A stretch of 63,489 nt of DNA, counting the filler, from Anaerolineae bacterium (GTDB lineage Bacteria; Chloroflexota; Anaerolineae; Epilineales; Epilineaceae): the NCBI GenBank assembly GCA_029262755.1. It is 3 parts of 3 records of this genome, joined end to end, with 100 filler letters (N's around TTAATTAATTAA, not from the genome) between each part and the next. Parts side by side here need not be neighbours in the genome. Positions count along the whole stretch, not along the records: positions 1 to 29,318 come from JAJCYU010000380.1; positions 29,419 to 59,802 come from JAJCYU010000383.1; 1 more part is not named here. The stretch is one strand, 5' to 3'. This document shows positions 1-63,489 of this stretch, in pieces (positions within the stretch are counted from its first letter, which is position 1; every line of letters begins with the position of its first letter). The notes under the pieces are model-generated. The model ran no database searches, had not been told where the DNA came from, and saw only the letters and a list, made by a program, of their open reading frames with translations. The position numbers and the translations under genes were made by a program.

Positions 1-1372
1 CCGCGCCGCTCGTGCCGATGTTGACGTTGGCGATGCCACAATCCGAGCCCGTCGCCGACAGGAAACGCTCGGCCTGGAGCAGGTCGGTTGTGAAGATCGC
101 GCTCGAGAGCCCCTGGGACACGGCGTTGTGCACCGCGATCACATCGTCGAGATCCTCGTAGTCCAACACGTAGAGAATCGGTGCGAAGGTCTCGTCGCAG
201 GTGATCGGCGCCTGTTCCTTCATCCGAATGATCGTCGGCTCGACGTAGTGCGGGCCGATGTCCGGCCGCGTACCGCCGCCCACGACGATCTCGCCGCCTT
301 GGGTGACCGCAGCCGCGACGGCAGCCTGCATGCCGGCCACCGATTGTTCGCTGACCAACGGCCCCATCAACGTGCCGGGGTCCATGGGATCGCCGATGGG
401 CACCTGCGCGTAGGCCTTTGCCAGACGCTCGGTGAGCGTATCCACGATCGAGGCGTGGGCGAATAGGCGGCGAGTGCTCGTGCAGCGCTGCCCGGCCGTC
501 CCAACGGAGCCGAAGACGATGCCACGCACGGCCAGGTCCAGATCCGCGTTTTCCGTGACGATGATGCCGTTGTTGCCACCCAACTCCAGGATCATCTTGC
601 CCAACCGGCCGGCCACGGCCTGTGCCACGTGTCGGCCGACCTCGATGGATCCGGTGAAGCTGATCAGCGGCAAGCGCTTGTCGTGCAGCATCCGCTCGCC
701 GACGACTTCATTGGCGCCGATCAACAGGTTGAATACACCCGGCTGCCCGTGATCGGCCATGACCTCGTTGCACAGCCGCTGCACCGCGATGGCCGTCAGC
801 GGCGCGGAGGGCGATGGCTTCCAGACGTTCGTGTCGCCGCATACCGCGGCGATGGCGGCGTTCCAGGCCCAGACCGCGACAGGAAAGTTGAAGGCGGAGA
901 TGATCCCCACGGGACCGAGCGGATGCCACTGCTCGTACATCCGGTGCCCTGGCCGCTCGGAGTGCATCGTGTTGCCGTAGAGTTGGCGCGACAGCCCGAC
1001 CGCGAAGTCGCAGATGTCGATCATCTCCTGGACCTCGCCGATGCCCTCCGCCCGGATCTTGCCTATCTCGAGGGTCACCAGTTCGCCCAAGGGCTCCAGG
1101 TTGGCGCGCAACTGCTCGCCCAGATCGCGCACGATCAAGCCGCGCTTGGGCGCCGGGACCGTGCGCCAGCGTTCAAAGGCCTCGCCACTGGCGTGGATGA
1201 CCTGGTCGTAGGCGGTAGGCCCGGCCTGCGTGACCGCGGCGATCGGCTCGCCCGTCGCGGGATTGACGCTTACCAGGGTCTCGCCCGCGGGATCCGAGAT
1301 CCAACCGTCCGGGCCCGTGCAGGCACCAGGGTTGTTCGCGGCGATGCCGAGACGATCGAGCAGGGACTTCAT
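1..1372 (-). CDS. Aldehyde dehydrogenase, ALDH7 / piperideine-6-carboxylate dehydrogenase-like (3' end runs off the window)
   Basis: Absent from the ORF track because there is no stop in the window. Hand translation from the ATG at 1372 (GGAG RBS upstream) gives MKSLLDRLGI...PAPKRG...GEVQEMIDICDFAVGLSRQLYG.TMHSERPGHRMYEQWHPLG...ISAFNFPVAVWAWN...FTGS...LELGGNN...GQRCT, all ALDH7-type motifs. Confidence 0.93.
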   Translation of the reverse strand, partial: MKSLLDRLGIAANNPGACTGPDGWISDPAGETLVSVNPATGEPIAAVTQAGPTAYDQVIHASGEAFERWRTVPAPKRGLIVRDLGEQLRANLEPLGELVTLEIGKIRAEGIGEVQEMIDICDFAVGLSRQLYGNTMHSERPGHRMYEQWHPLGPVGIISAFNFPVAVWAWNAAIAAVCGDTNVWKPSPSAPLTAIAVQRLCNEVMADHGQPGVFNLLIGANEVVGERMLHDKRLPLISFTGSIEVGRHVAQAVAGRLGKMILELGGNNGIIVTENADLDLAVRGIVFGSVGTAGQRCTSTRRLFAHASIVDTLTERLAKAYAQVPIGDPMDPGTLMGPLVSEQSVAGMQAAVAAAVTQGGEIVVGGGTRPDIGPHYVEPTIIRMKEQAPITCDETFAPILYVLDYEDLDDVIAVHNAVSQGLSSAIFTTDLLQAERFLSATGSDCGIANVNIGTSGA

Positions 1373-1505
1373 GCGCAGCACTCCTTGGGGAACCGAGTTC
1401 GTTCGTTTTGGGTGGGCGATACGAGGGGAGCAGGTGGCGCAAGGGGCGCCGTCGGAAATCGACCGGCAACGATGTCGCCTACCGAATTCCGGAACTGTTC
1501 CCGGC

Positions 1506-4457
1506 TCAGCTCGCGACAACGTTGACCAGCCGGTCGGGCACGACGATGACCTTGCGCACCTGCTTGCCTTCCAGGTTGCGCTGCACGCCCTCGTCGGCCA
1601 TCGCCAGCGCCTCGATCTCTTCGCGTGATGCCCCGACCGGCACGGTGAGATGGCCGCGCACCTTGCCGTTGACCTGCAGGGCCAGCTCGACCTCGTCCAC
1701 CACCAGCATGGCCGGATCGTGCTCCGGCCACGGCGCCGTGGTGATCGACGGGCTGTGTCCCAGCCGGTGCCAGAGCTCCTCGGCCAGATGCGGCGCCATC
1801 GGCGCAAGCATCTTCGCCATCGGCTCCGCGATCTCGCGCGGCAGGCTATCGGCCTTGACCAGCGCATTGTTGAGCTCGATCAGCGCCGCGATCGCCGTGT
1901 TGACGGACATCGCTTCCATGTCCTCGCCGACCTTGGCGATGGTGGCGTGCAGCAGGCGCCGCTGTGCGTCGGAGGCGGGCTCGTCTACGACCAGCGAGCG
2001 CTCGGCCCCGGCCGAGCCGTCCTCCGCCGGCGGATCCTCCGCCACAAAGTTACGCCACACGCGGTTCAGGAAGCGCCGAATACCCACGATGTCATCGGTG
2101 TTCCAAGGTTTCGACTTGTCCAGCGGCCCCATGTACATCTCGTATAGCCGCAGGGTGTCGCAGCCGTGGCGCTCGATCATCTCGTCGGGCGTGACCATGT
2201 TCTTCAAGCTCTTGCCCATCTTCCCGTATTCGCGCGTCACGGGTCGGTCGTTGTGGAAGTACGCTCCGTCGCGCTCGACGACCTCGTCGGCCTGGACGTA
2301 CACTCCGCGCGCATCCCGGAAAGCGTACGCTTGGATGTAGCCCTGGTTGAACAGCTTGCCGAAGGGCTCCGGCGTGCTCACATGCCCCAGATCGTGGAGC
2401 ACCTTGTGCCAGAAGCGTGCATAGAGCAGGTGCAGCACCGCATGCTCGACGCCGCCGACGTAGAGGTCTACGCCGTGGCCGCCCATCCAATAGTTCTCCG
2501 CGGACGAGCCGACCATCTGTTCCTCGTCGTCCGGACTCAGGTAGCGCAGGTAGTACCAGCACGAGCCGGCCCAGTTGGGCATCGTGTTCAGCTCGCGCGT
2601 GTAGGTCACGCCGTCGATCTCGACCTCGCGCCCTGAACGCGGCGCTCGGCCGAGCGGCGGGCGCGGCGGTGCGTGGGGATCGTCGCTGCGCTCGGGTTGG
2701 AAGTCCTCCATCGGCGGCAGCTCGACGGGCAGATCATCCTCCGCCACCGGCACGATGGAGCCGTCGGGTCCGTGCAGGATCGGGAAGGGCTCGCCCCAAT
2801 AACGCTGTCGGCTGAAGAGCCAGTCGCGCAGCTTGTACTGCACTTCACCGCGACCAAGCCCCTGCGCCTCCAGCCATTCCGTGATCTTCGCCTTGGCCTC
2901 CACCGTCGCGAGCCCGTCGATCGAAACGTCCGGACCCGCCGACTGCATCGCCGTCCCCGTGCCGGCGAAGGACTCCGGCCACTGGGCAACGTGCGCCCGG
3001 TAGTCGGCTCGTATCGTGTCCAGGTCGCCTTCCGGATCGACCGGACGTCCGCCGGCCGCCGCCTGCGCGCGCAGCCAGCCCTCGTCTGGCGTGACCACGG
3101 CGCGCATCGACAGGCCGAAGGCCTTGGCGAACGCGAAGTCACGTGTGTCATGGGCGGGCACGGCCATGATCGCGCCGGTGCCGTAGCCCATCAGCACGTA
3201 GTCCGCGATCCAGATCGGGATCCGTGCATCGTTGACCGGGTTGATCGCGTAGCCGCCGGTGAACACACCGGTCTTGTCCTTGGCATCGGCCTGACGGTCG
3301 ATATCGCTCTTGTGCGCCGTCGCGGCGCGGTAGGCCGCGACGGCCTCCGCCTGTTCCGGCGTCGCGACCCGGTCGACCAACGCGTGCTCCGGACTAAGCA
3401 CCATGTAGGTGGCCCCGAAGAGCGTGTCCGGCCGGGTTGTGAAGACCTCGATGGGCGGCGCTCCTTCGTCCGCGCTCGCGCCGTCGATCGCGAAGGACAC
3501 CCGCGCACCGTGGCTGCGTCCGATCCAGTTGCGCTGCATCTGCCGCACGGCCTCGGGCCAGTCCACGGCGTCCAGATCGTCGATCAGCCGGTCGGCGTAG
3601 GCCGTGATCCGCAGCATCCACTGCTTGAGCGGACGCCGGAAGACCGGAAAGTCGCCGCGCTCGCTTCGTCCTTCTGCCGTGACTTCCTCGTTGGCCAGCA
3701 CCGTGCCGAGACCGGGGCACCAATTCACCGGTACCTCGGCCACGTAGGCCAAGCGCTGCCCGTCCAGCACGATCCGCTGCTCGTCCGCGGAGAGCTCCGA
3801 CCACGCACGTGCGCCGTCGCCCGCCTGCGCCGCGCGGGGCACGGTCGCATCCGCGCCTTCGCCGGCGACGAGACGCTCGCCCGCGGCCAGCGCGGCTTGC
3901 AGCTCGGACACGGGCCGCGCGCCGTCGGCCTCGGGATCGAACCAGCTGCCGAACAGCTGCAGAAAGATCCACTGCGTCCAGCGGTAGTAGCCCGGATCCG
4001 TGGTGGCGAAGGAGCGATCCCAGTCGTAGCCGAGGCTCAGCTGCTTGAGCTGCTCCTTCATCGTCTTGATGTTGGACTCTGTGGTAATGCGCGGGTGCAC
4101 ATTGTGTTCCAGCGCGTACTGCTCGGCGGGCAGACCGAAAGCGTCGAAGCCCATCGGGTGCAGCACGTTGAAGCCGCGCATGCGCTTATAGCGCGCGACG
4201 ATGTCCGTGGCGATATAGCCGAGTGGATGCCCGACGTGCAGCCCCTTGCCCGAGGGGTAGGGGAACATGTCCAGCACGAAGAACTTCGGCCGCGAGGGAT
4301 CGAAGTCGGGATCGCCGGGTCCGGCCGTACGGTAGGTGCCGTTGGCCTCCCACCAATCACGCCACCGGGCCTCGACCGCCTGAACGTCGTAGCCGCCGGT
4401 TGGCGGCGGTGGGGTCGGGGTAGGGGTCGCGCTCGACGCACCGCGCGGCGCGCTCAT
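1506..4457 (-). CDS. leuS: Leucine--tRNA ligase
   Basis: MFPYPSGKGLHVGH (HIGH), GFDAFGLPAE, FTTRPDTLFG editing domain, RDWLFSRQRYWGEP, KMGKS, C-terminal QVNGKVRG. Confidence 0.97.
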   Translation of the reverse strand: MSAPRGASSATPTPTPPPPTGGYDVQAVEARWRDWWEANGTYRTAGPGDPDFDPSRPKFFVLDMFPYPSGKGLHVGHPLGYIATDIVARYKRMRGFNVLHPMGFDAFGLPAEQYALEHNVHPRITTESNIKTMKEQLKQLSLGYDWDRSFATTDPGYYRWTQWIFLQLFGSWFDPEADGARPVSELQAALAAGERLVAGEGADATVPRAAQAGDGARAWSELSADEQRIVLDGQRLAYVAEVPVNWCPGLGTVLANEEVTAEGRSERGDFPVFRRPLKQWMLRITAYADRLIDDLDAVDWPEAVRQMQRNWIGRSHGARVSFAIDGASADEGAPPIEVFTTRPDTLFGATYMVLSPEHALVDRVATPEQAEAVAAYRAATAHKSDIDRQADAKDKTGVFTGGYAINPVNDARIPIWIADYVLMGYGTGAIMAVPAHDTRDFAFAKAFGLSMRAVVTPDEGWLRAQAAAGGRPVDPEGDLDTIRADYRAHVAQWPESFAGTGTAMQSAGPDVSIDGLATVEAKAKITEWLEAQGLGRGEVQYKLRDWLFSRQRYWGEPFPILHGPDGSIVPVAEDDLPVELPPMEDFQPERSDDPHAPPRPPLGRAPRSGREVEIDGVTYTRELNTMPNWAGSCWYYLRYLSPDDEEQMVGSSAENYWMGGHGVDLYVGGVEHAVLHLLYARFWHKVLHDLGHVSTPEPFGKLFNQGYIQAYAFRDARGVYVQADEVVERDGAYFHNDRPVTREYGKMGKSLKNMVTPDEMIERHGCDTLRLYEMYMGPLDKSKPWNTDDIVGIRRFLNRVWRNFVAEDPPAEDGSAGAERSLVVDEPASDAQRRLLHATIAKVGEDMEAMSVNTAIAALIELNNALVKADSLPREIAEPMAKMLAPMAPHLAEELWHRLGHSPSITTAPWPEHDPAMLVVDEVELALQVNGKVRGHLTVPVGASREEIEALAMADEGVQRNLEGKQVRKVIVVPDRLVNVVAS

Positions 4458-7400
4458 CGCTGCACCTCGACCGCGGACAGTGCAACGACGGCAAACTCGA
4501 TCGCATGCGCGTCGAGCTGCGCTTCACGCGCCGACACGCCCGCGGGCAGCGCGCCGATCTGGAGCTCATCGGCCAGCACCTCCGCCTTTAGGGCCTCGCC
4601 GTGACGCGTCACGACCTCGGCCAGCTCGCCCGGCAACGACAGATGCACGCGGATCCGCGCCTGGTAGGGCAGGTCCTGTTCCTTGCGCTCGGCCTGCACG
4701 TGATGGATCAGCTCCCGCACGAGACCTTCCTCGAGCAGGCTGTCGTCCAACTCCGTATCGACCACGACCACGCCCGCCCGGCCCTGTGCGGCCGACCAGC
4801 CGGGTTTCGACTCCAGGCGCACCTCGACCTCGGCCGCGGTCAACGCGACCTCTTCGCCTTCGACCGTGACGCGCATCGCATCGCCCGTCGCCAGCTCGGC
4901 GCGCGCGGCGGCTGCCGCCTCGCCGTCCAACGCGGCCAACGCGGCGGCGACGTGACGAACGGACTTGCCGAAGCGTGGCCCGAGCGCCCGGAAATTGGGC
5001 TTCAGCTCGTAGGAAACGTACTCGTCGGCCCGTTCGGCGAAAGCCACCGAGCGCACGTTGAGCTCTTCCGCGATCAACGCCGCGTGCGGTCGCACGCGCG
5101 CGCCGTCCTCCGATCGGGACAGGATCACCTCGACCTCGGCCATGGGTTGTCGGACCTTGATGCCCGCGTCAGAACGCGCCGCATGGCCGAGCGAGACCAC
5201 CTGCCGTACCAGATCCATCCGGCCCGAAAGGTCCTCGTCGATCATCGCGCCGTCCGGCTCGGGGTAGTCGCACAGGTGCACGCTCTCCAGCACGTCGGCC
5301 CCGACCAGCTCCGCGGGCCCGACGACGAGATTGCGATACATGCGCTCCGCCAGGAAGGGCGTGAAGGGCGCGATCAGCTTGGCCAGCGCCACCAAGACTT
5401 CGTAGAGCGTAACGTAGGCGTCCCACTTGTCCTGGTCGGCCTCCGCGCGCCAGAAACGGCCACGCGAACGGCGCACGTACCAGTTGGACAGCCCGTCGAC
5501 GAAGTCGCGCAGCGCGCCGGCGGCCGGGTAGTTCTCGAAGCCGTCCATCGCTTCTCGCACTGCGCGCGTCGTGCGGTGCAGCTCGCTCAGGATCCAGCGA
5601 TCGAGCTCGGCGCGTTCGGCCGCCGGGCGATAGCCGGTTGGCAGGACGCCGGGGCCAAAGCCGGGATCGAAGCCGTCGATCTCGGCGTAGATGTTGAAGA
5701 AGCTGAAGACGTTGTACAGGCGCACCAGAAAATCGCGCTGGGCATCCCGGATGTTGCCTTCTTTGAACTGCACCGGTGTCCAGGGCGGCTGTGCGCTGAA
5801 GAAGTACCAGCGCATCGCGTCCGCGCCGTAGGTGTCGAAGACGTAGTCCGGGCTCTTGTAGTTGCGCTTGGACTTGGACATCTTCTTGCCGTCCTCGCCC
5901 ATCACGTGGGCGAGGGTGATGCAGGCCTTGTAGGGATGGGGCGGCTCGGCTTCCGGACCGCCGGCGCGCGTACCATCGGGCGCGGTCTCACCCCACAGCA
6001 TCGTGTTGACCGACAACAGCCCGTAGAACCAGCCGCGGGTCTGATCGATGGCCTCGCTGATGAAGTCGGCCGGATAACTCTCCCACAGCCGGTCCTTGCT
6101 GCCCTCGGCATGCGGGAAACCCCACTGCGCGAACGGCATGCTGCCGGCATCCCACCAACAGTCGATGACCTCGATCACACGCCGCATGCGTGCGTTCGGA
6201 TCTTTCGGGCTCTGATAGTGCAGGGCGTCGATGTAGGGCCGATGCACCTGCAGGTCGTCGGGAAGATCGGGATCGGCTGCCTTGGCGGCGTCCCACACCT
6301 CGGTACCCTGCAGGTCCGGCTTGTTCAGCACCGCGTCGAAGCGGTCGATGGCCTCCATGTAACCGGTGGCCTCGCAGCGCCACACGGGCAGCGGCGTGCC
6401 CCAGAAGCGCTCGCGCGACAGCGCCCAATCGACGTTGTTGCGCAGGAAGTCGCCGAAACGGCCCTCCTGGATATGCCCCGGCAGCCATTGGATCTCGTCA
6501 TTGTTGGCGAGAAACTCGTCCTTGAACCGACTCGTGCGCACGAACCAGCTTGCCCGCGCGTATTGGATGAGCGGGTCTTGCTCCGCGCGCGGACAGAAGG
6601 GGTAATCGTGGCGGTAGCTTTCGCGATGGTAGAGCAGGCCGCGCTCGGCCAGCTGCGCGATAATCGGCTTGTCGGCCGCCTTGATGTAGTGCCCTTCCAG
6701 ATCGGGCCCCGCTTCTTCGTTGAAGGTGCCGTCCGGCCGCACCGCGCAGAGCAGCGGCAGGTCGGAGGGGTTCGCGAAGCGCTGCGCTTCCTGTCCGTGG
6801 AGCTCGAAGTCGACCTCACCGAACGCCGGCGCCTCATGCACCAAACCCGTACCGCTCTCGAGCGTCACGAAGTCGGCGGACAGAACGCGCCACCCGACGT
6901 GCGCCTGGCCGCCGGCGGCCAGGGGCGCTGTGTGCTCGCCCAGCTGCGCGTAGTAGAGCTCGGGAAAGGGCGGGCGGTAGCGCAGGCCGACCAGGTCGGC
7001 GCCCTTGACGGTTGCCACGACCTCGAGCGTCCGGCCGGCCTTGGCCGCGATGGCCGCCACCAACTCGGCCGCGATCACCAGACGCTCGCCGTTGTCCGCG
7101 TCGCGCACCACGGCGTAGTCGAAGTCATCGCGCACGGCGGCAAAGTGGTTGCTGACCAGGGTCCACGGCGTCGTGGTCCAGACGAGCAGGCTCGCCCCAT
7201 CGAGCGCCTCATGTGCGTCGGCGCCGTCGACCAACGGGAAGTGTACGAAGACGCTCGGGTCGTCCACCTCGCGGTAGCCTTCGCCGACCTCGCCCGCGGA
7301 CAGCGCGGTGCCGCCCTGAGGCCACCACCACACAACCTTGTGGCCCTGGTACAGCAGACCGCGGTCGAAGAGGGTCTTGAGGCCCCACCAGACGCTCTCG

Positions 7401-7867
7401 ACATAGCTGCGATGGAAGGTGGCGTATGCGTTCTCGTTGTCGACCCAGAAGCCGAGCCGATCGGAGAACTCCTCCCACTCGCGTGTGTAGCGGAAGACGC
7501 TCTCAATGCACTTGCGGATGAAGGGCTCGATGCCGTAGGCCTCGATCTCTTCCTTTGTATGGATCTCCAATTCCTTGGAGACCTCGGTCTCGACGGGCAG
7601 GCCGTGGGTATCCCAACCCGCCTTCCGCTCGCACAGATGACCGGTCATCGTGCGATAGCGCGGGAAGAGATCCTTCATGGCGCGCGTCAGGGCATGGCCG
7701 GGATGCGGCAGGCCGTTGGCCGTCGGCGGGCCCTCGAAAAATACAAAGCGCGGTGCGTCGGCCCTGTGGCGTAGCGTGGCCTGGAAGATCTCGCGATCCT
7801 TCCAATAGACCAGCACGTCCTTCTCGGCGTCCGGAAAGCTCACCGGCGTGGGCAGCGGCTCGAACAT
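4454..7867 (-). CDS. ileS: Isoleucine--tRNA ligase, type 2 (eukaryote/archaea-like)
   Basis: EGPPTANGLPHPGH, GWDTHGLP, WTTTPWTL, DWALSRERFWGTP, DQTRGWFY, KMSKS. Long C-terminal extension with no zinc-finger cysteines. ATGA overlap with leuS. Confidence 0.96.
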   Translation of the reverse strand: MFEPLPTPVSFPDAEKDVLVYWKDREIFQATLRHRADAPRFVFFEGPPTANGLPHPGHALTRAMKDLFPRYRTMTGHLCERKAGWDTHGLPVETEVSKELEIHTKEEIEAYGIEPFIRKCIESVFRYTREWEEFSDRLGFWVDNENAYATFHRSYVESVWWGLKTLFDRGLLYQGHKVVWWWPQGGTALSAGEVGEGYREVDDPSVFVHFPLVDGADAHEALDGASLLVWTTTPWTLVSNHFAAVRDDFDYAVVRDADNGERLVIAAELVAAIAAKAGRTLEVVATVKGADLVGLRYRPPFPELYYAQLGEHTAPLAAGGQAHVGWRVLSADFVTLESGTGLVHEAPAFGEVDFELHGQEAQRFANPSDLPLLCAVRPDGTFNEEAGPDLEGHYIKAADKPIIAQLAERGLLYHRESYRHDYPFCPRAEQDPLIQYARASWFVRTSRFKDEFLANNDEIQWLPGHIQEGRFGDFLRNNVDWALSRERFWGTPLPVWRCEATGYMEAIDRFDAVLNKPDLQGTEVWDAAKAADPDLPDDLQVHRPYIDALHYQSPKDPNARMRRVIEVIDCWWDAGSMPFAQWGFPHAEGSKDRLWESYPADFISEAIDQTRGWFYGLLSVNTMLWGETAPDGTRAGGPEAEPPHPYKACITLAHVMGEDGKKMSKSKRNYKSPDYVFDTYGADAMRWYFFSAQPPWTPVQFKEGNIRDAQRDFLVRLYNVFSFFNIYAEIDGFDPGFGPGVLPTGYRPAAERAELDRWILSELHRTTRAVREAMDGFENYPAAGALRDFVDGLSNWYVRRSRGRFWRAEADQDKWDAYVTLYEVLVALAKLIAPFTPFLAERMYRNLVVGPAELVGADVLESVHLCDYPEPDGAMIDEDLSGRMDLVRQVVSLGHAARSDAGIKVRQPMAEVEVILSRSEDGARVRPHAALIAEELNVRSVAFAERADEYVSYELKPNFRALGPRFGKSVRHVAAALAALDGEAAAAARAELATGDAMRVTVEGEEVALTAAEVEVRLESKPGWSAAQGRAGVVVVDTELDDSLLEEGLVRELIHHVQAERKEQDLPYQARIRVHLSLPGELAEVVTRHGEALKAEVLADELQIGALPAGVSAREAQLDAHAIEFAVVALSAVEVQR

Positions 7868-8107
7868 CGTCCCGTCTCCCTGACAGCGGTTTCGCGCGTC
7901 CGGCGGCCGGGCCGCCGGAAGTCGCCAACTATAGTGGCCGCTCTAGGAGACGGCGACTTTCCGCGCCGTTAGAGAAAAATAGGCGCAGGACTGCGCCATC
8001 ACACCGACCTCTTGCCGGTTGCACATGTCGGCTCCCTCACGTCATTGCTTCGCGACCCGTGTTCCCACGCAACGCACGCTTCGGGACGAGACCTCCGGAG
8101 TCCGCTC

Positions 8108-8971
8108 CTATTCGTTCGTCGCGCGTGGGTCCGCGTCCAAGTGATATCGGCCCTTGCGCTCGGCGTCCGCGCGTACGCGCACCACCGCGTCACCCGGCTC
8201 GTGGTCGATCACGACCCGCCACCCCTCGTCGGACGCACGCTCGAGCAGCGCGCCCTTCGTGCGCATATTCGTATACGGCTCCATGTCGTAGGCCATGCTC
8301 CAAGCCAGCCCGGCATGGTTCGCGGTCGGCATCACGTCGCCGGGAAAGCAAACCACCCCTTCCTCGTCCACGAAGCGCACGCCCTGTTGACCCCAGGTGT
8401 GACCGGGCACAGGGAATACAGTGATACCCGGCGCCACCTCGACCTCGCCGTCCACTCGGTGTACGAGATCCTGCACGGGTTCGAGATGCGAGCGCAGATA
8501 GGTGCGGGTCATCGTGCTGCGGTTGGCCAGGGCATCCTCCCACTCGCGCTGCTGCACGACGATCTCGGCGTTCGGGAAGCTGGGCACGAGCGGGCTCTCG
8601 GTATCGCTCCTGTCGGTGAAGCGCGTCAGACCGGCGGCGTGATCGAAGTGCAGATGGCTGACCACGACGAGGTCGATCGATTCCGGCTCCACGTCGACCT
8701 CCGCCAACGCATCGAGCACGCAGCGCGACTCCAGACGAAAGATCGCCCGGTCCTTCTCACTCCACCGGTCTCCGAATCCGGTCTCGACCAGCACACGCCG
8801 CCCATCGCGTTCCAGCAGGAGGCAGTTGGTCTGGAGCGGGATCCGGTTGTGCTCATCGACCTCCGTGTGGCGCGACCAAAGCCCCTTGGGCACGACGCCG
8901 AACATCCCGCCGCCATCGAGCCAAAGCGTTCCCGCCCGCAGCATCCGCCAGCTCCAACGCGCCGTCGTCAT
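8108..8971 (-). CDS. MBL-fold metallo-hydrolase (YtnP-like)
   Basis: LDGGGMFGVVPK N-terminal signature, SHLHFDHAAG metal-binding motif, PGHT. Confidence 0.9.
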   Translation of the reverse strand: MTTARWSWRMLRAGTLWLDGGGMFGVVPKGLWSRHTEVDEHNRIPLQTNCLLLERDGRRVLVETGFGDRWSEKDRAIFRLESRCVLDALAEVDVEPESIDLVVVSHLHFDHAAGLTRFTDRSDTESPLVPSFPNAEIVVQQREWEDALANRSTMTRTYLRSHLEPVQDLVHRVDGEVEVAPGITVFPVPGHTWGQQGVRFVDEEGVVCFPGDVMPTANHAGLAWSMAYDMEPYTNMRTKGALLERASDEGWRVVIDHEPGDAVVRVRADAERKGRYHLDADPRATNE

Positions 8972-9636
8972 GGTGTGATCTCCTCAGATGAATCGGGTCC
9001 GGTTTGCTCTGCACCCGCGGCCTCGTCGAGCACGCGTCGCACCTCTTGGATGTCGATCCAGGTCAGGGCCTTGGGCGAGCCCGGCGCGCGCGAAGCGTTG
9101 CGTAGCAGGTAGGCTGGATGGAAGATCGGCATCACGCGCCGCCCCTGCCATTCGAACCACTGTCCGCGGATCTTCGTGATACCTCGCTTCTCGCCCAACA
9201 CGGACTGCACCGCGACGCCGCCGACCAGCACGATCACCTGCGGGTCGACCAGGCGCACGATCTCGAGCAGCCACGGCCGGTACCACGCGATCTCGTCCGG
9301 TGTCGGCTTGCGGTTTTGCGGCGGCCGCCGGTGGACCGCGTTCGTCACGAAGGCGTCCCGCTCCGGATCGAGCGCCACCGCCCGCAGGATTTGGTCGAGC
9401 AGCTTGCCGGATCGCCCGACGAAGGGCTTGCCCAGCCGGTCCTCTTCCGCGCCGGGTGCCTCCCCGATGAGCATCAGCCGCGCCGCCGGGTCACCGCGAT
9501 AGATCACGATCCGGGTACCATGGGCCGCAAGCGGATCGTCGGTGAGCGCCTCCATCGCTGCTACGAGTGGCGGTAGCGCTTCGAAGCGCTGGGCTTCGTC
9601 GATGAGATCCTCTGGCATGGCCTGGCTTGCCTCCAT
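8968..9636 (-). CDS. Uracil-DNA glycosylase, family 4
   Basis: GEAPGAEED..GKPFVGRSG motif A, RPP.NRKP, HPAYLLRN motif B. Start placed at ATG 9636 (9618 is an alternative). ATGA overlap with the MBL gene. Confidence 0.9.
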   Translation of the reverse strand: MEASQAMPEDLIDEAQRFEALPPLVAAMEALTDDPLAAHGTRIVIYRGDPAARLMLIGEAPGAEEDRLGKPFVGRSGKLLDQILRAVALDPERDAFVTNAVHRRPPQNRKPTPDEIAWYRPWLLEIVRLVDPQVIVLVGGVAVQSVLGEKRGITKIRGQWFEWQGRRVMPIFHPAYLLRNASRAPGSPKALTWIDIQEVRRVLDEAAGAEQTGPDSSEEITP

Positions 9637-9860
9637 GGCACGAACGATATCCCGCGCCGCGTACGTTCCGTCTGGTCCGCTGGGGTGATGCATCACCGGG
9701 GACGGAAACGAGGACGCGGTCCCGCTACCGACCCTCCCAACACGGACGTCGACGGTAGCATGGCGGCCAGATCGGCGGAAGGCTCGTCGGAAGTTCCGGG
9801 GGGCACGCACGATCCCGGTGGGCCGTCGCCCATGGAGCATGGCTATACTCCGGCGCGACA

Positions 9861-9906
9861 CCGCCGCCGCCGCCGCCGCCGACGACGACGCCACGACGCC
9901 ACGACG
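9861..9906. repeat. Trinucleotide simple repeat, a (CCG)n run grading into GAC/CCACGACG units
   Basis: CCGCCGCCGCCGCCGCCGCCGACGACGACGCCACGACGCCACGACG in the intergenic region. Confidence 0.7.
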
Positions 9907-10056
9907 ATGTCATGAAATCGCTGCTGCAGTGGCGCGCTCGATCGACTTAATTGTTCCCTCAGGTAAGACCCACGGGCTTCACGACTTCGGAGTCGTCGGA
10001 CTCTTCGTGCCGCCGTGCCCTGCGGTGGCCGTTCCGGGAAGCAGGGTAGACCGTCC

Positions 10057-10941
10057 ATGGATGAACCGAGCATCCGACGCCTGATCTCGCATGTGGCGTC
10101 GACAAACGAGGATGAGTTGGACTGTGAGGCCGCCGAGCCGTGGATGGAAGAGGCGGCGGATGCGTCCACCATACCTACGCGGCTGGCCCATCATCTCCGC
10201 CGCTGCCCGGCATGCGCCGAGATCTTCGCTGCGCTGCGGGCCGCCGTTTCGCTCGAACGATCCGCATCGCTGCCTAGCGTGCACGAACTCTGGCACGACA
10301 TCCGTGCCGCGTGCCGCGAGCCGCAGGCCGTGGACGTCCAGCCCTCTGCAACGGATTCACCGGCACTCGCGCCGGCGCCGCTCTCGGTTGACCTCCCAGC
10401 CCCGACGCCTGCGCCTACCGCTCGTCGTAGGCTGTTTGCGTTCCTAGCCGGTGGCGGTGCGGGTAGCGCCGGACGCCCGCTCGTTCCCGCATTGTTGAGC
10501 CTGATCGTGTTGCTCGGCGCGGCGGGCTGGTGGCAGGCCTGGCGCATGAACGGCCGACTCGCTGGGATGCAAGCCGTGATGGTCGAGGCCGAATCGTTTG
10601 AGGACATGGTCCGATTGGTCAATCGGTCCAGCTTCGGCCAGGCCGATAGCGGTGCCTGGGCACGCATCATCTACCACGATGACCTCGAGCGGGGGATGGT
10701 CTATGCGGGAGCCCTGCCCGTGCTGATGGACGGTCAAGAGATCGCCTGTTGGATGGTCGGTCGGGACGGTAGCAAGGAGCTCGCGTGGCAGGGCGTTCAC
10801 GAAGAATCCGATACCGCGGATCAAAGCTGGTGGCCGGTAACGGTCAGCGGCCCGCTCCGCGACTACGCGACCATGATCATGACGGTCGAACCCACCGGCG
10901 ACGTGCTGGTCGAGGTTCCCTTCACGGATCCGAACAGCTAG
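10057..10941 (+). CDS. Putative zinc-finger (ZAS) transmembrane anti-sigma factor, RskA-like
   Basis: N-terminal C...HLRRCPAC (HxxxCxxC), one hydrophobic helix (LVPALLSLIVLLGAAGWW), then an extracytoplasmic domain ending MTVEP, reminiscent of RskA. Confidence 0.7.
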   Translation: MDEPSIRRLISHVASTNEDELDCEAAEPWMEEAADASTIPTRLAHHLRRCPACAEIFAALRAAVSLERSASLPSVHELWHDIRAACREPQAVDVQPSATDSPALAPAPLSVDLPAPTPAPTARRRLFAFLAGGGAGSAGRPLVPALLSLIVLLGAAGWWQAWRMNGRLAGMQAVMVEAESFEDMVRLVNRSSFGQADSGAWARIIYHDDLERGMVYAGALPVLMDGQEIACWMVGRDGSKELAWQGVHEESDTADQSWWPVTVSGPLRDYATMIMTVEPTGDVLVEVPFTDPNS

Positions 10942-10963
10942 GGCGGGTACTACTCCGCTTGTT

Positions 10964-11893
10964 CTACTCCGCAGCAAGCACATCCCGAACCGCCGGCCAC
11001 ACGTGGGGCGACAACACGTGCCCCATGCCCGCCACCTCGTGTAGGCGCGCGTCGGGAATTCGAGACGCCAACCAACGGGCCATGGCGGGCGTGACGTTCC
11101 GGTCCTCCGCACCCTGCCACATGTGAACGGGTTGGCGTACCTGGGACACGTCGAAATCCCACGGTGTCGCCAGCACATTCATCTCGCGTGCCACCGCGCG
11201 GCTCCCCTGCGCGAAGGCCAGTCCTGCTTCGGCAAGCAACGCGCTCTGCGTTTCTTCGGCGGCCAGCGAGAGGCGATCACGTGCAGCCATGGGGCCGGCC
11301 AAACGCCGGGCGAACTGCTGCGGGTGGCGCTGGAAGCTGCGCTCCTGCGCATCCGCGGCGAAGCGCGCTTGCAACGGAAGGTAGCGTACGAACCACCACG
11401 CGGCGCGCAACATCGGCGCCATACCGTGTCTCGTCTCACGAACGTGGAGGGGGCCCAGCCCGTTGAGGAGCACGACGCAGCGCACGTGGTCAGGCGCGCG
11501 GCATGCGCCGGCGAGCGCGAACGGCGCACCCGCTGAAACGCCGAACAGCGCGGGTTGCGCAAGACCGAGCGCGTCGATAAAGGCGATGAGGTCTTCGGCC
11601 CAGTCGGACAACCGGCGATGCCGGGCCGGGTCCGAGTCCCCGATCCCCGCGCGATCGAAGCTGATCACGCGCAGTCCTTGATCGGGCAAGCGCAGGGGAT
11701 CGCCTGTGCCCAGATGGCGCGAACCGGGCAGGCCGTGGCACACCAGCACCGGGCGACCCGTGGGATCGCCGTGCTCTTCGTAGGCAACGCGCCGCCCGTT
11801 GGGCAGCATGACCACCGAGGGTGCGATCGCGTTCACCTGGTCGTGCCGGTCCACCGCGTCGTGCCTCACGATCGCCCGGCGGCGATCAACCAC
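10964..11893 (-). CDS. Alpha/beta hydrolase
   Basis: HGLPGS, DRAGIGDS, nucleophile elbow GVSAG, WQGAEDRNV, GMGH. Confidence 0.9.
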   Translation of the reverse strand: MVDRRRAIVRHDAVDRHDQVNAIAPSVVMLPNGRRVAYEEHGDPTGRPVLVCHGLPGSRHLGTGDPLRLPDQGLRVISFDRAGIGDSDPARHRRLSDWAEDLIAFIDALGLAQPALFGVSAGAPFALAGACRAPDHVRCVVLLNGLGPLHVRETRHGMAPMLRAAWWFVRYLPLQARFAADAQERSFQRHPQQFARRLAGPMAARDRLSLAAEETQSALLAEAGLAFAQGSRAVAREMNVLATPWDFDVSQVRQPVHMWQGAEDRNVTPAMARWLASRIPDARLHEVAGMGHVLSPHVWPAVRDVLAAE

Positions 11894-11909
11894 CGTCCTA
11901 CGCGCTCGG

Positions 11910-13412
11910 TCACGCGGTATCGGACACCGTTGGGGCGAGCCGGCCGGACGTGCGCCAATCCCCGGCCAAGCGCACCTGGACCATGTTCGTCGAGCCCGGC
12001 CGGCCGATGGGTTGTCCGGAGGTGATCACGATTCGCTCGCCCTCCTTGACCAGCCCCTGGCGCATGGCGCCCTCGACCACGACCTGCACCATGGCGTCGG
12101 TGTCCCCGTATTCGCCGACGAGCACAGGGACGACGCTCCAGACCAACGCCATGCGCCGGCACGTGCGCGGATCCGTTGTTGCGCCGATCAGCGGCGTCCG
12201 CGGCCGATGGACCGCCACCGCGCGCGGCGTGAGCCCGGACGACGTGGCCGCGATGATCGCGCTGGCCGATGCGCGGCGCGCAATCCCGACCGCGGCCGAG
12301 CAGATCGCGGCATCGATCGAACGGCGCGCCCATGCCTCGCCGCGTTGGCCGAGCCGGCCATAGTCCAGATCTTCTTCCGTTGCGCGCGCGATGTCGGCCA
12401 TCATCTGCACCGACTGGACGGGGAAGCGGCCCACCGCCGTCTCGCCCGATAGCATGACCGCGTCCGTGCCGTCGTAGATCGCGTTCGCGACATCCGAGGT
12501 CTCGGCGCGGGTCGGCTTCGCTTCGCGGATCATCGAGTCCAGCATCTGCGTGGCGGTGATGACGGGCTTACCGGCCTCGTTGGCCATGCGGATGATTCGC
12601 TTCTGCTCCGCCGGAACGCGGGCAGCGCCGATCTCGAGAGCCAGATCGCCGCGCGCGACCATCACCCCGTCGGCACACGCGATGATCTCTTCGATGTTGC
12701 GCACGGCTTCCGGGCGCTCGATCTTGGCGATGATCGGCACATCGCCGTCCTCGGCGCCCTCCGCGGCAATAAATGCGCGCAGGGCCTTGACCTGGGATGC
12801 GTCGCTCACAAACGAGAGCGCGATGTAGTCCACGCCCTGCTCGATGCCGAAGCGAACATGATCGAGGTCCTGTTCGGTCGGCGACATGATCGACAACGAC
12901 GAGTCGGGTAGGTTGACGCCCTTGTGCGACGAAAGGGGGCCGCCGTCCACGACCCGCGTGACGATCCGCCCGCCCTTCGTATCGGTCACACGCAGCTCGA
13001 TACGGCCATCGTCGATCAAGATTCGCTCGTTCACGCGCAAGGTCGAGGCCAGGTAGTGCGCGTAGGCGACCGGGCACCGGCTGCTATCGCCCGGCGTCGG
13101 ATCATGATCGAGCGTAAACGTGTCGCCGTCGGCAAGCATCACGTCGTCGCAGACGTCACCGAGCCGGAGCCGTGGACCTTGGAGGTCCTGCATGATCGCG
13201 ACGACGACGTCCTCCGCGTCAGCCGCAGCGCGTACGTTGGCGATCAACTCCGCCTGTTCCGCACGACTTCCGTGCGAAAAGTTCAGCCGGGCGACGCTCA
13301 TGCCCGCGCGTACCAGAGCCCGAATGGTCGGTACGTCCCGTGTCACGGGGCCGAGGGTGGCCACGATCTTCGTGCGAACGAGGCCTTGCGAAGTAACGAG
13401 CTGCGTCGTCAT
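11910..13412 (-). CDS. pyk: Pyruvate kinase
   Basis: RTKIVATLGP, ARLNFSHG, DLQGP, KGVNLP, IIAKIE, MVARGDL, ATQMLDSM, DAVMLSGETA. Confidence 0.98.
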   Translation of the reverse strand: MTTQLVTSQGLVRTKIVATLGPVTRDVPTIRALVRAGMSVARLNFSHGSRAEQAELIANVRAAADAEDVVVAIMQDLQGPRLRLGDVCDDVMLADGDTFTLDHDPTPGDSSRCPVAYAHYLASTLRVNERILIDDGRIELRVTDTKGGRIVTRVVDGGPLSSHKGVNLPDSSLSIMSPTEQDLDHVRFGIEQGVDYIALSFVSDASQVKALRAFIAAEGAEDGDVPIIAKIERPEAVRNIEEIIACADGVMVARGDLALEIGAARVPAEQKRIIRMANEAGKPVITATQMLDSMIREAKPTRAETSDVANAIYDGTDAVMLSGETAVGRFPVQSVQMMADIARATEEDLDYGRLGQRGEAWARRSIDAAICSAAVGIARRASASAIIAATSSGLTPRAVAVHRPRTPLIGATTDPRTCRRMALVWSVVPVLVGEYGDTDAMVQVVVEGAMRQGLVKEGERIVITSGQPIGRPGSTNMVQVRLAGDWRTSGRLAPTVSDTA

Positions 13413-13539
13413 GGTGGGCTCCAACCGACGGGAGAGACCTTGCTCAAGCAGGGTCCTGTTCTTGTTCTGGGTCAGGGTCTAGTGGGGTCGAGCAGAGATA
13501 TAGAGGGGTAGCGCTTCGGGTCGGCGTGCGGACGTTCTT

Positions 13540-13970
13540 GGTGCTTATTTATCCTTCCACATCTCTTCGCATGAATAAGTATAGGAGTTCGTAGTTGCAG
13601 TAGGGGCTGTGGATTGTGGACAACGGCGGGCCGAATACGAACGCCCCCCATCATCTAGGTGCCCGATTCGCGCCTGACACCGAATGTCGTAGGGTCGGCC
13701 GACCGGCTGTCGGCGCCCGGTTGGGGAGAGATCCGGGAGGGCTGTGGACGGAAAAAATGGGGGTCAATACACCCATGCCCGGGGGATGAAACCAGACAGT
13801 GGAATATGTCGTGGTCGGGACCCGCGAAGACCCGATATTTGGTGGTTCGGTGGGCTAAAACGCCATGAACGAATTGATGAAGGTTATCCCCAATCCTGCA
13901 CCCTTATCCCCACAATACCCACAGTTATCCACAGAACCGGTGTAAAACAGGCGAACATATGTTCGGTATA
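13540..13970. other. oriC: Chromosomal replication origin oriC
   Basis: AT-richer intergenic region directly downstream of dnaA. Perfect DnaA box TTATCCACA at 13925-13933; TTATCCCCA at 13884-13892 and 13904-13912; ATACCCACA at 13915-13923; tandem boxes TGTGGAT/TGTGGACAA at 13608-13623 next to GGGC and trio-like TAG TTG CAG TAG at 13592-13603. Gene orientation switches at this locus. Confidence 0.88.
13952..13965. promoter_or_regulatory. LexA (SOS) box-like palindrome inside the oriC region
   Basis: CGAACATATGTTCG is a perfect palindrome matching the GAAC-N4-GTTC LexA consensus of Firmicutes, Actinobacteria and Chloroflexota. Confidence 0.7.
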
Positions 13971-14050
13971 CAACAGGTAAACACCGCGGCTGGGCCGGTC
14001 CTGCGCCGCGTGTCCTTCATCGCTTGGAACTGGGTTTCTAGGGACCGCAA

Positions 14051-15496
14051 TCAACGAACGTACAGAGACTCTCGAATCTGCATGATATCGCGTCGTAGTT
14101 GCGCATCGCGCTCGACGAGCCGGCTGATCTTTTCGTTGCCGTGCAGGATCGTCGTGTGATCGCGGTTGCCGAGCGCGTTGCCGATCACCGGATAGCTGGA
14201 GTCGGTCTCCTCGCGCATCAGGAACATCACGACCTGGCGCGGCTCCGAGATCCGTGCCGCACGGCCGCGGCCGCGTAGCTCCTCCTCGGACACGTCGTAG
14301 TACGTCGCGACGGCGCTGATGATCCGATCGAGGGTCGGCGGCTCGCGGCGGAGCATGAGGTCGGACAACGCGCGTTCGGCGGTCTCGACGTTCATCGGCA
14401 GCGAGTGGGAGTGCGCATAGGCGATGACGCGGTTGAGCGCGCCTTCCAACTCGCGGACGTTCTGTTGCACCGCCTGCGCGACGAGCTCGAGCACGGTGTC
14501 CGACACGCGGCCGCCCTGCCGCTCGTTCTTGGCGCGCAAGATCGCGATGCGGGTCTCTAGGTCGGGGGGCTCGACGTCGACCTGCAGGCCCCATTGGAAG
14601 CGCGAGCGCAACCGGTCCTCCAGTGTCGAGATCGATTGGGGCGGGCGATCGCTGGTCAAAACGATTTGGCCATCCGCTCCGTGGATCGCGTTGAAGGTGT
14701 GGAAGAACTCCTCCTGGGTGCTCTCCTTGCCCGCGATAAAGTGGATGTCGTCGATCAGCAGCATGTCCGCCGCACGATAGACGCCCCGAAACTCCTCGGT
14801 GCTCTGGGTTCGGATGGCGTTGATCAGGTCGTTGGTGAATTTCTCCGACGAGAGCGCGAGCACGCTGAGCCCGCGTGAAACGGCCGCGTGGCCGATCGCG
14901 TGGAGCAAGTGCGTCTTGCCGAGCCCGACGCCGCCGTAAATGAACAGTGGGTTGTAGCGCTGCGCCGGAAACTCGGCCACCGCCTGTGCGGCCGCGTGGG
15001 CGAGTCGGTTCCCGCCGCCCACGACGAAGGTGTCGAATGTATAGCGTGGGTTGATCGCCGGGCCGCCCGGCACGCCGAAGCGCTGCGGCGGTGCGCTCGG
15101 CAGGCTCTGCTGCTGGAAGCCTCCGCGCCCCGCGTTCTTCGCGGTTTTTTTCGCGCCGGCTTCGTTGCCGGAGGCTCCACGGTCGCCCGTGTTGGTGTAC
15201 GTTGGGTTCATGATCGCGGGTGGGGGAGGGGCGGCTGCCAGCTCTTGCACCAGGAATACGCAGCGTACGGGCGCGCCGAACACGGCGGCCAGCGCCTTGT
15301 TGAGCGCATCGCCCAGCCGGCTGACCAGCCAATCACGCGCCCTATCGCTGGGGACCGACACGATCAACGTGTCTTCATCGAGGGTCAGCGCGTGCGTCGG
15401 CTCAAGCCAGGCGTCGTAGGTTGCGCGGGTCAACTGCTGGCGAAGATCGTCGAGGGCCGTCTGCCACAGGTTCGTTGCCGTGATGGTCTGGCTCAT
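14051..15496 (-). CDS. dnaA: Chromosomal replication initiator DnaA
   Basis: YTFDTFVVG..N, YNPLFIYGGVGLGKTHL (Walker A), LLIDDIHF (Walker B), QEEFFHTFN, RLRSRF.WGL, RDHTTILHG domain IV. Confidence 0.98.
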   Translation of the reverse strand: MSQTITATNLWQTALDDLRQQLTRATYDAWLEPTHALTLDEDTLIVSVPSDRARDWLVSRLGDALNKALAAVFGAPVRCVFLVQELAAAPPPPAIMNPTYTNTGDRGASGNEAGAKKTAKNAGRGGFQQQSLPSAPPQRFGVPGGPAINPRYTFDTFVVGGGNRLAHAAAQAVAEFPAQRYNPLFIYGGVGLGKTHLLHAIGHAAVSRGLSVLALSSEKFTNDLINAIRTQSTEEFRGVYRAADMLLIDDIHFIAGKESTQEEFFHTFNAIHGADGQIVLTSDRPPQSISTLEDRLRSRFQWGLQVDVEPPDLETRIAILRAKNERQGGRVSDTVLELVAQAVQQNVRELEGALNRVIAYAHSHSLPMNVETAERALSDLMLRREPPTLDRIISAVATYYDVSEEELRGRGRAARISEPRQVVMFLMREETDSSYPVIGNALGNRDHTTILHGNEKISRLVERDAQLRRDIMQIRESLYVR

Positions 15497-15872
15497 GGTG
15501 CCTCGATTTTGCTACGTGCACCCGAGAAGGGTTCGAAAAAATTGGCGCAACAAGACACAACCAGCGGCGCGCTCCCAAACAGTGGGACGGCGAACCGCGG
15601 CAAGGCCATCGGCCGTTCCTCGACATTCTCGGTTGAAGGATGGTGCGGGCGGAGACAGTGCTGCAGGGCACGCGGCCAAGGCATGAGCCAGCGGGCGATC
15701 CCCTTGTGGAGCTCTCTTCCGGCACGAAAGAGCCCATCGTTCACGTAGGTCGGGCGGAGACCCAGATCTTCGGTGAGTCTCCCCCGAGGCGCCCATCCAA
15801 ACCCCGGTTGTGGCAGCGACGAGGCGATTCTAATCGGGCGCTAAGAGGGCGGCAAGAGGCCTGTTTTTGCCA

Positions 15873-15899
15873 ATAGTATCGAACACGTGTTCTATACAA
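15873..15899 (-). promoter_or_regulatory. Putative dnaA promoter with a LexA box between the -35 and -10 elements
   Basis: Minus strand reads TTGTAT-AGAACACGTGTTCGA-TACTAT. The box CGAACACGTGTTCT is at 15880-15893. The spacer is short (15 bp), so the promoter call is less certain than the box. Confidence 0.6.
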
Positions 15900-16113
15900 T
15901 ATGTAGCGGTCGAGACGGGATTCAACCCCCTCCATGTCGTAGGTCGCGCAGACTCGGTTGGGAGCGCCAAAACCCGTCCAAAACTTTAAGCAAAATCGCG
16001 CAAACGCGATTCACGCAGTGATTGCGCGACGCGCACCCCTTCTTATAATGTCGCGTCGACCCCGCCCCGGTCTTGGACCGGGGTCCCTTGTTGCAACAGC
16101 AGGAGGTGCCAGC

Positions 16114-17154
16114 ATGACAACACGGGACCAGGGCGAGGTGATGATCGAAGTCGATCAGCTCACTCGCCTCTATGGTCCGGCGCCCGCGCTACAGGATGTC
16201 TCGTTCCGCGCTCACCGTGGCGAGATCGTAGGCTTCCTAGGGCCGAATGGCGCCGGCAAGACCACCACGATGCGTATCCTCACCGGCTATCTGCCGCCGA
16301 CGAGCGGTCGCGCTTCGATCGCGGGACACGATGTGGTCGAGGACTCCATGGCCGCGCGACGCAACGTCGGATACCTACCCGAATCCACCCCGCTCTATCC
16401 CGAGATGACGGTTTGGAGCTACCTGGAATTCATGGCCCGACTGCGTGGTGTCGCTGACCGCGACAACGCGATCGAGCGGGCCATGGAGCGCGTCGACCTG
16501 AACGATCGAGCCCACCAGCAAATCGGGCGCCTGTCGAAGGGCCTCCGCCAGCGGGTGGGTATCGCGCAGGCGGTGTTGCACGATCCGCCCGTGATCATCC
16601 TCGACGAGCCGACGATCGGTCTCGATCCGCGGCAGATCCGCGAGGTGCGCGCGCTCATCCAAGAGCTGCGCGGCGACCACACGGTCATCCTGTCGACCCA
16701 CATCCTGCCCGAAGCCCAACAGGTCTGCGATCGTGTATTGATCATCCATCGCGGACAGATCGTGGCGGAGGACGCGCCGGGCAAGCTGACGTCGCAACTA
16801 CCCGGTGGGCAGCGCGTGCGCCTCTCGCTCGGGCAAGGCGCCAACGGCGTCGCGAGCGTGATCGATGGCGTGGCCGGTGTGAAGGGCGTCCGCGACGAGG
16901 GCGGTGGAGCCTACACGATCGAGCTCGAAACAGGAGCCGATCCCCGTGCCGAGATCGCGCGTGCGGTCGTGCAGAACGACTGGCACATACTCGAGCTCAC
17001 ACCACAAGGGATGAGCTTGGAAGACGTCTTCCTAGAACTCACCCGCGAGGATCTGGAACGAGACCCCGCCGCGGCCTTCGACGATGCAGACGAGTTCGAA
17101 GACGCAGACGGTAACGAGGACGAGTACGAGGAGGAGGGGGAGCTCGATGAGTAA
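16114..17154 (+). CDS. ABC transporter ATP-binding protein (GldA-like)
   Basis: AGGAGG RBS, GPNGAGKTT, LSKGLRQRVG, ILDEPTIGLDP, STHIL, acidic C-terminal tail. Confidence 0.93.
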   Translation: MTTRDQGEVMIEVDQLTRLYGPAPALQDVSFRAHRGEIVGFLGPNGAGKTTTMRILTGYLPPTSGRASIAGHDVVEDSMAARRNVGYLPESTPLYPEMTVWSYLEFMARLRGVADRDNAIERAMERVDLNDRAHQQIGRLSKGLRQRVGIAQAVLHDPPVIILDEPTIGLDPRQIREVRALIQELRGDHTVILSTHILPEAQQVCDRVLIIHRGQIVAEDAPGKLTSQLPGGQRVRLSLGQGANGVASVIDGVAGVKGVRDEGGGAYTIELETGADPRAEIARAVVQNDWHILELTPQGMSLEDVFLELTREDLERDPAAAFDDADEFEDADGNEDEYEEEGELDE

Positions 17155-17872
17155 CTTGCTCACGATCACCCGCCGCGAGATCGGGGCCTTTTTCGGCTCC
17201 CCGGTCTTCTGGGTGTTGGCCACGGCCTTCATGGTGTTCAGCGGCTTCGTATTTTCGATCATCATCACCCGACCCGGTGCGCAGGCCGACATGCTGCCGC
17301 TGCTCGGGCTTTACGGCACGGTACTGCTGTTCGTGGCGCCGCTGATGTCGATGCGGCTATTGAGCGAAGAGCAGCGCTCGGGCACGCTCGAGTTGCTGAT
17401 GACCTCGCCGATCGACGATTGGCAGGTCGTTTGGGGCAAGTGGCTCGGCGCCTTCGTCATGCTCAGCGTCATCGTCGCGCTTACCTTGTTCCACGTCGCG
17501 GTAATGCTGCGCCTGGCCACGGAGGGCATGGATCTTGGCCCGCTGGCCGCGAGCTACCTCGGCCTCTTGTTGCTGGGCGCCGCCCTGTTGGCCATCGGGG
17601 TGCTGACGTCTTCGATGACGCAGAACCAGGTCGTGGCCGGCTTCCTCGCGGTGATGACCGTGCTGATCTTATGGTTCCTACCGCTCGGTAAGGACCTCCT
17701 CGGAAGCGAAAGCGCGGTTGGCGCAACGCTGGCCTATATGGGCTTGTCGGACCACTACTTCAACTTCGGGCAGGGCCTCATCGATTCGCGGGACGTGTTG
17801 TACATGGTCTCTGTGGTCGTGGGCTCGCTCTTCCTGGCTACACGAATTCTCGAGTCACGGAGGTGGCGATAA
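17147..17872 (+). CDS. ABC-2 type permease (GldF-like)
   Basis: MRLLSEEQRSGTLELLMTSP...GKW, TQNQVVA, multiple TM segments, overlaps the upstream ATPase. Confidence 0.9.
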   Translation: MSNLLTITRREIGAFFGSPVFWVLATAFMVFSGFVFSIIITRPGAQADMLPLLGLYGTVLLFVAPLMSMRLLSEEQRSGTLELLMTSPIDDWQVVWGKWLGAFVMLSVIVALTLFHVAVMLRLATEGMDLGPLAASYLGLLLLGAALLAIGVLTSSMTQNQVVAGFLAVMTVLILWFLPLGKDLLGSESAVGATLAYMGLSDHYFNFGQGLIDSRDVLYMVSVVVGSLFLATRILESRRWR

Positions 17873-19509
17873 TGCGCGAGCGAATCGGTGCGATCGCGCC
17901 CTACCTGGCCGTCTTCGGCCTAATCCTGGCCGTAGGTTCGTTCCTTATTCCCCCTGTCGACGGCATGACGTGGCTGCCGACGGCGCTACAGGCGGCCGGC
18001 GGCGCCATGATCCTGGCCTGGCCCTTTCTCCAGCCGGACGTCTTCCGTGACATGCTCGGCGCGCGACAAGCCCGCTTCGGCGGCAACGCTGTCTTGCTCA
18101 CGATCGCGGTGCTCGGTGTTGTCGGCGTGATCAACTACCTCGGCACGCTGCGCTACGCACGCCTGGACGTGACGGAAGGCCAGCGCTTCTCGATCTCGAA
18201 CCAGACCCGCCAGATCCTCGACGATCTGTCCGACCGGGGCGACGACATTCGGCTCACAGCGATCGTGACCAACGGCAGCAGTGAGGCGACCGATCTCGTC
18301 CCGCTGGTGGAGCAGTACACGGGTGAGGCGGGCAACATCTCCTTCGACATGGTCGATCCCGACCTCGATCGACTGCAGCTGCTCGCCATCCAGCAACGAA
18401 CCGGGGATCCGCCACCGAGGCGTGGCCTTCTTGCCGAAATGAACCCGCCCGCGATCAATCCAGAGACCGGTGAGCCCGAAGCGAGCCAAGACTACCGCAA
18501 TGAGGTCGTCTATAGCTTCGATGAGCAGGCGATCACCGAGGCGCTCGTCAAGCTGACACGCACCGAGCCGAGCGTTGTCGGATTCGTGATCGGTCACGGG
18601 GAGATGGGCACGGATCCCGATAGTGAAGGCCGTTCCCTCTCGGCCGTCGCACAGCAACTCGAACGACTGAGCTACCAGATCGAGCCGGTGAACCTGAGCA
18701 CCGTCACCGAGACCTTGGATGCCGATGTACTCGTGGTCGCGGGTGCGCAACGCTCATACACGGACGCCGAACTGCAAGCATTGCAGACCTATGTAGAGGG
18801 TGGCGGCGCGGTGTTGTTGCTGCTCGACGGCCAGGGCGAAGCGCGGTTCGACGCACTGTTGGCTCCCAGCGGCGTGCGCGTCCGCGACGACGACGTGTTG
18901 GATCCACTGCGTAGCTACCAAGGTGTCGCCAACCTGCCTGTCATCGCAGAGGACGGCTACCTCTTCCACGAGATCACACGCGACCTCGAGCAAGAGGGGC
19001 TCAACCTGATCTTCTTCAATGCGGCGTCGCTCGATGTGGGCGATAGCCTGCTCGAGTCCGTGTCCGCCACGCCCTTGCTGCAGACGAGCGAGGAGGCTTG
19101 GGGCGAGACCGGACTCGCCACCTTGGCACCCGATGCCCAACCATCGAAAGATCCCGACGAAGCCGTCGGGCCGCTCTCGCTCGCCGTGGCCATCGAGGGT
19201 GCGGATGCAGTCGAGGGAGAGGGCGGTGGCGCGAGTTCCTACGGCCGCATCGTCGTAATCTCCGGCGCCGAGATGGCGAGCGATGCCTTCATCGAGCGCT
19301 TCCAGTGGCCCTACAATCCGCTGCTCGTTCTCAACAGCATCAACTGGTTGACCCAGGATGAGGCGTTGATCGGCATCCCGGCCGTGGCGCAGGACGAGCG
19401 CCCGCTCGAGGCGCCGCAGAATCCGTGGCTGCTCATCCTCTCCACCGCCCTGCTGATGCCCGCTGTAGTCGCCGGACTCGGCTTCTACGTCTTCTGGAGC
19501 CGGAGGTAG
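17872..19509 (+). CDS. GldG-family ABC transporter auxiliary protein
   Basis: N-terminal TM helices, LDVTEGQRFSIS..T, VDPD, GHGE, N...LNSINWL, C-terminal TM ending WSRR. TAATG overlap with the permease. Confidence 0.85.
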   Translation: MRERIGAIAPYLAVFGLILAVGSFLIPPVDGMTWLPTALQAAGGAMILAWPFLQPDVFRDMLGARQARFGGNAVLLTIAVLGVVGVINYLGTLRYARLDVTEGQRFSISNQTRQILDDLSDRGDDIRLTAIVTNGSSEATDLVPLVEQYTGEAGNISFDMVDPDLDRLQLLAIQQRTGDPPPRRGLLAEMNPPAINPETGEPEASQDYRNEVVYSFDEQAITEALVKLTRTEPSVVGFVIGHGEMGTDPDSEGRSLSAVAQQLERLSYQIEPVNLSTVTETLDADVLVVAGAQRSYTDAELQALQTYVEGGGAVLLLLDGQGEARFDALLAPSGVRVRDDDVLDPLRSYQGVANLPVIAEDGYLFHEITRDLEQEGLNLIFFNAASLDVGDSLLESVSATPLLQTSEEAWGETGLATLAPDAQPSKDPDEAVGPLSLAVAIEGADAVEGEGGGASSYGRIVVISGAEMASDAFIERFQWPYNPLLVLNSINWLTQDEALIGIPAVAQDERPLEAPQNPWLLILSTALLMPAVVAGLGFYVFWSRR

Positions 19510-19512
19510 GCC

Positions 19513-20358
19513 ATGAACCTTCGTAATACCGCCATCTGGCTCGTCGTGTTTGCTGCTCTGGGCATCTTCGCCTGGACCTTGCGCGACAGCGATCCCAAGC
19601 AGGTCGGCCCCGATGCACCCACGCCGGAAGCAGGTGCCCTCTTCGATTTCGACGCGAGCGCCGTATCGGCCGTTTCGGTCAGCGGTGACGGGCTCTCGTA
19701 CGAGCTGACCCGCGATGACGCCGACGACTGGTTCGTCGATGGTCGTCCGGCGAGCGATTCGGTGAACAGCACGATCGCCGGCGCCGCCGATCCGAGCGTG
19801 CTGCGCGTCTTGCCGGCAGACCGCGACCCTGACGACTACGGCTTCGCGAGCCCGTGGCTTACGGTGACCTTCACCGTGAGCGACACGGAGCGCGTGCTCT
19901 TCGTGGGCGACCCCGTGCCGACCAGCAGCAGCGACCGCTACGTACGCGAAGGCGCGGACGGCGCAATCCATACGGTGAGCGCCTTCGACCTGGAGCGGCT
20001 GCAGGAGTGGCTAAGCGCGCCGCCCGATGCCCCGACCGCGACGCCCGAGGCCAGCGCGACGCCTGAGGAATCCGAGGAAGCAGATGCAGATGCAGACGCA
20101 GATGCGGATGCCGATGCCGATGCGGACGACGACGGATCTGACACCGGTGATGCAGCGGAGACCGGTGAAGAGGACGCGGACGCGGACGCGGACGCCGAGG
20201 AGGAGGATGCAGACGCGGCCGACCCGGATGCTGTCGATCCGGACGCGGACGCCGACGAAGATGCCGCCCTCCCCGGCGACGCGGATGCGGAATCCACGGC
20301 CACGGCGACCGTGACACCCACGGCCACGCCGGAAGGCGGGGAAGGGGACGACGGCTAG
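19513..20358 (+). CDS. DUF4340-like membrane-anchored protein with a long acidic (DA)n tail
   Basis: Usual fourth gene of GldA/F/G cassettes; N-terminal TM, DYGF..P, VG...P.....YVR; about 100-aa Asp/Ala/Glu-rich C-terminus. Confidence 0.7.
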   Translation: MNLRNTAIWLVVFAALGIFAWTLRDSDPKQVGPDAPTPEAGALFDFDASAVSAVSVSGDGLSYELTRDDADDWFVDGRPASDSVNSTIAGAADPSVLRVLPADRDPDDYGFASPWLTVTFTVSDTERVLFVGDPVPTSSSDRYVREGADGAIHTVSAFDLERLQEWLSAPPDAPTATPEASATPEESEEADADADADADADADADDDGSDTGDAAETGEEDADADADAEEEDADAADPDAVDPDADADEDAALPGDADAESTATATVTPTATPEGGEGDDG

Positions 20359-20604
20359 CGCAGGCTGGGCCCGGCAAGTAGCAAGGCCGGATCAAGCTCT
20401 CGTGCGCCGACAAGGCGTAAGGGAAACAGGCAACGAACTGTGGCAGCGGGGGTCGGACGCAATCGCGTTCGGCCCCCGTCGCGGTCGTGAAGTGACTGCG
20501 GAATCGACCGCAGGGTAAGGGCATAGCGGTTGACCTTCCCCCAGGCGAGGTCTTATCGTAGCGGGCCGATCCGCCCGGGCCGTCGAGCCCCAGGGAGCCC
20601 TGGA

Positions 20605-21573
20605 ATGTCGAACATCAACGGTAGCGCCACCCGCCTTCCCGCCGTCTCGCAGCACCTTGCGGCCATTCGCGGCTTGCCGGGAGCGCTCGGTCTCGCCGCA
20701 CTGCTCGCGCTCACGTCGGGCTGCAACGCGGATCCGCCCACGGTCACGCCGCCGGTGCCGACCATGGACCCTGGCGCGCGGGCCACCGCGCCGGTGGGTG
20801 CCAGCGAGTGGACCGTGGAGTCGATCAACACCAAGCTCGGCATCGGCTTCGAGCGTGTCGCGTTCCGGATGGAGGACGACGCGGGCCAGCCGGTGCGCGA
20901 GGGCACGGTCGATGTGATCTTCTATCGCGTCTTGCAGAGCGGCCTTACGCAACGCGTGGCCAGCGGGCAGGCGTTGTACTTCGGCCCGAACATGCCGGGC
21001 GGCGGTGTTTGGGTGGCCTACACGGAGTTCGACAGCTCGGGCAGCTGGCTCATGGACGTGAACACGCGCACGGGCGATGGACGCACGGGTACCGCGAACG
21101 CGCGCCTCATCGTCACCGGGCGCGACGGCATGCCGATGTACGGCGCGGCAGCACCCGAGGTGGACACGCCTTCCCTGGCGGACGGCCTTTCCCTCGAGCA
21201 GCTGAGCACCGATAACAGCCCGCTCGAATCCCTCTACGATCTGAGCGTGAACGACGCCATCGGGCAGGGTAAGGTCTCCGTCGTGCACTTCGGCTCGCCC
21301 GCACACTGCAGCGATGACGCGTGCCGCGCTGCCATGAACGAGATCCGCGCGATCGCCTCCCGCTACGGGGACCGCATCAACGTCGTGCACGTCGAGTCCC
21401 GCGACCTGGACAATCCGAGCGAAATGTCGGCCGCAGCCAAAGCATGGGAACTACCCAGCGAGCCGTGGACCTTCTTGTTCGACGCGTCCGGATTCCTCAA
21501 CATCCGCCTCGAAGGAGCGGTCGGCAACGACGAGCTCGGCCTGCTGATCGATCGCGTTCTCACCGCGCGATGA
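20605..21573 (+). CDS. Lipoprotein with a C-terminal thioredoxin-like domain
   Basis: Lipobox LTSGC; VVHFGSPAHCSDDAC; INVVHVE; WELPSEPWTFLFD (cis-Pro region of the Trx fold). Confidence 0.65.
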   Translation: MSNINGSATRLPAVSQHLAAIRGLPGALGLAALLALTSGCNADPPTVTPPVPTMDPGARATAPVGASEWTVESINTKLGIGFERVAFRMEDDAGQPVREGTVDVIFYRVLQSGLTQRVASGQALYFGPNMPGGGVWVAYTEFDSSGSWLMDVNTRTGDGRTGTANARLIVTGRDGMPMYGAAAPEVDTPSLADGLSLEQLSTDNSPLESLYDLSVNDAIGQGKVSVVHFGSPAHCSDDACRAAMNEIRAIASRYGDRINVVHVESRDLDNPSEMSAAAKAWELPSEPWTFLFDASGFLNIRLEGAVGNDELGLLIDRVLTAR

Positions 21574-22229
21574 GCTTCGGCGATGTGCTCGAGCCCCTCG
21601 CCGCGGCGCTTCGCTTTGCCGGCGGGCGGCCCGGAGACGTACTCGCGGCGCTTGGCCGTCACCTGACGTTGGCCGGCGCGGCCCTCGCGATCGCCCTCCT
21701 TCTCGGCGTGCCGCTCGGCCTGCTCGCCGCGCGCCGCTACGCGCTCGCCGAGCGGCTCGTGGCGCTGGCGGCGGCGCTGCGAGTCGTGCCCAGCCTCGCG
21801 ATCCTCTTCGTCGCGGTTCCGTTCTTGGGGATCGGCTTCGGCCCGGCCCTGCTCGCGCTCACCGTGTTGGCCGCCCCGCCCGTGCTGCTTGCGACGGTGG
21901 CGGGTCTGCGCGGGATCGACGCCCAAGTCATCGGCGCCGCACAGGGCATGGGCATGTCCCCCATGCAGGTGCTACGCCGCGTCGAGCTGCCCTTGGCCGC
22001 GCCCGTCCTGGCCAGCGGGGTGCGCACCGCGAGCGTCGAGGTCATCGCCAGCGCCACGCTGGCGGCGTTTATCGGCGCAGGCGGTCTCGGTGACTTCATC
22101 ACCCTGGGCTTTCAAATGAACCGACCGGAGATCATGCTCGTAGGCGCCGTGCCGGTTGCCGGTCTGGCAATCCTCTCCGAATCGTCCTTCGGGCTCTTGG
22201 ATCGACGCCTCGCCCGTTGGCGCGCTTGA
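21570..22229 (+). CDS. Osmoprotectant (glycine betaine/choline) ABC permease
   Basis: VPSLA, EAA-like loop GAAQGMGMS...LRRVELPLA, IGAGGLGDFI. ATGA overlap with the upstream lipoprotein. Confidence 0.9.
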   Translation: MSFGDVLEPLAAALRFAGGRPGDVLAALGRHLTLAGAALAIALLLGVPLGLLAARRYALAERLVALAAALRVVPSLAILFVAVPFLGIGFGPALLALTVLAAPPVLLATVAGLRGIDAQVIGAAQGMGMSPMQVLRRVELPLAAPVLASGVRTASVEVIASATLAAFIGAGGLGDFITLGFQMNRPEIMLVGAVPVAGLAILSESSFGLLDRRLARWRA

Positions 22230-22328
22230 TCCGCTGCGGTCGCGGTTGATCGACCCTATATCCTCCCGACTGACTTCCCGACCGATAGCTGCACTTCCTC
22301 GTCCCCACTTCCCTCTTCGCGAAGACCC

Positions 22329-23477
22329 ATGGCGGCCCCTTCGCAAACCCACAGGAGCGACCCCATGGTCCCCGCCCCCCAAGCCAGCCTGAATTCCCCC
22401 CTCCGGCCCGACGTCCGGCACGGCATTCCCGCGATCCTACGCATGATGGCCGGCCTGTTGCTGTGCACGGCGCTGGTTGCCTGCGGCCCCGCGGCCGACG
22501 CGCCCGCGGAGGACGCCGGTGCTGTCGATGACGCGTCCACGATTTTCGAGGAAGGGATGGCGGGGGACGGCGATGACGCGGCGGGCGATGCAGACGCCGC
22601 CGTGGACGCCGCCGTGGACGCCGACGAAAACTCCAACGTCGGCCACGATGCTTCCGACCCCATCATCGTCGGCTCGAAGAACTTCACCGAGGCCTTCATC
22701 CTCGGCGAGATGTACGCACTGGCCTTGGAAGCGGCCGGCATGACCGTCGAGCGCAAGTTCAACCTCGGCGGCACGCCGATCGCGCACGAGGCCCTCTTGG
22801 ACGGTGACATCGACCTCTATCCGGAGTACACGAGCACGGGCCTGCTCACGGTGCTCAAGGCGGATCCGATCCAGGATCGGGACGCGGTCTACGCGGCCGT
22901 GCGCGATGGCTACGCGAGCCAGTTCGACCTGACGTGGTTGGACCCCGCGCCGTTCAACAACCCGCAGGCCCTGGCAACCACCGCGGAGGTCTCCGCGGAG
23001 CACGGCTTCACGACCTACAGCGAGCTCTCGGAGATCGCGTCGCAGCTGGTCATCGGCGGTCCGCCCGAGTTCTTCGAGCGCGAGGATGGGATGCCGGGCC
23101 TACGCGGTGCCTACGGCGGCTTTATCTTCAAGGAGAACCGGCAGCTTGACAGCGGCCTACGCTACCCGGCCTTGCTCGAAGGCGATGTGGACGTGGTGCT
23201 GGCCTTCGGCACGGACGGCCAGATCAGCGGCTACGACCTGGTGCTGCTCGAAGACGACCAGGCCTTCTTCACGCCGTATCAGGCCGCGCCGGTGGTGCGG
23301 GCCGACATGTTGGCCGCCGAGCCGCGGGTGGCCGCGGTGCTCAACCAGATCCAGCCGACGTTGACCAACGCGGTCATGCAGGCGCTGAACTGGGCCGTGG
23401 ACGGCGAGGGCGAGGAGCCGATCGACGTCGCGCGCGCCCACCTGGCCGAGCATGATCTACTCGAGGTGTCCCCGTAG
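22329..23477 (+). CDS. Osmoprotectant ABC substrate-binding lipoprotein (OpuAC/OsmF family)
   Basis: Lipobox LVAC, IVGSKNFTE, DLYPEYTSTG, EFFEREDG, LEDD..FF.PY. True start may be 22443. Confidence 0.92.
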   Translation: MAAPSQTHRSDPMVPAPQASLNSPLRPDVRHGIPAILRMMAGLLLCTALVACGPAADAPAEDAGAVDDASTIFEEGMAGDGDDAAGDADAAVDAAVDADENSNVGHDASDPIIVGSKNFTEAFILGEMYALALEAAGMTVERKFNLGGTPIAHEALLDGDIDLYPEYTSTGLLTVLKADPIQDRDAVYAAVRDGYASQFDLTWLDPAPFNNPQALATTAEVSAEHGFTTYSELSEIASQLVIGGPPEFFEREDGMPGLRGAYGGFIFKENRQLDSGLRYPALLEGDVDVVLAFGTDGQISGYDLVLLEDDQAFFTPYQAAPVVRADMLAAEPRVAAVLNQIQPTLTNAVMQALNWAVDGEGEEPIDVARAHLAEHDLLEVSP

Positions 23478-23482
23478 AGGAA

Positions 23483-24634
23483 GTGGGCTCGGTTCGTTTC
23501 GACGCGGTCACGGTCGCTTACGAGGATGAGCCGCTGCTGCCGGGCGAAACCACGCCCCGTCCAGCCGTCGATCAGGTAACGCTCGAGGCGAGCGCGGGAG
23601 AGCTTCTCGTGCTCCTCGGGCCATCCGGCTGCGGCAAGACGACCCTCTTGAAGACGGTCAACCGCCTCGTGGAGCCGACCGGCGGACGCGTCCTGCTGCG
23701 TGACGAGGACGTGCGCGACGTGCCGACCACGTACTTGCGCCGCCGGATCGGGTACGCGATTCAGGCCACAGGGCTCTTCCCCCACATGCGGGTGGCCGAG
23801 AACATCGCCGTCGTGCCGCGCCTCCTCGGTTGGCCGGTGGCCCGCGTCTCCGCGCGCGTGGCCGAGCTACTCGATCTGGTCGGCCTACCCTTCGAGTACG
23901 GCGCGCGTTGGCCGAAGCAGCTCTCGGGCGGCGAAGCCCAACGCGTCGGCATCGCACGCGCCCTCGCCGCCGATCCGGGTTATCTGTTGATGGACGAACC
24001 CTTCGGCGCGCTGGATGCGATCGCGCGCGGCCGCTTGCAGTCGGCACTCGTCTCCATTCAAACGCGTCTGCAGAAGACCATCCTCTTCGTCACGCACGAC
24101 GTCGACGAAGCCCTCCTCCTCGCAGATCGGATCGCGGTGATGCGCGACGGCCGACTCGTGCAGGTCGCGCGCCCCCTGGCGCTGCTCTCGCAGCCCGCGG
24201 ACGCGTTCGTCGCCGACCTTGTCGGCGCGCGCGACACGATGCGCCGGCTGCGGCTGATGTCCGTCGCCGACGCGCTGGCGGCAACGAGCGCGCGAGCGAC
24301 GTCCGTGGGCCGATCCGCGGCGGAGACGGCGGGTTGCACACCCGCCGTCGATGCGCCCGCGGCCTCGTCAACCGGTGCTTCCTCAGATGCGCCCCGCGCG
24401 TCAGGTGGTGCGAATCCCGGTGCAACACCCGACGCCGTCGCCGATGCAATCCTCGACCCAGCACCCGACGTCCTCCATACCACGACCGATCTCGGCGTCG
24501 CGCTCTCGCGGCTGCTCGAGTCCCACGCCGGCGCGCTGCCGGTCGCGGGGTCCGACGTACATCTCTCGCTGGACGATCTTCGCGGGGCGGTGCAACGCTC
24601 CCGTCGGTCGTCCGATACAACGGCGATGGTCTAG
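23483..24634 (+). CDS. Osmoprotectant ABC ATP-binding protein
   Basis: GPSGCGKTT, LSGGEAQRVG, LMDEPFGALD, FVTHD; degenerate CBS-like tail interrupted by an Ala/Pro-rich insert. Confidence 0.92.
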   Translation: MGSVRFDAVTVAYEDEPLLPGETTPRPAVDQVTLEASAGELLVLLGPSGCGKTTLLKTVNRLVEPTGGRVLLRDEDVRDVPTTYLRRRIGYAIQATGLFPHMRVAENIAVVPRLLGWPVARVSARVAELLDLVGLPFEYGARWPKQLSGGEAQRVGIARALAADPGYLLMDEPFGALDAIARGRLQSALVSIQTRLQKTILFVTHDVDEALLLADRIAVMRDGRLVQVARPLALLSQPADAFVADLVGARDTMRRLRLMSVADALAATSARATSVGRSAAETAGCTPAVDAPAASSTGASSDAPRASGGANPGATPDAVADAILDPAPDVLHTTTDLGVALSRLLESHAGALPVAGSDVHLSLDDLRGAVQRSRRSSDTTAMV

Positions 24635-24642
24635 CCCGCTCC

Positions 24643-25296
24643 ATGCCGCCGACCCGTCCGCCCGTCTGGCGATGGCTGTTCGATCATCCGGATCAGGTGC
24701 TCGCCCTCACCGGCGAGCACGTGCGCCTCTCGCTCATCGCGCTTACGATCGCCGTGGCGCTCGCGGTGCCCATCGGGCTGCTCGTGGCGCGTCGCCCGCG
24801 TTTCGACCTGCCGATCCTGGGCGGCCTCGGTATCGTGTACACCGTGCCGAGCCTGGCGATGTTCGTGTTGTTGTTTCCCTGGCTCGGCTTGGGGATGGAC
24901 AACGCGGTCTTCGCCCTGGTCGCCTACGCCCAGGTCATCCTCGTGCGTGCCGTGGTCACGGGGCTGCGCGGGGTGGATCCCGCGGTGTGCGAGGCGGCGC
25001 GCGGGATGGGGATGGGGCCGTGGCAGCGGCTGTGGCGTGTGGAGCTGCCGCTTGCCGCGCCCGTCATGCTCGCCGGTGCGCGTGTAGCAACGGTCTCCGT
25101 GTTGGCCATCGCAACGATCGCGGCCTACATCGACGCCGGCGGGCTCGGCGAGCTGCTCTTCACCGGCGTCGCGACGAACCATCACGGCAAGATCTTCGCG
25201 GGAACCGTGGCTGTGGCGGCGCTCTCGCTTACGGTCAACGCGGGGCTCGGCGCGCTGGAAGAACACACGCGGCGTCGCGCAACGGGAAGCACCTGA
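24643..25296 (+). CDS. Osmoprotectant ABC permease
   Basis: YTVPSLA, EAARGMGM...LWRVELPLA, IDAGGLG. The real start is the ATG at 24643 inside ORF 23830..25296. Confidence 0.9.
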   Translation: MPPTRPPVWRWLFDHPDQVLALTGEHVRLSLIALTIAVALAVPIGLLVARRPRFDLPILGGLGIVYTVPSLAMFVLLFPWLGLGMDNAVFALVAYAQVILVRAVVTGLRGVDPAVCEAARGMGMGPWQRLWRVELPLAAPVMLAGARVATVSVLAIATIAAYIDAGGLGELLFTGVATNHHGKIFAGTVAVAALSLTVNAGLGALEEHTRRRATGST

Positions 25297-25507
25297 GCCG
25301 AGCCGGTCGCCTCGATCCCCGCAGTACCGAGACGCGGCGACCCCCGCGCCGGGCCGCGCCGGCGGTAGCGCCTCGGTCACGCTCGCGGCGGCGCCGACGT
25401 ATTCCAACGTGTGCGGGCGACCCGCTGTATGCAATGTGTTGAGGCGACCCTTCGTGCGCGAGCACGCCCTTCCGCGCTATCGTGACGCGTCGCGGAGCGA
25501 GCCGAAC

Positions 25508-25544
25508 GCAGGACGGCGTCCACATCAGCAGGACGGCGTCCACA
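25508..25544. repeat. Tandem 17-bp direct repeat, each copy containing the palindrome GGACG-N-CGTCC
   Basis: GCAGGACGGCGTCCACA at 25508-25524 and 25528-25544 (20-bp period). Confidence 0.75.
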
Positions 25545-25686
25545 GAATCGGTCACGAAATCTACCGCCAGATCCACCCTACGATCCGCTGCAAGATCGGC
25601 CCGTCACAACCATCCCGTGGCCTCATACACCAACTACCCAGGAGTAGCGGCCCGTCCGGCTGCACTCCCGATTGCCGGAGATAACC

Positions 25687-27318
25687 ATGAACCTCGGCCC
25701 TCGTTCCTTTGCATCGCGCCTCGTCGTCGGCTTCGCCGCGGGCATCGCGCTCGGGCTGGCAAGCTCGCCGAACGGCCCCGTCCGTGCGTGCTCGTGTCTG
25801 CCTCCGCCACCGCCTGCCGAGGCCCTGTTCGAGGCCGATGTCGTCTTTCGCGGCACGGTGACGCAGCTGCAGCGCGTGCCGGACAACCGGGCGCCGCTAC
25901 CCGGATTTCGAACGATCGAGGCCACCTTGACGGTTGCCACGACCTGGAAGGGCGAGGCCGCGACGGAACGCAAGGTGTACACCAGCGGGGACAGCGCCTC
26001 GTGCGGCTACCCCTTCCGACTCGGTGATGACGTGATCGTGTACGGCGATCTCGACACGGATACACCCGAGCCGCGCGGCCTGCTCAGCACCTACTTGTGC
26101 TCCCGCACCCGCGCCTTCGCACCGGGCGAGGCCGCGGCGTTGGACGCGGCGATCCCATCGCCCACACCCGGCGCCGAGCCGACCCCAGGGCCTTCCCCCA
26201 CGGCGCCGGCGCCGACCCCCGCACCGACCCGCCCGCCGTGCCCCGCCTGCCCGGCGCCGATGCCCGACCAAGCCGCGGTGGCGCGCTACGATGCGGTGTT
26301 CCACGGCCAAGTCCGCTCGGCGACGGCCCTGGGGGCCGCCGACGACTGGGCCTACCGCGTACGCTTCGATGTGGTCGATGTCTGGAAGGGCGATGTCCAT
26401 GCCGTCGAAACCGTGACCGTCCTAGCCGTGGCGTGGTTCTGCGGCCAAGGGTTCGAGCGTCTCGGCGAATCCTGGCTGGTCTTCGCGCTCGACGAGCTCG
26501 AATCCCAAAACGCTCGCTTCCGCATCGACATCTGCAGCCCCACGATGGGCTTCTCGCCCGATATCGCGAGCCAGATGGGCCCGTCCTGTGCCCCGCCGCG
26601 TGTCGAGCTCTCTGCCGAACGCACGCAGCTTTCCGTCGGCGAGACGACCTTCGTCGAGCTCGCCCACTTCGACATGGCGCCGATGACGGTTACGTTGATC
26701 GCGGACCCGCCCGGCATCGTCGAGGTCGGCGCGTGCTTCGTGCCGGAGGACGAACGCCAATGCCGTCGCTTGCCGGTGCGCGCGCTCGCCGAAGGCGCCG
26801 TGACCATCGACGTGCTCGCCCTAGGCGATCGCTGCCGCTGCGTGGATGGTCGCTGCGGCCAGGATGCGGGCAGCGCGTCGGCGCCGAACCCGCTGCGCCT
26901 CGACATCTTCGGCGCTAACGGTCCGGGCACCGCGACGAGCGCACCGCCGGCGACCGCAACCCGCCCGCCTGGGACGCCGGAGCCGACAGCCGAGCCGTTC
27001 ACGGTGCGGGGCCGCGTTCTCGATGCCGTGACCCGACGCAACGTCGAGGGGGCGACGGCCATCGTAACCGTGCTCCCAGGGACGTGCGAAGGGCCCATGG
27101 TTACGCTGCGGGACGGCTTCTTCAGCCGCAATTGTCAAACCACGCTGCCCGCAAGTCTGGAGATCACGATCGCGGCGGACAATTACGAGGATTGGAGCCG
27201 CCGATTCGCGATCCCTGTCGGCGGCCGGTGGGACCGGATGCTCGAGGTGTCGCTCACGCCGCTCGACCGCGGCGACGGTCCGATCTATCTTCCCCTAACG
27301 ATGCGCGACGCCCGTTAG
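25687..27318 (+). CDS. Secreted Cys-rich protein with two TIMP/NTR-like domains, PT linkers, an Ig-like region and a C-terminal IYLP tail
   Basis: Signal-peptide-like N-terminus ending VRA|CSC; ADVVFRGTV...WKG...T......CGYPF..G...VY......CSRT, repeated as YDAVFHGQV...VWKG...CG..F......LVFA...CSPT; ends IYLPLTMRDAR. Confidence 0.75.
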   Translation: MNLGPRSFASRLVVGFAAGIALGLASSPNGPVRACSCLPPPPPAEALFEADVVFRGTVTQLQRVPDNRAPLPGFRTIEATLTVATTWKGEAATERKVYTSGDSASCGYPFRLGDDVIVYGDLDTDTPEPRGLLSTYLCSRTRAFAPGEAAALDAAIPSPTPGAEPTPGPSPTAPAPTPAPTRPPCPACPAPMPDQAAVARYDAVFHGQVRSATALGAADDWAYRVRFDVVDVWKGDVHAVETVTVLAVAWFCGQGFERLGESWLVFALDELESQNARFRIDICSPTMGFSPDIASQMGPSCAPPRVELSAERTQLSVGETTFVELAHFDMAPMTVTLIADPPGIVEVGACFVPEDERQCRRLPVRALAEGAVTIDVLALGDRCRCVDGRCGQDAGSASAPNPLRLDIFGANGPGTATSAPPATATRPPGTPEPTAEPFTVRGRVLDAVTRRNVEGATAIVTVLPGTCEGPMVTLRDGFFSRNCQTTLPASLEITIAADNYEDWSRRFAIPVGGRWDRMLEVSLTPLDRGDGPIYLPLTMRDAR

Positions 27319-27327
27319 GAGCCACCG

Positions 27328-27999
27328 GTGACCTTCACGACCTTACTATTCCTCGGCCTGATCCTGCTTTTGGTCCTGGCGTTCTTCGCCGGAATCACGG
27401 GCCGCATGTCCACGCCGGGCACGATCGTGTCCGTCCTGGCGTTCCTCGGACTCGCCGCCGTGGCGCTGACCGCGGTCTTCGTGCCGGAACCCTATGAGAA
27501 CCTCGCCGACTTCGGCCTCAAGCAGGCCGGCGTACGCGACACCATTCGCGAAATCGACGACCAGTTCTTCTTGGACGATCTTGCGGCAAGCGGTGCCGGC
27601 CTCGCCGACCAGCTGCGCGAAGCCCTGCGCGGCGACGACCCGCTCTTGGATCGCTTGCGCGGCCTGTTGGGCGACGACGTGGTCGGTGATGAGAGCGTGG
27701 CCGAGGAGATCGTGGAAGAGGAGGCCGTCGACGAACGTGGTGTATTCGAGCGCCGTCTCTACCCGGCGCTGGTAGACGTCTTCGCGGGCGTGCTGCGCAT
27801 CGCGGCCTTGATCGCGGCCCTCTCCGGTCTCGTGGCCGCCGTCGCGCTGGCCGCGGCGAGCGGCGCCATGCGCCGCATTGCAGCCGGCAGCCAACGTCTG
27901 GAGCGCGCGGAGGCGCGGATCGCCTCGTTGGAAGCCGCGGCCCGCCTGGCGGGAACCATGGATCGCGGACCCGCAACGCCACCGGCGGACGGTTCCTAG
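27328..27999 (+). CDS. Hypothetical membrane protein
   Basis: AGGAG RBS before GTG; three hydrophobic helices and a C-terminal coiled-coil-like segment. Confidence 0.7.
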   Translation: MTFTTLLFLGLILLLVLAFFAGITGRMSTPGTIVSVLAFLGLAAVALTAVFVPEPYENLADFGLKQAGVRDTIREIDDQFFLDDLAASGAGLADQLREALRGDDPLLDRLRGLLGDDVVGDESVAEEIVEEEAVDERGVFERRLYPALVDVFAGVLRIAALIAALSGLVAAVALAAASGAMRRIAAGSQRLERAEARIASLEAAARLAGTMDRGPATPPADGS

Positions 28000-28168
28000 C
28001 ATCGTGGCGCGAAGCGAGCGGATTCCGGCGACCGCACCTGATGGACGCCGGCAGGACGATCGCTTCGATGTTGCACGACAGGATTGCTCGCTGTCCGCTC
28101 GCTTCGCGGGGACACGACGTCGTACCCGGCTACGGCGTGGTCGCGCCCGGCGCGCAGTTCGACGCTGC

Positions 28169-28732
28169 ATGCGCACCTACCGCGCACACACGCGGTCGGC
28201 ACGTATCGTGGCCGTACTCGCGACGTTCGCCGGGCTCGCCCTGACGCACGCACCCGTCGCCCACGCGACCTGCTTCATCGAATGCCGTGCCACGCTGCGC
28301 TATCAGGACTGTGAGCTCCCCGCCCTTCGCGGCCTGTGGCCGGCGGGCGTGCCCTTGACCTTCACCGCGACCTGCCAAACCTGTTGCTCTCCGCCCGGCG
28401 GTCCGCTGCATTGCGAAGACACGCTCGTCGACGAGCCCGAGACGACCCTGAGCCTACGGGTTGCGAACGGCCCCGTCCTCGACGCGCCCTTCGTGCCGTT
28501 GGTGCTGCGCTGCGAAAACGAACGGCTCCGCCGCTTCGACGGCCCGGACCTGGGCCCGGGCGACTACTGGCTGATGCACGAGCCCGCCTCGATCCTCGTG
28601 GAGTTCTCCGTACCGGAAGGGCCCACCCCGTCCCCGACGCCGACCGCAACCGTAACCCCCGGCCCCAGCCCGACGCCCACGATGGGCGCGGTCGTGTCAC
28701 GCGCCGTCCTGCCCCTGCTCATTCGACGCTAG
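28169..28732 (+). CDS. Small secreted Cys-rich protein with a PT linker and a C-terminal xxLP tail
   Basis: Signal peptide ending AHA|TCFIEC, several Cys, PTPSPTPTAT linker, ends RAVLPLLIRR. Confidence 0.7.
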   Translation: MRTYRAHTRSARIVAVLATFAGLALTHAPVAHATCFIECRATLRYQDCELPALRGLWPAGVPLTFTATCQTCCSPPGGPLHCEDTLVDEPETTLSLRVANGPVLDAPFVPLVLRCENERLRRFDGPDLGPGDYWLMHEPASILVEFSVPEGPTPSPTPTATVTPGPSPTPTMGAVVSRAVLPLLIRR

Positions 28733-28996
28733 CGCTCAAGCACTCGAGCGCGCGGGGGGGGCGTGGCCCTCAAAGCCGGCGATATGCGGAGCCGCGCGGC
28801 CTTGCGCAGACGAGCTAAGCCCGCTCTTGGGCGACGTCGAATACGTGACTCGCGCCTCCCCGTGCGCTGTGGTCGACCGTGCTCCCGGCGAGCGGCGCCG
28901 CACGACCACCGCATCCGCGTGAACCCCGCGACCGCGGATGCTCTATTCTTCTTCGCCCTACCGCCCCCCACCGCCCCAACGGAAGGCAGCGAGCCC

Positions 28997-29318
28997 ATGT
29001 CCCGTCGCCAGACCGCCCGCGGACCACGCTCCGTGCCCGCCCTGATCTCGGCCGCGCGATCCACGCGTTGCGCGCGCCCCGTCGATCGCCAATCGACGTC
29101 AAACGGTCGTCCCCGGCCCGGTCTGCCCCATCTGTGCCGTCGCCCCAGCCCCAGCCCCCACGCGCGCGCCGCGACCCGATCTCTCGCGCTGGTCCTCCTG
29201 CTTGCGACGGCCGGCTGCGGTGAAGACGCTCCTCCTCTACGCGACTTGCTCGGTGGCGCCTCACCGACGCCCACCGCGACGGCCACGGCGACCGCCACGA
29301 GCACGCCGACGCCCACGG
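28997..29318 (+). CDS. Putative lipoprotein, N-terminal fragment truncated at the contig end
   Basis: LALVLLLATAGC lipobox followed by a PTPTATATAT linker running into the gap; start uncertain. Confidence 0.5.
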
Positions 29319-29418
29319 NNNNNNNNNNNNNNNNNNNNNNNNNNNNNNNNNNNNNNNNNNNNTTAATTAATTAANNNNNNNNNNNNNNNNNNNNNNNNNN
29401 NNNNNNNNNNNNNNNNNN
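29319..29418. other. Artificial contig linker
   Basis: N44-TTAATTAATTAA-N44, with stop codons in all six frames. Confidence 0.97.
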
Positions 29419-31377
29419 GAGGACGGCCGCGCGCCCGTGGTGATGGCGCGTAGCGAGTTCCTGGGCGGCATCGTGGACGAGCTGGTTGTCGGAAACGGAT
29501 ACGCGATCGCCGCGTTGCGCGGTCATGGCCTGGCCGTGCTCGGGCTGGCTGACCCCCGCACGCCGCGCCTGCTCTCGCGGCTCTCGGACGCTGGACGTTA
29601 CATCGAGCGTTCGCAAGGGGGTGGCATGGCCGTGATCGATGGCGGTCGTCTGGCTGTCGTGGGAACCTGGCCCGGTGCGATCCAGGCGATCGATATGAGC
29701 GATCCTACGCGGCCACGCTTGCTGCGCCCGGAGCCGCTCGAGAGTCCCATGCTCGGCGTAGTGACCGACGGGGAACGGCTATTCGTCGGGAGCGCGCGGG
29801 AGTGCAAGGATCAAACTGAACTTTGTACTATCGCGATTCGCAGCTATGAACCCGCAGGCGGCGCAACTGGGTTGGTGGTTCATCAGGTGAGCGGAAGCGG
29901 CGCTGGCGATTCAAGGCACCGGCTCATTGCGGCGGGTGGAGGTCACGTCGCCCTTGTGGGCTCAGGCCATCTTAGGGTTTGGAATCTCGCGGAAGACGTG
30001 CACACGCTATCCAGTCGGGGAAGCCAACGATACGCTGGCGATTCCGTCGCGGTGATCGACGCGACGGGACTGTACATTGCGGATTCCTCGTTGCCGTTCA
30101 TTCGCCACTTTGGCCCATCCATGTTCCCCAATGCCTGGACGGAGCGCGAGCCCGTTCCCTTGCCTCCCCACGCGCTCGGCCACCATATGGTGCGCAATGG
30201 TGAGCGTCTGGTTGTAGCGGGAGGCGGAGCCGGCCTGTTGGGCTGGAAAGTTGGCGACGGGCTGGCGCGCGGGTTCCTGCACATGGACAACGGCCTGGGC
30301 TACGTTCACGATGTCGCGTTGGGCGGACGGGTGGCCGCGTTGGCCAGCCTGCGCGGATGGTCGGTCGTGGACACGCTCACGCCCAATTCGTTGCGTCAGA
30401 TCGCACACCATCCGACCAGCGAAGCCGTGAGCGCGGTGGCCTCATGGGGCTCGCGCTTCGCCGTGGCCAGGAAGCACACTCGGCCAAACGGACAAGGCTC
30501 AAGCCAGGGTCTATCGCTTGACTTCGCGCAGCTCACCTTCTTGGATGCCGATGCGTCCGGTGACGTGCGGCCGTTCCGCACCGTTGAGCGTCCTCTAGAG
30601 GGTATGCCGCTCGACATCGAGGTTGAAGGGAATCGGGCGGTCGTCTCGGTCGCGCGGGGTGCCGTGCTTGAGTCGAATCTGGCGCCGCAGCCCGAGCTGA
30701 CGGGGAAGCAGGCGTTTAATCCTGTGCTCTTCGACTTAGCTCTTCAGGGTGAACGCGTGTGGGCAACCTATACAGAAAACGATGGCCGAATCGGAATCCG
30801 AATGTACGAGTATGGGTTGCAGCGCGAGTGGCAGCCGAACAAGGGTGTAGCGTTGCCAATCTCCTTCTTCCCACCGGCGATGCGCTCCGCGGGCCGGCCC
30901 CGCGCGCGCCCGCGGCCGGCCGTGGATGCCGACGGCCGGATAGCCGTCTTCGTCGACGGCCACGATCTCTTTACGATCGGTCTCGACGGTGGCGCCGATC
31001 CGGTGATTCTCGGAGCGGTCGACCTTCCGCCGGCGGTGTCTTTGCAGCCGATCGCGCGGGGCATGGTCACGATCGGCGGTTCCGGTGAGGTACCCGGCAG
31101 CGAGCTGTTCGACAACGAGGTCGACGTTGCGCTGGCGGGCCGGCGCACGGCCTGGGTGGCTCATGGCGATTCCGGGGTGATCGGCGTCGATGTCAGCGTA
31201 CCCAACTTCCCGAGCGTCTTCGCCACCCACGATACACCGGGCGATGCACGCCGGTTGGTCGTGGCAGGCGATCGGATTTGGGTCGCGGACGGCGAAGGCG
31301 GGTTGTTGGTCCTGCAACGCACCGATGGCGTGACCGTGGGCCGCGCGTGGCTACCCTTCGTGGGTCTAGGTCGCTAA
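29419..31377 (+). CDS. LVIVD-repeat (beta-propeller-like) surface protein, 5' truncated, with a C-terminal xxLP tail
   Basis: GLAVLGLADPRTP, IQAIDMSDPTRP, DVSVPNFP...DTPGDA...WVADGEGGLLVL; ends RAWLPFVGLGR. Confidence 0.75.
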   Translation, partial: EDGRAPVVMARSEFLGGIVDELVVGNGYAIAALRGHGLAVLGLADPRTPRLLSRLSDAGRYIERSQGGGMAVIDGGRLAVVGTWPGAIQAIDMSDPTRPRLLRPEPLESPMLGVVTDGERLFVGSARECKDQTELCTIAIRSYEPAGGATGLVVHQVSGSGAGDSRHRLIAAGGGHVALVGSGHLRVWNLAEDVHTLSSRGSQRYAGDSVAVIDATGLYIADSSLPFIRHFGPSMFPNAWTEREPVPLPPHALGHHMVRNGERLVVAGGGAGLLGWKVGDGLARGFLHMDNGLGYVHDVALGGRVAALASLRGWSVVDTLTPNSLRQIAHHPTSEAVSAVASWGSRFAVARKHTRPNGQGSSQGLSLDFAQLTFLDADASGDVRPFRTVERPLEGMPLDIEVEGNRAVVSVARGAVLESNLAPQPELTGKQAFNPVLFDLALQGERVWATYTENDGRIGIRMYEYGLQREWQPNKGVALPISFFPPAMRSAGRPRARPRPAVDADGRIAVFVDGHDLFTIGLDGGADPVILGAVDLPPAVSLQPIARGMVTIGGSGEVPGSELFDNEVDVALAGRRTAWVAHGDSGVIGVDVSVPNFPSVFATHDTPGDARRLVVAGDRIWVADGEGGLLVLQRTDGVTVGRAWLPFVGLGR

Positions 31378-31885
31378 CCCGATGCCACCCATGGTCGCAC
31401 AGCCTTCCGCGCCGCGGACCGCTCACGGGAGTAGCGGTGGCCGTGCGGGCCTTTGAACTGTGCCCACGTGGGCAGCGCTGAGAAGTTCCCGTTCCCGGAC
31501 GGAGCACCGGACATCGCTATGCACCGGCTACCCCCCCCATACACGGCTCGGGGATTACCGCGGCCGAGTGGGGTCACGTGACCGCGGACCGCGGGCGTCC
31601 CTCTGCGGACCATGGTCGTGTCATACGCTAGGAGTGCTGCGATGCACGCGGACTCCGGTCGGGCGATTCGACACTGCGCCTCGCACCACGCGATGATCCG
31701 CGCGATCAGCGCGATTCGGGAACTCTCGTTGCGGGCACCGCGGTGCTGTAGGATGCGCGATGTGCGTACTGTCCGCATGAACGGAGCTACGAGCAGGTGC
31801 GGACAACTGAGGGCAACAGCGGATAACGGGGGGCGGCCGTGAGAAGACGAACTAGACTCGCGCTTGCGCCGGAACCAGTACAACC

Positions 31886-34264
31886 GTGACCTGCGCCGTG
31901 CGAGCCCGCATACGGCTCGTCGCGTTGGGCTGCGCGCTCGCCGTGCTTGCGACGACCGCCGGGGCGGTCGCGTTCGCATCGGGCTACCCACCTTCGCGCA
32001 GCGAGCGCGACGCAGATGCGGGGCATGGTCGCGCGACGACGTCGGCGCTCGAGCGCGCACGTCCGATCGAGCGTGCTCCGGTGGTCGGCACGCGCGTGAT
32101 GCGCGAGGAAGGCCGGCTGGGTCCCGTCTCGCAGTCCGGAAGCCGCGTCATCAGCGACGAGGCGCCCGCCCGGCTGCGCGTTCAGCACATCCTCGGCGGC
32201 TACCGCTCGTCCGTCGTGGCTGCCGCGGACGGGCGGCACGTGTATGTCGGCGTGGGGGCGCGCATCGAGGTGCTGCGCGTGCCGCCGGTCGGCGATCCCA
32301 TCCGCGTGTTCGAAACGCCGCCGCTCGTGACGCTCCTGCGTGAGAACGTGTTCGATCTTGAGCGGGAGGGCGACCGGCTCGTGGCGACCATCGACGGGCG
32401 GCTCATCGTGCTCGACCTCGCGGATCCGCTGCGACCGGTCGTGATGGCGGAGCTGCTCATCGGGCGCAACGCGCTCAGCCTGGACGTCATGGGCCGCTTC
32501 GCCGCCGTGCTCGACGGCACGGACGCGGGAGGTGTGATCGTCGACCTCGCCGCCGAGGATGGGCCGACCGTGATCGCAGCGATCGATGTGCCGGGCTTTG
32601 AGGGCGACCTTGCGTTCGCGTTCGGTGGGCGCTTGCTCTACGTGCTTGGCGGTTCGGCTGACGGGCAGTCGAGCGGTGTGCCTTGGGTCGTTGATCTCGA
32701 AGACCCCGCGTCACCACGAGTCGTAGGCTCCCTGGATGTTTCGGGAGCCGGTGCGCTCGCCGTGGACGACGAGAGCGGGCTGCTGTGGATCGTGGCGGCC
32801 GGTAGTCGCGCTGATCGCGCCGGCGTAGAGCCCGAACCTACGTGGCTGCGCGCGTACGACCTGGCCGGCACGGACCCCAGGCTCGACCCCGGTGCGGACG
32901 CTGGGGCGGCCCGCTTGCTTGAGGAGATCCGGCTGAAGGGCAAGCGGGTGCATCGCCTGCGCGCCGAAGCGGGCCTGGCATACCTCGGGACCTGGACGTG
33001 GGACACGCCTGTCGGCCGCGTTGGCAGCGTGCACGTCGTTGGCCGGAACTCCGCGGGCACGGAGCTCGCGCAATGGGGCCACGGCGAAGGTCCCGGCCAG
33101 CCGCGCGATTTCGCCGTGCTCGGCGACGGACGCCTGGTGGCCGTCCATGACCTTGGCCTGTCGGTGTGGGGTCCCGCCGTCGAAGAGTCGGGCGGGGATG
33201 GCATCAGCGCGCCTCTTGTGATGAACGAGCAAGGTCGCCTCGGCGGTCCCGGATGGTGGAAGCAGGTCGCGACGATACGAGACAAGGTCTATCTGGGCGT
33301 GGACTACGCGTTGCAGGTGGTCGATGTCGGAGGTGAAGTGCCCCAGACTCGCGGGTTCATCTTCGAGCTGGGTGATCGAAGAAACTTGATGAACGGTCGG
33401 GGAAAAGGAATGGCGCTGGATGGCGGCCGCGTGATCATGGCGAACCGCGACGCGGACATCGTGCACGTGCTGGACGTCTCGGACCCAGACGCACCGCGCG
33501 AGACGGGCCGCTTCATCAGCACGGGGACCACGCGCTTCTTCGCGGAGGCCATCGCCGCGCGCGATGGCCTGGCGTTCCTCGCGCCGATGACCGATCCGCT
33601 GCTCGTGTTGGACGTGGCGGATCCGGCCGCGCCGACCGTTGCGGGATTCCTCGCCGGCGAGGAGGGTGTGTTCACGGCCGGAGGCACGATCGCCCTTGGT
33701 CCCAAGTATGCATATGTGGCCGGATCGTACCTACGCAACGCAGTCGGACGGCGGATCGCCGTGGTCGACGTCCACCGTCGCGCCGGCCCCGCGTTGCTCG
33801 CAACGCTCGAGGTGCCCGGTGATCGCCCCCAAGTAGAGGGCTTGGCCGTGTCCGGGGACGTCCTCGTCGCATCCGTTGAGGCGACCGCGGGCGGCCGCCT
33901 GATGGTCGCCGATATATCGGATCCCCACAATCCCCATTGGCTATCCTCTTCCGCCGATATCGGCTCGGAGCCGCTCGTGCTGGCCTACCATCCGCCGTGG
34001 GTCTACACCATCGGCTGGCCGAACGGGCTCAGCGTGTTCGACCTCAGCGATCCCTCGTTGCCGCGAGAGGTCGCGCGCCTGCCGGACGTCGCCGGCGCGA
34101 ACGCCTTCGCCGTGGGCGAGGACGGCCGGATCTACGTGGCGGCGGGGGCCGGGGGGCTGGTGACGGTGGCGTTCAGCACGGGCGGGGAGGGCGAGGCGGG
34201 TGACCGTGATCCAAGAGTGCTGCTGCCATGGGTCGGCCGGTCCTACGCATTGGGGGGACGCTAG
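31886..34264 (+). CDS. Secreted LVIVD-repeat protein with a C-terminal xxLP tail
   Basis: Signal-peptide-like N-terminus; many repeats (LIVLDLADPLRP, VLDVSDPDAP, LVLDVADPAAP, VADISDPHNP, VFDLSDPSLP); ends RVLLPWVGRSYALGGR. Confidence 0.8.
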   Translation: MTCAVRARIRLVALGCALAVLATTAGAVAFASGYPPSRSERDADAGHGRATTSALERARPIERAPVVGTRVMREEGRLGPVSQSGSRVISDEAPARLRVQHILGGYRSSVVAAADGRHVYVGVGARIEVLRVPPVGDPIRVFETPPLVTLLRENVFDLEREGDRLVATIDGRLIVLDLADPLRPVVMAELLIGRNALSLDVMGRFAAVLDGTDAGGVIVDLAAEDGPTVIAAIDVPGFEGDLAFAFGGRLLYVLGGSADGQSSGVPWVVDLEDPASPRVVGSLDVSGAGALAVDDESGLLWIVAAGSRADRAGVEPEPTWLRAYDLAGTDPRLDPGADAGAARLLEEIRLKGKRVHRLRAEAGLAYLGTWTWDTPVGRVGSVHVVGRNSAGTELAQWGHGEGPGQPRDFAVLGDGRLVAVHDLGLSVWGPAVEESGGDGISAPLVMNEQGRLGGPGWWKQVATIRDKVYLGVDYALQVVDVGGEVPQTRGFIFELGDRRNLMNGRGKGMALDGGRVIMANRDADIVHVLDVSDPDAPRETGRFISTGTTRFFAEAIAARDGLAFLAPMTDPLLVLDVADPAAPTVAGFLAGEEGVFTAGGTIALGPKYAYVAGSYLRNAVGRRIAVVDVHRRAGPALLATLEVPGDRPQVEGLAVSGDVLVASVEATAGGRLMVADISDPHNPHWLSSSADIGSEPLVLAYHPPWVYTIGWPNGLSVFDLSDPSLPREVARLPDVAGANAFAVGEDGRIYVAAGAGGLVTVAFSTGGEGEAGDRDPRVLLPWVGRSYALGGR

Positions 34265-34342
34265 TTCAGAAGCGCTCGTCCCCCCGGAAACGGTGCGCAC
34301 GTCGTAATCGACAGTGAGCGCGCCAAGAAGCGAGGTGCTGGC

Positions 34343-36502
34343 TTGACCGGAAATGACATTACTCGTCCCACCCTATCCACCTGCGCCGTGGCCCGACGCG
34401 GTGCCCAGTCTCGACGTCGCGGACTTGTTGTCGGCCTCGTTGCCGTAGCGGCCATTGCGATGACGAGCTTCGGAGTTCCTAGGGTAAGCGCCGCTGATCC
34501 GGAGACGCTGCGTTTTGTCGAGCAGCGGGGCGGTGCCACCTACGCCGTAGATGCGGCCGGAAACCGGATCGTTGCAGGCTTAGGGCCACGGGTCGCGGTG
34601 TTCCGCCTCGCAGAGGGAGGGCTTGAGCTCGTGGCGCACACGCCGGTGATGTCCGCGGTGGTCGAGGAGATCGCGTTGGCCGGCGACCGTGTCCTGGTTG
34701 GCCTGCGCGGCGGTGACGTTCACGTAGTTGATCTGCAGGACCCATTGCGCCCCAGGATCGGGCCGCGTCTTGTGCCTGGCATCGCGCGCCGGCACGCGGA
34801 CGGCAGCCCGAGCCTGCCCCCCGCGATGCCACCACATCCTTCGATGGCCTGGACTGCAAACGGGAGGGTGGGCGTGGTGGTCTACGGGCGGGGCCTGCGC
34901 GCCTTCGACCTGCAGCACGCGCTGACCCCTGGCCCAGCGCAGACGATGCTGTTTGATGGACAGATCGTGGGCGTAACCGGAGGTGACGTCGGGATCGTTG
35001 CGGCGGAGAAACACGGGCCGTTGCACCGGATCCAACTCGACGATACAGGCGCGTTGGCGAGACCAATCGACTCCCGCCCTGTACCGCAGTCGTTCTTCTT
35101 CCACCAGCTTTTTGATGGGCGCGGCGAGCAACTCCTGATGTCAACCGATGCCTTGACCCTCGGTGTCTTCGATTTAGGCACAGGTCTGTTCGACACGATG
35201 TTTCTGCGCCCCAGGGCTCTGGAGCGCGGGGTGAGCGGGCCTTGGCGGGCATGGCTGGCGGCTCTCGGCAGCGGTGAGATCGTCTCGACCGCGCTACGTC
35301 CGGACTCCGTGACGCTCGACGCGAAGTCCTCCGATAGCCATCCGCTGCCGGACGGCGCTGAAGCCTATGATCTGGCTGTCACAAATGGTCATCTCGTTGT
35401 GGCGGGCGGCGCAGGCGGCCTGCTCGTCTATCGCCTGGACGGCACGGCCCATCCGCCCTTGGTCGCCCAGTACCGCGACCCGCTGCCGACCGTGCTCGAC
35501 GTTGCGGTGATCGAGGGCGGCAAACGGCTGATCGCGACCACCAGCTCGGGCTGGTGCAAGCTGGATTCATTCCAGCCGCTGCGCGTACAGGCGTGCACGG
35601 ACACCGCGGAGCCGCCTCTGGCCGTCGCGTCCGACGGACGTTGGGCGCTCGTAGCGACGCATGAAGATCGTTCGCCTCCGCCTCCGCGACCGCTCGTCGA
35701 GTCCGTGACGATCGTGCACGTGCTAGGGCCGGATGGACAGGGCGGCACGAGGCTCGTGCGCACGATCGAGCGCACCAGCGACGGCCGGCCGCGTGCCGCC
35801 GTAGTGCGCGGCGGGCGTGGCTACGTCGTGACGGACCGAGGACGGCTGCTGACGATCGAGATGGATGCCGAGCCCTTGCCTCGGGTCGTGGGCAAGATCG
35901 ACCTCGACATAGACGCGACGGACATATCCGTCGCGAACGGGCTTGCCCTGGTCGCCTACGCGCGCGGTGGTCTCGGCGGGGCGATGCCGGTGGATCTCAC
36001 GCCCTCGGCACCTCAGCCACCGCGCAGGGGAACCGATCTGCAGATGAGCATGGGCCGAATCTCGCCCAAGGTCGGACTCATGGGCGCAATTGCCGTGTTT
36101 GCCAACGGCAACGCCGCGCAGGTCGTGGAGACCAGTCCGGACGGCACATTGCGCCCGATCGGTCTGATCGATATGCCGCCCGCGTCCCCGTCGCCGCTAC
36201 GCTTTGAGCTGCCGGGCATGATGCCCGGCGGAGACGGCCTGTCCCGGGACGGTGTCGGCCTAAACGTTGCCGGCGGCAGCGTGTGGCTCGCGCAGGGCGC
36301 AGCGGGACTTCACCGGCTGGACTTGTCGTTGCCGAACCATCCGGAGGCGCTGCCTGTCTATGACACGCCCGGCAGCGCATTGGCCAGTGCTATCGCCGGT
36401 CCATGGGTTACGGTCGCGGACGGTGACGGTGGGTTGCTCGTGCTGCGAAGGGCGGACGGGGCATGGTCCGCACGCGCGTTCCTGCCGCGGGTCATGCGTT
36501 AG
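34343..36502 (+). CDS. Secreted LVIVD-repeat protein with a C-terminal xxLP tail
   Basis: Signal-peptide-like N-terminus; VHVVDLQDPLRP; LVVAGGAGGLL; DTPGSA...VADGDGGLLVL shared with 29419..31377; ends RAFLPRVMR. Confidence 0.78.
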   Translation: MTGNDITRPTLSTCAVARRGAQSRRRGLVVGLVAVAAIAMTSFGVPRVSAADPETLRFVEQRGGATYAVDAAGNRIVAGLGPRVAVFRLAEGGLELVAHTPVMSAVVEEIALAGDRVLVGLRGGDVHVVDLQDPLRPRIGPRLVPGIARRHADGSPSLPPAMPPHPSMAWTANGRVGVVVYGRGLRAFDLQHALTPGPAQTMLFDGQIVGVTGGDVGIVAAEKHGPLHRIQLDDTGALARPIDSRPVPQSFFFHQLFDGRGEQLLMSTDALTLGVFDLGTGLFDTMFLRPRALERGVSGPWRAWLAALGSGEIVSTALRPDSVTLDAKSSDSHPLPDGAEAYDLAVTNGHLVVAGGAGGLLVYRLDGTAHPPLVAQYRDPLPTVLDVAVIEGGKRLIATTSSGWCKLDSFQPLRVQACTDTAEPPLAVASDGRWALVATHEDRSPPPPRPLVESVTIVHVLGPDGQGGTRLVRTIERTSDGRPRAAVVRGGRGYVVTDRGRLLTIEMDAEPLPRVVGKIDLDIDATDISVANGLALVAYARGGLGGAMPVDLTPSAPQPPRRGTDLQMSMGRISPKVGLMGAIAVFANGNAAQVVETSPDGTLRPIGLIDMPPASPSPLRFELPGMMPGGDGLSRDGVGLNVAGGSVWLAQGAAGLHRLDLSLPNHPEALPVYDTPGSALASAIAGPWVTVADGDGGLLVLRRADGAWSARAFLPRVMR

Positions 36503-36649
36503 TAGTTCAACCAGCTTGGAGGTGCGGGTAGTGAGAGAGCCAATGTGCCGCGCCGGTGGTTCGCAGAGCGGAGGGAATCGCAGCGCTATTGCCGACGAGC
36601 GGCGGGTCGCTGGCGTGGATGCAGTGGCTCCCGAACCCGTAGGTTCAGG

Positions 36650-38198
36650 GCAAGCGTTCAGGTGGGCCAGACGATCGAGTTGCCAGGCTGGTCCGGATAG
36701 CGTAGCGTGGAGCCATGATCCACCCACTGACCGAGCACGGGCTACTCCACTACGATCGTGTACGCGACCTGGAGGGGCTCAGTGCGCGGCAACGGGCGAC
36801 CATCAGGCGCCAAGCCACGTTTCTGAAGGAAACTCGGGCAGGGAAACGAGCTGCCGACGGCGAGATCCGGCGCCTGGAAGCACGGATTCGGCAGCTCGAG
36901 GAGCGTCTCGGCCGCAACTCCTGCAACTCGTCGCTGCCACCGTCTGCGGATGGTCTCGAGGTGTCCCGTCCGAAGCGTCGAGGCAAGAGGAAGAGTCGAC
37001 GTGGCGGTCGCAGCGGACATCCTGGTCGGAGTCGTCCGCTACTTCCGGTCGAGGAGGTTGACCATGTGGTCGACTGCTAGCCTGACTGCTGCTGTGCCTG
37101 CGACTACCCCTTGGCTGGCGAGGATCCGCGGCCGTAGCGGCATCAGGACAGCGACATTCCGGAACCGCGCATCGATGTGACGGAGTATCGCCGACACCGG
37201 CTGAAGCGTCCCACCTGCGGCCGGGTCACGACTGGTGCGTTGCCGGATGGTGTGAGCCACAGCAGCTTCGGCCCGCGGTTGCACGGAATGAGCTCGCTGC
37301 TGACCGGCCGGTTCCTGCTGAGCAAGCGCGACGTCGCGGAACTCTATGAGATTGTCTACAACCTTGGCCTCTGCAGCGGCAGCGTCATCGCGATGGAGAA
37401 GCGGATTGCCGCGGCCGTGGCGGACCCCGTGCAGGAGGCGATGGAGTGGGTACGTTCTGCCGCGGTGGTGCATCCCGATGAGACGAGCTGGCGGGAGAAC
37501 AAGTCCTGCGCCTGGCTCTGGACCGCGGCCACAAATCGAGTGGTGGTCTTCAACATCCACCGACGGCGGAGTCAGGAAGCGGCCAAGGCCCTGCTCGGGG
37601 AGGACTTCGCCGGCGCCATCGGCAGCGATCGCTACGGTGCCTACAACTGGATCGAGCGGCGAGGCTACTGCTGGGCGCACCTGAAGCGCGACTTCCAAGC
37701 CATGGCCGAGCGCTTTGGCAGCGAGTGGTACGGCTGCCGGCTCGTGGCGGGAGCCAAACGCGTAATGACGACTTGGCGGCTGCATCAAGACGGCGAGATC
37801 AGTCGACAGGAGCGCGATGATCGTCTCACCGATGAGCGGCGTCGCATCTACCGGCTCCTGGTGTCCGCCAAGGAACGTGCTCCGGCGAGGAAGACCCGGC
37901 GCGAGTGCGCCGAGCTCCTCAAGACGCACGAGCGCATGTGGACGTTCATGGAAGTCGAGGGGATGCCTACGACGAACAACCTGGCGGAGCGATGTCTCCG
38001 CCGGGCGGTCATCTGGCGCAAGAAGTGCTTTGGCACCGACTCCGAATCCGGAACCCGATTCGTCGCCCGCATCCTGTCGGTCGTCACAACGCTACAGCTA
38101 CATCAGCGGCCGGTCTTCAAATTCCTCGTTCAAGCGCGGGAGGCAAATGTCTATGGAACCACTCCACCGTCGCTCTGCCCAACCACGTGATCACTCAC
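36650..38198 (+). mobile_element. Degenerate single-ORF IS66-family element
   Basis: Transposase pseudogene bounded by weak imperfect inverted ends, GCAAGCGTTCAG (36650-36661) and GTGATCACTCAC (38187-38198). No clear target-site duplication. Confidence 0.6.
36715..38190 (+). pseudogene. IS66 transposase (TnpC) pseudogene with two in-frame TAG stops
   Basis: NS.NSSLPPS.D, zinc-ribbon region, HPDETSW, SDRYGAY, CWAHLKR, TNNLAER.LR. TAG at 37078-37080 and 37135-37137; the frame is otherwise continuous. Confidence 0.88.
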
Positions 38199-38347
38199 GA
38201 GCAGCAGAAGTCTATCGCAACGGCTGTCGAGGCATGCTGTCCGACGCGCTCTCTCTGCGAGAGTCCGTCGGACAGCATGCGCTGTTTGTGACATCATGAC
38301 CGTCGGCAATTCTCTCTAACTCGCATACATAGAAGGGGTTCGTGACC

Positions 38348-41300
38348 ATGTTCAGTGCTTGGCGGCCAGCCTTTATTGCAGTGATCGTCTCTACAGTCGT
38401 CGCAGCATGGCATTGGCCGAGATTGGCGGCCGCACAGCTGGGGCCGCAAGCCACTATCGTGCTCTACGGTGACAGCATCAACTGGAGGGGAGACTCTGGG
38501 CAGGAGGTCGGCGTTGAATTGTTCCGCGATGGACTTGGTATTGGAAATGGCGCCGGACGCACAGGTACATCGGGGGCCGTTGCGATACGGATAGAGGGCA
38601 GCGCTGGAGCAAATGTGATTTCGATCGCCCCTGGGGATGAAATTCAAGTATTTGCAGGCACCGACTACACAGAGACTATTTCGATCCCGAGCCTTCACGC
38701 GACGGTGACAGATGCTGGGGCAAGTGTCGCGGTGACCGCGCCAACTGGTGTATCTGTTGCGCTCAAGCGGATCATCAATGGCACATGGTTTCGCACCGAA
38801 TTTCTTGGAGAGGTCGAGATCAATGAATCGGGCACAGGTGAGATCCGGTTGCCTCTAGCGGAGCCGAATCTGCAAGGGCTGGCCGAGATCAAGATGGATG
38901 GGCGTCATACGTTTCGTGTTGCCTTCGCTCGACCGCGTGTGTACGTCGATGTGAGTTCCGGACGCATAGAGGGGCAGGCCACGTACGGCACACAAGTCGC
39001 TCTCGAGCTTCGAAACAGGTTGGGGCAAGTTACAAGCGTGAACACGGCAGTCCCTGAAACGCGGAACTCTATGGATTGGCTGGCAACGTCGGACGGCGCT
39101 TTTGCGCTAGGGGCAGGAACACAGATCACCGCGACACACACGGACGCACATGGCACTCGGAGCGTTTCGACTTCGGAAGCGCCCCAGATCAGTATCACGG
39201 TCGATGACCGTAGCGGAGCCTTGGCTGGAGTTGGGCCGCCGAAATCCGATCTCCACCTCGTGTTGCGAGACGGTGATGGTGTAGCGATCACACGCACAGT
39301 GCGCACTGACGCTGACGGTGCCTACCGGGCTAGCTTGCCAGGGATTGACACTTCACAGGGGGTGGCGGCGGACATCACATACGATACAGGTGGAGTCTTC
39401 GTCTTTCGCGCATTGTACGTCATCGACAGTATCTCGATCGGACTCTATTCCACGGATGTGCTGGGGTTCGTCGGGCTGGCAGACGTGCCGGTCCGCGTGG
39501 AGGTTCGGAGTCCGGAAGGGGACGTGAAAGCCGAAGGCTCCGTCCGCACCAACGACCATGGCCGCTATCGATTCTCCATGTGGGTGTCGACCGACCCGAG
39601 GGTCGAGCAGGATTTGCTACTGCTCCCAGGGGATATCGTAACCATCGACCTAACGGACGGGGACGCAAAGAATGTGGTGGTGCCGGACATCCGTGTAACT
39701 GTTGATGTGGAGAATGAAAGGCTTAGCGGACAAGCACTGCCTTCCTCGGTTGTGTGGGCAGGTATCGGGGAAAGCGACACGGTTGACACTTCGCACCACA
39801 CCGTCGCCGATCCAATCGGACAGTTTGAACTCACATTTGGCGATCGGGAGCTTCGCCGGCCGATCAGCGGCATCTTGGAGGTGAGGACCGCAAATCGCGT
39901 ACGATTCACGATGGGCTGGGCCGCACCGGAAGTCACTATCGAGCTTCACTCAGGGGAGATTCGAGGGTTGGGGCCACGAGGGCTTCCATTGTCCGCTAGG
40001 CTTGTCGACTCTGACGGCAAGGTGGTCGGCGGCAAAGAGTTCTCTATGCGGGCCAGGAATCATGAGCCGGTCGGTCACTGGGTGACCAATCTTCGGGACT
40101 GGGCGGGAGAAATCAGTCGCGCGACATCTGGCGACGTACTACAGCTTGATGTTGCGAGCGAACGTATTGCGATCGCGATTCCATGGCTGCACAGCGAGGT
40201 CAATGTCGAGACGGATGAAGTGCATGGACAACTGAACCCGCAAAGCAAGGCCACACTTACCATCGGCCGAAAGAATGAGGGTGGGCGCTTTGTCCAACGC
40301 ACGTCCGTCACTGTGGAGGGTGATGCTCAGGGGCGATTCGCCCGCGACTTTTCCGGGGTCTACGATATTCGGCTGAATGACGAGATCAGGTTGGAGTACG
40401 AAGATCCAGCCGGTCATCGGATACTCCACTACCGCAGCGTCCCAGGAGTAGTGATCGACATCGATCGTTCGGCAGTCCATGGCTACAGTGAGCCTGGGGC
40501 CAGTATTGTCGTTGATAGGGGAGACGATCATTGGGCTGGCCAAGCATCAGCCTCTGGACAGTACTTCATCGAGCTAGGAGCCGGACTGCGCGGTAGTATG
40601 CTGAGTGTAGGAGATCGAGTGACGGTGCGGCGTCAATTGACGGATGGCTCCGATACCATTCTCGCATCCGTCAAGATTCCCGAATTCACGCTCCTGGTCG
40701 ATGAGGATCGTGGAGCGGTACGGGGTGCAGCCCCGCACCCAGGCGAAGTCGATCTTCACGTAGTCCATACGTTCAGACGGACAATTGGCGGCGGCACCTC
40801 TACGTTTGGATTTCGACGGGCAACGGTGGCGGAGTCAGGGCAATACGAAGTGCAACTGGACAGGATTGGAGTGCTCGGATCTACAGTTTCCACGGAACCT
40901 GGTCAACGATTCCGGGCGATTCTGAGCTTGGACAATGGTGTGCAACTCGTGCGCTGGAAACTCTTCCCTATCGCGAATGCCCAACAAAGAGGCGCCCGAG
41001 TCTGCGGGTACGGACAACCCAGGACTGAGGTGTCGGCGCGGGTCGTTGGTGGGCCGGCCGAAGGTGCAAGCGGCAACGCGCTCGTAGCACGGGACTTCTC
41101 CTACGAGATTGAGCTTCAGCATGCATCTGGGGAGCCGGCCACTCTGGGAAACGGGTCTCGGCTTGAAGTGTCTTTTCCCGGTGGCACAGAGACGATGACC
41201 ATACCTCGATTCGATTTGGACACCGCCTGGAATTATCAATCAGCCCAGCGAAATGTACCTTCGACTCGCATTTCGGGCTGGGTAGGTATTGGGACAATGT

Positions 41301-42034
41301 TGTACTTGAAGATGCCTGCAAGCGGATGTCTTCGTGGAAATACGGATGCGTTCTCGCTTGAACTCACCAGATCTGAGTGGTTTGACTATGCAGAGGCACC
41401 TCGTGTTAATCCAGGGAATGGGCTTCTGCTCGGTCATTTCCTGGGGACAGGTCATCGACAATTCCACCTGAAGATTCGCCCTAGGCTCCAAGTCTTCGTT
41501 CGCTCGAACCGCATCTCCGGGGACGTATCTCCGGGTATACGCACGACATTACGCCTGGTGGATCCAAGCGGGCGCGAAGTAGCAACCGCCGAGGAAACAG
41601 GGGATACCTTTGGTCGCTTCGATGCAGTATTGACAGACCGAGTCGGCCTGGCAGAAGCAACGCTGCAGCCAGGCATGAAGATCGGTGTGCAGTTCGGCGC
41701 CGTTCGGGAAGAGATCATCATCGACGACATCAGCTTCGACTACAGTCCGGAGACAGGAGTTGTCGTCGTTGCCGCAGCCAATCGGCCAGTCCGAGTTGAA
41801 TTCGACACGCTGGACGGTCGCACCCACAAAGTTGCTGGCACAACGAACGCCGATGGGCGCTGGCTGATATCCCCGCAAGAACTGCCGGCGCGTGCCGGCT
41901 GGACACTTGCCGACGTCGCCTTGATTCGAGCCGTTGCATGGAACCTCGCCGGGCACGAGTTCATCGCAGAGACGGAGATTCGCGGCCCCCGCGGAGAGAT
42001 ACGCGTATATCTGCCGATGGCACTGTATCGTTAG
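38348..42034 (+). CDS. Large secreted protein with tandem beta-rich (Ig-like) repeats and a C-terminal VYLP tail
   Basis: Signal-peptide-like N-terminus; recurring units (APQISITVDDRSGALAGVGPP, VPDIRVTVDVENERLSGQALP, IPWLHSEVNVETDEVHGQLNP, IPEFTLLVDEDRGAVRGAAP; TDADGAY, TNDHGRY, GDAQGRF, TNADGRW); ends RVYLPMALYR; visibly more A/T than its neighbours. Confidence 0.8.
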   Translation: MFSAWRPAFIAVIVSTVVAAWHWPRLAAAQLGPQATIVLYGDSINWRGDSGQEVGVELFRDGLGIGNGAGRTGTSGAVAIRIEGSAGANVISIAPGDEIQVFAGTDYTETISIPSLHATVTDAGASVAVTAPTGVSVALKRIINGTWFRTEFLGEVEINESGTGEIRLPLAEPNLQGLAEIKMDGRHTFRVAFARPRVYVDVSSGRIEGQATYGTQVALELRNRLGQVTSVNTAVPETRNSMDWLATSDGAFALGAGTQITATHTDAHGTRSVSTSEAPQISITVDDRSGALAGVGPPKSDLHLVLRDGDGVAITRTVRTDADGAYRASLPGIDTSQGVAADITYDTGGVFVFRALYVIDSISIGLYSTDVLGFVGLADVPVRVEVRSPEGDVKAEGSVRTNDHGRYRFSMWVSTDPRVEQDLLLLPGDIVTIDLTDGDAKNVVVPDIRVTVDVENERLSGQALPSSVVWAGIGESDTVDTSHHTVADPIGQFELTFGDRELRRPISGILEVRTANRVRFTMGWAAPEVTIELHSGEIRGLGPRGLPLSARLVDSDGKVVGGKEFSMRARNHEPVGHWVTNLRDWAGEISRATSGDVLQLDVASERIAIAIPWLHSEVNVETDEVHGQLNPQSKATLTIGRKNEGGRFVQRTSVTVEGDAQGRFARDFSGVYDIRLNDEIRLEYEDPAGHRILHYRSVPGVVIDIDRSAVHGYSEPGASIVVDRGDDHWAGQASASGQYFIELGAGLRGSMLSVGDRVTVRRQLTDGSDTILASVKIPEFTLLVDEDRGAVRGAAPHPGEVDLHVVHTFRRTIGGGTSTFGFRRATVAESGQYEVQLDRIGVLGSTVSTEPGQRFRAILSLDNGVQLVRWKLFPIANAQQRGARVCGYGQPRTEVSARVVGGPAEGASGNALVARDFSYEIELQHASGEPATLGNGSRLEVSFPGGTETMTIPRFDLDTAWNYQSAQRNVPSTRISGWVGIGTMLYLKMPASGCLRGNTDAFSLELTRSEWFDYAEAPRVNPGNGLLLGHFLGTGHRQFHLKIRPRLQVFVRSNRISGDVSPGIRTTLRLVDPSGREVATAEETGDTFGRFDAVLTDRVGLAEATLQPGMKIGVQFGAVREEIIIDDISFDYSPETGVVVVAAANRPVRVEFDTLDGRTHKVAGTTNADGRWLISPQELPARAGWTLADVALIRAVAWNLAGHEFIAETEIRGPRGEIRVYLPMALYR

Positions 42035-42158
42035 GGCGATGGTGTTCCTATCGACAGTTGTCCCGCCACTAGAGAACCGGTCAAGTAGTCGGTATTGACA
42101 GGAGAGGCTGTAGGTGGTGTGCTCGGCGGTCTGACCCGTAGAGGGAGGAGGCTTTCGA

Positions 42159-42678
42159 GTGCAACCTGGAATATGGTCACCGCCGATCGATCTTGATCCC
42201 GAGGAAGAGCGACTGAGCCGAAGCTTGAGGCGCGGGAAGCTGTTCGCGTTCCGTAGGGCTCGTCCGTTAACAAGGTCGCCAACCGAGGGCGTTGCTGCGC
42301 CGCTGTGCTGGTTCGCTGAGACGAAGGAATAGCAGGCCGGCACAGCGGATGCAGCGACGGCCGAATTGGTGAGATTGTTGACGGACGAGCCTTAGAGAGT
42401 GGCGGCACGAGATCTTCGACGAGACACTTCAGCGGGAGTTGGGAGCGTACTACAAGGAAAGCCAGCGTGGGCGGCCGCCGGTGTATCCAGCGCAGTTGGC
42501 ACTGGCCACGGTGCTGCAGGCCTATCTTGGGCTGAGTGACGACTCGGCAATCGAGGCTCTGACAACGGATCGGCGATGGGAAATGGTGCTGGACTGTCAG
42601 GGTGCCGAGCAGGCCTTGTTTAGTAAGGGAACGCTTGTCGGCTCTCGAGCATGGCTGATCGAGAACGATTCAGGCTGA
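42159..42678 (+). pseudogene. IS1182/IS5-type transposase N-terminal remnant (DUF772-like) interrupted by a MITE
   Basis: GGAGGAGG RBS, GTG start MQPGIWSPPIDL...RRGKLFAF; after the insertion REWRHEIFDETLQRELGAYY..SQRGRPPVYPAQLALATVLQAY.G.SD..AIE....DRRW..VLDC...FSKGTL; stops early at 42678. Confidence 0.8.
42257..42391. mobile_element. 135-bp MITE-like element
   Basis: 17-bp terminal inverted repeats GGCTCGTCCGTTAACAA / TTGTTGACGGACGAGCC (one mismatch), flanked by GTAG and TTAG, with an internal long imperfect palindrome. Confidence 0.8.
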
Positions 42679-42747
42679 TTGGACTACTAGAGCCGAAACG
42701 GTGGCGATCGAACGTCCTGCACCCGCGCTCGCCCCAGGGGCCTGCAC

Positions 42748-43872
42748 CTACGCCCCGAGCACGTCCGGATTCAGCCCCCGCAGCGACTCCGGCACGAACA
42801 GCCCGTCCTCGCGGATCAGCTCGTCGTCGAACCAGACGCGGCCGCCGCCGAACTCGGGGCGTTGGATGAGCACGAGGTCCCAGTGGACTTCGGAGCGGTT
42901 GCCGTTGTCGGCGACCTCGTAGGCCTGGCCCGGCGTGAAGTGCAGGCTGCCCGCGATCTTCTCGTCGAAGAGGATGTCCTTCATGGGCTGCAGGATGTAT
43001 GGGTTGAAGCCGAGCGAGAACTCGCCGATGTAGCGGGCGCCCTCGTCCGTGTCGAGCACGCCGGCGAGCGCGTCGCCGCCTTGATCGGCCGTCGCTTCGA
43101 CGATACGGCCCTGCTCGAAGACGAAGCGGATGTTCTCGAAGGTCGTGCCGTGGAAGAGCGTGGGCGTGTTGTAGTGCATGACGCCGTTGACGCTGTCGCG
43201 CACGGGGGCGGTGAAGCACTCGCCGTCGGGGATGTTGCGCTCGCCGACGCAGGGGATGACCGGGATGTCGCGGATCGAGAAGCGCAGGTCCGTGTCGCCG
43301 GGGCCTTGAATGCGGACGCGATCGGCCGCTTCCATGCGGGCCTTGAGCGGCGCTACCGCTTCGGTCATGCGGGCATAGTCCATCGTCGTCACGCGGAAGA
43401 AGAAGTCCTCGAAATCCTCCGTGCTCACGCCGGCCAGCTGCGCCATGCTCGGCGAAGGACAGCGCGTGACGACCCACTTCGTGTGGTTCACGCGCTGCTC
43501 CATGTGCACGGGCTTCCCGTAGCGGCGCATGAGTTCCTGCATCTGCGCCTCCGGCACGCCGGCGCGCTCGCTGACGTTCTCGGCACCGCGGATCGCGATA
43601 TAGGCGTCCATCTTGGTCATCCGGTAGCGATCGTAGTCAGCCCAAACGTCGAGCCCATCGGCCGCCGCGGACTCTTCGAGCGCACGCAGCACGCGACCGC
43701 TTCGCAGCGCCACGTGCGGATGGCCGCCCGCGGCGCGCGTGGCGCGTACGAGGGCGATCACCATCGCCTCGGGCGTATCGAAGGTCTCGATGAGCACGTG
43801 TTCGCCCGGCTGCAGGCGGGTCGAGTGGCCGATGAAGACGTCGGCGAGTTGGTCGAGTCGTGGGTCGTGCAT
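42748..43872 (-). CDS. Aminopeptidase, M29 family (AmpS/PepS-like)
   Basis: MHDPRL, NIPDGECFTAP, DTDEGARYIGEFSLG.N, ILFDEKIAGSLH..PG.AY, S.VHWD. Confidence 0.93.
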   Translation of the reverse strand: MHDPRLDQLADVFIGHSTRLQPGEHVLIETFDTPEAMVIALVRATRAAGGHPHVALRSGRVLRALEESAAADGLDVWADYDRYRMTKMDAYIAIRGAENVSERAGVPEAQMQELMRRYGKPVHMEQRVNHTKWVVTRCPSPSMAQLAGVSTEDFEDFFFRVTTMDYARMTEAVAPLKARMEAADRVRIQGPGDTDLRFSIRDIPVIPCVGERNIPDGECFTAPVRDSVNGVMHYNTPTLFHGTTFENIRFVFEQGRIVEATADQGGDALAGVLDTDEGARYIGEFSLGFNPYILQPMKDILFDEKIAGSLHFTPGQAYEVADNGNRSEVHWDLVLIQRPEFGGGRVWFDDELIREDGLFVPESLRGLNPDVLGA

Positions 43873-44051
43873 GGCGCATGTCCTTGGGCGAGCGCGGCGG
43901 TATGCCGCGGGAGGCGGTGACCGCGCGAATCATGGATCCGGTTGTCGGGGTGCGGCCGCCAAGCCGCGAGATGCTGCCCTAGCGAAGCGCGGGGGTCAAC
44001 GGGCTGGGCTATCATCGGCGGCCGACCGACCCGCTCGAAACCGGGAGTCCC

Positions 44052-46961
44052 GTGCTGCAAACCAAGACCCATGCGGCGCCCGCAATGCGTCGCGTGCTCG
44101 TCCCGCTCCTCGTCGCCTTCGCGCTATTCGCGACGGCGTGGAGCATCGTCACGCCTGTGTTTGAAGCGCCGGACGAGTCCACGCACTTCTTCGTGGCACA
44201 GCACATCGCTCGTACCGGCCGGTTGCCGGTGCAGACCATCGACGTCGCCGCCCGCGGGCCGTGGGAGCAGGAGGGCAGCCAGCCGCCGCTGTACTACGCG
44301 CTCGCCGCGCCGCTGCTGCACGCGACCGGCGTGGACATCGACGAGCTGGACTCGCGCGTCAACCCGCAAAACTCCATGGGCTTTCCCGCAGTGGTGGGCA
44401 ACGACAACCGCTTCGTACACGTCGGCGAGGCCTGGCCGTGGCCAGCGCACGTATGGGCCGTACGGCTCGCGCGCGGGTTGTCGACGGTCCTCGGTCTCGT
44501 GGCGGTCGCGGCGACGTGGGGGTTGGCGGCGCGCGTGTTCGGCGGCCATTCCGGCCCTCGCTCGCATCGATACTCTTCTGGCCCCGCTACTGTCTCCGCG
44601 GCAGCGCGCCCGTGGCTCGCGCTGGCCGCCACAGCGCTGTTCGCGTTCAACCCGCAGGTACTGGCCACGTTCTCCGCGCTCTCGAATGATCCGGCGATCA
44701 TCGCCTTGGCCGCGCTGGCGCTGTGGCTGCTGGCGCGGTTGTGGGACGGCGAGGACGACCGGGGCACGATTGTGGGCCTCGCGATCGTCGTCGGGCTCGC
44801 GCCGCTGGCCAAGGTCAGCGGGCTGACGGTGCTGGCCTTCGCGCTGGCCACCGTTGCTTGGGTCGCCCGGCGCCGCCGCGACGCGCGCTGGGGCCTGCGC
44901 GTGGGCAGCGCGATCGCCGCCGCCACGCTGGCGATCTCCGGCTGGTGGTATCTGCGCAACGTGCGCCTCTACGGCACGCTGACGGGCCTGAGCGCGATGC
45001 TGCCCGAGGGTGTCGGGCGCGAGCTGAACCTCGCGCGCTGGCTCGTCGGCCTGCCCGCCGAGCTGGCAGGGCTGTGGCGCTCGAGCTGGGGAATCTTCGG
45101 CTGGTTCACGCTGCCGCTGCCGGAGTGGGCCTTCGCTCTCATCGCGGTCGCGACGGCCCTGGCGGGGCTGGGCCTGCTGCGTGCGGCGCTGCGGGGCCTT
45201 CGCACCGTGCGGTACGCGGTCCGATCCCGCGACGGGGATGCCGGGCCCATACACATCGCCTCCGCTGCTTCGCCGCGCCTATCCGTGCCCTGGTCTCGGC
45301 TGGCGTGGCTGGGGCTGTGGTGGGCGCTGTTGTTCGTGGCCCTGCTGCGCTGGCTGCTGCTGGTGAAGGGCGCCCACGGGCGCTTGATGATGCCGGCCTG
45401 GGGTGCGGTCGCGATTGCGCTGGTCGCCGGCTGGCGCGCGCTGGGGCCGCGCGACGTCCAGCAGCGCGCCGAGCACGAACCGGGGGGCTCGGACGGGGTC
45501 GGGCCATTTGGAACGGACGCGGTATTCGCCCGAGACCGCGCGCTGGCCGGCGCCCTCATCGCGTCCGTGGCCACGCTGTCGCTCGGCGCGCTGCTGGGTG
45601 TGGTGCGGCCCGCCTTCGCCGGCCCGCGGGCGATCGCAGAGGCGGACATCCCGGCCTCGGCCGAGCGGGTCGACCTGCGCTTCGGCGATCGGGTCGAGCT
45701 GCTTGCTGTGGAGCATCCCGAACGCGTCGTGGAGGGCGGACTGCTGCCGATCACGCTGTACTGGCGCGTGGCGGAAGGGGCGGCGGGCGACGACGGCGAG
45801 GCCGCGACGGCGCCGGACGGACGCTCGGGGCTCGTAGCCCTGCGTCTCGACCAGCCGGTGGCGGTGGGTCCTGAGGACGCGCCGGAGACGTGGCCCGATC
45901 CGGCCGCGGCGGTCCGTCTGCCGATGCGCATCGTGCCCGGCGAGGCCTATCTGTCCCATCCCGTGCGTGGCGCCGTCCCCTTTGACGCCCTGCCGCGGGG
46001 CGTGATCGTCGTCGATCGTCATCATGTGCCCGTGCCGGCTTTGGCGCGCACGCTCGACCCGCCCGGGACGCCTTTCGTGGACTGGCCCGACCTGGTAGCG
46101 GCCGTTGCCGCTACCGGCGGCGACACCGACGGCCTAGACGTCGGGGGCCCGAGGCTTGTGTCACGGGCCGACCCGGACGCCCTGCGCCGCTTCGTCGCGG
46201 CCGGGCGCCCCGCCGACGCCACGCGCGGCGTCGCGATGCCCGTGGCGGCGCGCCTGTCCGTGCACGTCTACGATCGCGCTACGGGCGAGCGATGGCCGCT
46301 CGCCGCGCTCGGGCCGGTGGTCGATGGACCGACGGCCCCCGACGTGCGCACCGAGCTTGAGCGCTCGGTGGTCATCGCACCCGACCCACGGCGCGACGAC
46401 GGCGCGGCGCTCGTCGCGCACAGCGCGCCCGTGGCGGTCTTCGGCGATCCGCCCATCGTAGGGCTTAGCGTCCTGAGCGCGGCGACGTCGGCAGAGGGCG
46501 AGATCGTCCTGGACCTGCCGGGCATGTTGAGGCCGGTGAGCGCGGGCGGCCTCGACTACAGCCTGCCGGCGCGCATCCTGCGCGGGCCCACGTGGAGCAC
46601 CACGCGGGTGGCCTGGCGCGTCGAGCGCGCGCCCGACGCCGATCTCGCCCTCTTCGTCCACCTGCGCGCGACCGGCGGAGCAGGCGGCCCAGCAGACGTG
46701 TTGGCCACGTTCGACGGCGAGCCCGCCTCCCATGCCGACTACCCCAGCCGGAGCTGGCGCGCGGGCGACCTGCTCATCGCGGACGTCGGCTGGGCGCTGC
46801 CGATGGAGGCCGCGCCAGGCCGCCCGTACCTGGTGCAGGTGGGCTTATACGAGCGGAGCGAGGGGGCGCCGCGCCTGCCCGCCTTCGGCCCGGACGGTAC
46901 ACGATTGCCGGACGACGCTGCGGACCTGACACGCGTGGTCGTAGAGGGTGGCGGCTACTGA
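44052..46961 (+). CDS. GT-C fold membrane glycosyltransferase (DUF2142/family 39-like) with large extracytoplasmic C-terminal domains
   Basis: TPVFEAPDESTH, E..QPPLYY, SND, WWYLRN..LYG, W..SWG.FGW, HGR, many TM helices, C-terminal FVHL...W..GD...Y...VGLY domain. Confidence 0.8.
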   Translation: MLQTKTHAAPAMRRVLVPLLVAFALFATAWSIVTPVFEAPDESTHFFVAQHIARTGRLPVQTIDVAARGPWEQEGSQPPLYYALAAPLLHATGVDIDELDSRVNPQNSMGFPAVVGNDNRFVHVGEAWPWPAHVWAVRLARGLSTVLGLVAVAATWGLAARVFGGHSGPRSHRYSSGPATVSAAARPWLALAATALFAFNPQVLATFSALSNDPAIIALAALALWLLARLWDGEDDRGTIVGLAIVVGLAPLAKVSGLTVLAFALATVAWVARRRRDARWGLRVGSAIAAATLAISGWWYLRNVRLYGTLTGLSAMLPEGVGRELNLARWLVGLPAELAGLWRSSWGIFGWFTLPLPEWAFALIAVATALAGLGLLRAALRGLRTVRYAVRSRDGDAGPIHIASAASPRLSVPWSRLAWLGLWWALLFVALLRWLLLVKGAHGRLMMPAWGAVAIALVAGWRALGPRDVQQRAEHEPGGSDGVGPFGTDAVFARDRALAGALIASVATLSLGALLGVVRPAFAGPRAIAEADIPASAERVDLRFGDRVELLAVEHPERVVEGGLLPITLYWRVAEGAAGDDGEAATAPDGRSGLVALRLDQPVAVGPEDAPETWPDPAAAVRLPMRIVPGEAYLSHPVRGAVPFDALPRGVIVVDRHHVPVPALARTLDPPGTPFVDWPDLVAAVAATGGDTDGLDVGGPRLVSRADPDALRRFVAAGRPADATRGVAMPVAARLSVHVYDRATGERWPLAALGPVVDGPTAPDVRTELERSVVIAPDPRRDDGAALVAHSAPVAVFGDPPIVGLSVLSAATSAEGEIVLDLPGMLRPVSAGGLDYSLPARILRGPTWSTTRVAWRVERAPDADLALFVHLRATGGAGGPADVLATFDGEPASHADYPSRSWRAGDLLIADVGWALPMEAAPGRPYLVQVGLYERSEGAPRLPAFGPDGTRLPDDAADLTRVVVEGGGY

Positions 46962-47923
46962 GGAAAGCGCAGGAAGCGCAGCGCGTCTCGGAACCGTGTT
47001 CGTGCCGGGGTGAAGGCGGTGGTGTAGAGCGTGCTTCCCAACGCTCCGGTCGCAGCCGCCTCGCGTGCGATTCGGCCGCATTCGGCGCCCCATTGCTCCT
47101 CGATCGCGACGAGTTCGGAATCGCATAGCGCGCCGACCGCGCTCTGCACGCCGCGGAAGCCGGAGCTCGCCAACATGGCTTCGAGGGAGTCCTTCGTGAA
47201 GTAGGTGAAATGGTCCGTGACCAGCATCTCCCAGCGCTCGCGCAGCGCGATGCGGGCCATGCTGTTCCAGTTGGGCGTCGAAACCACCAGCCTGCCGCCG
47301 GGACGGAGAATGCGGTGGATTTCGCGCAGGACCGCGACGGGGTCGAGCAGATGCTCGATGACGTCCCAAAGGCGCACGGCGTCCATGCTTTGTGCGGGGA
47401 TGTCGGCGCTGTGCACATCGCCGAGGAGGATGGGAAGGCCGAGCCGGCCGGCGCCGAAATGGACGAGGGGTTCGGACGGATCCACCCCGCGGGCGTCCCA
47501 GCCGCGTCGGACCGCCGCATACACGAAGAGTCCAAGGCCGCACCCGATATCGAGCACGCGTCGGGCGCCGGGATCCTCCTCCAGCTGCTGGAGCATCCCG
47601 TCGAAGTAGCGGTCGATGGCGGCATCGATGGGATCGCCGGAGGCGTCCAGCAGCCCAAGCTGCTGTGCAAGGGGGATGTGAAAGAGTCGCGCGTAGTCTG
47701 CGTTTTCCAGGAAGCTGCCTTCGATGGAGGCCAGGCGCGGAGACAGGAAGACCAGCCCGCACCCTCGGCAGGCGACCACGCGAGAGCCCGGCGAGTCGAT
47801 GCGTTCCACGGCGGCATAGATCACGTCGACCTCGCCGCCGCCACAGTGGGCGCAGGGAGGTCGGGTGACGGGTGCCATCCCCGCCCCCATGATCGCGTCC
47901 GTGGCTGCCTGGCCGTCGTTCAT
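46955..47923 (-). CDS. Class I SAM-dependent methyltransferase with an N-terminal CxxC...CxxC zinc ribbon
   Basis: CAHCG...CRGCGL, VLDIGCGLG, WDVIEHL.DP, LRPGG, STPN. Start at 47923 chosen from the ATGA overlap with the upstream gene. Confidence 0.88.
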   Translation of the reverse strand: MNDGQAATDAIMGAGMAPVTRPPCAHCGGGEVDVIYAAVERIDSPGSRVVACRGCGLVFLSPRLASIEGSFLENADYARLFHIPLAQQLGLLDASGDPIDAAIDRYFDGMLQQLEEDPGARRVLDIGCGLGLFVYAAVRRGWDARGVDPSEPLVHFGAGRLGLPILLGDVHSADIPAQSMDAVRLWDVIEHLLDPVAVLREIHRILRPGGRLVVSTPNWNSMARIALRERWEMLVTDHFTYFTKDSLEAMLASSGFRGVQSAVGALCDSELVAIEEQWGAECGRIAREAAATGALGSTLYTTAFTPARTRFRDALRFLRFPQ

Positions 47924-49506
47924 CCCGTCGGGGGCTCCTCGCCCTTGCGCTTGCGTCCCGCCAGCCATGGTCGCATCTCGGCGATCGTCGCGCGGAGGCC
48001 GTAGCGGCGTAGGGCGCGGGCAATCTTGATCGGCAGCGGGGCCGCGGTGTCCCACGGGCGGCGTCCCACCGGAGGGAGCGCTGTGGTGGCCCATGTGCTA
48101 CGGAAGCGCCGCCGAATCATGCCTGGGGCGAACAGCTGCCTACCGTCCGGCGACAGGGGCACGGTTGGGAACTCGATGCCACGGGCTTCGAACGTCGCGT
48201 CCTGAATGTGCGTGCCCTGTCCGCGCCAGTTCAGCCGCCGATGGATGGGGCGCAACAGGGGCCGATCGTCCTCATCGCACCATAGCCCGAGACGGGCGTT
48301 CGGCGGCGCACCCGTGGCGCGGATGCGGATCCGCACGCGCCGACCTGCGCACTCCGCGATCGGGGCGAATCGAAGGCTGAGCGGGCGCCCGTCCAGCGCG
48401 AGGAAGGCGGGCACGGTGGCCGAGCGCGTCGGGGTGCTGCTCGGTGCGGCTTGCTGCGGTTTGGGCTGCCCGTTCGCATCGCTCGGCCCGTCCGCTTCGG
48501 CGTCGACGTGCTCGAGCAGCGTGACGTGGATCTCCACATGGCCCGCGTTGAGGCGCTGATAGGTGCCGGGCAGCAGCTCGATCCCGCAAAGGACGTCGGC
48601 GTCAACGGTGATCTCTGTGACGAGCTCCGCGTCTTGTGTTAGGCCGATGAGGCGCGTGTCACGTGCGCCGCCGCGTCGCGGTCGGAAGCGGGCAGGCGCT
48701 GCGCGGTGGCCCGCGGCATAGCCTGGTAGCGCGAGCAACTCTGCGATTGCCTCCTCGGCCTCATGCCGCGGTTCAAGGGTCTCCAGCGCGCGGGCGCAGC
48801 GTTCGTAGTCGCGCTCCAACTGGCGGAAAACGCCGAGCGGCGTATGAAGGACGAGCCGATCCAATGTGTGCTCCGGATCAGGCGATTGCTCCCGCGCCAT
48901 GGGCTGCTCGCGGGCCACGGTGCCCTTCGGGCGCAGAACCGCAAACGCGCCGAGCGTGAGCAGCAGATCTTCGATGTCCATGTGGCGGGTTAGCCGCGCG
49001 ATGAAGTCGTCGAGGGTGAGCTCTTCGACGTGATGTTTGTTGTGAAGCGGCCAGCGGTTGTCCCTGCGGCTCGACCAGGGCGTTGAGATCAACGCAACGC
49101 CGGTCTCTGGGTCGAGTTGCGCGGCAATGTTGGCCAGATACTGGTCGATGTCCTCGACGTGCTCGATCACGTCAAAGGACACCACGAGCGAGAAGCGGCC
49201 GTGGCGGCATGCGGGGTCGCATAGGTCGCCGGGCTCGAAGCGCAGACCGTCGTCGCCGTAGCGTTCGCGGGCGTAGGCCACGGCCTCCGGCTTGTCGATA
49301 CCGAGGCACGCGCCCTGTGTGTGACGCGAAAGCGCGCGCAGCCCGTAGCCGCTTCCGCTTCCGAAATCGAGCACCGTACCGTTGTCAGGCACGTAGCGTT
49401 GGGCGTAGCGGTAGCGCGATTCGTGGACGAGGCGGTTGAGCTCGTTCGGCTCAAGGTCGGGGATCAGCCGTTCGCCGGTGTCTTGCAAGGAGGCCGTCTG
49501 GTGCAT
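47920..49506 (-). CDS. Class I SAM-dependent methyltransferase with a C-terminal beta-sandwich-like domain
   Basis: TGERLIP, H..RY.YA, VLDFGSGSGYG, SFDVIEHV, ISTP, HV.E. Start at 49506 or 49533. Confidence 0.82.
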   Translation of the reverse strand: MHQTASLQDTGERLIPDLEPNELNRLVHESRYRYAQRYVPDNGTVLDFGSGSGYGLRALSRHTQGACLGIDKPEAVAYARERYGDDGLRFEPGDLCDPACRHGRFSLVVSFDVIEHVEDIDQYLANIAAQLDPETGVALISTPWSSRRDNRWPLHNKHHVEELTLDDFIARLTRHMDIEDLLLTLGAFAVLRPKGTVAREQPMAREQSPDPEHTLDRLVLHTPLGVFRQLERDYERCARALETLEPRHEAEEAIAELLALPGYAAGHRAAPARFRPRRGGARDTRLIGLTQDAELVTEITVDADVLCGIELLPGTYQRLNAGHVEIHVTLLEHVDAEADGPSDANGQPKPQQAAPSSTPTRSATVPAFLALDGRPLSLRFAPIAECAGRRVRIRIRATGAPPNARLGLWCDEDDRPLLRPIHRRLNWRGQGTHIQDATFEARGIEFPTVPLSPDGRQLFAPGMIRRRFRSTWATTALPPVGRRPWDTAAPLPIKIARALRRYGLRATIAEMRPWLAGRKRKGEEPPTG

Positions 49507-49716
49507 TGGGATCGTCTCGTTGGTGGGGGCCACGAATGCGGTGGGCCGAACAATTCACTGAGATCCGTCGGAGACCTTGAGCACAGGTCGGAACCTAGGC
49601 GAGGGGCTAAGATAACCCCGCGGTGAGCGGCAGGTCCACGTCGAGTGACCGGATCCTCCTCCGTCGCGCCCCAATTGCACTCGCACCAATCGCACTCGTA
49701 CGAACCCAAAGAGAGG

Positions 49717-51231
49717 ATGCCCGTGTCCCATTCCGCTTCGCGCGTCGACGGCGATGTCGTACGCAAGGTCCTGCCCGCCGTCGTCCAGGTCGTTGCCCTT
49801 CGCAAGGGCTTTCTCGGCAACATGTCGGTGGCGTGGACCGGGTCCGGGACCATCATCGACCCCTCGGGGATCGTGCTCACAAACTGTCACGTGGCGAACC
49901 CGCGTGCGATGGGTATGCCGGCGCCGCCCGCCAACGCGCTGGCCATCTCGGTGATCGAGCGTTCCGACGAGCCGCCGGCGCTGACCTACTTGGCAGAGAT
50001 CGCCGCGCAGGATCCTAACCTCGATCTGGCCGTGCTGCGCATCGTGAGCCGCATGGACGGCGGCAACGTCGGACGGCTGAAGCTGCCGCACCTGGACATT
50101 GGCGATTCGGACGAGCTGGAATTGGGCAACGGTCTTTCGATCTTCGGCTTCCCAGGGATCGGCGGCCAGACCGTGACCTTCACCGCCGGTAGCGTGGCGG
50201 GCTTCAACAACCAGAAGGGCGTGCGCGAGCGGCGGGCGTGGATCAAAACCGACGCCACGATCTCCGGCGGCAACAGCGGCGGCACCGCCGTGGATCACCT
50301 GGGCCGGCTGGTGGGTGTGCCGACGCAGGCGGCGGCGGGTACGGGCATCCAGCCCGTCGACGCGCGACCCGTCATCGACACGAACCGTGACGGCCGCGTC
50401 GATCAGCGCGACACGCCGATGTCGATCGGTGGCTTCATCAACGGCCTTCGCCCTGTGAACCTGGCGAGGCCCTTGCTGAAGGAAGCAGGCGTCGGCCAGC
50501 CCGTGCGGGGGCGTGCGAAGCAGGCGGTCGCGCAGCGGCGCGCGAGCCGGGCGGTCAAGGACGAGGTGGCCGAATCGCCCTTTTCGATGATGTTGTTCTG
50601 CACGCGGATCACGAAGGACGGTCGTCCGATCGATCCGGCCGACGTGCTGCCGGCCAAGACGAAGTCGATCTTCGCGACGTTTGAGTTCGAGGGCATGAAA
50701 AACGGCTCGACCTTCACCCAAGTGTGGGCGCTGGATGGGAAGAAGATCGTTGAGAACCAGGAGAAGTGGGATGACGGCGAGCAGGGCCGCAAGGCCATCA
50801 AGTTGTCCAAGGCGAAGGGGCTGCCCGACGGCGAGTACCACTTGGTGATGGCCGTTGGCGGCACGGTGGTCGGTGAAGGCAAGGTACACGTCGGCCGGCG
50901 CGCGGAGGATACGGACACGCAGATCCTCGGCGCGGTGGTCGACGAGCAGACCGGGCGCGGCATTCCCGGCGTGAAGCTGCTCGTGCTCAAGCCCGGCGTG
51001 AGCGTGGCTGAGTTCGTGCAGAACCAGAAGCGCAGCATGGTGGCCGCCATGGGCGAGACGGGTCGCGACGGCACATTCACATTGGCGGACCAGCTGCCCA
51101 AGGGCGCCGCGTACGGCTTGCTCGTGGTGGCGGATGGCTGGAAGGATCTCATGATCGACGGCGCGCTGCGCCTCGACGCACGCGCCCCGGAACGCGCCAA
51201 GCTCAGTCCGATTCAGCTCAAGCGCGGCTGA
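49717..51231 (+). CDS. Trypsin-like (S1C/HtrA-type) serine protease with C-terminal beta-rich domains and no PDZ domain
   Basis: GSGTII, LTNCHV (His), DLAVL (Asp), TDATISGGNSGG (Ser). Confidence 0.88.
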   Translation: MPVSHSASRVDGDVVRKVLPAVVQVVALRKGFLGNMSVAWTGSGTIIDPSGIVLTNCHVANPRAMGMPAPPANALAISVIERSDEPPALTYLAEIAAQDPNLDLAVLRIVSRMDGGNVGRLKLPHLDIGDSDELELGNGLSIFGFPGIGGQTVTFTAGSVAGFNNQKGVRERRAWIKTDATISGGNSGGTAVDHLGRLVGVPTQAAAGTGIQPVDARPVIDTNRDGRVDQRDTPMSIGGFINGLRPVNLARPLLKEAGVGQPVRGRAKQAVAQRRASRAVKDEVAESPFSMMLFCTRITKDGRPIDPADVLPAKTKSIFATFEFEGMKNGSTFTQVWALDGKKIVENQEKWDDGEQGRKAIKLSKAKGLPDGEYHLVMAVGGTVVGEGKVHVGRRAEDTDTQILGAVVDEQTGRGIPGVKLLVLKPGVSVAEFVQNQKRSMVAAMGETGRDGTFTLADQLPKGAAYGLLVVADGWKDLMIDGALRLDARAPERAKLSPIQLKRG

Positions 51232-51282
51232 GCCGGAGCCGTACGGAGCCGGAGCGGTACGGAGTCGGAACGAAACGAAGCC
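51229..51282. repeat. Degenerate 16-bp tandem repeat, about three copies
   Basis: TGAGCCGGAGCCGTAC GGAGCCGGAGCGGTAC GGAGTCGGAACGAAAC GAAGCC. Confidence 0.55.
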
Positions 51283-51380
51283 CATGCGGAAGGTAGGCCA
51301 CGCGTGACGGAGAACGGTCACGCGTGGGCGCCCACCGCCGCCATTCGAACGCACGCCCTCGCCCCAACAGGAGCCCACGT

Positions 51381-51905
51381 ATGGACCTGCCCTTTGGTAC
51401 GATGCCGCTCATCCTCAACGATATGCAGCCGCTGCATTGGGCCCTATCGGGCGCGATCCTAGGCGGCATCACGGTGCTGCTCATGGCCACGCTCAACACC
51501 CAGCTCGGCTTGTCGACCACATTCGCCAACTTCTGCGCGTTGGGCAGCGATCTGCCGTACTTCCGCCGTTCCTCGCTGCGCGTAGGCGGTCGTTGGCGGC
51601 TGTGGTTCGCGCTTGGGCTCGTTGGTGCGGGCGTGCTCTCCGCGGTACTGGGCGGCGGATGGACGCCCACCTGGAACCTCGGCTTGTTCGACACGCAGGT
51701 CGGTTGGGGGCCGATGGGGAAGGTCGCCTGGATGTTCGGCGGCGGTGTGCTTATCGGCCTTGGCACGCGCACCGGCGGCGGCTGCACCAGCGGGCACGGC
51801 CTCTTCGGCCTGGCCACGCTGCAGTGGGCGTCGCTGCGCGCGGTGCTGAGCTTCATGGTCGTTGGCATCGTGACCGCCAACGTTCTCTACCGCGTGATCT
51901 TCTAG
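51381..51905 (+). CDS. YeeE/YedE family sulfur-compound transporter subunit
   Basis: GGVLIGLGTRTGGGCTSGHG motif; AGGAG RBS. Confidence 0.9.
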   Translation: MDLPFGTMPLILNDMQPLHWALSGAILGGITVLLMATLNTQLGLSTTFANFCALGSDLPYFRRSSLRVGGRWRLWFALGLVGAGVLSAVLGGGWTPTWNLGLFDTQVGWGPMGKVAWMFGGGVLIGLGTRTGGGCTSGHGLFGLATLQWASLRAVLSFMVVGIVTANVLYRVIF

Positions 51906-51916
51906 GAGCCGCCGCC

Positions 51917-52390
51917 ATGAACCCTACGGTCCGCAACGTCCTGTACGTCGTCTACGGTCTGGCCTTCGGCTTCACGCTCAGCCGCTCCGGCGCCGCCGAT
52001 TTCAACTACATCCAGAAGATGTTCCTCTTCGAGGACCTGCAGCTCTACGGCATCCTCGCCAGCGGTGTCGTTACCGCCGGCGTGGGCCTGTGGCTCGTCC
52101 GCCGCGCGGGCCGTACGATCACGGGCGATCCCGTCTCGTTCTCGAGCAAGCCCGTGAACCGCGGTAACCTGGTCGGCGGCGCGCTCTTCGGCGCCGGTTG
52201 GGCGATCACCGGCATGTGCCCCGGCCCCGTTCTGGTCAACGTCGGGGAGGGCAAGATCTACGCGCTGGCTGCGTTTGCAGGCGTGCTGGCCGGTACGTAT
52301 CTGTTCGGATACCTGTATGCGCCGCTGCAGCGGACGTTTGGGTTGCCGGAGCTGCCCGCGGAGGTGCAGGGGGCAGCGGCAGGCGACTGA
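51917..52390 (+). CDS. YeeE/YedE family partner subunit
   Basis: GLAFG..L, GGALFGAGWAITGMCPGP motif; AGGAG RBS; real start inside ORF 51437..52390. Confidence 0.9.
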   Translation: MNPTVRNVLYVVYGLAFGFTLSRSGAADFNYIQKMFLFEDLQLYGILASGVVTAGVGLWLVRRAGRTITGDPVSFSSKPVNRGNLVGGALFGAGWAITGMCPGPVLVNVGEGKIYALAAFAGVLAGTYLFGYLYAPLQRTFGLPELPAEVQGAAAGD

Positions 52391-52502
52391 GCGGGCGGCC
52401 GGGTTGCTGCACGGCATGTGGCGACCACCGTCGACCGCTAATACAAACGTCCCGCCCACGCCATCGTGCGTGAGCGGGACGTTTCTCGTATCGACCGCGC
52501 GC

Positions 52503-53732
52503 CTACTCCGGATCCAGCTCCATCGTGCGAATCGTGCGTGGCACGAGCGCGATTGCGGATACCACGGCCGCCGCGATGCCGCCGAGCACGAACGTCGGGC
52601 CTGCCCCGACGCGGTCGGCGATGAAACCGGCGGCGGCGAGGGTGATGGGGGTGAGGATCCAGAAGCCCAGCTCGTTGAGGCTGGCCAGGCGGCCCATGCG
52701 CTCGGCCGGAGCGCGCGTTTGCATGACCATCGTCCAAGCCTGGGTGGACAGCTCCAGGGCGAAGCCGTTGACGAGCGCGGCCGCGAGGAGCACGCCGAGC
52801 GGCACCGGTAGGCCGAAGACGGCCAGGGCCAAGCCGCCGAGGATCGTCCCGCCGAACAGCAGCCATCCGGGGCGCGGCAGGGCCCGTTGCCGTCCGACCC
52901 ACAGGCTGCCAAGCAGGAAGCCGATCGGGAATACCGCCAACAGCAAACCGTAGACGCGTGCGTCCTCCCCGAAGCGCTCCGCGGCCAGGAAGGGCAGCGC
53001 GACGAGGAACGGCCCGACGAGGAGCGAGGCGCCCAAGGTGTTGGCGATCGTGCCGAGGCGCAGCACGGGATCGTCCCACACCAAACGGAAGCCGGCGACG
53101 GTCTCCGGCCACCAGCCGGCCTCGGCTTCCTCGTCCGGCTCCGGCGCCCGAGCGCCGGCCAGTAGCGGCGCCAACAAGAGGCCGCCGATCAGGAAGGAGA
53201 GGCCGTTGAGCAGCAGGCCGAAGGTGACGCCGCCGACCATCGTCACGAGGCCGCCCAGGGGAGGGCCGACTACGCGACCGAGTTGGAAGCTCATGCTCGT
53301 GAGCGCGTTCGCGCTTGGCAGATCCTTCTCCGGCACGATCTCGGGAACCAGGGCGAAGGCCGCCGGCTGAAAGAAGGCGTCGATGGATCCAATGGTGATC
53401 CCGAGGGCGTAGACGGCCCACAGGTTGAACTGGTCCGTCCACGCCAGATAGGCCATCCCCAGCACCAGCACGGCACGCGCCATGTCGGCCGCCACCATCA
53501 CGCGTGCGCGCGGCTGACGGTCGACCAAGACGCCGCCGACGACGGTGAAGATCGCGATCGGCAGGAAGCTGGCGATCAGGACGGTGCTCATGATGGCCGC
53601 CGAGCCCGTCTCCAGTAGGACCCACCAGGCGATGATGATCTCGTAGGCAAAGTCGCCGATGCGCGAGATCGTCTGGCCGGTCCAAAGCAGTCGGAAGTCG
53701 CGCCGGCGAAGGGCGCGTAGCGCGAGCATCAT
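52503..53732 (-). CDS. MFS transporter (DHA3/MefA-like)
   Basis: FRLLWTGQTISRIGD, GGVLVDR.PR..VM..AD..R, FFQPA, about 12 TM helices. Confidence 0.92.
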   Translation of the reverse strand: MMLALRALRRRDFRLLWTGQTISRIGDFAYEIIIAWWVLLETGSAAIMSTVLIASFLPIAIFTVVGGVLVDRQPRARVMVAADMARAVLVLGMAYLAWTDQFNLWAVYALGITIGSIDAFFQPAAFALVPEIVPEKDLPSANALTSMSFQLGRVVGPPLGGLVTMVGGVTFGLLLNGLSFLIGGLLLAPLLAGARAPEPDEEAEAGWWPETVAGFRLVWDDPVLRLGTIANTLGASLLVGPFLVALPFLAAERFGEDARVYGLLLAVFPIGFLLGSLWVGRQRALPRPGWLLFGGTILGGLALAVFGLPVPLGVLLAAALVNGFALELSTQAWTMVMQTRAPAERMGRLASLNELGFWILTPITLAAAGFIADRVGAGPTFVLGGIAAAVVSAIALVPRTIRTMELDPE

Positions 53733-54255
53733 CGCGCGGTCTCAGCAACGAGCTCGTCGAAGCGGTTGGGGGCGACAAGGCCGAAGACGTAGACCTCGTC
53801 CGGCCGGTACGATGCGCCGAAGAGCAGACCCGCTAGCGAAGGTGCGCGAAGATGTGTTGTCGACCGTCGAGGCCGCGTACACGAGGATGCTAGGGCCTTC
53901 GCCCCGTATGGAGGCTGGGGATCCGGAGGGGACTGGGAATGGGACCGGGGCTGGGATGACGGCAGGAGATCGGACATGCCTTCCTCGCTTCGGGCTCTGG
54001 CGGACGGGATGGGCCGCGCAGCGCAGGATCGTGCGCTATTCGAGAGCCTATCCGAAGCGAGCGAGGACTTCAACGCGGGGGCCTGCAAGGAAGTGGCGGT
54101 TTCCCAGGCAAGATCCCGTGATCCTCAGGCACCTCCACGCAGATCCGCACGCACGCGGGTCCTCGCTCCGCCCCTCTGCCTTGCCAGCGCTCACCGTGCG
54201 TGGTTGAATCGCGCGATCGGCGCGCCTCCCCGCGTCGGGCCGCGAGGAGCCGTCC

Positions 54256-56346
54256 ATGGGTACGATGGATGTCAGCCACGAGCTACAGGGCGATCAGCTG
54301 CGCGATTTCACGCGCAGGCTGCTGACCGACCTGCGTGCGTTGGAGACCATGATCAACGAGGGCATGGTCGAAACGGGCGTGCGGCGGGTGGGCGCGGAGC
54401 AGGAGATGTTTATCGTCGATGGCCAGTATCGGCCGGCCTTGTGCAGCATGGAGGCCTTGGAGCGCATCGATGACGCGCACTTCACCACGGAGCTCGGGCG
54501 CTTCAACCTTGAGTGCAACCTCGATCCCCTCACCTTCGGCGGCAACTGCCTGAGCCAAATGGAAGCCCAGCTGCACGAATTGTTGGGCAAGGCACGCGTC
54601 GCGTTGGCCGAGATGGGCATGGAGGCCGTGATGGTCGGCAGCCTGCCCACGATGCGCAAGAGCGATCTTGACCTGGACAGCATGACGCCCGTACGGCGCT
54701 ACGCGCTGCTCGGGCAGGCATTGGACCGCTTGCGCGGCGGGTCCTACGAGTTTCACATCAAGGGCATCGACGACCTGATCGTGCAACACGACAACGTCAT
54801 GCTGGAGGCCTGCAACGCGAGTTTCCAGGCTCATTTTCAGGTGGGGCCCGAGGAATTCCCGAACCTGTACAACATCGCGCAGGTGGCCACCGCGCCCGTC
54901 ATGGCCGTTGCCGCCAACTCGCCTTTGCTCTTCGGCAAGCGGCTGTGGGCCGAGACGCGCATTGCGCTGTTCCAGCAGAGCATCGACACCCGGCGCAGCG
55001 CGCACCATATGCGGGAGCGCAGCGCGCGGGTGATGTTCGGCAACCGCTGGGTGGATCGCTCCGTGATGGAGCTCTACCGCGAAGACGTCGCGCGCTTCGA
55101 GGCGCTGATGGGAGGCATCCACGACGAGGACCCCTTCGAGGCTTTGGAGCGCGGCGATGTGCCCAAGCTGCATGCCCTGACCTTGCACAACAGCACGGTC
55201 TATCGTTGGAACCGGGCCTGCTACGGGCAGACCAACGGCGTTGCGCACCTGCGCATCGAGAACCGCGTCATGCCTTCCGGACCGACCCCGGCCGACGAAG
55301 TAGCCAACTGCGCCTTCTGGTTTGGGCTGATCAGCCGCATGTCCCATGTACAGGACGATATTCGGCGCGACATCGACTTCTCGCACGCGCGCACCAACTT
55401 CCGCCTCGCCGCACGTCAGGGGATGAACGCCCTCCTGACGTGGATCGACGGCAAGAGCTATCCGACGCGCACGCTCGTCGCGGACGTGCTGCTGCCCATC
55501 GCAGAGACGGGCCTGGCCGAGGCCGGCGTCGACGCGGCGGACATCAAGCGCTACCTGGGCATCATCGACCGCCGAGTATCGGTCGGGCAGAACGGCGCGA
55601 GTTGGCAGCTGGCCAGCTTGCAAGCCATGGGCGAGCGGAGTTCGACCGCCGAACGCATGGCAGCCCTCGTCGGGGCGACCATCGCCCGTCAGAAGGAGGA
55701 CAAGCCCGTGTCGGAATGGAGCCTGGCCGACCTGGAAGAAGGCGGCGGTTGGGAGCTGAGCTTTTCGCGCGTCGAGCAGTACATGACCACCGACGTCTTC
55801 AGCGTTCGCGAGGAGGAGGCCGTCGATCTGGTGGCCAACCTCATGATCTGGGAAAACATCCGCCACGTTCCCGTCGAGGACGACAACCACAACCTGGTCG
55901 GCATGGTCTCCTACCGCGGTCTGCTCAAGCTGATCGCGTCCGGCGAGATGAGCGCCGATCATGCGCCGATCGCGGTCTCGCGCATCATGCAGCGCGACCT
56001 GATCACCTGCGCGCCCGATACGCGCTCGCTGGAGGCCATCCGCCTGATGCGCGACCACGAGGTCGGCGTGCTGCCCGTGGTCGACGACGGCCAGCTCGTC
56101 GGCGTTGTCACGCAATACGACTTCATCAGCGTCGCCCGGGAGCTGCTCGAAGAACGGTTGGAGCGGCTGGAGGCGGAAGAGGCAGCGGGGCGCGCGATGG
56201 CGGGTGATGATGGGGCCGCCGTTCGTGCAGATGCCGCCGGCGTCGCTGCAGATGGTGGCGACGCCGGAGATGGCGGGACCGCCGGCGGCAACGCAGCGGG
56301 AGGAGCCCCCGGAGTCGATGGCAAGGGAGAGGTCGCGTCGGGCTGA
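54256..56346 (+). CDS. Glutamate--cysteine ligase family (GCS2) protein fused to a CBS pair
   Basis: GAEQE, ELGRFNLE.N, ANSP.LFGK.LW.ETRI.LFQQS.DTR, LHNSTVYRWNR, HLRIENR; C-terminal CBS pair (YMTTDV...IRHVPV; IMQRDL...LPVVDDGQLVGVVT). Confidence 0.87.
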   Translation: MGTMDVSHELQGDQLRDFTRRLLTDLRALETMINEGMVETGVRRVGAEQEMFIVDGQYRPALCSMEALERIDDAHFTTELGRFNLECNLDPLTFGGNCLSQMEAQLHELLGKARVALAEMGMEAVMVGSLPTMRKSDLDLDSMTPVRRYALLGQALDRLRGGSYEFHIKGIDDLIVQHDNVMLEACNASFQAHFQVGPEEFPNLYNIAQVATAPVMAVAANSPLLFGKRLWAETRIALFQQSIDTRRSAHHMRERSARVMFGNRWVDRSVMELYREDVARFEALMGGIHDEDPFEALERGDVPKLHALTLHNSTVYRWNRACYGQTNGVAHLRIENRVMPSGPTPADEVANCAFWFGLISRMSHVQDDIRRDIDFSHARTNFRLAARQGMNALLTWIDGKSYPTRTLVADVLLPIAETGLAEAGVDAADIKRYLGIIDRRVSVGQNGASWQLASLQAMGERSSTAERMAALVGATIARQKEDKPVSEWSLADLEEGGGWELSFSRVEQYMTTDVFSVREEEAVDLVANLMIWENIRHVPVEDDNHNLVGMVSYRGLLKLIASGEMSADHAPIAVSRIMQRDLITCAPDTRSLEAIRLMRDHEVGVLPVVDDGQLVGVVTQYDFISVARELLEERLERLEAEEAAGRAMAGDDGAAVRADAAGVAADGGDAGDGGTAGGNAAGGAPGVDGKGEVASG

Positions 56347-58868
56347 TGGAATGCCCACGGGCGGCCAGGGTCGCGCTGCGGCTGCTATCGGTGCTGGTCG
56401 TGCTGCCGTCGCTCGCGGCCGGCTGCGGGGATGATCGCGCCGGGCCCGGCGATTCGGACATGGACCCGCAAGCGAATGTTCGCGTTGCGATCGAAGGGGA
56501 CGGGTCCGGGACGGGCGAGGACGCCTGCCGTGCGGCCCTAGATCGCGAAGAACCATGGCCGGACGGAATGCCCACCTTCGCTTCGGGCCTGGGGGGCTGG
56601 CGCCTGGACACCGCGATGGGCGGCTTGGCGACCAGTGAGGGCGGCGCTTGCGTCTACGTCGGCCTCGGGGATCGGCTCGCGGTTGTGGCCTTGGACGAAG
56701 AAGGGCTGGCGCACGGACTGACGCACGTTGCGGTGCCCACCGCCGGCGATCAACCCGGCAAAGCCATTCGGCACCTCGTGCGTGCGAGGGGCCATCTCTA
56801 CGCGATCGTCGGCGCACCGGAAAGCGGCACGGCTTCCGGCGGAGGCGGCACACCCATGCTGCACGTCGTGCCCTTCTCGCTCGCCGATCCGTCCGACCCG
56901 CGCCCGACCGGTCACGTGCTCCCCTTGCGCGCGGAGCTCTCCCACATCGCCATGGCCGATCCGCAGTGGCTCTACGTAGGGCTTGCCGACGAGCTGGCGC
57001 TGATCGATCTGGAGGATCCGGCGCGCCCCACGTGGGCGGGCAGCGTGTCCAAAGACGTCGAGCGGCCCAGCGTTTTGGTGCCCTCGGCGATGCCCGGCGT
57101 CGTATACAGCACGGTGAACGCCAAGGTCACCGTCGTGGACGCACGCGACCCGGTGGCGCCGACGGTGCGGGTCGTGTACGAGCCTACGGGCGGCGTGGAC
57201 GCGCTCGCACGCCACGGCGAGCACCTCTATGGCGCCGGCTGCTTCATCGAGCGCAGCTTCTTCGCGCTCGACGTCTCCGACCCGCTGTCGCCCGCGGCCG
57301 TCATGTCATCGTCATCGTCGGGGGCCGAGCCTCCCAGCTGCTACGGAATCCGTCTGGCGGTCGCAGGCGACCAGCTGCTCATGTCGGGCGAGCTGTCCAA
57401 CGGGGATCACGGCTCGCTGCAGCTACTCGACCTCTCCAGCCCGAGGGAACCGCGCGAGACGGCCCGCGCAGCAGCCCCTGGTGAGACATTGCTGGCCATG
57501 CAGAGCGATGCCGACCGCGTGCTTTGGCTCGACACCAGCACCGGCTTGTCGAGCACGAGGCTCGACGTGGGCGCGCTCACGCCGCCGCGCCCTGCGCTCG
57601 TCGCGCCGACACGCGTGAGTGCGCTGGCGTTGGTCGTGCGCGGGGAGGGCGGGGAGGGAGGTGGGATCGTCGGCGGTGGAGGGGGGCCGGCCGGGGGAGG
57701 AGAAGAGGGCCAAGAAGACTCCAGCTCGGACGAAGACCCGGCGAAACAGGGCGCGACCCCGGGCTCGCCGACCGAGCGCGTCGACCCCCGTCCGTACTCC
57801 GACCGGCGGTGGGTGGTCGCGGGAGCGGACGGTCTGTGGACCTGGCGAGACGACGCGTCCGCCGGGGCGCCGTCGCCTGCCCGCGCATGGCGGCGCCTCG
57901 CGTGGCCTGCGATCGACGTGATGGTGCCTCCGGCCCGCACGGTCGATGGATACGCACTCGACGCGATGATGCCTCTCTCGCTCACTGGCGATGGCTACGT
58001 GTCGCCGGCGCATCCGCTGCCGCGCGACGTGCTCGTGGTTGGGGATCACGCCTACGTGGCGGCCGGCGAGGCCGGGACGCACGTGGTTGCGCTGGGATCG
58101 GCGGAGCGTCCTGCGGCACATCCAACCCTGGTCAATACCTTGCCTCCGCTCGGGGCGGCGATGGGGCTGCGACGACGCGGCGATCTGCTCTACGCCGTGA
58201 ACGAGGGCGGTCTGCAGGTGATCGATATCCTCGATCCCGCGCGCCCCATCCTCCGGTGGCAAGACGAAGACACGCGCAGCGGTGGCGAGCACCTGCTGCT
58301 GCTCGGGCCGTGGGCGGTTGTGCTCGGCGCGCGCAGAAGCGACTTCGCGCCCGACGGTAGCGTTCACCTGCGTGAGGCGCATGCGACCGTCTACGACTTG
58401 GCCGACCCCGAGCGCCCTGTTCGGATTCGACGGGAGCTCTTGCTCCACGACCCGTTGGCAACCGCGAATTGGGGCGGCCGGCCCGTCGTGATGCTCGACC
58501 ACGATCTGGGCGGCAGACGCAGGAACGAGTTTCTCGCCACCGTATTGCGCACCTATGCGATCACCGCCGACGGCGGCTGGGAGCTGCTGCACGAAAGCAT
58601 CCCCGCCCGCCCCAAGGGCGACGATGCGCCCGCGTCGCGTCGCCCGATCGGCCTGATCGGTTCGCGCCCAGGGCTGCTCCTGCTCTTCGCGGACGCAGGC
58701 GCCTTCCTGCTCGAGAGCCCGCATGCGGCGGACCCACCTCGCTCCCTGGCCGGCACGCGCGCGGGCGCCGCGGGCTCGTGGCACCGCGCGCTCTGGCTGT
58801 CGGGGGAGGGCGAGGTGGCCTTGCTCGGCGAGGAGCGGACGGCGGTGCTCTCGCGGGAGGGGTGGTAG
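56346..58868 (+). CDS. Lipoprotein with LVIVD repeats
   Basis: Lipobox LAAGC; LIDLEDPARP, VDARDPVAP, LDVSDPLSP, GGLQVIDILDPARP; TGATG overlap with the upstream gene; no xxLP tail. Confidence 0.75.
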   Translation: MECPRAARVALRLLSVLVVLPSLAAGCGDDRAGPGDSDMDPQANVRVAIEGDGSGTGEDACRAALDREEPWPDGMPTFASGLGGWRLDTAMGGLATSEGGACVYVGLGDRLAVVALDEEGLAHGLTHVAVPTAGDQPGKAIRHLVRARGHLYAIVGAPESGTASGGGGTPMLHVVPFSLADPSDPRPTGHVLPLRAELSHIAMADPQWLYVGLADELALIDLEDPARPTWAGSVSKDVERPSVLVPSAMPGVVYSTVNAKVTVVDARDPVAPTVRVVYEPTGGVDALARHGEHLYGAGCFIERSFFALDVSDPLSPAAVMSSSSSGAEPPSCYGIRLAVAGDQLLMSGELSNGDHGSLQLLDLSSPREPRETARAAAPGETLLAMQSDADRVLWLDTSTGLSSTRLDVGALTPPRPALVAPTRVSALALVVRGEGGEGGGIVGGGGGPAGGGEEGQEDSSSDEDPAKQGATPGSPTERVDPRPYSDRRWVVAGADGLWTWRDDASAGAPSPARAWRRLAWPAIDVMVPPARTVDGYALDAMMPLSLTGDGYVSPAHPLPRDVLVVGDHAYVAAGEAGTHVVALGSAERPAAHPTLVNTLPPLGAAMGLRRRGDLLYAVNEGGLQVIDILDPARPILRWQDEDTRSGGEHLLLLGPWAVVLGARRSDFAPDGSVHLREAHATVYDLADPERPVRIRRELLLHDPLATANWGGRPVVMLDHDLGGRRRNEFLATVLRTYAITADGGWELLHESIPARPKGDDAPASRRPIGLIGSRPGLLLLFADAGAFLLESPHAADPPRSLAGTRAGAAGSWHRALWLSGEGEVALLGEERTAVLSREGW

Positions 58869-59095
58869 GGTCCGCGGTCGTAGTGCACGGCCTGGGCAGG
58901 AGGGAGCCGATACGTCTTCCGGAACGCGGTACGTCCGCGCATCCGAGAGGCAGCCGCGATCTCAGCGAGCCGTGTGCGCTCGGAGCGCGATCCGCATCTC
59001 CGCACCACGCATAAGATGTGGACTGCGCGTCGCAGCGGGGGCGCACGTGGGACACCGTGGCTCGCGTGCGCCCCCATATTGGCGACGATGGACCA

Positions 59096-59802
59096 TCACT
59101 CCTGGTCCGCGAGCCTCCATGTCCGACGTGAGCCTTCGCCGCCCGACAGCAGGAGGCTGCCGTCTGAGAGACGCAGGATCGGGCCGGTAGCCGCGCGCCA
59201 GTTCCCGTGAGGACGTGGGCTGCTCGGATCTTCAAGCGTCAGGGCCATGGTGCCTAGCTCGCTACGGACCCAGAGTTCTGCGGCTCGGTCGTCCTTTGCC
59301 GGCAGCAGGAGGACCTGGCGCGGTAGCACGGGCTCGTCGAGCGCGAACGATGTCTTGCGAGCCAAGACGCCTCGCGCGACGGGGCGATCGACATCGGATG
59401 TGATTGCCGGACCGTAGAGATCGATACGTCCGCCGCAGCGACGGTTCGACGCACCGCGTTCCGGCGGCGCGCAGTCGAAGGTCATGCCGACCGCCAGCTG
59501 CCCGCCAGCGGCCGAAAGCGACGTGATAGGCTGGCGCAGCGGCGGCGGCGCGATCTCCGCGAACCGGGTGCCGCCGCTGGGATCGCCGGCCTCCATGTCG
59601 AAGATGCGGAGGCTCTGCGGCATGCTCCCTTCCTCGCCGCGAAGGCCGATGTACGCGATGCCGTCGTCGACCGCGAGGTCGGCGATCCCAGCGGAATCGA
59701 GAGACCCCAAGTCGTGCGAATCGATCCTCTCGGGCGCGTCCGGGTTGCCGAGATCGATGCGGAGGAGCCGAAGACCGGCCGTTTCGTAATCGGAGGCCGC
59801 CA
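59096..59802 (-). CDS. LVIVD-like repeat protein, C-terminal fragment (5' end lost at the contig edge)
   Basis: Open frame runs to the gap; LLRIDLGNPDAP, IADLAVDDGIAYIG, LTLEDPSSPRP. Confidence 0.55.
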
Positions 59803-59902
59803 NNNNNNNNNNNNNNNNNNNNNNNNNNNNNNNNNNNNNNNNNNNNTTAATTAATTAANNNNNNNNNNNNNNNNNNNNNNNNNNNNNNNNNNNNNNNNNN
59901 NN
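59803..59902. other. Artificial contig linker
   Basis: N44-TTAATTAATTAA-N44, identical to the first linker. Confidence 0.97.
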
Positions 59903-61077
59903 CCGAGACTCATCAAGTTCGCCGACATCCCAAACATCTGCATCAACACGAACGTCACGAGTGCAGCAAACGGCAACGTCACTGCTACAACCAGCGCAGC
60001 GCGAAGATTTCCGAGGAACAAAAGCAGCAGGATGACAACAAGCACGGTCGCCTCAAGGAGCGCTTTCGTTACCGTGCCAACCGCGCGCTGGATGAGATCT
60101 GACCGGTCGTAGAAGACCTCTAGAGTGACGCCCTTCGGCAACCCCGGTTGGAGTTCGGCGAGGCGAACGCGGACAGCCTCGACGATTGCGCTGGCATCGG
60201 CGCCGCGGAGCGACAGGACAAGCCCTTGTACCGCTTCGCCCTTGCCGTCCTTTGTCACTGCTCCGTAACGGGTCAGGCTGCCGATGTGAACGGAAGCGAC
60301 GTCGCGCAACCGCAGCACACGGCCGCTGAAATTCTTGACGACGATCTGCTCAAGATCGGCGGGCCTGGTGATGGCGCCTTCCGCGCGCACCACCAAGGCC
60401 TTTTCGCCTTCACTCAGCCGTCCCGAACCGTCGTTGCGATTAGCGGCCTCGATTGCGGTAATCAGGTGGGAGACGCCGAGGCCGGCTGCCGCCAGGGCCG
60501 CGCTGTCAGGCACGACCTCAAAGGTGCGCACCAACCCTCCCAGCGCATTGACGTCAGCCACGCCGGGAATCGTGCGAAGAGCCGGCCGGATCGTCCAATC
60601 GAGTAGGCTGCGGCGCTCTTCGAGTGAAAGCCCGCCTCCCTCCACGGTAAACATGAAGACATCCGATAACGGTGTCGAAACGGGCGCCAGACCACCGGTG
60701 ACGCTTGCCGGAAGATCGCCACGCACACCCGCAAGGCGTTCTGCGACCTGCTGGCGCGCCCAGTAGATGTCGGTGCCGTCCTCGAAGTCGAGCGTGATAT
60801 CGGCAACCGCATACTTGGCCATCGACCTCAGGATCGTCTGGCGCGGAATTCCTAAAAGCTCCATCTCGATAGGAGCGATCACGCGCGTCTCCACCTCCTC
60901 CGGCGTCATTCCCGGCGCCTTCATGATCATCTTGACCTGGACAGGCGCGATGTTCGGGAATGCGTCGATCGAGATCGTGCGGAAAGCATAACCGCCGGCA
61001 CCGGCAATGAGTAGCGAGGCAAGCAGCATGAAGACCCGCTGGGTCAGCGAGAACTCGATCAATCCGCGTAGCATCAT
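59903..61077 (-). CDS. CusA/CzcA-family heavy-metal RND efflux permease (3' truncated)
   Basis: IDAFP.I..VQV, PGMTPEEVETRV..PIE, F.DGTDIYWARQQV.ERL, YDRS.LI, SANLMSL. Confidence 0.93.
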
Positions 61078-62120
61078 GGTGCTCCTTCGAGGATGAATTC
61101 GAGCTGCGGCAGGCCGCTCGCCGCGACCATTTCACCGGCCACCAGATCTCCCGTGACCGTTGCCATCGACGGTGACCGTCCGCGAACGGTTACGGTCGCC
61201 AGCCTGAAACCCTCGGGCTGGCGCACGAACACGGCGTGACGTTCGTTGATCCAGCTGACGGCGGACGACGGGACTTCGAGGCTCCCCGTGACGGCGGGGC
61301 GCAGGACGCTGATGGTGACCATCTGACCAGGAAGCAGGCCGGTGTCGGCAGGCAGGGAGGCAAACATCGTGGCTGAGCGTGTCATCTTGTCGAGACTGCC
61401 ACCAATCGATACGACGACGCCTTCGGGCCCGTCGATGACTTGGACTTTATCGCCGACCTGGATCTTGCGGACGAGATCCGCCGACACCTGGGCCTCGACC
61501 CAGATCTGTTCGCTCGAATCGAATGTGACGACAGGACCCATGGGCTGCACTGCGTCGCCCGGCATTGCTGTCACTTCGTCGACGCGCCCGTCGGTGGAGG
61601 CGACGATGGTATAAAGGCCGTTTTCACCACGTTTGATGCCGGCCAACGCGACCGTGTTCCGGTTCTGGTTGATCACAGCCTGGATCTTGGCAACCTGGGC
61701 TTCGGCCTCGTCAGCCATTGTCGGGCTATAGATCTTCTTGTTGGCCAGCGTGCGCCTGCGTTCGGCGATCGCCTTGGCACCCTGCAATTCGGCTTCCGAC
61801 TGAGCCAGCTGACTGAGCGTTTCAAGAAGTTCGCGGCTCGCAAGGGTCGTCAACGGGTCACCCTTCTTGATATATTGACCAGGTAGGACGTGAGCCTGGA
61901 CCACCGTGCCGGAGAACGGAGCCGTCGCCGCGATGTGAGCATTCATCGCCGGCACCACGGTGGCCGGCATCAGCGCGATCGCTTCCGTCGTGGCCGGACG
62001 GGTCTGCGCGATCTTGATCTCCATGCGCTCGATCTGCTTTGAGCTGACTCCGATATCCTTGGCCTGGGCAGCAAGCGCCTGCAAAAGAATTACGGCTGCT
62101 AGAAGCAATCGGTACGACAT
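61074..62120 (-). CDS. RND efflux periplasmic adaptor (CzcB-like membrane fusion protein)
   Basis: Signal peptide; APFSGTV......PGQ.IKKGDPL lipoyl-like half; alpha-hairpin; L.PGQMV; ATGA overlap with the RND gene. Confidence 0.88.
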   Translation of the reverse strand: MSYRLLLAAVILLQALAAQAKDIGVSSKQIERMEIKIAQTRPATTEAIALMPATVVPAMNAHIAATAPFSGTVVQAHVLPGQYIKKGDPLTTLASRELLETLSQLAQSEAELQGAKAIAERRRTLANKKIYSPTMADEAEAQVAKIQAVINQNRNTVALAGIKRGENGLYTIVASTDGRVDEVTAMPGDAVQPMGPVVTFDSSEQIWVEAQVSADLVRKIQVGDKVQVIDGPEGVVVSIGGSLDKMTRSATMFASLPADTGLLPGQMVTISVLRPAVTGSLEVPSSAVSWINERHAVFVRQPEGFRLATVTVRGRSPSMATVTGDLVAGEMVAASGLPQLEFILEGAP

Positions 62121-62176
62121 GACAAATCCTCCGACGGCGGTATTCGAACCGCGACTGGAGAGGCAATGACATCCGA

Positions 62177-62242
62177 ACCTGAAACCGACCTGAATTCCAC
62201 CTGCGCCAATTTGGCAAGCCATATTCAGCTTGGTTTCAGCTT
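62177..62242. promoter_or_regulatory. Two oppositely oriented sets of 11-bp-phased direct repeats (OmpR/PhoB-type operators)
   Basis: ACCTGAA at 62177 and 62188, ACCTG at 62199; TTCAGCTT at 62224 and 62235. They lie between the divergent efflux and regulator operons. Confidence 0.65.
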
Positions 62243-62362
62243 GCGAGCGTATTGCGGCACAAGCATCTAAGGGCGTCGGCTGAGCGCAAACGCCAGAACG
62301 CCGCCTGAGAAGATCGCCGCCCGACGACGAAACGCCACGAGGCCATGCTGGAAGGACAGCCA

Positions 62363-63025
62363 ATGCGCATTCTGCTGGTCGAGGACGATCAGGATATCGC
62401 TGAACGGCTGAGAACCGGGCTGGAGGCGCTCGGCTTCGCGGTCGAACACGCCACCGATGGCGCCGACGGCTATCTGATGGGCAAGGAGGAGAATTACGAC
62501 GCCGCAATCCTCGATCTCGGACTGCCTAAGATGCAGGGTCTCGACGTGCTGCGGCGTTGGCGCGCGGAGGGGTCGAACCTGCCGGTGCTGGTGTTGACCG
62601 CGCGCGGCATGTGGTCGGAGAAGGTCGAAGGCCTCAACGCCGGCGCCGACGACTACATCACCAAGCCATTCCATATTCCCGAGGTCGACGCCCGGCTGAA
62701 AGCACTCATCCGTCGCAATTCCGGATTAGCCGCCCCCGTTGTCACCCATGGTAACGTTTCGCTCGACACGGCTAGCGGTCGCGTGACGCTCAATGGCGAA
62801 CCCATCGATGTCACCGCAAGGGAATTGCGCATGCTCAATTACTTCATGCACCGGATCGGCCGGATCATCTCCCAGGCCGAACTCACCGAACATCTCTACG
62901 CCCTCGATGACAGCCGCGAATCCAACACCATCGAGGTCTACGTCAGCCGGCTGCGACGCAAGCTTGGCGCGGACATCATCACGACCGTGCGCGGCCTCGG
63001 CTACAGAATGGATGAGCGCCGATGA
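62363..63025 (+). CDS. OmpR-family response regulator
   Basis: MRILLVEDD, ILDLGLP, LTAR, GADDYITKPF, SNTIEVYVSRLRRKL, TVRGLGY. Confidence 0.95.
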   Translation: MRILLVEDDQDIAERLRTGLEALGFAVEHATDGADGYLMGKEENYDAAILDLGLPKMQGLDVLRRWRAEGSNLPVLVLTARGMWSEKVEGLNAGADDYITKPFHIPEVDARLKALIRRNSGLAAPVVTHGNVSLDTASGRVTLNGEPIDVTARELRMLNYFMHRIGRIISQAELTEHLYALDDSRESNTIEVYVSRLRRKLGADIITTVRGLGYRMDERR

Positions 63026-63489
63026 ACAGCCTGAAGAACCGGCTGATTGCCGCGGCCGTATTGTGGATCGCCGTCGGGATGGTGACGGCGGGTTTTGTGC
63101 TGTCGGCGATTTTCCGTGAGCACGTCACAACGCAGTTTTACGAGGAGCTTTACGTTCATCTCGACGAACTGCAGCGCCTCGTCCATGTCGACGGCGATAC
63201 AGCCAAAATGGATCGTCAGCTCAGCGACCCCCGCTACGATGTGTCCCGCTCCGGGTTCTACTGGGAAATCCAAAAGGACGGTCGCGTCCTCGCGCGCTCG
63301 ACGTCGCTGCAAGGCGCCATGCTCAAAACGCCGCTCGATACCATCACCGATGTCGGTGTTCATACCCACGAGATCGATGGCCCGACGGGACACCTGCTCA
63401 TCGCCGAGCGCGCCGATTGGAAATCACCCGACGACAGGCCAGCGCGCTACATCATTGGCACCGACAGGCGGCATCTCGAATCCGTCCTG
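63022..63489 (+). CDS. Sensor histidine kinase, N-terminal part (runs off the window)
   Basis: ATGA overlap with the regulator; MNSLKNRLI..A.LW TM helix, DPRY....SGFYWEI periplasmic motif. The kinase core is not in the window. Confidence 0.8.
   Translation, partial: MNSLKNRLIAAAVLWIAVGMVTAGFVLSAIFREHVTTQFYEELYVHLDELQRLVHVDGDTAKMDRQLSDPRYDVSRSGFYWEIQKDGRVLARSTSLQGAMLKTPLDTITDVGVHTHEIDGPTGHLLIAERADWKSPDDRPARYIIGTDRRHLESVL

Follow-up and report, generated by a model that had tools for sequence, protein, structure and literature searches.

The window (i.e., the whole stretch of DNA analysed, 63,489 nucleotides with filler included, from an Anaerolineae bacterium of the Chloroflexota) carries a minus-strand dnaA gene (positions 14051-15496, 481 aa), which was identified by its Pfam domains DnaA_N, Bac_DnaA (3.1e-68) and Bac_DnaA_C. 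The gene beyond its 3' end is not dnaN but encodes pyruvate kinase (11910-13424, minus strand; Pfam PK and PK_C), is syntenic in 10 relatives' loci, and is separated from dnaA by an oriC-like spacer (13425-14050) that has no supported ORF and contains a cluster of DnaA boxes. Three of these boxes point in the same direction (13884-13933, minus strand) at spacings of 21 and 20 nt, one being perfect (TTATCCACA, 13925-13933) and the other two (13904-13912 and 13884-13892) having one mismatch each; of 29 relatives' loci, 25 have the same trio immediately past the 3' end of dnaA. The spacer also has an oppositely oriented DnaA box, TGTGGACAA (13615-13623, plus strand, one mismatch), and many relatives carry an equivalent one 190-330 nt past their trio. 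With its DnaA-box cluster beside dnaA, conserved in relatives, the spacer is a candidate oriC. On the dnaA side of the trio the minus strand is predicted to fold into a GC-rich hairpin followed by UUUACCUGUUGUAU (13979-14015), the likelier dnaA terminator, and relatives likewise have a hairpin in the variable dnaA-oriC spacer. Contigs from four DNA runs include a strain that is approximately 93% alike (run X3) and that spans 13400-13936 and 14021-14208, i.e., outside both of the boxes described below; run X1 probably represents the source sample, and no RNA run was listed as containing this DNA.

Upstream of dnaA, a 617-nt spacer leads to a divergent ABC-transporter ATPase gene (16114-17154, plus strand; Pfam ABC_tran), which is syntenic in 12 relatives' loci and has a TATAAT at 16044-16049. 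This spacer holds the conserved dnaA promoter (15827-15855, minus strand) with a -35 TTGCCG (15850-15855), a 17-nt spacer and a -10 TAGAAT (15827-15832). It is the only sigma-70-like site reported by a promoter scan of 13300-16300, and the TTGCGG...TAGAAT form is found in all 16 dnaA loci of the family (f1, this genome included); in genus g9 the dnaA ATG is located 8 nt past the -10. A conserved motif, CTTAAAGTTT (15981-15990, minus strand), lies approximately 165 nt upstream of the dnaA -10. Two promoter candidates on the dnaA strand that were picked by eye, TTGTAT-15-TACTAT and TTGAAT-16-CATATT (which would place box 2, see below, within their spacer or at their start site), were rejected; the scan reported neither, and relatives do not retain the hexamers. 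Within 13300-16300, Rfam gave nothing near the gathering score (an AsdA match reached 22.9 bits against a cut-off of 52 and lies inside dnaA). A tRNA scan found no tRNA gene. For the dnaA-ABC spacer, tblastn of stop-to-stop frames of at least 25 aa against the upstream regions of 29 relatives revealed no conserved small ORF (best E 0.02), and no conserved RNA structure was predicted for the block from CTTAAAGTTT to the box (12 sequences, with an alifold energy of 0.0 for either strand).

The first-pass annotation had described two LexA-type boxes that bracket dnaA, and both sequences are present as claimed. Box 2 (CGAACACGTGTTCT, 15880-15893) has a perfectly palindromic core, GAACACGTGTTC, which extends to GTATnGAAC...GTTCnATAC, and lies 384-397 nt upstream of the dnaA ATG. 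It ends 25 nt upstream of the dnaA -35, its centre being approximately 31 nt from the 5' edge of the -35, near -67, such that in the window's family the box overlaps neither the -35, the -10 nor the start site of the sole good promoter; an operator centred near -67 is in an unusual place for simple repression. Box 1 (CGAACATATGTTCG, 13952-13965), a perfect 14-nt palindrome, lies 86-99 nt downstream of the dnaA stop codon and 1,928 nt from box 2, between the terminator-like hairpin and the first DnaA box, and the distance of 18 nt to the perfect DnaA box that had been noted was borne out. Neither strand has a recognisable promoter beside box 1 according to the promoter scan. The two boxes also resemble each other in their minus-strand flanks: ACATATTGTATA directly adjoins box 2 (15893-15904) and ACCTGTTGTATA precedes box 1 (13967-13978), with 10 of 12 positions identical. 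TTGTATA is indeed found ahead of both, with an offset to the GAAC core that differs by 2 nt (TTGTAT-A-GAAC vs TTGTAT-ACC-GAAC); relatives have ACATnTTGTGTA or TTGCGTC ahead of the dyad upstream of dnaA.

In the window there are two occurrences of the bare core GAAC-N4-GTTC compared to 0.82 expected, and since 21 of 100 shuffles give at least two, the core count alone is not significant. Both boxes, however, combine perfect cores with the extended palindrome GAACA-N2-TGTTC, of which the 5.06-Mb genome has seven copies, all of them intergenic and two of them being boxes 1 and 2. The genome is predicted to encode a single canonical, self-cleaving LexA (contig C205; LexA_DNA_bind and Peptidase_S24 domains), which matches Thermotoga LexA 3k2z with an E value of 2.4e-31 and has the AAG, GNSM and LKRF stretches within the alignment; a second lexA gene on the low-GC contig C90 looks foreign. 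High-scoring boxes are located ahead of lexA (C205), recA (one mismatch), uvrA, radA, dnaE and the genes for an MrfA-like helicase and HerA, and further boxes precede ssb, recN, a Y-family polymerase gene and Tex, which identifies GAAC-N4-GTTC as the predicted LexA motif of this genome. Comparison with the genome's own lexA and recA promoters had been suggested as a check, and both boxes fit the motif derived from these and from repair-gene promoters. We trained a matrix on 15 other sites of the genome (lexA, recA, uvrA, radA, dnaE and others; author-chosen, in part for their operator-like look), leaving out boxes 1 and 2, and it scored box 2 at 24.0 bits (rank 5 genome-wide) and box 1 at 21.8 bits (rank 10), compared to 20.6 for uvrA, 19.8 for recA and 17.5 for lexA. 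Sites of at least 20 bits number 16 in the genome vs a mean of 0.6 (maximum 1) in five local-composition shuffles, and approximately 0.2 chance sites of at least 21.8 bits are expected per genome. The two boxes are not chance occurrences. No box of at least 8 bits was detected at dnaB (split over contig ends) or dnaN.

Conservation had been proposed as a second check, and here the outcome was divided: the place and the dyad form of box 2 are kept in two families, and box 1 was found in this genome only. Among the 16 f1 loci, related genomes that are non-independent samples, as are those of the other families counted below, 11 have a dyad with at most one mismatch at the place of box 2 and 14 have one with at most two core mismatches (GnAC-N4-GTTC; three perfect cores, eight with one mismatch and three with two), and the remaining two loci (G008 and G014) have no dyad there. 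In f1, TTGCGG-17/18-TAGAAT follows the dyad at a distance of 24-26 nt, or of 36 nt in G009, and the 14 aligned dyads all share the G, C, G and C positions and differ in the N4 spacer. In family f5 all ten genomes have a dyad with at most two mismatches (five with at most one), GAACATTTGACC being an f5 form, and here it abuts the -35, lying 2-3 nt upstream of TTGCG(T/C)-17-TACAAT. Across approximately 115 kb of relatives' dnaA loci, the matrix gave 14 matches of at least 12 bits, of which 12 are at the place homologous to box 2; the five dnaA loci of family f4 have no site of at least 12 bits. The variants themselves recur at the relatives' lexA promoters: the f1 dyad reads GCAC-N4-GTTC in G003, G010 and G013, a form that is the second box in the lexA promoters of 7 of 10 f1 relatives, and the f5 lexA promoters carry TTAGCACATTTGACCGA, which is nearly the same as the element upstream of f5 dnaA. 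On these sequence grounds the GCAC half-site can be taken as a real operator form. Moreover, the dyad is retained in G006 and in f5, both of which are without the divergent ABC gene, and the dyad module thus follows dnaA and not the ABC neighbour. No perfect core was present near dnaA (up to 700 nt upstream and 500 nt downstream) in 80 distant loci, taken from other Chloroflexota, Bacillota, Actinomycetota and others (at most 55% identity among the matches listed).

For box 1 there was no counterpart of at least 12 bits in 29 relatives' loci, and the origins of 34 further genomes from the order have none either, which makes it the sole origin-side match in 35 genomes; a metagenome scan with the oriC pattern returned a single locus, of the G007 type and lacking box 1. 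The bracketing of dnaA is not a conserved design, because among the genomes compared this one alone has box 1.

We regard it as reasonably probable that both boxes are LexA operators, box 2 belonging to the ancestral control of dnaA, with LexA lowering dnaA expression, and box 1 being a gain of this lineage. Box 2 is most likely a LexA operator of ancestral origin through which dnaA transcription would be SOS-responsive. It would represent an old part of the dnaA control region in this Chloroflexota order, beside the sigma-70-type promoter, where bound LexA would most likely lower dnaA transcription by occluding the -35 or the contacts that RNA polymerase makes upstream of it; upon DNA damage, RecA-stimulated cleavage of LexA would then increase the supply of DnaA. 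Since this promoter-side box is conserved, DNA damage signalling would seem to extend to the replication initiator in this lineage. Box 1, presumably gained in this lineage alone 18 nt from the first oriC DnaA box, is probably also bound by LexA, given its perfect palindrome and a score above those of the recA and lexA operators. It could block transcription that reads through from dnaA into the origin, or modulate DnaA loading. LexA binding, the direction of the regulation and any effect on initiation are what we infer from the sequences, and LexA control of initiation itself, as distinct from control of dnaA transcription, would be a further step of the same kind.

Box 1 might have no LexA function and be a chance palindrome, or a small hairpin of the dnaA 3' end or terminator. 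We consider this unlikely, even if several observations fit: the box is absent from all 29 relatives' loci, the corresponding spacer varies in length (approximately 15-120 nt) and sequence with a hairpin as its usual content, the box adjoins no promoter, and a scan lists it as a weak terminator-like site with a 5-bp stem and the tail CCTGTTTTAC. Against this, a chance site of such a score is rare in a genome of this size (see above), and box 1 falls in one of the two spacers that adjoin dnaA, where a conserved box already exists; its 12-nt flank also shares 10 bases with the flank of box 2. The much stronger hairpin just upstream (13979-14015) is a better terminator than box 1, and the dnaA 3' region as a whole folds no better than shuffled sequences (z 0.53).

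A stronger version of the LexA reading, in which LexA is a direct regulator of initiation, the ancestral operator gating the dnaA promoter and a second one lying at oriC so that occupancy would set both initiator supply and origin state, is at present doubtful. We found no description in the literature of a direct SOS-to-origin checkpoint in bacteria, nor of a LexA site at dnaA or oriC (supplementary tables of LexA regulon studies could hold some), which agrees with the earlier statement that dnaA and oriC are not standard LexA targets; the available portions of PMC2921402, PMC6473078, PMC3323433 and PMC8203912 contain no LexA-dnaA link.

Rather more doubtful is that box 2 serves as a LexA operator for a transcript on the opposite strand, either the ABC-2-type exporter operon or an unannotated short RNA that begins immediately to the right of the box. 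In 12 relatives' loci, each from family f1, the ABC ATPase gene is indeed found divergent to dnaA, and the plus strand past box 2 has a -10-like hexamer (TACAAT, as in GTTC-ta-TACAAT, or CAATAT at a distance of 4 nt); in most f1 relatives CAAnAT follows the dyad by 4 nt, which is the box-to--10 geometry of the relatives' lexA promoters. This putative promoter, however, has no conserved -35, and the ABC operon has its own conserved TATAAT approximately 150 nt from box 2. The stretch that would be transcribed contains neither a conserved ORF nor a conserved RNA fold (E 0.02 and alifold 0.0, as above), the distance from the dyad to the dnaA promoter is fixed, and the dyad stays where the ABC gene is absent, i.e., in G006 and all f5 genomes.

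It is improbable that a dimeric factor other than LexA binds the conserved dyad upstream of dnaA, or that this dyad is an architectural element of a bipartite origin, with the likeness to LexA boxes being secondary. In relatives only the right half hardly changes (GTTC in 12 of 14), positions 2-3 of the left half being variable, and the dyad is part of a block of conserved motifs at fixed spacing that includes CTTAAAGTTT and CYAC-N-A-N-AT repeats, which are also found inside oriC; in G007/G013 and G030 the dyad flank reads as a DnaA box with one mismatch. The variants GCAC and GTGC are, however, exactly those at the relatives' lexA promoters, both boxes are perfect in this genome and score above most SOS operators of the proven type, and our analysis indicated no other regulator with this motif. 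Finally, the suggested looping out of the 1.9-kb dnaA gene by LexA on both boxes, to which the two strong boxes on either side of dnaA and nothing else point, is very hard to credit: box 1 is unique to this genome and box 2 ancestral, and therefore a two-site mechanism cannot be a conserved function, the sites are far apart, nothing suggests association of LexA dimers, and we know of no higher-order bridging by LexA, which acts as a dimer.

Ties between initiation and DNA damage in bacteria are mostly indirect (DnaA as a transcription factor, Sda, proteolysis and SOS-induced division inhibitors). A conserved LexA operator at dnaA in two families of an uncultured Chloroflexota order would directly link the SOS repressor and the initiator gene, and the extra oriC box in this genome provides a natural contrast of one site vs two; were LexA to regulate initiation directly through both sites, this would amount to a direct SOS-to-origin checkpoint. 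If the link is false, a perfect and conserved LexA dyad can sit near -67 of a promoter, which bears on regulon prediction from motifs only.

GAAC-N4-GTTC is the LexA operator in Bacillus, Clostridium, Mycobacterium and Dehalococcoides, and the boxes reported here have the same dyad as the Gram-positive-type LexA (DinR) 'Cheo box', with the same variable 4-nt spacer. This genome also shares the DinR-type regulon with respect to lexA, recA, uvrA, recN, ssb and a dinB-type polymerase gene. It differs in that its putative targets include the dnaA promoter region and the origin spacer, and in that box 2 lies upstream of the -35 and covers none of the three elements -35, -10 and start site. Transcription factors that bind origins include CtrA in Caulobacter, Spo0A in Bacillus and MtrA in Mycobacterium; these place the site of a global regulator in or beside a DnaA-box cluster, and box 1, if functional, would be alike. 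Their sites are conserved and overlap or interleave with essential origin elements, whereas box 1 is not conserved and lies 18 nt from the trio, toward the dnaA gene. In the promoter of the SLT gene of genus g8, LexA and DnaA boxes lie side by side, as they do in the Escherichia coli uvrB promoter, for which the accessible part of PMC6015884 describes co-regulation by DnaA and LexA. The arrangement of box 1 and the DnaA-box trio is similar, but as far as that part of the source goes the uvrB target is a repair gene with DnaA as the extra regulator, while here the DnaA boxes are those of the candidate origin and LexA would be the addition.

In Clostridioides difficile, GAAC....GTTC operators have been tabulated, and LexA interacts with the putative soj promoter region, which has TTGAACTTTAGTTTCT at -226; soj is called a regulator of DnaA-dependent initiation (PMC4234289, available sections). 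As at the locus studied here, this is a LexA target that bears on DnaA-dependent initiation. The soj link is indirect (Soj rather than DnaA or oriC), and according to the same sections the site is imperfect and missing in some ribotypes, in contrast to the present boxes, which are perfect and one of which is conserved across two families. E. coli dnaA is mildly induced after UV (PMC12000880) and has been stated to be without a LexA site; in the Chloroflexota genome, by comparison, a putative LexA-type operator forms part of the control region of dnaA itself.

In the source draft genome (5.06 Mb, 428 contigs, 66.8% G+C), whose contig C380 makes up window positions 1-29318 and for which the best named dnaA relatives among the matches listed are Chloroflexota metagenome-assembled genomes, dnaA (14051-15496, minus strand) is bracketed by two LexA-type sites: box 1 on the origin side (13952-13965, CGAACATATGTTCG) and box 2 on the promoter side (15880-15893, CGAACACGTGTTCT). 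Pyruvate kinase (11910-13424, minus strand) rather than dnaN is the next gene past dnaA, and the divergent neighbour, an ABC-transporter ATPase, starts at 16114 on the plus strand. The site positions in the first-pass annotation, the 18 nt between box 1 and the perfect DnaA box and the TTGTATA preceding both boxes on the minus strand were borne out in full from the window sequence; moreover, the 12-nt flanks preceding the boxes are identical at 10 of 12 positions.

In the window, the bare core GAAC-N4-GTTC alone does not exceed chance (2 vs 0.82 expected; at least two in 21 of 100 shuffles), and the genome-wide count of 60 cores is close to the roughly 48 predicted from base composition by our own arithmetic. 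The non-coding cores are a population distinct from this background, located upstream of lexA, uvrA, radA, dnaE, an MrfA-like helicase gene and HerA/DUF6909 as well as two SLT-domain genes and glyoxalase/bleomycin-resistance-like genes, while recA is preceded by a one-mismatch LexA box. A 20-nt matrix was built from 15 such sites, excluding boxes 1 and 2. The first-pass annotation had proposed scoring both sites with a matrix from the genome's own lexA/recA promoters; with our matrix, box 2 comes fifth genome-wide at 24.0 bits and box 1 comes tenth at 21.8 bits, both above recA (19.8), uvrA (20.6), radA (21.1) and lexA (17.5). High scorers outside the training set lie upstream of ssb, recN, a Y-family polymerase gene and Tex, and the matrix therefore recovers a textbook SOS regulon. 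At or above 20 bits the genome has 16 sites, whereas five 300-nt-block shuffles average 0.6 and give at most 1; at or above 18 bits it has 24 (2.2 in shuffles). Of the stricter palindrome GAACA-N2-TGTTC there are seven copies, all outside genes, and two of them flank dnaA. The motif of boxes 1 and 2 is thus the SOS operator motif of this genome. Its LexA is canonical, with LexA_DNA_bind and S24 domains; Thermotoga LexA (3k2z, E 2.4e-31) is its closest solved relative, and AAG, GNSM and LKRF stretches are present in that alignment.

Among replication genes, dnaE and, weakly, gyrB are also preceded by LexA-type sites; the matrix scan gave no LexA box for dnaB and dnaN. On contig C156 (position 3833, locus L009) the box lies 18 nt ahead of the start of a DNA polymerase III alpha of 1599 aa, unusually long for DnaE. 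Several glyoxalase/bleomycin-resistance-like genes adjoin LexA-type boxes (C259:2492, C201:2998, C411:3486 and C16:20521-20919), suggesting that defence against DNA-cleaving antibiotics belongs to the SOS regulon. Tandem boxes within a TTGACT...TATCCT promoter (C46:3300-3338, L006) precede a 222-aa ORF (3405-4073) with no Pfam match. A further lexA gene, accompanied by a GAACAAGTGTTT box, is present on a 2.4-kb low-GC contig (C90, L001) that looks like contamination from another organism.

The strongest LexA boxes in the genome belong to two paralogous SLT-domain (lytic transglycosylase) genes, one with tandem boxes within a TTGACA...TATCTT promoter (C17:6385-6423, L004) and the other with a single 30.5-bit box (C160:5797-5808, L010). 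These genes may encode SOS-induced cell-wall or division effectors, and the arrangement resembles that of the LexA-controlled wall hydrolases of mycobacteria.

To address conservation we used an order of 35 genomes, with dnaA loci from 29 relatives and upstream regions from five more genomes of a second family (f5). In the promoter scan TTGCCG-17-TAGAAT (15855-15827, dnaA strand) is the only sigma-70-like site in 13300-16300, and every one of the 16 dnaA loci in the window's own family (f1) carries the form TTGCGG, 17-18 nt, TAGAAT/TACAAT. Because the dnaA ATG lies 8 nt past the TAGAAT -10 in genus g9 (L032 of G014 and L034 of G008), we identify TTGCCG-17-TAGAAT as the dnaA promoter; for the same reason the g9 dnaA mRNA is probably leaderless, the leader in the source genome being 331 nt. 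On the dnaA strand, the downstream edge of box 2 sits 25 nt ahead of the -35. In f1 relatives a corresponding dyad lies 24-26 nt upstream of the -35 (36 nt in G009). Its core is perfect in G009 and G016; eight genomes show one mismatch (four with GCAC, the others with GTAC, GATC, GGAC or a right-half GTGC) and three show two. No such dyad was seen at this place in G008 and G014, which are also the two genomes with putatively leaderless dnaA. Across the 14-sequence alignment the outer G and C are invariant in both half-sites, the four spacer positions are free and 12 of the 14 sequences keep the right half GTTC unchanged, as would be expected for the site of a dimeric helix-turn-helix protein. 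The f5 dyad, GAAC (or GGAC, GATA)-N4-GTGC/GACC/GGCC/GTTT/GTTC, is found in 10 of 10 genomes, 2-3 nt upstream of TTGCG(T/C)-17-TACAAT, with at most one mismatch in five and two in five. Five loci of a further family (f4) and four more distant loci have no site of at least 12 bits in the matrix scan. Of the 14 hits at or above this value in ~115 kb of relatives' loci, 12 map to the place homologous to box 2, one lies 779 nt upstream and one within dnaA.

The lexA promoters of the same relatives provide a comparison. In f1 a perfect GAAC-N4-GTTC lies 2 nt after the -35 in all 10 relatives listed (TTGAC(A/T) in nine, a weaker hexamer in G009), and seven have a second box, GCAC-N4-GTTC, the variant also seen upstream of dnaA in G003, G006, G010 and G013. 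In f5, TTAGCACATTTGACCGA lies ahead of the -35 of lexA; the nearly identical GAACATTTGACCGA abuts the dnaA promoter. Our data therefore suggest that, in this order, lexA itself makes use of variant half-sites and of operators upstream of the -35.

In 12 f1 loci the gene divergent from dnaA encodes the ABC ATPase, so synteny alone does not decide the target of box 2. Control of an opposite-strand transcript, on the ABC side or a plus-strand RNA, rather than of dnaA draws on a -10-like hexamer after box 2 on that strand (TACAAT or CAATAT; CAAnAT in most f1 relatives), but it is the distance to the dnaA promoter that is kept, a conserved TATAAT of its own (16044-16049) lies on the ABC side ~150 nt away, the module persists in G006 and all f5 genomes, where no ABC gene was found in the upstream locus, and the opposite-strand stretch has no conserved ORF, conserved fold or Rfam match. 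In the ABC operon leader (16050-16113), a GC-rich hairpin (CCCCGGTCTTGGACCGGGG) separates TATAAT from the ribosome-binding site.

Further elements surround this region. The motif CYAC-N-A-N-AT, rejected as a DnaA box, recurs within oriC (13684-13692, 13806-13814, 13837-13845) and upstream of dnaA (15934-15942, minus strand, and 15899-15907), one copy being directly ahead of box 2, and it is present in both flanks of relatives, e.g. CACCACAAGATGT. Just after a 7-bp hairpin (15997-16017), CTTAAAGTTT (15981-15990, minus strand), ~165 nt upstream of the dnaA -10, is kept in 13 of the 14 f1 loci where both it and the -10 were found, with variants in f5.

On the other side of dnaA, the 626-nt spacer contains three DnaA boxes in one direction, a perfect one at 13925-13933 and two with one mismatch each at 13904-13912 and 13884-13892, and an opposite one (13615-13623). 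The trio directly follows dnaA in 25 of the 29 loci from relatives, which makes the spacer the predicted origin region across the whole order. In the relatives about 15 to 120 nt, usually with a hairpin, separate the dnaA stop from the first DnaA box, and none of the 29, all of other genera, has a LexA-like site of at least 12 bits there. The conservation that the first-pass annotation had sought thus applies to box 2, kept in f1 and f5, and not to box 1. Among the 35 genomes, only the source genome has, on the origin side, a perfect core 5-35 nt away from TGTGGATAAC; the four other matches are all from genus g8, at a non-origin locus. A metagenome scan for further loci returned only a G007-type locus, and the sequence of a related strain in public runs spans neither box. 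At this g8 locus (L160-L163 of G013, G007, G016 and G015), identified by the core-near-DnaA-box search and with its SLT domain assigned by Pfam, an SLT-gene promoter has two LexA-type boxes in 4/4 genomes and the perfect DnaA box 13 nt after them (L161, about 1460-1535), which hints at joint LexA/DnaA control. A scan tool's terminator-like call on box 1 is based on a 5-bp stem; the hairpin at 13979-14015 is far stronger and the better terminator candidate. Taken whole, the dnaA 3' region shows no folding advantage over shuffles, and no promoter was seen beside box 1. Given its 21.8-bit score and the roughly 0.2 chance sites per genome expected at this level from shuffles, box 1 is probably bound by LexA.

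Together, a dyad is conserved beside the dnaA promoter in two families, and the origin, itself conserved, carries an additional box that is lineage-specific. We propose that LexA could bind both boxes and that, on box 2, it would reduce dnaA transcription: in f5 by overlapping the -35 region, and in f1 from a position near -67, where it may block upstream contacts of the polymerase, given the T-tract that lies between dyad and -35 in several relatives. On DNA damage, LexA cleavage would then increase dnaA expression. Least certain in this scheme is the sign of the effect, since -67 is also a classical activator position. Box 1 might act as a roadblock to dnaA read-through into the origin or modulate DnaA loading; direct SOS control at the origin would be the bolder, unproven reading. 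Thus, the original LexA reading holds for the class of both boxes and for promoter-side conservation, while the origin side is unconserved and looping out of the 1.9-kb dnaA gene by LexA at both boxes is unsupported, only box 2 being ancestral.

As to known systems, we found no report of a LexA site at a dnaA promoter or in oriC in the literature searched, and in none of 80 distant dnaA loci among the matches listed did a perfect core occur in the 700 nt upstream or the 500 nt downstream. The E. coli dnaA promoter is reported to be without a LexA site, and its mild UV induction to be LexA-independent (PMC12000880). For C. difficile, LexA interaction with the soj promoter region is reported (PMC4234289), where the link to initiation is indirect, and LexA and DnaA sites are described together at uvrB (PMC6015884). 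Boxes 1 and 2 belong to the ordinary GAAC-N4-GTTC operator class and it is their target, dnaA/oriC, that is unusual; they represent a new and unexpected addition to a known kind of regulon.

Follow-up and report, generated by a model that had tools for sequence, protein, structure and literature searches.

Six Predicted Exported Proteins of an Anaerolineae Bacterium Share a C-Terminal Tail That Likely Belongs to the Chloroflexota YLP Box

The surface display of proteins in Chloroflexota is poorly known. The stretch of Anaerolineae DNA analyzed here (the window, 63,489 nucleotides in total) carries six genes, packed into 16 kb, whose protein products represent four architectures and yet end almost identically. 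These endings raise the question of whether they constitute a C-terminal sorting signal, to which class such a signal would belong, and what might read it.

Results

Six proteins end in a common tail

Translation of the open reading frames and of the tail coordinates reproduced exactly the endings that the original prediction had described as nearly the same (Table 1). All six tails follow the order basic, hydrophobic, Leu-Pro, hydrophobic, basic in the plus-strand translation, with the Leu-Pro dipeptide kept in every case and a stop codon adjoining each tail. The distance from the proline to the end of the protein is 4–11 residues in the window tails, compared with 4–9 residues in 53 canonical tails. 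Stop codon usage revealed no clear difference between the tail genes (five TAG, one TAA) and the other window genes (14 TGA, 13 TAG, and 2 TAA), and the 53 canonical tail ORFs exhibited no stop codon bias.

Table 1. Coordinates of the six genes and their tails. Ranks and scores are those obtained with the external log-odds matrix.
Feature	Position	Strand	Description
Gene 1	25687..27318	+	543 aa from ATG 25687; signal peptide (heuristic), two Cys-x-Cys TIMP-like modules, Ig-like and CarboxypepD_reg-like parts, tail
Tail 1, GPIYLPLTMRDAR	27277..27315	+	Canonical YLP-box form; rank 2, 18.5 bits
Gene 2	28169..28732	+	187 aa from ATG 28169; signal peptide, Cys-rich domain, Pro/Thr linker, tail
Tail 2, SRAVLPLLIRR	28697..28729	+	Loose form, without an aromatic residue; rank 21, 6.8 bits
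Gene 3	29437..31377	+	LVIVD beta-propeller protein; 5' end masked by N runs at 29319-29418
Tail 3, GRAWLPFVGLGR	31339..31374	+	Most divergent of the six; rank 144, 2.2 bits
Gene 4	31886..34264	+	792 aa; signal peptide, linker, LVIVD beta-propeller, tail
Tail 4, PRVLLPWVGRSYALGGR	34211..34261	+	Motif plus 7-residue extension; rank 8, 10.3 bits
Gene 5	34343..36502	+	719 aa; signal peptide, divergent LVIVD-like propeller, tail
Tail 5, ARAFLPRVMR	36470..36499	+	Rank 5, 11.0 bits
Gene 6	38348..42034	+	1228 aa from ATG 38348; signal peptide, long Ig-like/MG2-like array, tail
Tail 6, IRVYLPMALYR	41999..42031	+	Canonical YLP-box form; rank 1, 23.3 bits

The tail is kept by orthologs in three of the four architectures and by a partial relative of the fourth. 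Gene 1, whose ATG is also the start of database protein P0140, has an ortholog (P0141, 61% identical overall) in which 13 of the 15 C-terminal residues are conserved. The gene 2 product is identical across its entire length to P0143 from the representative library, and P0161, a fragment that is 69% identical to it, has the C-terminus ..LHLPMLTRR. The sub-variant found in tail 3 recurs in the homolog P0106, which ends in ..PRVFLPWNGLGR, and the same tail pattern is present in the gene 6 homologs P0130 and P0131 (53% identical) and P0132 (29% identical). Gene 6 follows IS66 pieces and is situated where the GC content is lower. The region between genes 1 and 2 encodes a 223-aa membrane protein (27328-27999) that yielded neither a Pfam nor an ESM Atlas match.

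The tails stand out against chance and lie beyond the predicted folds

A HMMER profile trained on 34 tails from outside the window could not distinguish signal from noise (6.5 bits for the best window tail), and an 11-column log-odds matrix, built from 34 tails of other genomes and from none in the window, was used instead. The matrix was scanned over 86,470 positions, representing the 582 six-frame window ORFs of at least 60 aa, and the training tails themselves score 11.7–29.8 bits. Because of their matrix scores, the tails of genes 1 and 6 are assigned to the canonical form, two others are borderline, and the two that end at 28732 and 31377, which score lower than any training tail, are weak when taken alone; the set comprises two canonical and four looser tails. 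Six of the 21 top-ranked positions are located no more than 8 residues from an ORF end, where 1.27 are expected (binomial p 0.0012), and these correspond to five tail genes and one shadow ORF ending at 10447. At the DNA level, matches to a degenerate pattern for Y-L-P-h-h-x-basic-stop in genomes G001-G005 were no more common than in a reversed control.

A tag that functions at the C-terminus was predicted to be restricted to that position, and this was borne out among 119 LVIVD homologs, 17 of which carry the motif in the last 15 residues, whereas the frequency of internal occurrences would predict 0.57 (Poisson 1.3e-19). Chance resemblance is largely refuted by this enrichment together with the matrix ranks and the terminal enrichment in the window. 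The AlphaFold2 models of genes 4 and 5 (pTM 0.78 and 0.80, respectively) place a disordered tail directly after the propeller. Residues 772-792 of the former and 708-719 of the latter have pLDDT values <50 and are C-terminal to the last strands (758-764 and 698-703), which speaks against the tail being the last beta-strand of the domain in either model.

Homologs in other phyla carry other anchors at the same position

T9SS-type C-terminal domains (PF18962 or PF13860) are present in 20 of the 119 LVIVD homologs and dockerin in two, and a count by hand found none of these three domains in the 17 homologs that bear the tail. In the gene 2 family, a hydrophobic stretch followed by a basic cluster ends 36 of 48 representatives, and MYXO-CTERM models match 12 of 43 scanned members at E<=0.01 (four above the curated cut-off). 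The T9SS C-terminal domain or MYXO-CTERM therefore fills the tail position in homologs from other phyla, a pattern that supports a choice of anchor.

The six window proteins gave no Pfam match to T9SS C-terminal domains of the PF18962/PF13860 type and no NCBIfam match to PEP-CTERM, MYXO-CTERM, or other tripartite models. In LPXTG, PEP-CTERM, and MYXO-CTERM signals, the signature is separated from the Arg cluster by a hydrophobic segment that spans the membrane, as described in 10.1101/2023.06.07.544157. The window tails have no T-G after L-P, and a hydrophobic stretch of at least 12 residues, with or without a basic cluster, was found at none of the six C-termini. Because the membrane-spanning segment is lacking, the tails are not of the LPXTG or PEP-CTERM type, as had been proposed originally, and they cannot keep a substrate membrane-bound for an enzyme that acts within the membrane or is tethered to it.

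Tail carriers have signal peptides, and lipoproteins show a weak trend

N-terminal signals had been predicted for the tail carriers with intact 5' ends, and all five were called positive by our own heuristic, which is crude in that it also called 37% of control genes positive. The association extends beyond the window: among 52 tail-bearing ORFs from 13 other genomes whose 5' ends are complete, 47 have a signal-peptide-like N-terminus, versus 112 of 299 non-tail genes (p 2.8e-13). The heuristic classifies the five readable N-termini as plain signal peptides rather than lipoboxes, and by eye the Cys of the gene 4 signal peptide falls early in the hydrophobic region. The gene 5 signal peptide may be Tat-type, judging from its SRRRGLVVG stretch.

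The tail was also predicted to be absent from lipoproteins. Within the window this holds for all three lipobox proteins, namely 22329 and 56346 (heuristic) and 20605 (LTSGC, by eye), but beyond the window the difference is non-significant. Among LVIVD homologs, the tail occurs in one of 18 loose lipobox calls (that one being false by eye) versus 16 of 101 others (p 0.46). Among exported proteins of other Chloroflexota, lipobox calls were obtained for three of 61 tail-bearing proteins, all three ambiguous, versus eight of 112 tail-less proteins (p 0.75, or p 0.05 if all three ambiguous calls are counted as false). Exclusion from lipoproteins is thus only a weak, non-significant trend.

The tails probably belong to the YLP box

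The original prediction implied that the tag was undescribed, which proved to be mistaken. NCBIfam models NF050076 (sort_motif_YLP; 11 positions, cut-off 15 bits) and NF053834 (ultrashort_CTERM; cut-off 10 bits) are both named 'YLP-box putative sorting motif-containing protein'. The further statement that its mechanism had not been described agrees with our literature search, which found no paper on the YLP box and no described mechanism. The YLP-box pattern is basic, hydrophobic, aromatic/hydrophobic, L, P, two hydrophobic, any, basic, and then 0–7 more residues, and column by column the window tails follow the same design as the consensus of 53 tails selected with NF050076. In a DnaA tree, the window falls inside a clade (98/94 support) with Anaerolineales-type Chloroflexota MAGs.

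When the curated models were run with hmmscan on the whole proteins (E<=1) and on their 30-aa and 20-aa tails (E<=10), none of the six window tails was reported. The same run reported only one of four canonical control tails, and therefore filters rather than scores may decide what is reported. A control tail was matched at 19.3 bits by NF050076 and at 17.3 bits by NF053834. Because the curated models, as run, miss relaxed tails, the YLP tag is probably under-annotated in deep-branching lineages. On balance, we consider it likely that the six tails, two of them canonical and four relaxed, are members of the Chloroflexota YLP box and have a sorting role, a level of confidence that applies to tag identity and sorting role and excludes the enzymatic step considered below.

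A PorU-like C25 peptidase is a candidate reader

Five families chosen by hand (C25, sortase, LVIVD, S26B, and the tag itself) were profiled in 151 genomes. A six-frame search with NF050076 gave matches in 11 of 14 control genomes at E<=10 and in none of the 14 at E<=0.1; at the latter threshold 27 genomes were positive, of which 11 were internal false positives on reading. Of the 16 sampled genomes with verified tails, 13 have Peptidase_C25, compared with 13 of the remaining 135 genomes (odds ratio 41, p 2e-9, uncorrected for kinship). The tag ends 15 of the 20 C25 ORFs that were fetched, tail-bearing cargo genes are located directly upstream of C25 at six of the 20 loci, and the closest solved structure to C25 is PorU (6za2_A, E 2.3e-12).

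Note that the LVIVD cargo family, run as a control, also co-occurs with the tag (seven of 16 versus seven of 135 genomes; odds ratio 14, likewise uncorrected for kinship), and therefore C25 may simply be one more cargo of the tag. No C25 match at E<=1 was obtained in four genomes with verified tails (G025, G054, G126, and G002), whose completeness is uncertain, and three genomes (G021, G057, and G110) have C25 with neither a tail nor an NF050076 match. A Pfam scan of 39 window ORFs revealed no C25 gene, and searches of G001-G005 gave no match to either P0004 or C25. The archaeal-type signal peptidase TIGR02228 was rejected as a partner since it is not discriminating, being above cut-off in 38 of the 151 genomes and in five of the 16 that bear tails. 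The original view that a machine yet to be identified reads the tail stands, with C25 named as a candidate only: a PorU-like C25 cysteine peptidase is our best single guess for the reading factor, and a tentative one.

Discussion

The proposal that the tails act as a dedicated C-terminal sorting or anchoring tag of exported proteins is supported by their C-terminal restriction, conservation in orthologs, location outside the predicted folds, association with signal peptides, and choice-of-anchor pattern. We envision that the protein would first be exported via its N-terminal signal peptide, as the sequences suggest. The unstructured tail, unable to span the membrane, would then be recognized beyond the cytoplasmic membrane by a dedicated factor, as the choice-of-anchor pattern suggests, and this factor would retain or attach the cargo at the cell surface. 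In a possible third step, a PorU-like C25 cysteine peptidase would cleave at the tag and transfer or release the cargo, as PorU does with the much longer T9SS C-terminal domain. In its most specific form, this model is doubtful: the YLP box and C25 would constitute a T9SS-independent system for surface display, in which a clan-CD cysteine peptidase that is itself held by the tag recognizes and cleaves an anchorless tag of ~10 residues and joins the cargo to some component of the envelope. If true, this would be a sortase-like reaction using the shortest known bacterial sorting signal, and the four relaxed window tails would reveal the sequence range that the C25 enzyme tolerates.

An unprocessed cationic-hydrophobic tail might instead hold the protein non-covalently to the membrane surface or to an anionic wall polymer, S-layer, or sheath component. 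The tail does present a short hydrophobic core between Arg/Lys residues, and it tolerates much substitution and 0–11 trailing residues, which is more readily reconciled with a physicochemical role than with a strict protease site; the four tail-bearing genomes without a C25 match also favor such passive anchoring. However, the L-P dipeptide is invariant in the 53 NF050076-selected tails (a biased selection) and in the six window tails, and because it is fixed, recognition of the tail by a protein is suggested. Moreover, homologs elsewhere have enzyme-processed signals at the same position, and passive anchoring has no known binding partner, so we judge it unlikely.

It is quite improbable that a sortase-family transpeptidase reads the L-P core as if it were a truncated signal of the LPXTG kind. 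Sortase (PF04203) is present in 15 of the 16 genomes with verified tails and, by coordinates, its gene directly adjoins the C25 gene in five genomes (G104:C7, G149:C2, G053:C1, G065:C65, and G131:C241), but it is also present in 95 of the 135 genomes without verified tails (p 0.07) and was not found in tail-bearing G081 or G017. Likewise, all six window tails are devoid of the T-G and the membrane-spanning segment that sortase substrates have, according to 10.1101/2023.06.07.544157.

We find it highly improbable that the tail marks proteins for degradation or quality control outside the cytoplasm, or is a pro-peptide that is lost as the protein matures, and plays no part in localization. Such a role would suit a short, C-terminal, unstructured tail associated with peptidase genes, but would not account for its occupying the place of the T9SS C-terminal domain, MYXO-CTERM, or dockerin in homologs, or for its being kept on many large adhesin-like proteins. 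Finally, the absence of any function, with endings alike by chance or composition or as terminal beta-strands, draws on the two weak tails and on the shortness of a motif that has similar internal strings in unrelated proteins (histidine-kinase ends and one conserved internal motif), but is largely refuted and deserves next to no credence given the external matrix ranks, the enrichment at ORF and homolog termini, the conservation in orthologs, and the low-confidence residues past the last strand even where the tail closely follows the last blade.

The YLP tag has so far been a curators' label, although it marks many of the largest Chloroflexota surface proteins, the longest frame with an NF050076 match having 6,726 codons. 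What is new here is the independent choice-of-anchor evidence, in which other phyla combine the same domains with MYXO-CTERM or a T9SS C-terminal domain, and a control-tested candidate enzyme. Were its machinery known, a ten-residue tag for surface sorting would make a practical tool.

Comparison with known sorting systems

The window tails share with the NF050076 and NF053834 families the extreme C-terminal position, occurrence in Chloroflexota, carriers with signal peptides, and a core of aromatic/hydrophobic-L-P-hydrophobic-hydrophobic-any-basic, and the tails of genes 1 and 6 score within the canonical range. They differ in that four of the six lack Tyr or other consensus residues, the departures being V, W, L, or F for Y, F, W, or R after P, and G at +3, and in that one tail has a 7-residue extension.

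Like the tripartite signals (LPXTG/sortase, PEP-CTERM/exosortase, and MYXO-CTERM/myxosortase), the tail combines a short signature close to the C-terminus with a basic end and has several unrelated carriers per genome, and gene 2 homologs have MYXO-CTERM-type signals at the tail position. Unlike them, it has no membrane-spanning segment in any of the six window proteins.

The T9SS C-terminal domain (PF18962/TIGR04183 type) and the PorU C25 sortase of Bacteroidota offer a parallel in that a C-terminal signal is present on Sec-exported surface proteins, and in LVIVD homologs the T9SS domain takes the place that the tail has in the window proteins. PorU itself carries a C-terminal domain, and PorU-like C25 peptidases co-occur with the YLP tag and usually bear it themselves. 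The T9SS signal, however, is a folded domain of roughly 80–100 residues, whereas the YLP tail comprises about 10 unstructured residues.

Six exported proteins with a common C-terminal tail

All six exported-protein genes lie on the + strand within 25.7-42.0 kb of the window, and their translation reproduced exactly the Leu-Pro-containing endings listed in the original prediction. The window has a high GC content (0.61-0.72) and carries housekeeping genes for LeuRS, a second class I tRNA synthetase, pyruvate kinase, dnaA, and ABC transporters. Its DnaA protein shares at most ~53-55% identity with any species representative. For a maximum-likelihood DnaA tree, 29 rows were picked from 80 loci: the window, every locus labelled as Chloroflexota or Thermomicrobiota (16), and 12 outgroups. 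It groups the window with UBA7937 and Anaerolineales/Anaerolineaceae MAGs at 98/94 support, a one-gene placement in a tree with one aberrantly long branch (locus L045).

Features in and around the tail-bearing genes
Feature	Coordinates	Strand	Description
Gene 1	25687-27318	+	Two TIMP-like Cys-x-Cys modules
Predicted membrane protein	27328-27999		223 aa, three hydrophobic segments, acidic middle; between genes 1 and 2
Gene 2		+	Small Cys-rich protein with Pro/Thr linker
N runs	29319-29418		Mask 5' end of gene 3
Genes 3-5 (n=3)		+	LVIVD-type beta-propellers; Pfam LVIVD match for two of them
Gene 5 signal-peptide region	34343-34500	+	Contains SRRRGLVVG, possible twin-arginine (Tat) motif
IS66-family transposase pieces	36715-38190		DUF6444, DDE_Tnp_IS66; separate genes 5 and 6
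Gene 6	38348-42034	+	1228 aa, Ig-like/MG2-like

Signal peptides were predicted by our own heuristic on genes 1, 2, 4, 5, and 6. If the gene 5 motif is a Tat motif, then Tat substrates would bear the tail as well. The first Cys-x-Cys module of gene 1 directly follows the signal peptide, matches TIMP weakly and under the cut-off (E 5.5e-4), and is duplicated internally, as seen in a second BLAST segment; judged from its sequence, the product may be a bacterial surface protein that resembles metalloprotease inhibitors. The membrane protein encoded next to gene 1 had no match in Pfam or the ESM Atlas. Gene 6, which carries the most canonical tail of the six, lies in a region (38342-42034) of GC 0.61-0.62 versus 0.66-0.70 in its neighbours and is preceded by the IS66 pieces; it may have been acquired recently from another Chloroflexota lineage.

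The tails resemble a curated motif and exceed chance

The original prediction implied that the tag is undescribed, but NCBIfam already curates it as the YLP box: NF050076 and NF053834 are both described as 'YLP-box putative sorting motif-containing protein', and they match the tail of one database homolog (P0110) at 19.3 and 17.3 bits, respectively. The NF050076.1 model spans 11 positions with a cut-off of 15 bits, and an hmmscan with the NCBIfam models reported none of the six window tails while also missing three of four canonical controls. Literature searches on the YLP box or an ultrashort C-terminal tag found no paper; within the reach of these searches, the curated tag is unpublished. 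The 53 tails selected through NF050076 share the consensus [YF]-[RTK]-V-Y-L-P-L-V-x-R, followed by 0-5 residues. All six window tails keep L-P and the hydrophobic residue at -3, with a basic residue at -4 in five, a hydrophobic residue at +1 in five, and a basic residue at +4 in four.

Because regular expressions composed after viewing the data would be circular, we used a log-odds matrix trained on 34 tails, all from other genomes (LVIVD, gene 1, and gene 6 homologs, C25 peptidases, and verified NF050076 matches). Scored at all 86,470 positions of the 582 six-frame window ORFs of at least 60 aa, the six tails ranked 1, 2, 5, 8, 21, and 144, and six of the top 21 positions lay no more than 8 residues from an ORF end (1.27 expected; p 0.0012). 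The observation of six tails is real. The tails of genes 1 and 6 have the canonical form; of the other four, two are borderline and two match weakly when taken alone. Both weak types recur in relatives: that of gene 3 in P0106 (..FLPWNGLGR) and that of gene 2 in P0161 (..LHLPMLTRR).

Position, conservation, and cargo

Among 119 non-self homologs of the gene 4 propeller, 17 carry the motif inside the last 15 residues, where 0.57 are expected from its internal frequency, bearing out the predicted C-terminal restriction. A gene 1 ortholog (61% identity) retains 13 of the last 15 residues, and a shorter relative, aligned at 41% identity across 46% of the query, carries the motif 21 residues before its end. 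Of the four non-self gene 6 homologs, three retain a pattern-preserving tail and one has a different ending. The original prediction would have been refuted if the tail were simply the last beta-strand of its domain. AlphaFold2 models of genes 4 and 5 (71-row alignments each; pTM 0.78 and 0.80) speak against this for both proteins: the final propeller strands occupy residues 758-764 and 698-703, and the tails lie beyond them at pLDDT <50 (residues 772-792 and 708-719).

Of 95 listed NF050076 matches, 60 were fetched, yielding 53 tail-ending ORFs after removal of internal false positives, frames leaving contig ends, two frames of >6,000 codons, and short frames. The expected co-occurrence with signal peptides was evident: 47 of 52 tail ORFs with complete 5' ends have a signal-peptide-like N-terminus, versus 112 of 299 genes without a tail, drawn from 36 Chloroflexota loci (p 2.8e-13), as called by our own predictor, which over-calls and scores membrane proteins positive. 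The further proposal that lipoproteins lack the tail is the least secure element of the finding: the trend runs in the direction expected of an alternative to lipidation but falls short of demonstrating exclusion. Indirect evidence gives good support to the reading of the six tails as a sorting or anchoring tag.

Peptidase_C25 as a candidate enzyme

The tag and the candidate families were searched for in a single set of 151 Chloroflexota genomes, kept constant throughout; this denominator takes in two unpublished genomes (G043 and G150), neither of which underlies any tail or C25 claim. At E <=0.1, NF050076 matched 27 of these genomes and none of 14 controls. On reading, 11 of the 27 were internal false positives, leaving 16 genomes with verified C-terminal tails. 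Such six-frame false positives (loci L110, L112-L115, L117, L120, and L082) were of two classes, namely histidine-kinase ATPase domain ends (..GSTFTVYLPLV..) and a conserved internal motif, ..ERRVYLPLVIRAPAEALGAVD.., in proteins of ~930-985 aa from several small genomes.

Peptidase_C25 is present in 26 of the 151 genomes, comprising 13 of the 16 with tails versus 13 of the 135 others (odds ratio 41, p 2e-9, uncorrected for taxonomy). The control LVIVD cargo family co-occurs with the tag as well (7/16 versus 7/135, odds ratio 14), and part of the C25 signal is therefore explained by shared ancestry or lifestyle. C25 was not found at E <=1 in four tail-bearing genomes (G025, G054, G126, and G002), which may be incomplete, and it occurs without the tail in G021, G057, and G110. 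The 20 C25 ORFs retrieved came from 18 of the 26 genomes, with G149 and G104 each supplying two loci; the five genomes that had only weak matches were omitted. Fifteen of the 20 bear the tag at their own C-terminus, including ORFs from six genomes where NF050076 matched nothing, and in six of the 20 loci the gene immediately upstream of C25 encodes a giant or large tail-bearing cargo protein.

A further point against C25 as the enzyme of the tag is that the family takes in cargo proteases (gingipains) as well as a sortase (PorU). PorU is the closest solved structure to the C25 peptidase, and none of the papers listed by a literature search pairing PorU with Chloroflexota mentions PorU. C25 is a candidate enzyme for the tag, whose mechanism we infer.

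One subfamily of C25 peptidases (1022-1100 aa) has a sortase gene (302-322 aa) directly downstream and three small conserved genes on its upstream side (L090, L091, L097; G104:C7, G149:C2, G053:C1, G065:C65, G131:C241). Sortase occurs in 110 of the 151 genomes, G043 and G150 included, and none was found in two tail-bearing genomes. The S26B signal peptidase does not discriminate as a tag reader; TIGR02228 was positive in 83 genomes, G043 among them.

Comparison with known sorting systems

A tripartite signal design is described in the myxosortase preprint (10.1101/2023.06.07.544157), the available part of which contains no occurrence of Chloroflex, YLP, or ultrashort. Two other recurrent short endings, of the ..DGFESGD...W.. 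and ..VVDN.SGDPVY(I/V)PA.. types, occur in LVIVD homologs of other lineages (P0017, P0037, P0057, P0095; P0027, P0035, P0081) and could be assigned to no known sorting signal.

The window contributes a relaxed tail set from a deep-branching lineage, a controlled co-occurrence test of a candidate enzyme, and two choice-of-anchor cases. In the first case, 20 of the 119 gene 4 propeller homologs carry a T9SS-type C-terminal domain (PF18962 or PF13860) and two carry a dockerin, whereas neither occurs in the 17 that bear the tail. In the second, 48 non-self gene 2 relatives emerged when 1.84 billion representatives were searched exhaustively, and 36 of these end in a hydrophobic stretch and basic cluster. 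MYXO-CTERM models match 12 of the 43 relatives scanned with NCBIfam at E <=0.01, four of them above the cut-off (a 52-aa fragment, three linker-only Pro/Thr matches, and one odd sequence were omitted). Two unrelated domain families, when found in other phyla, therefore have recognised sorting signals, T9SS domains and MYXO-CTERM, in the exact position that the tail occupies in the window lineage.
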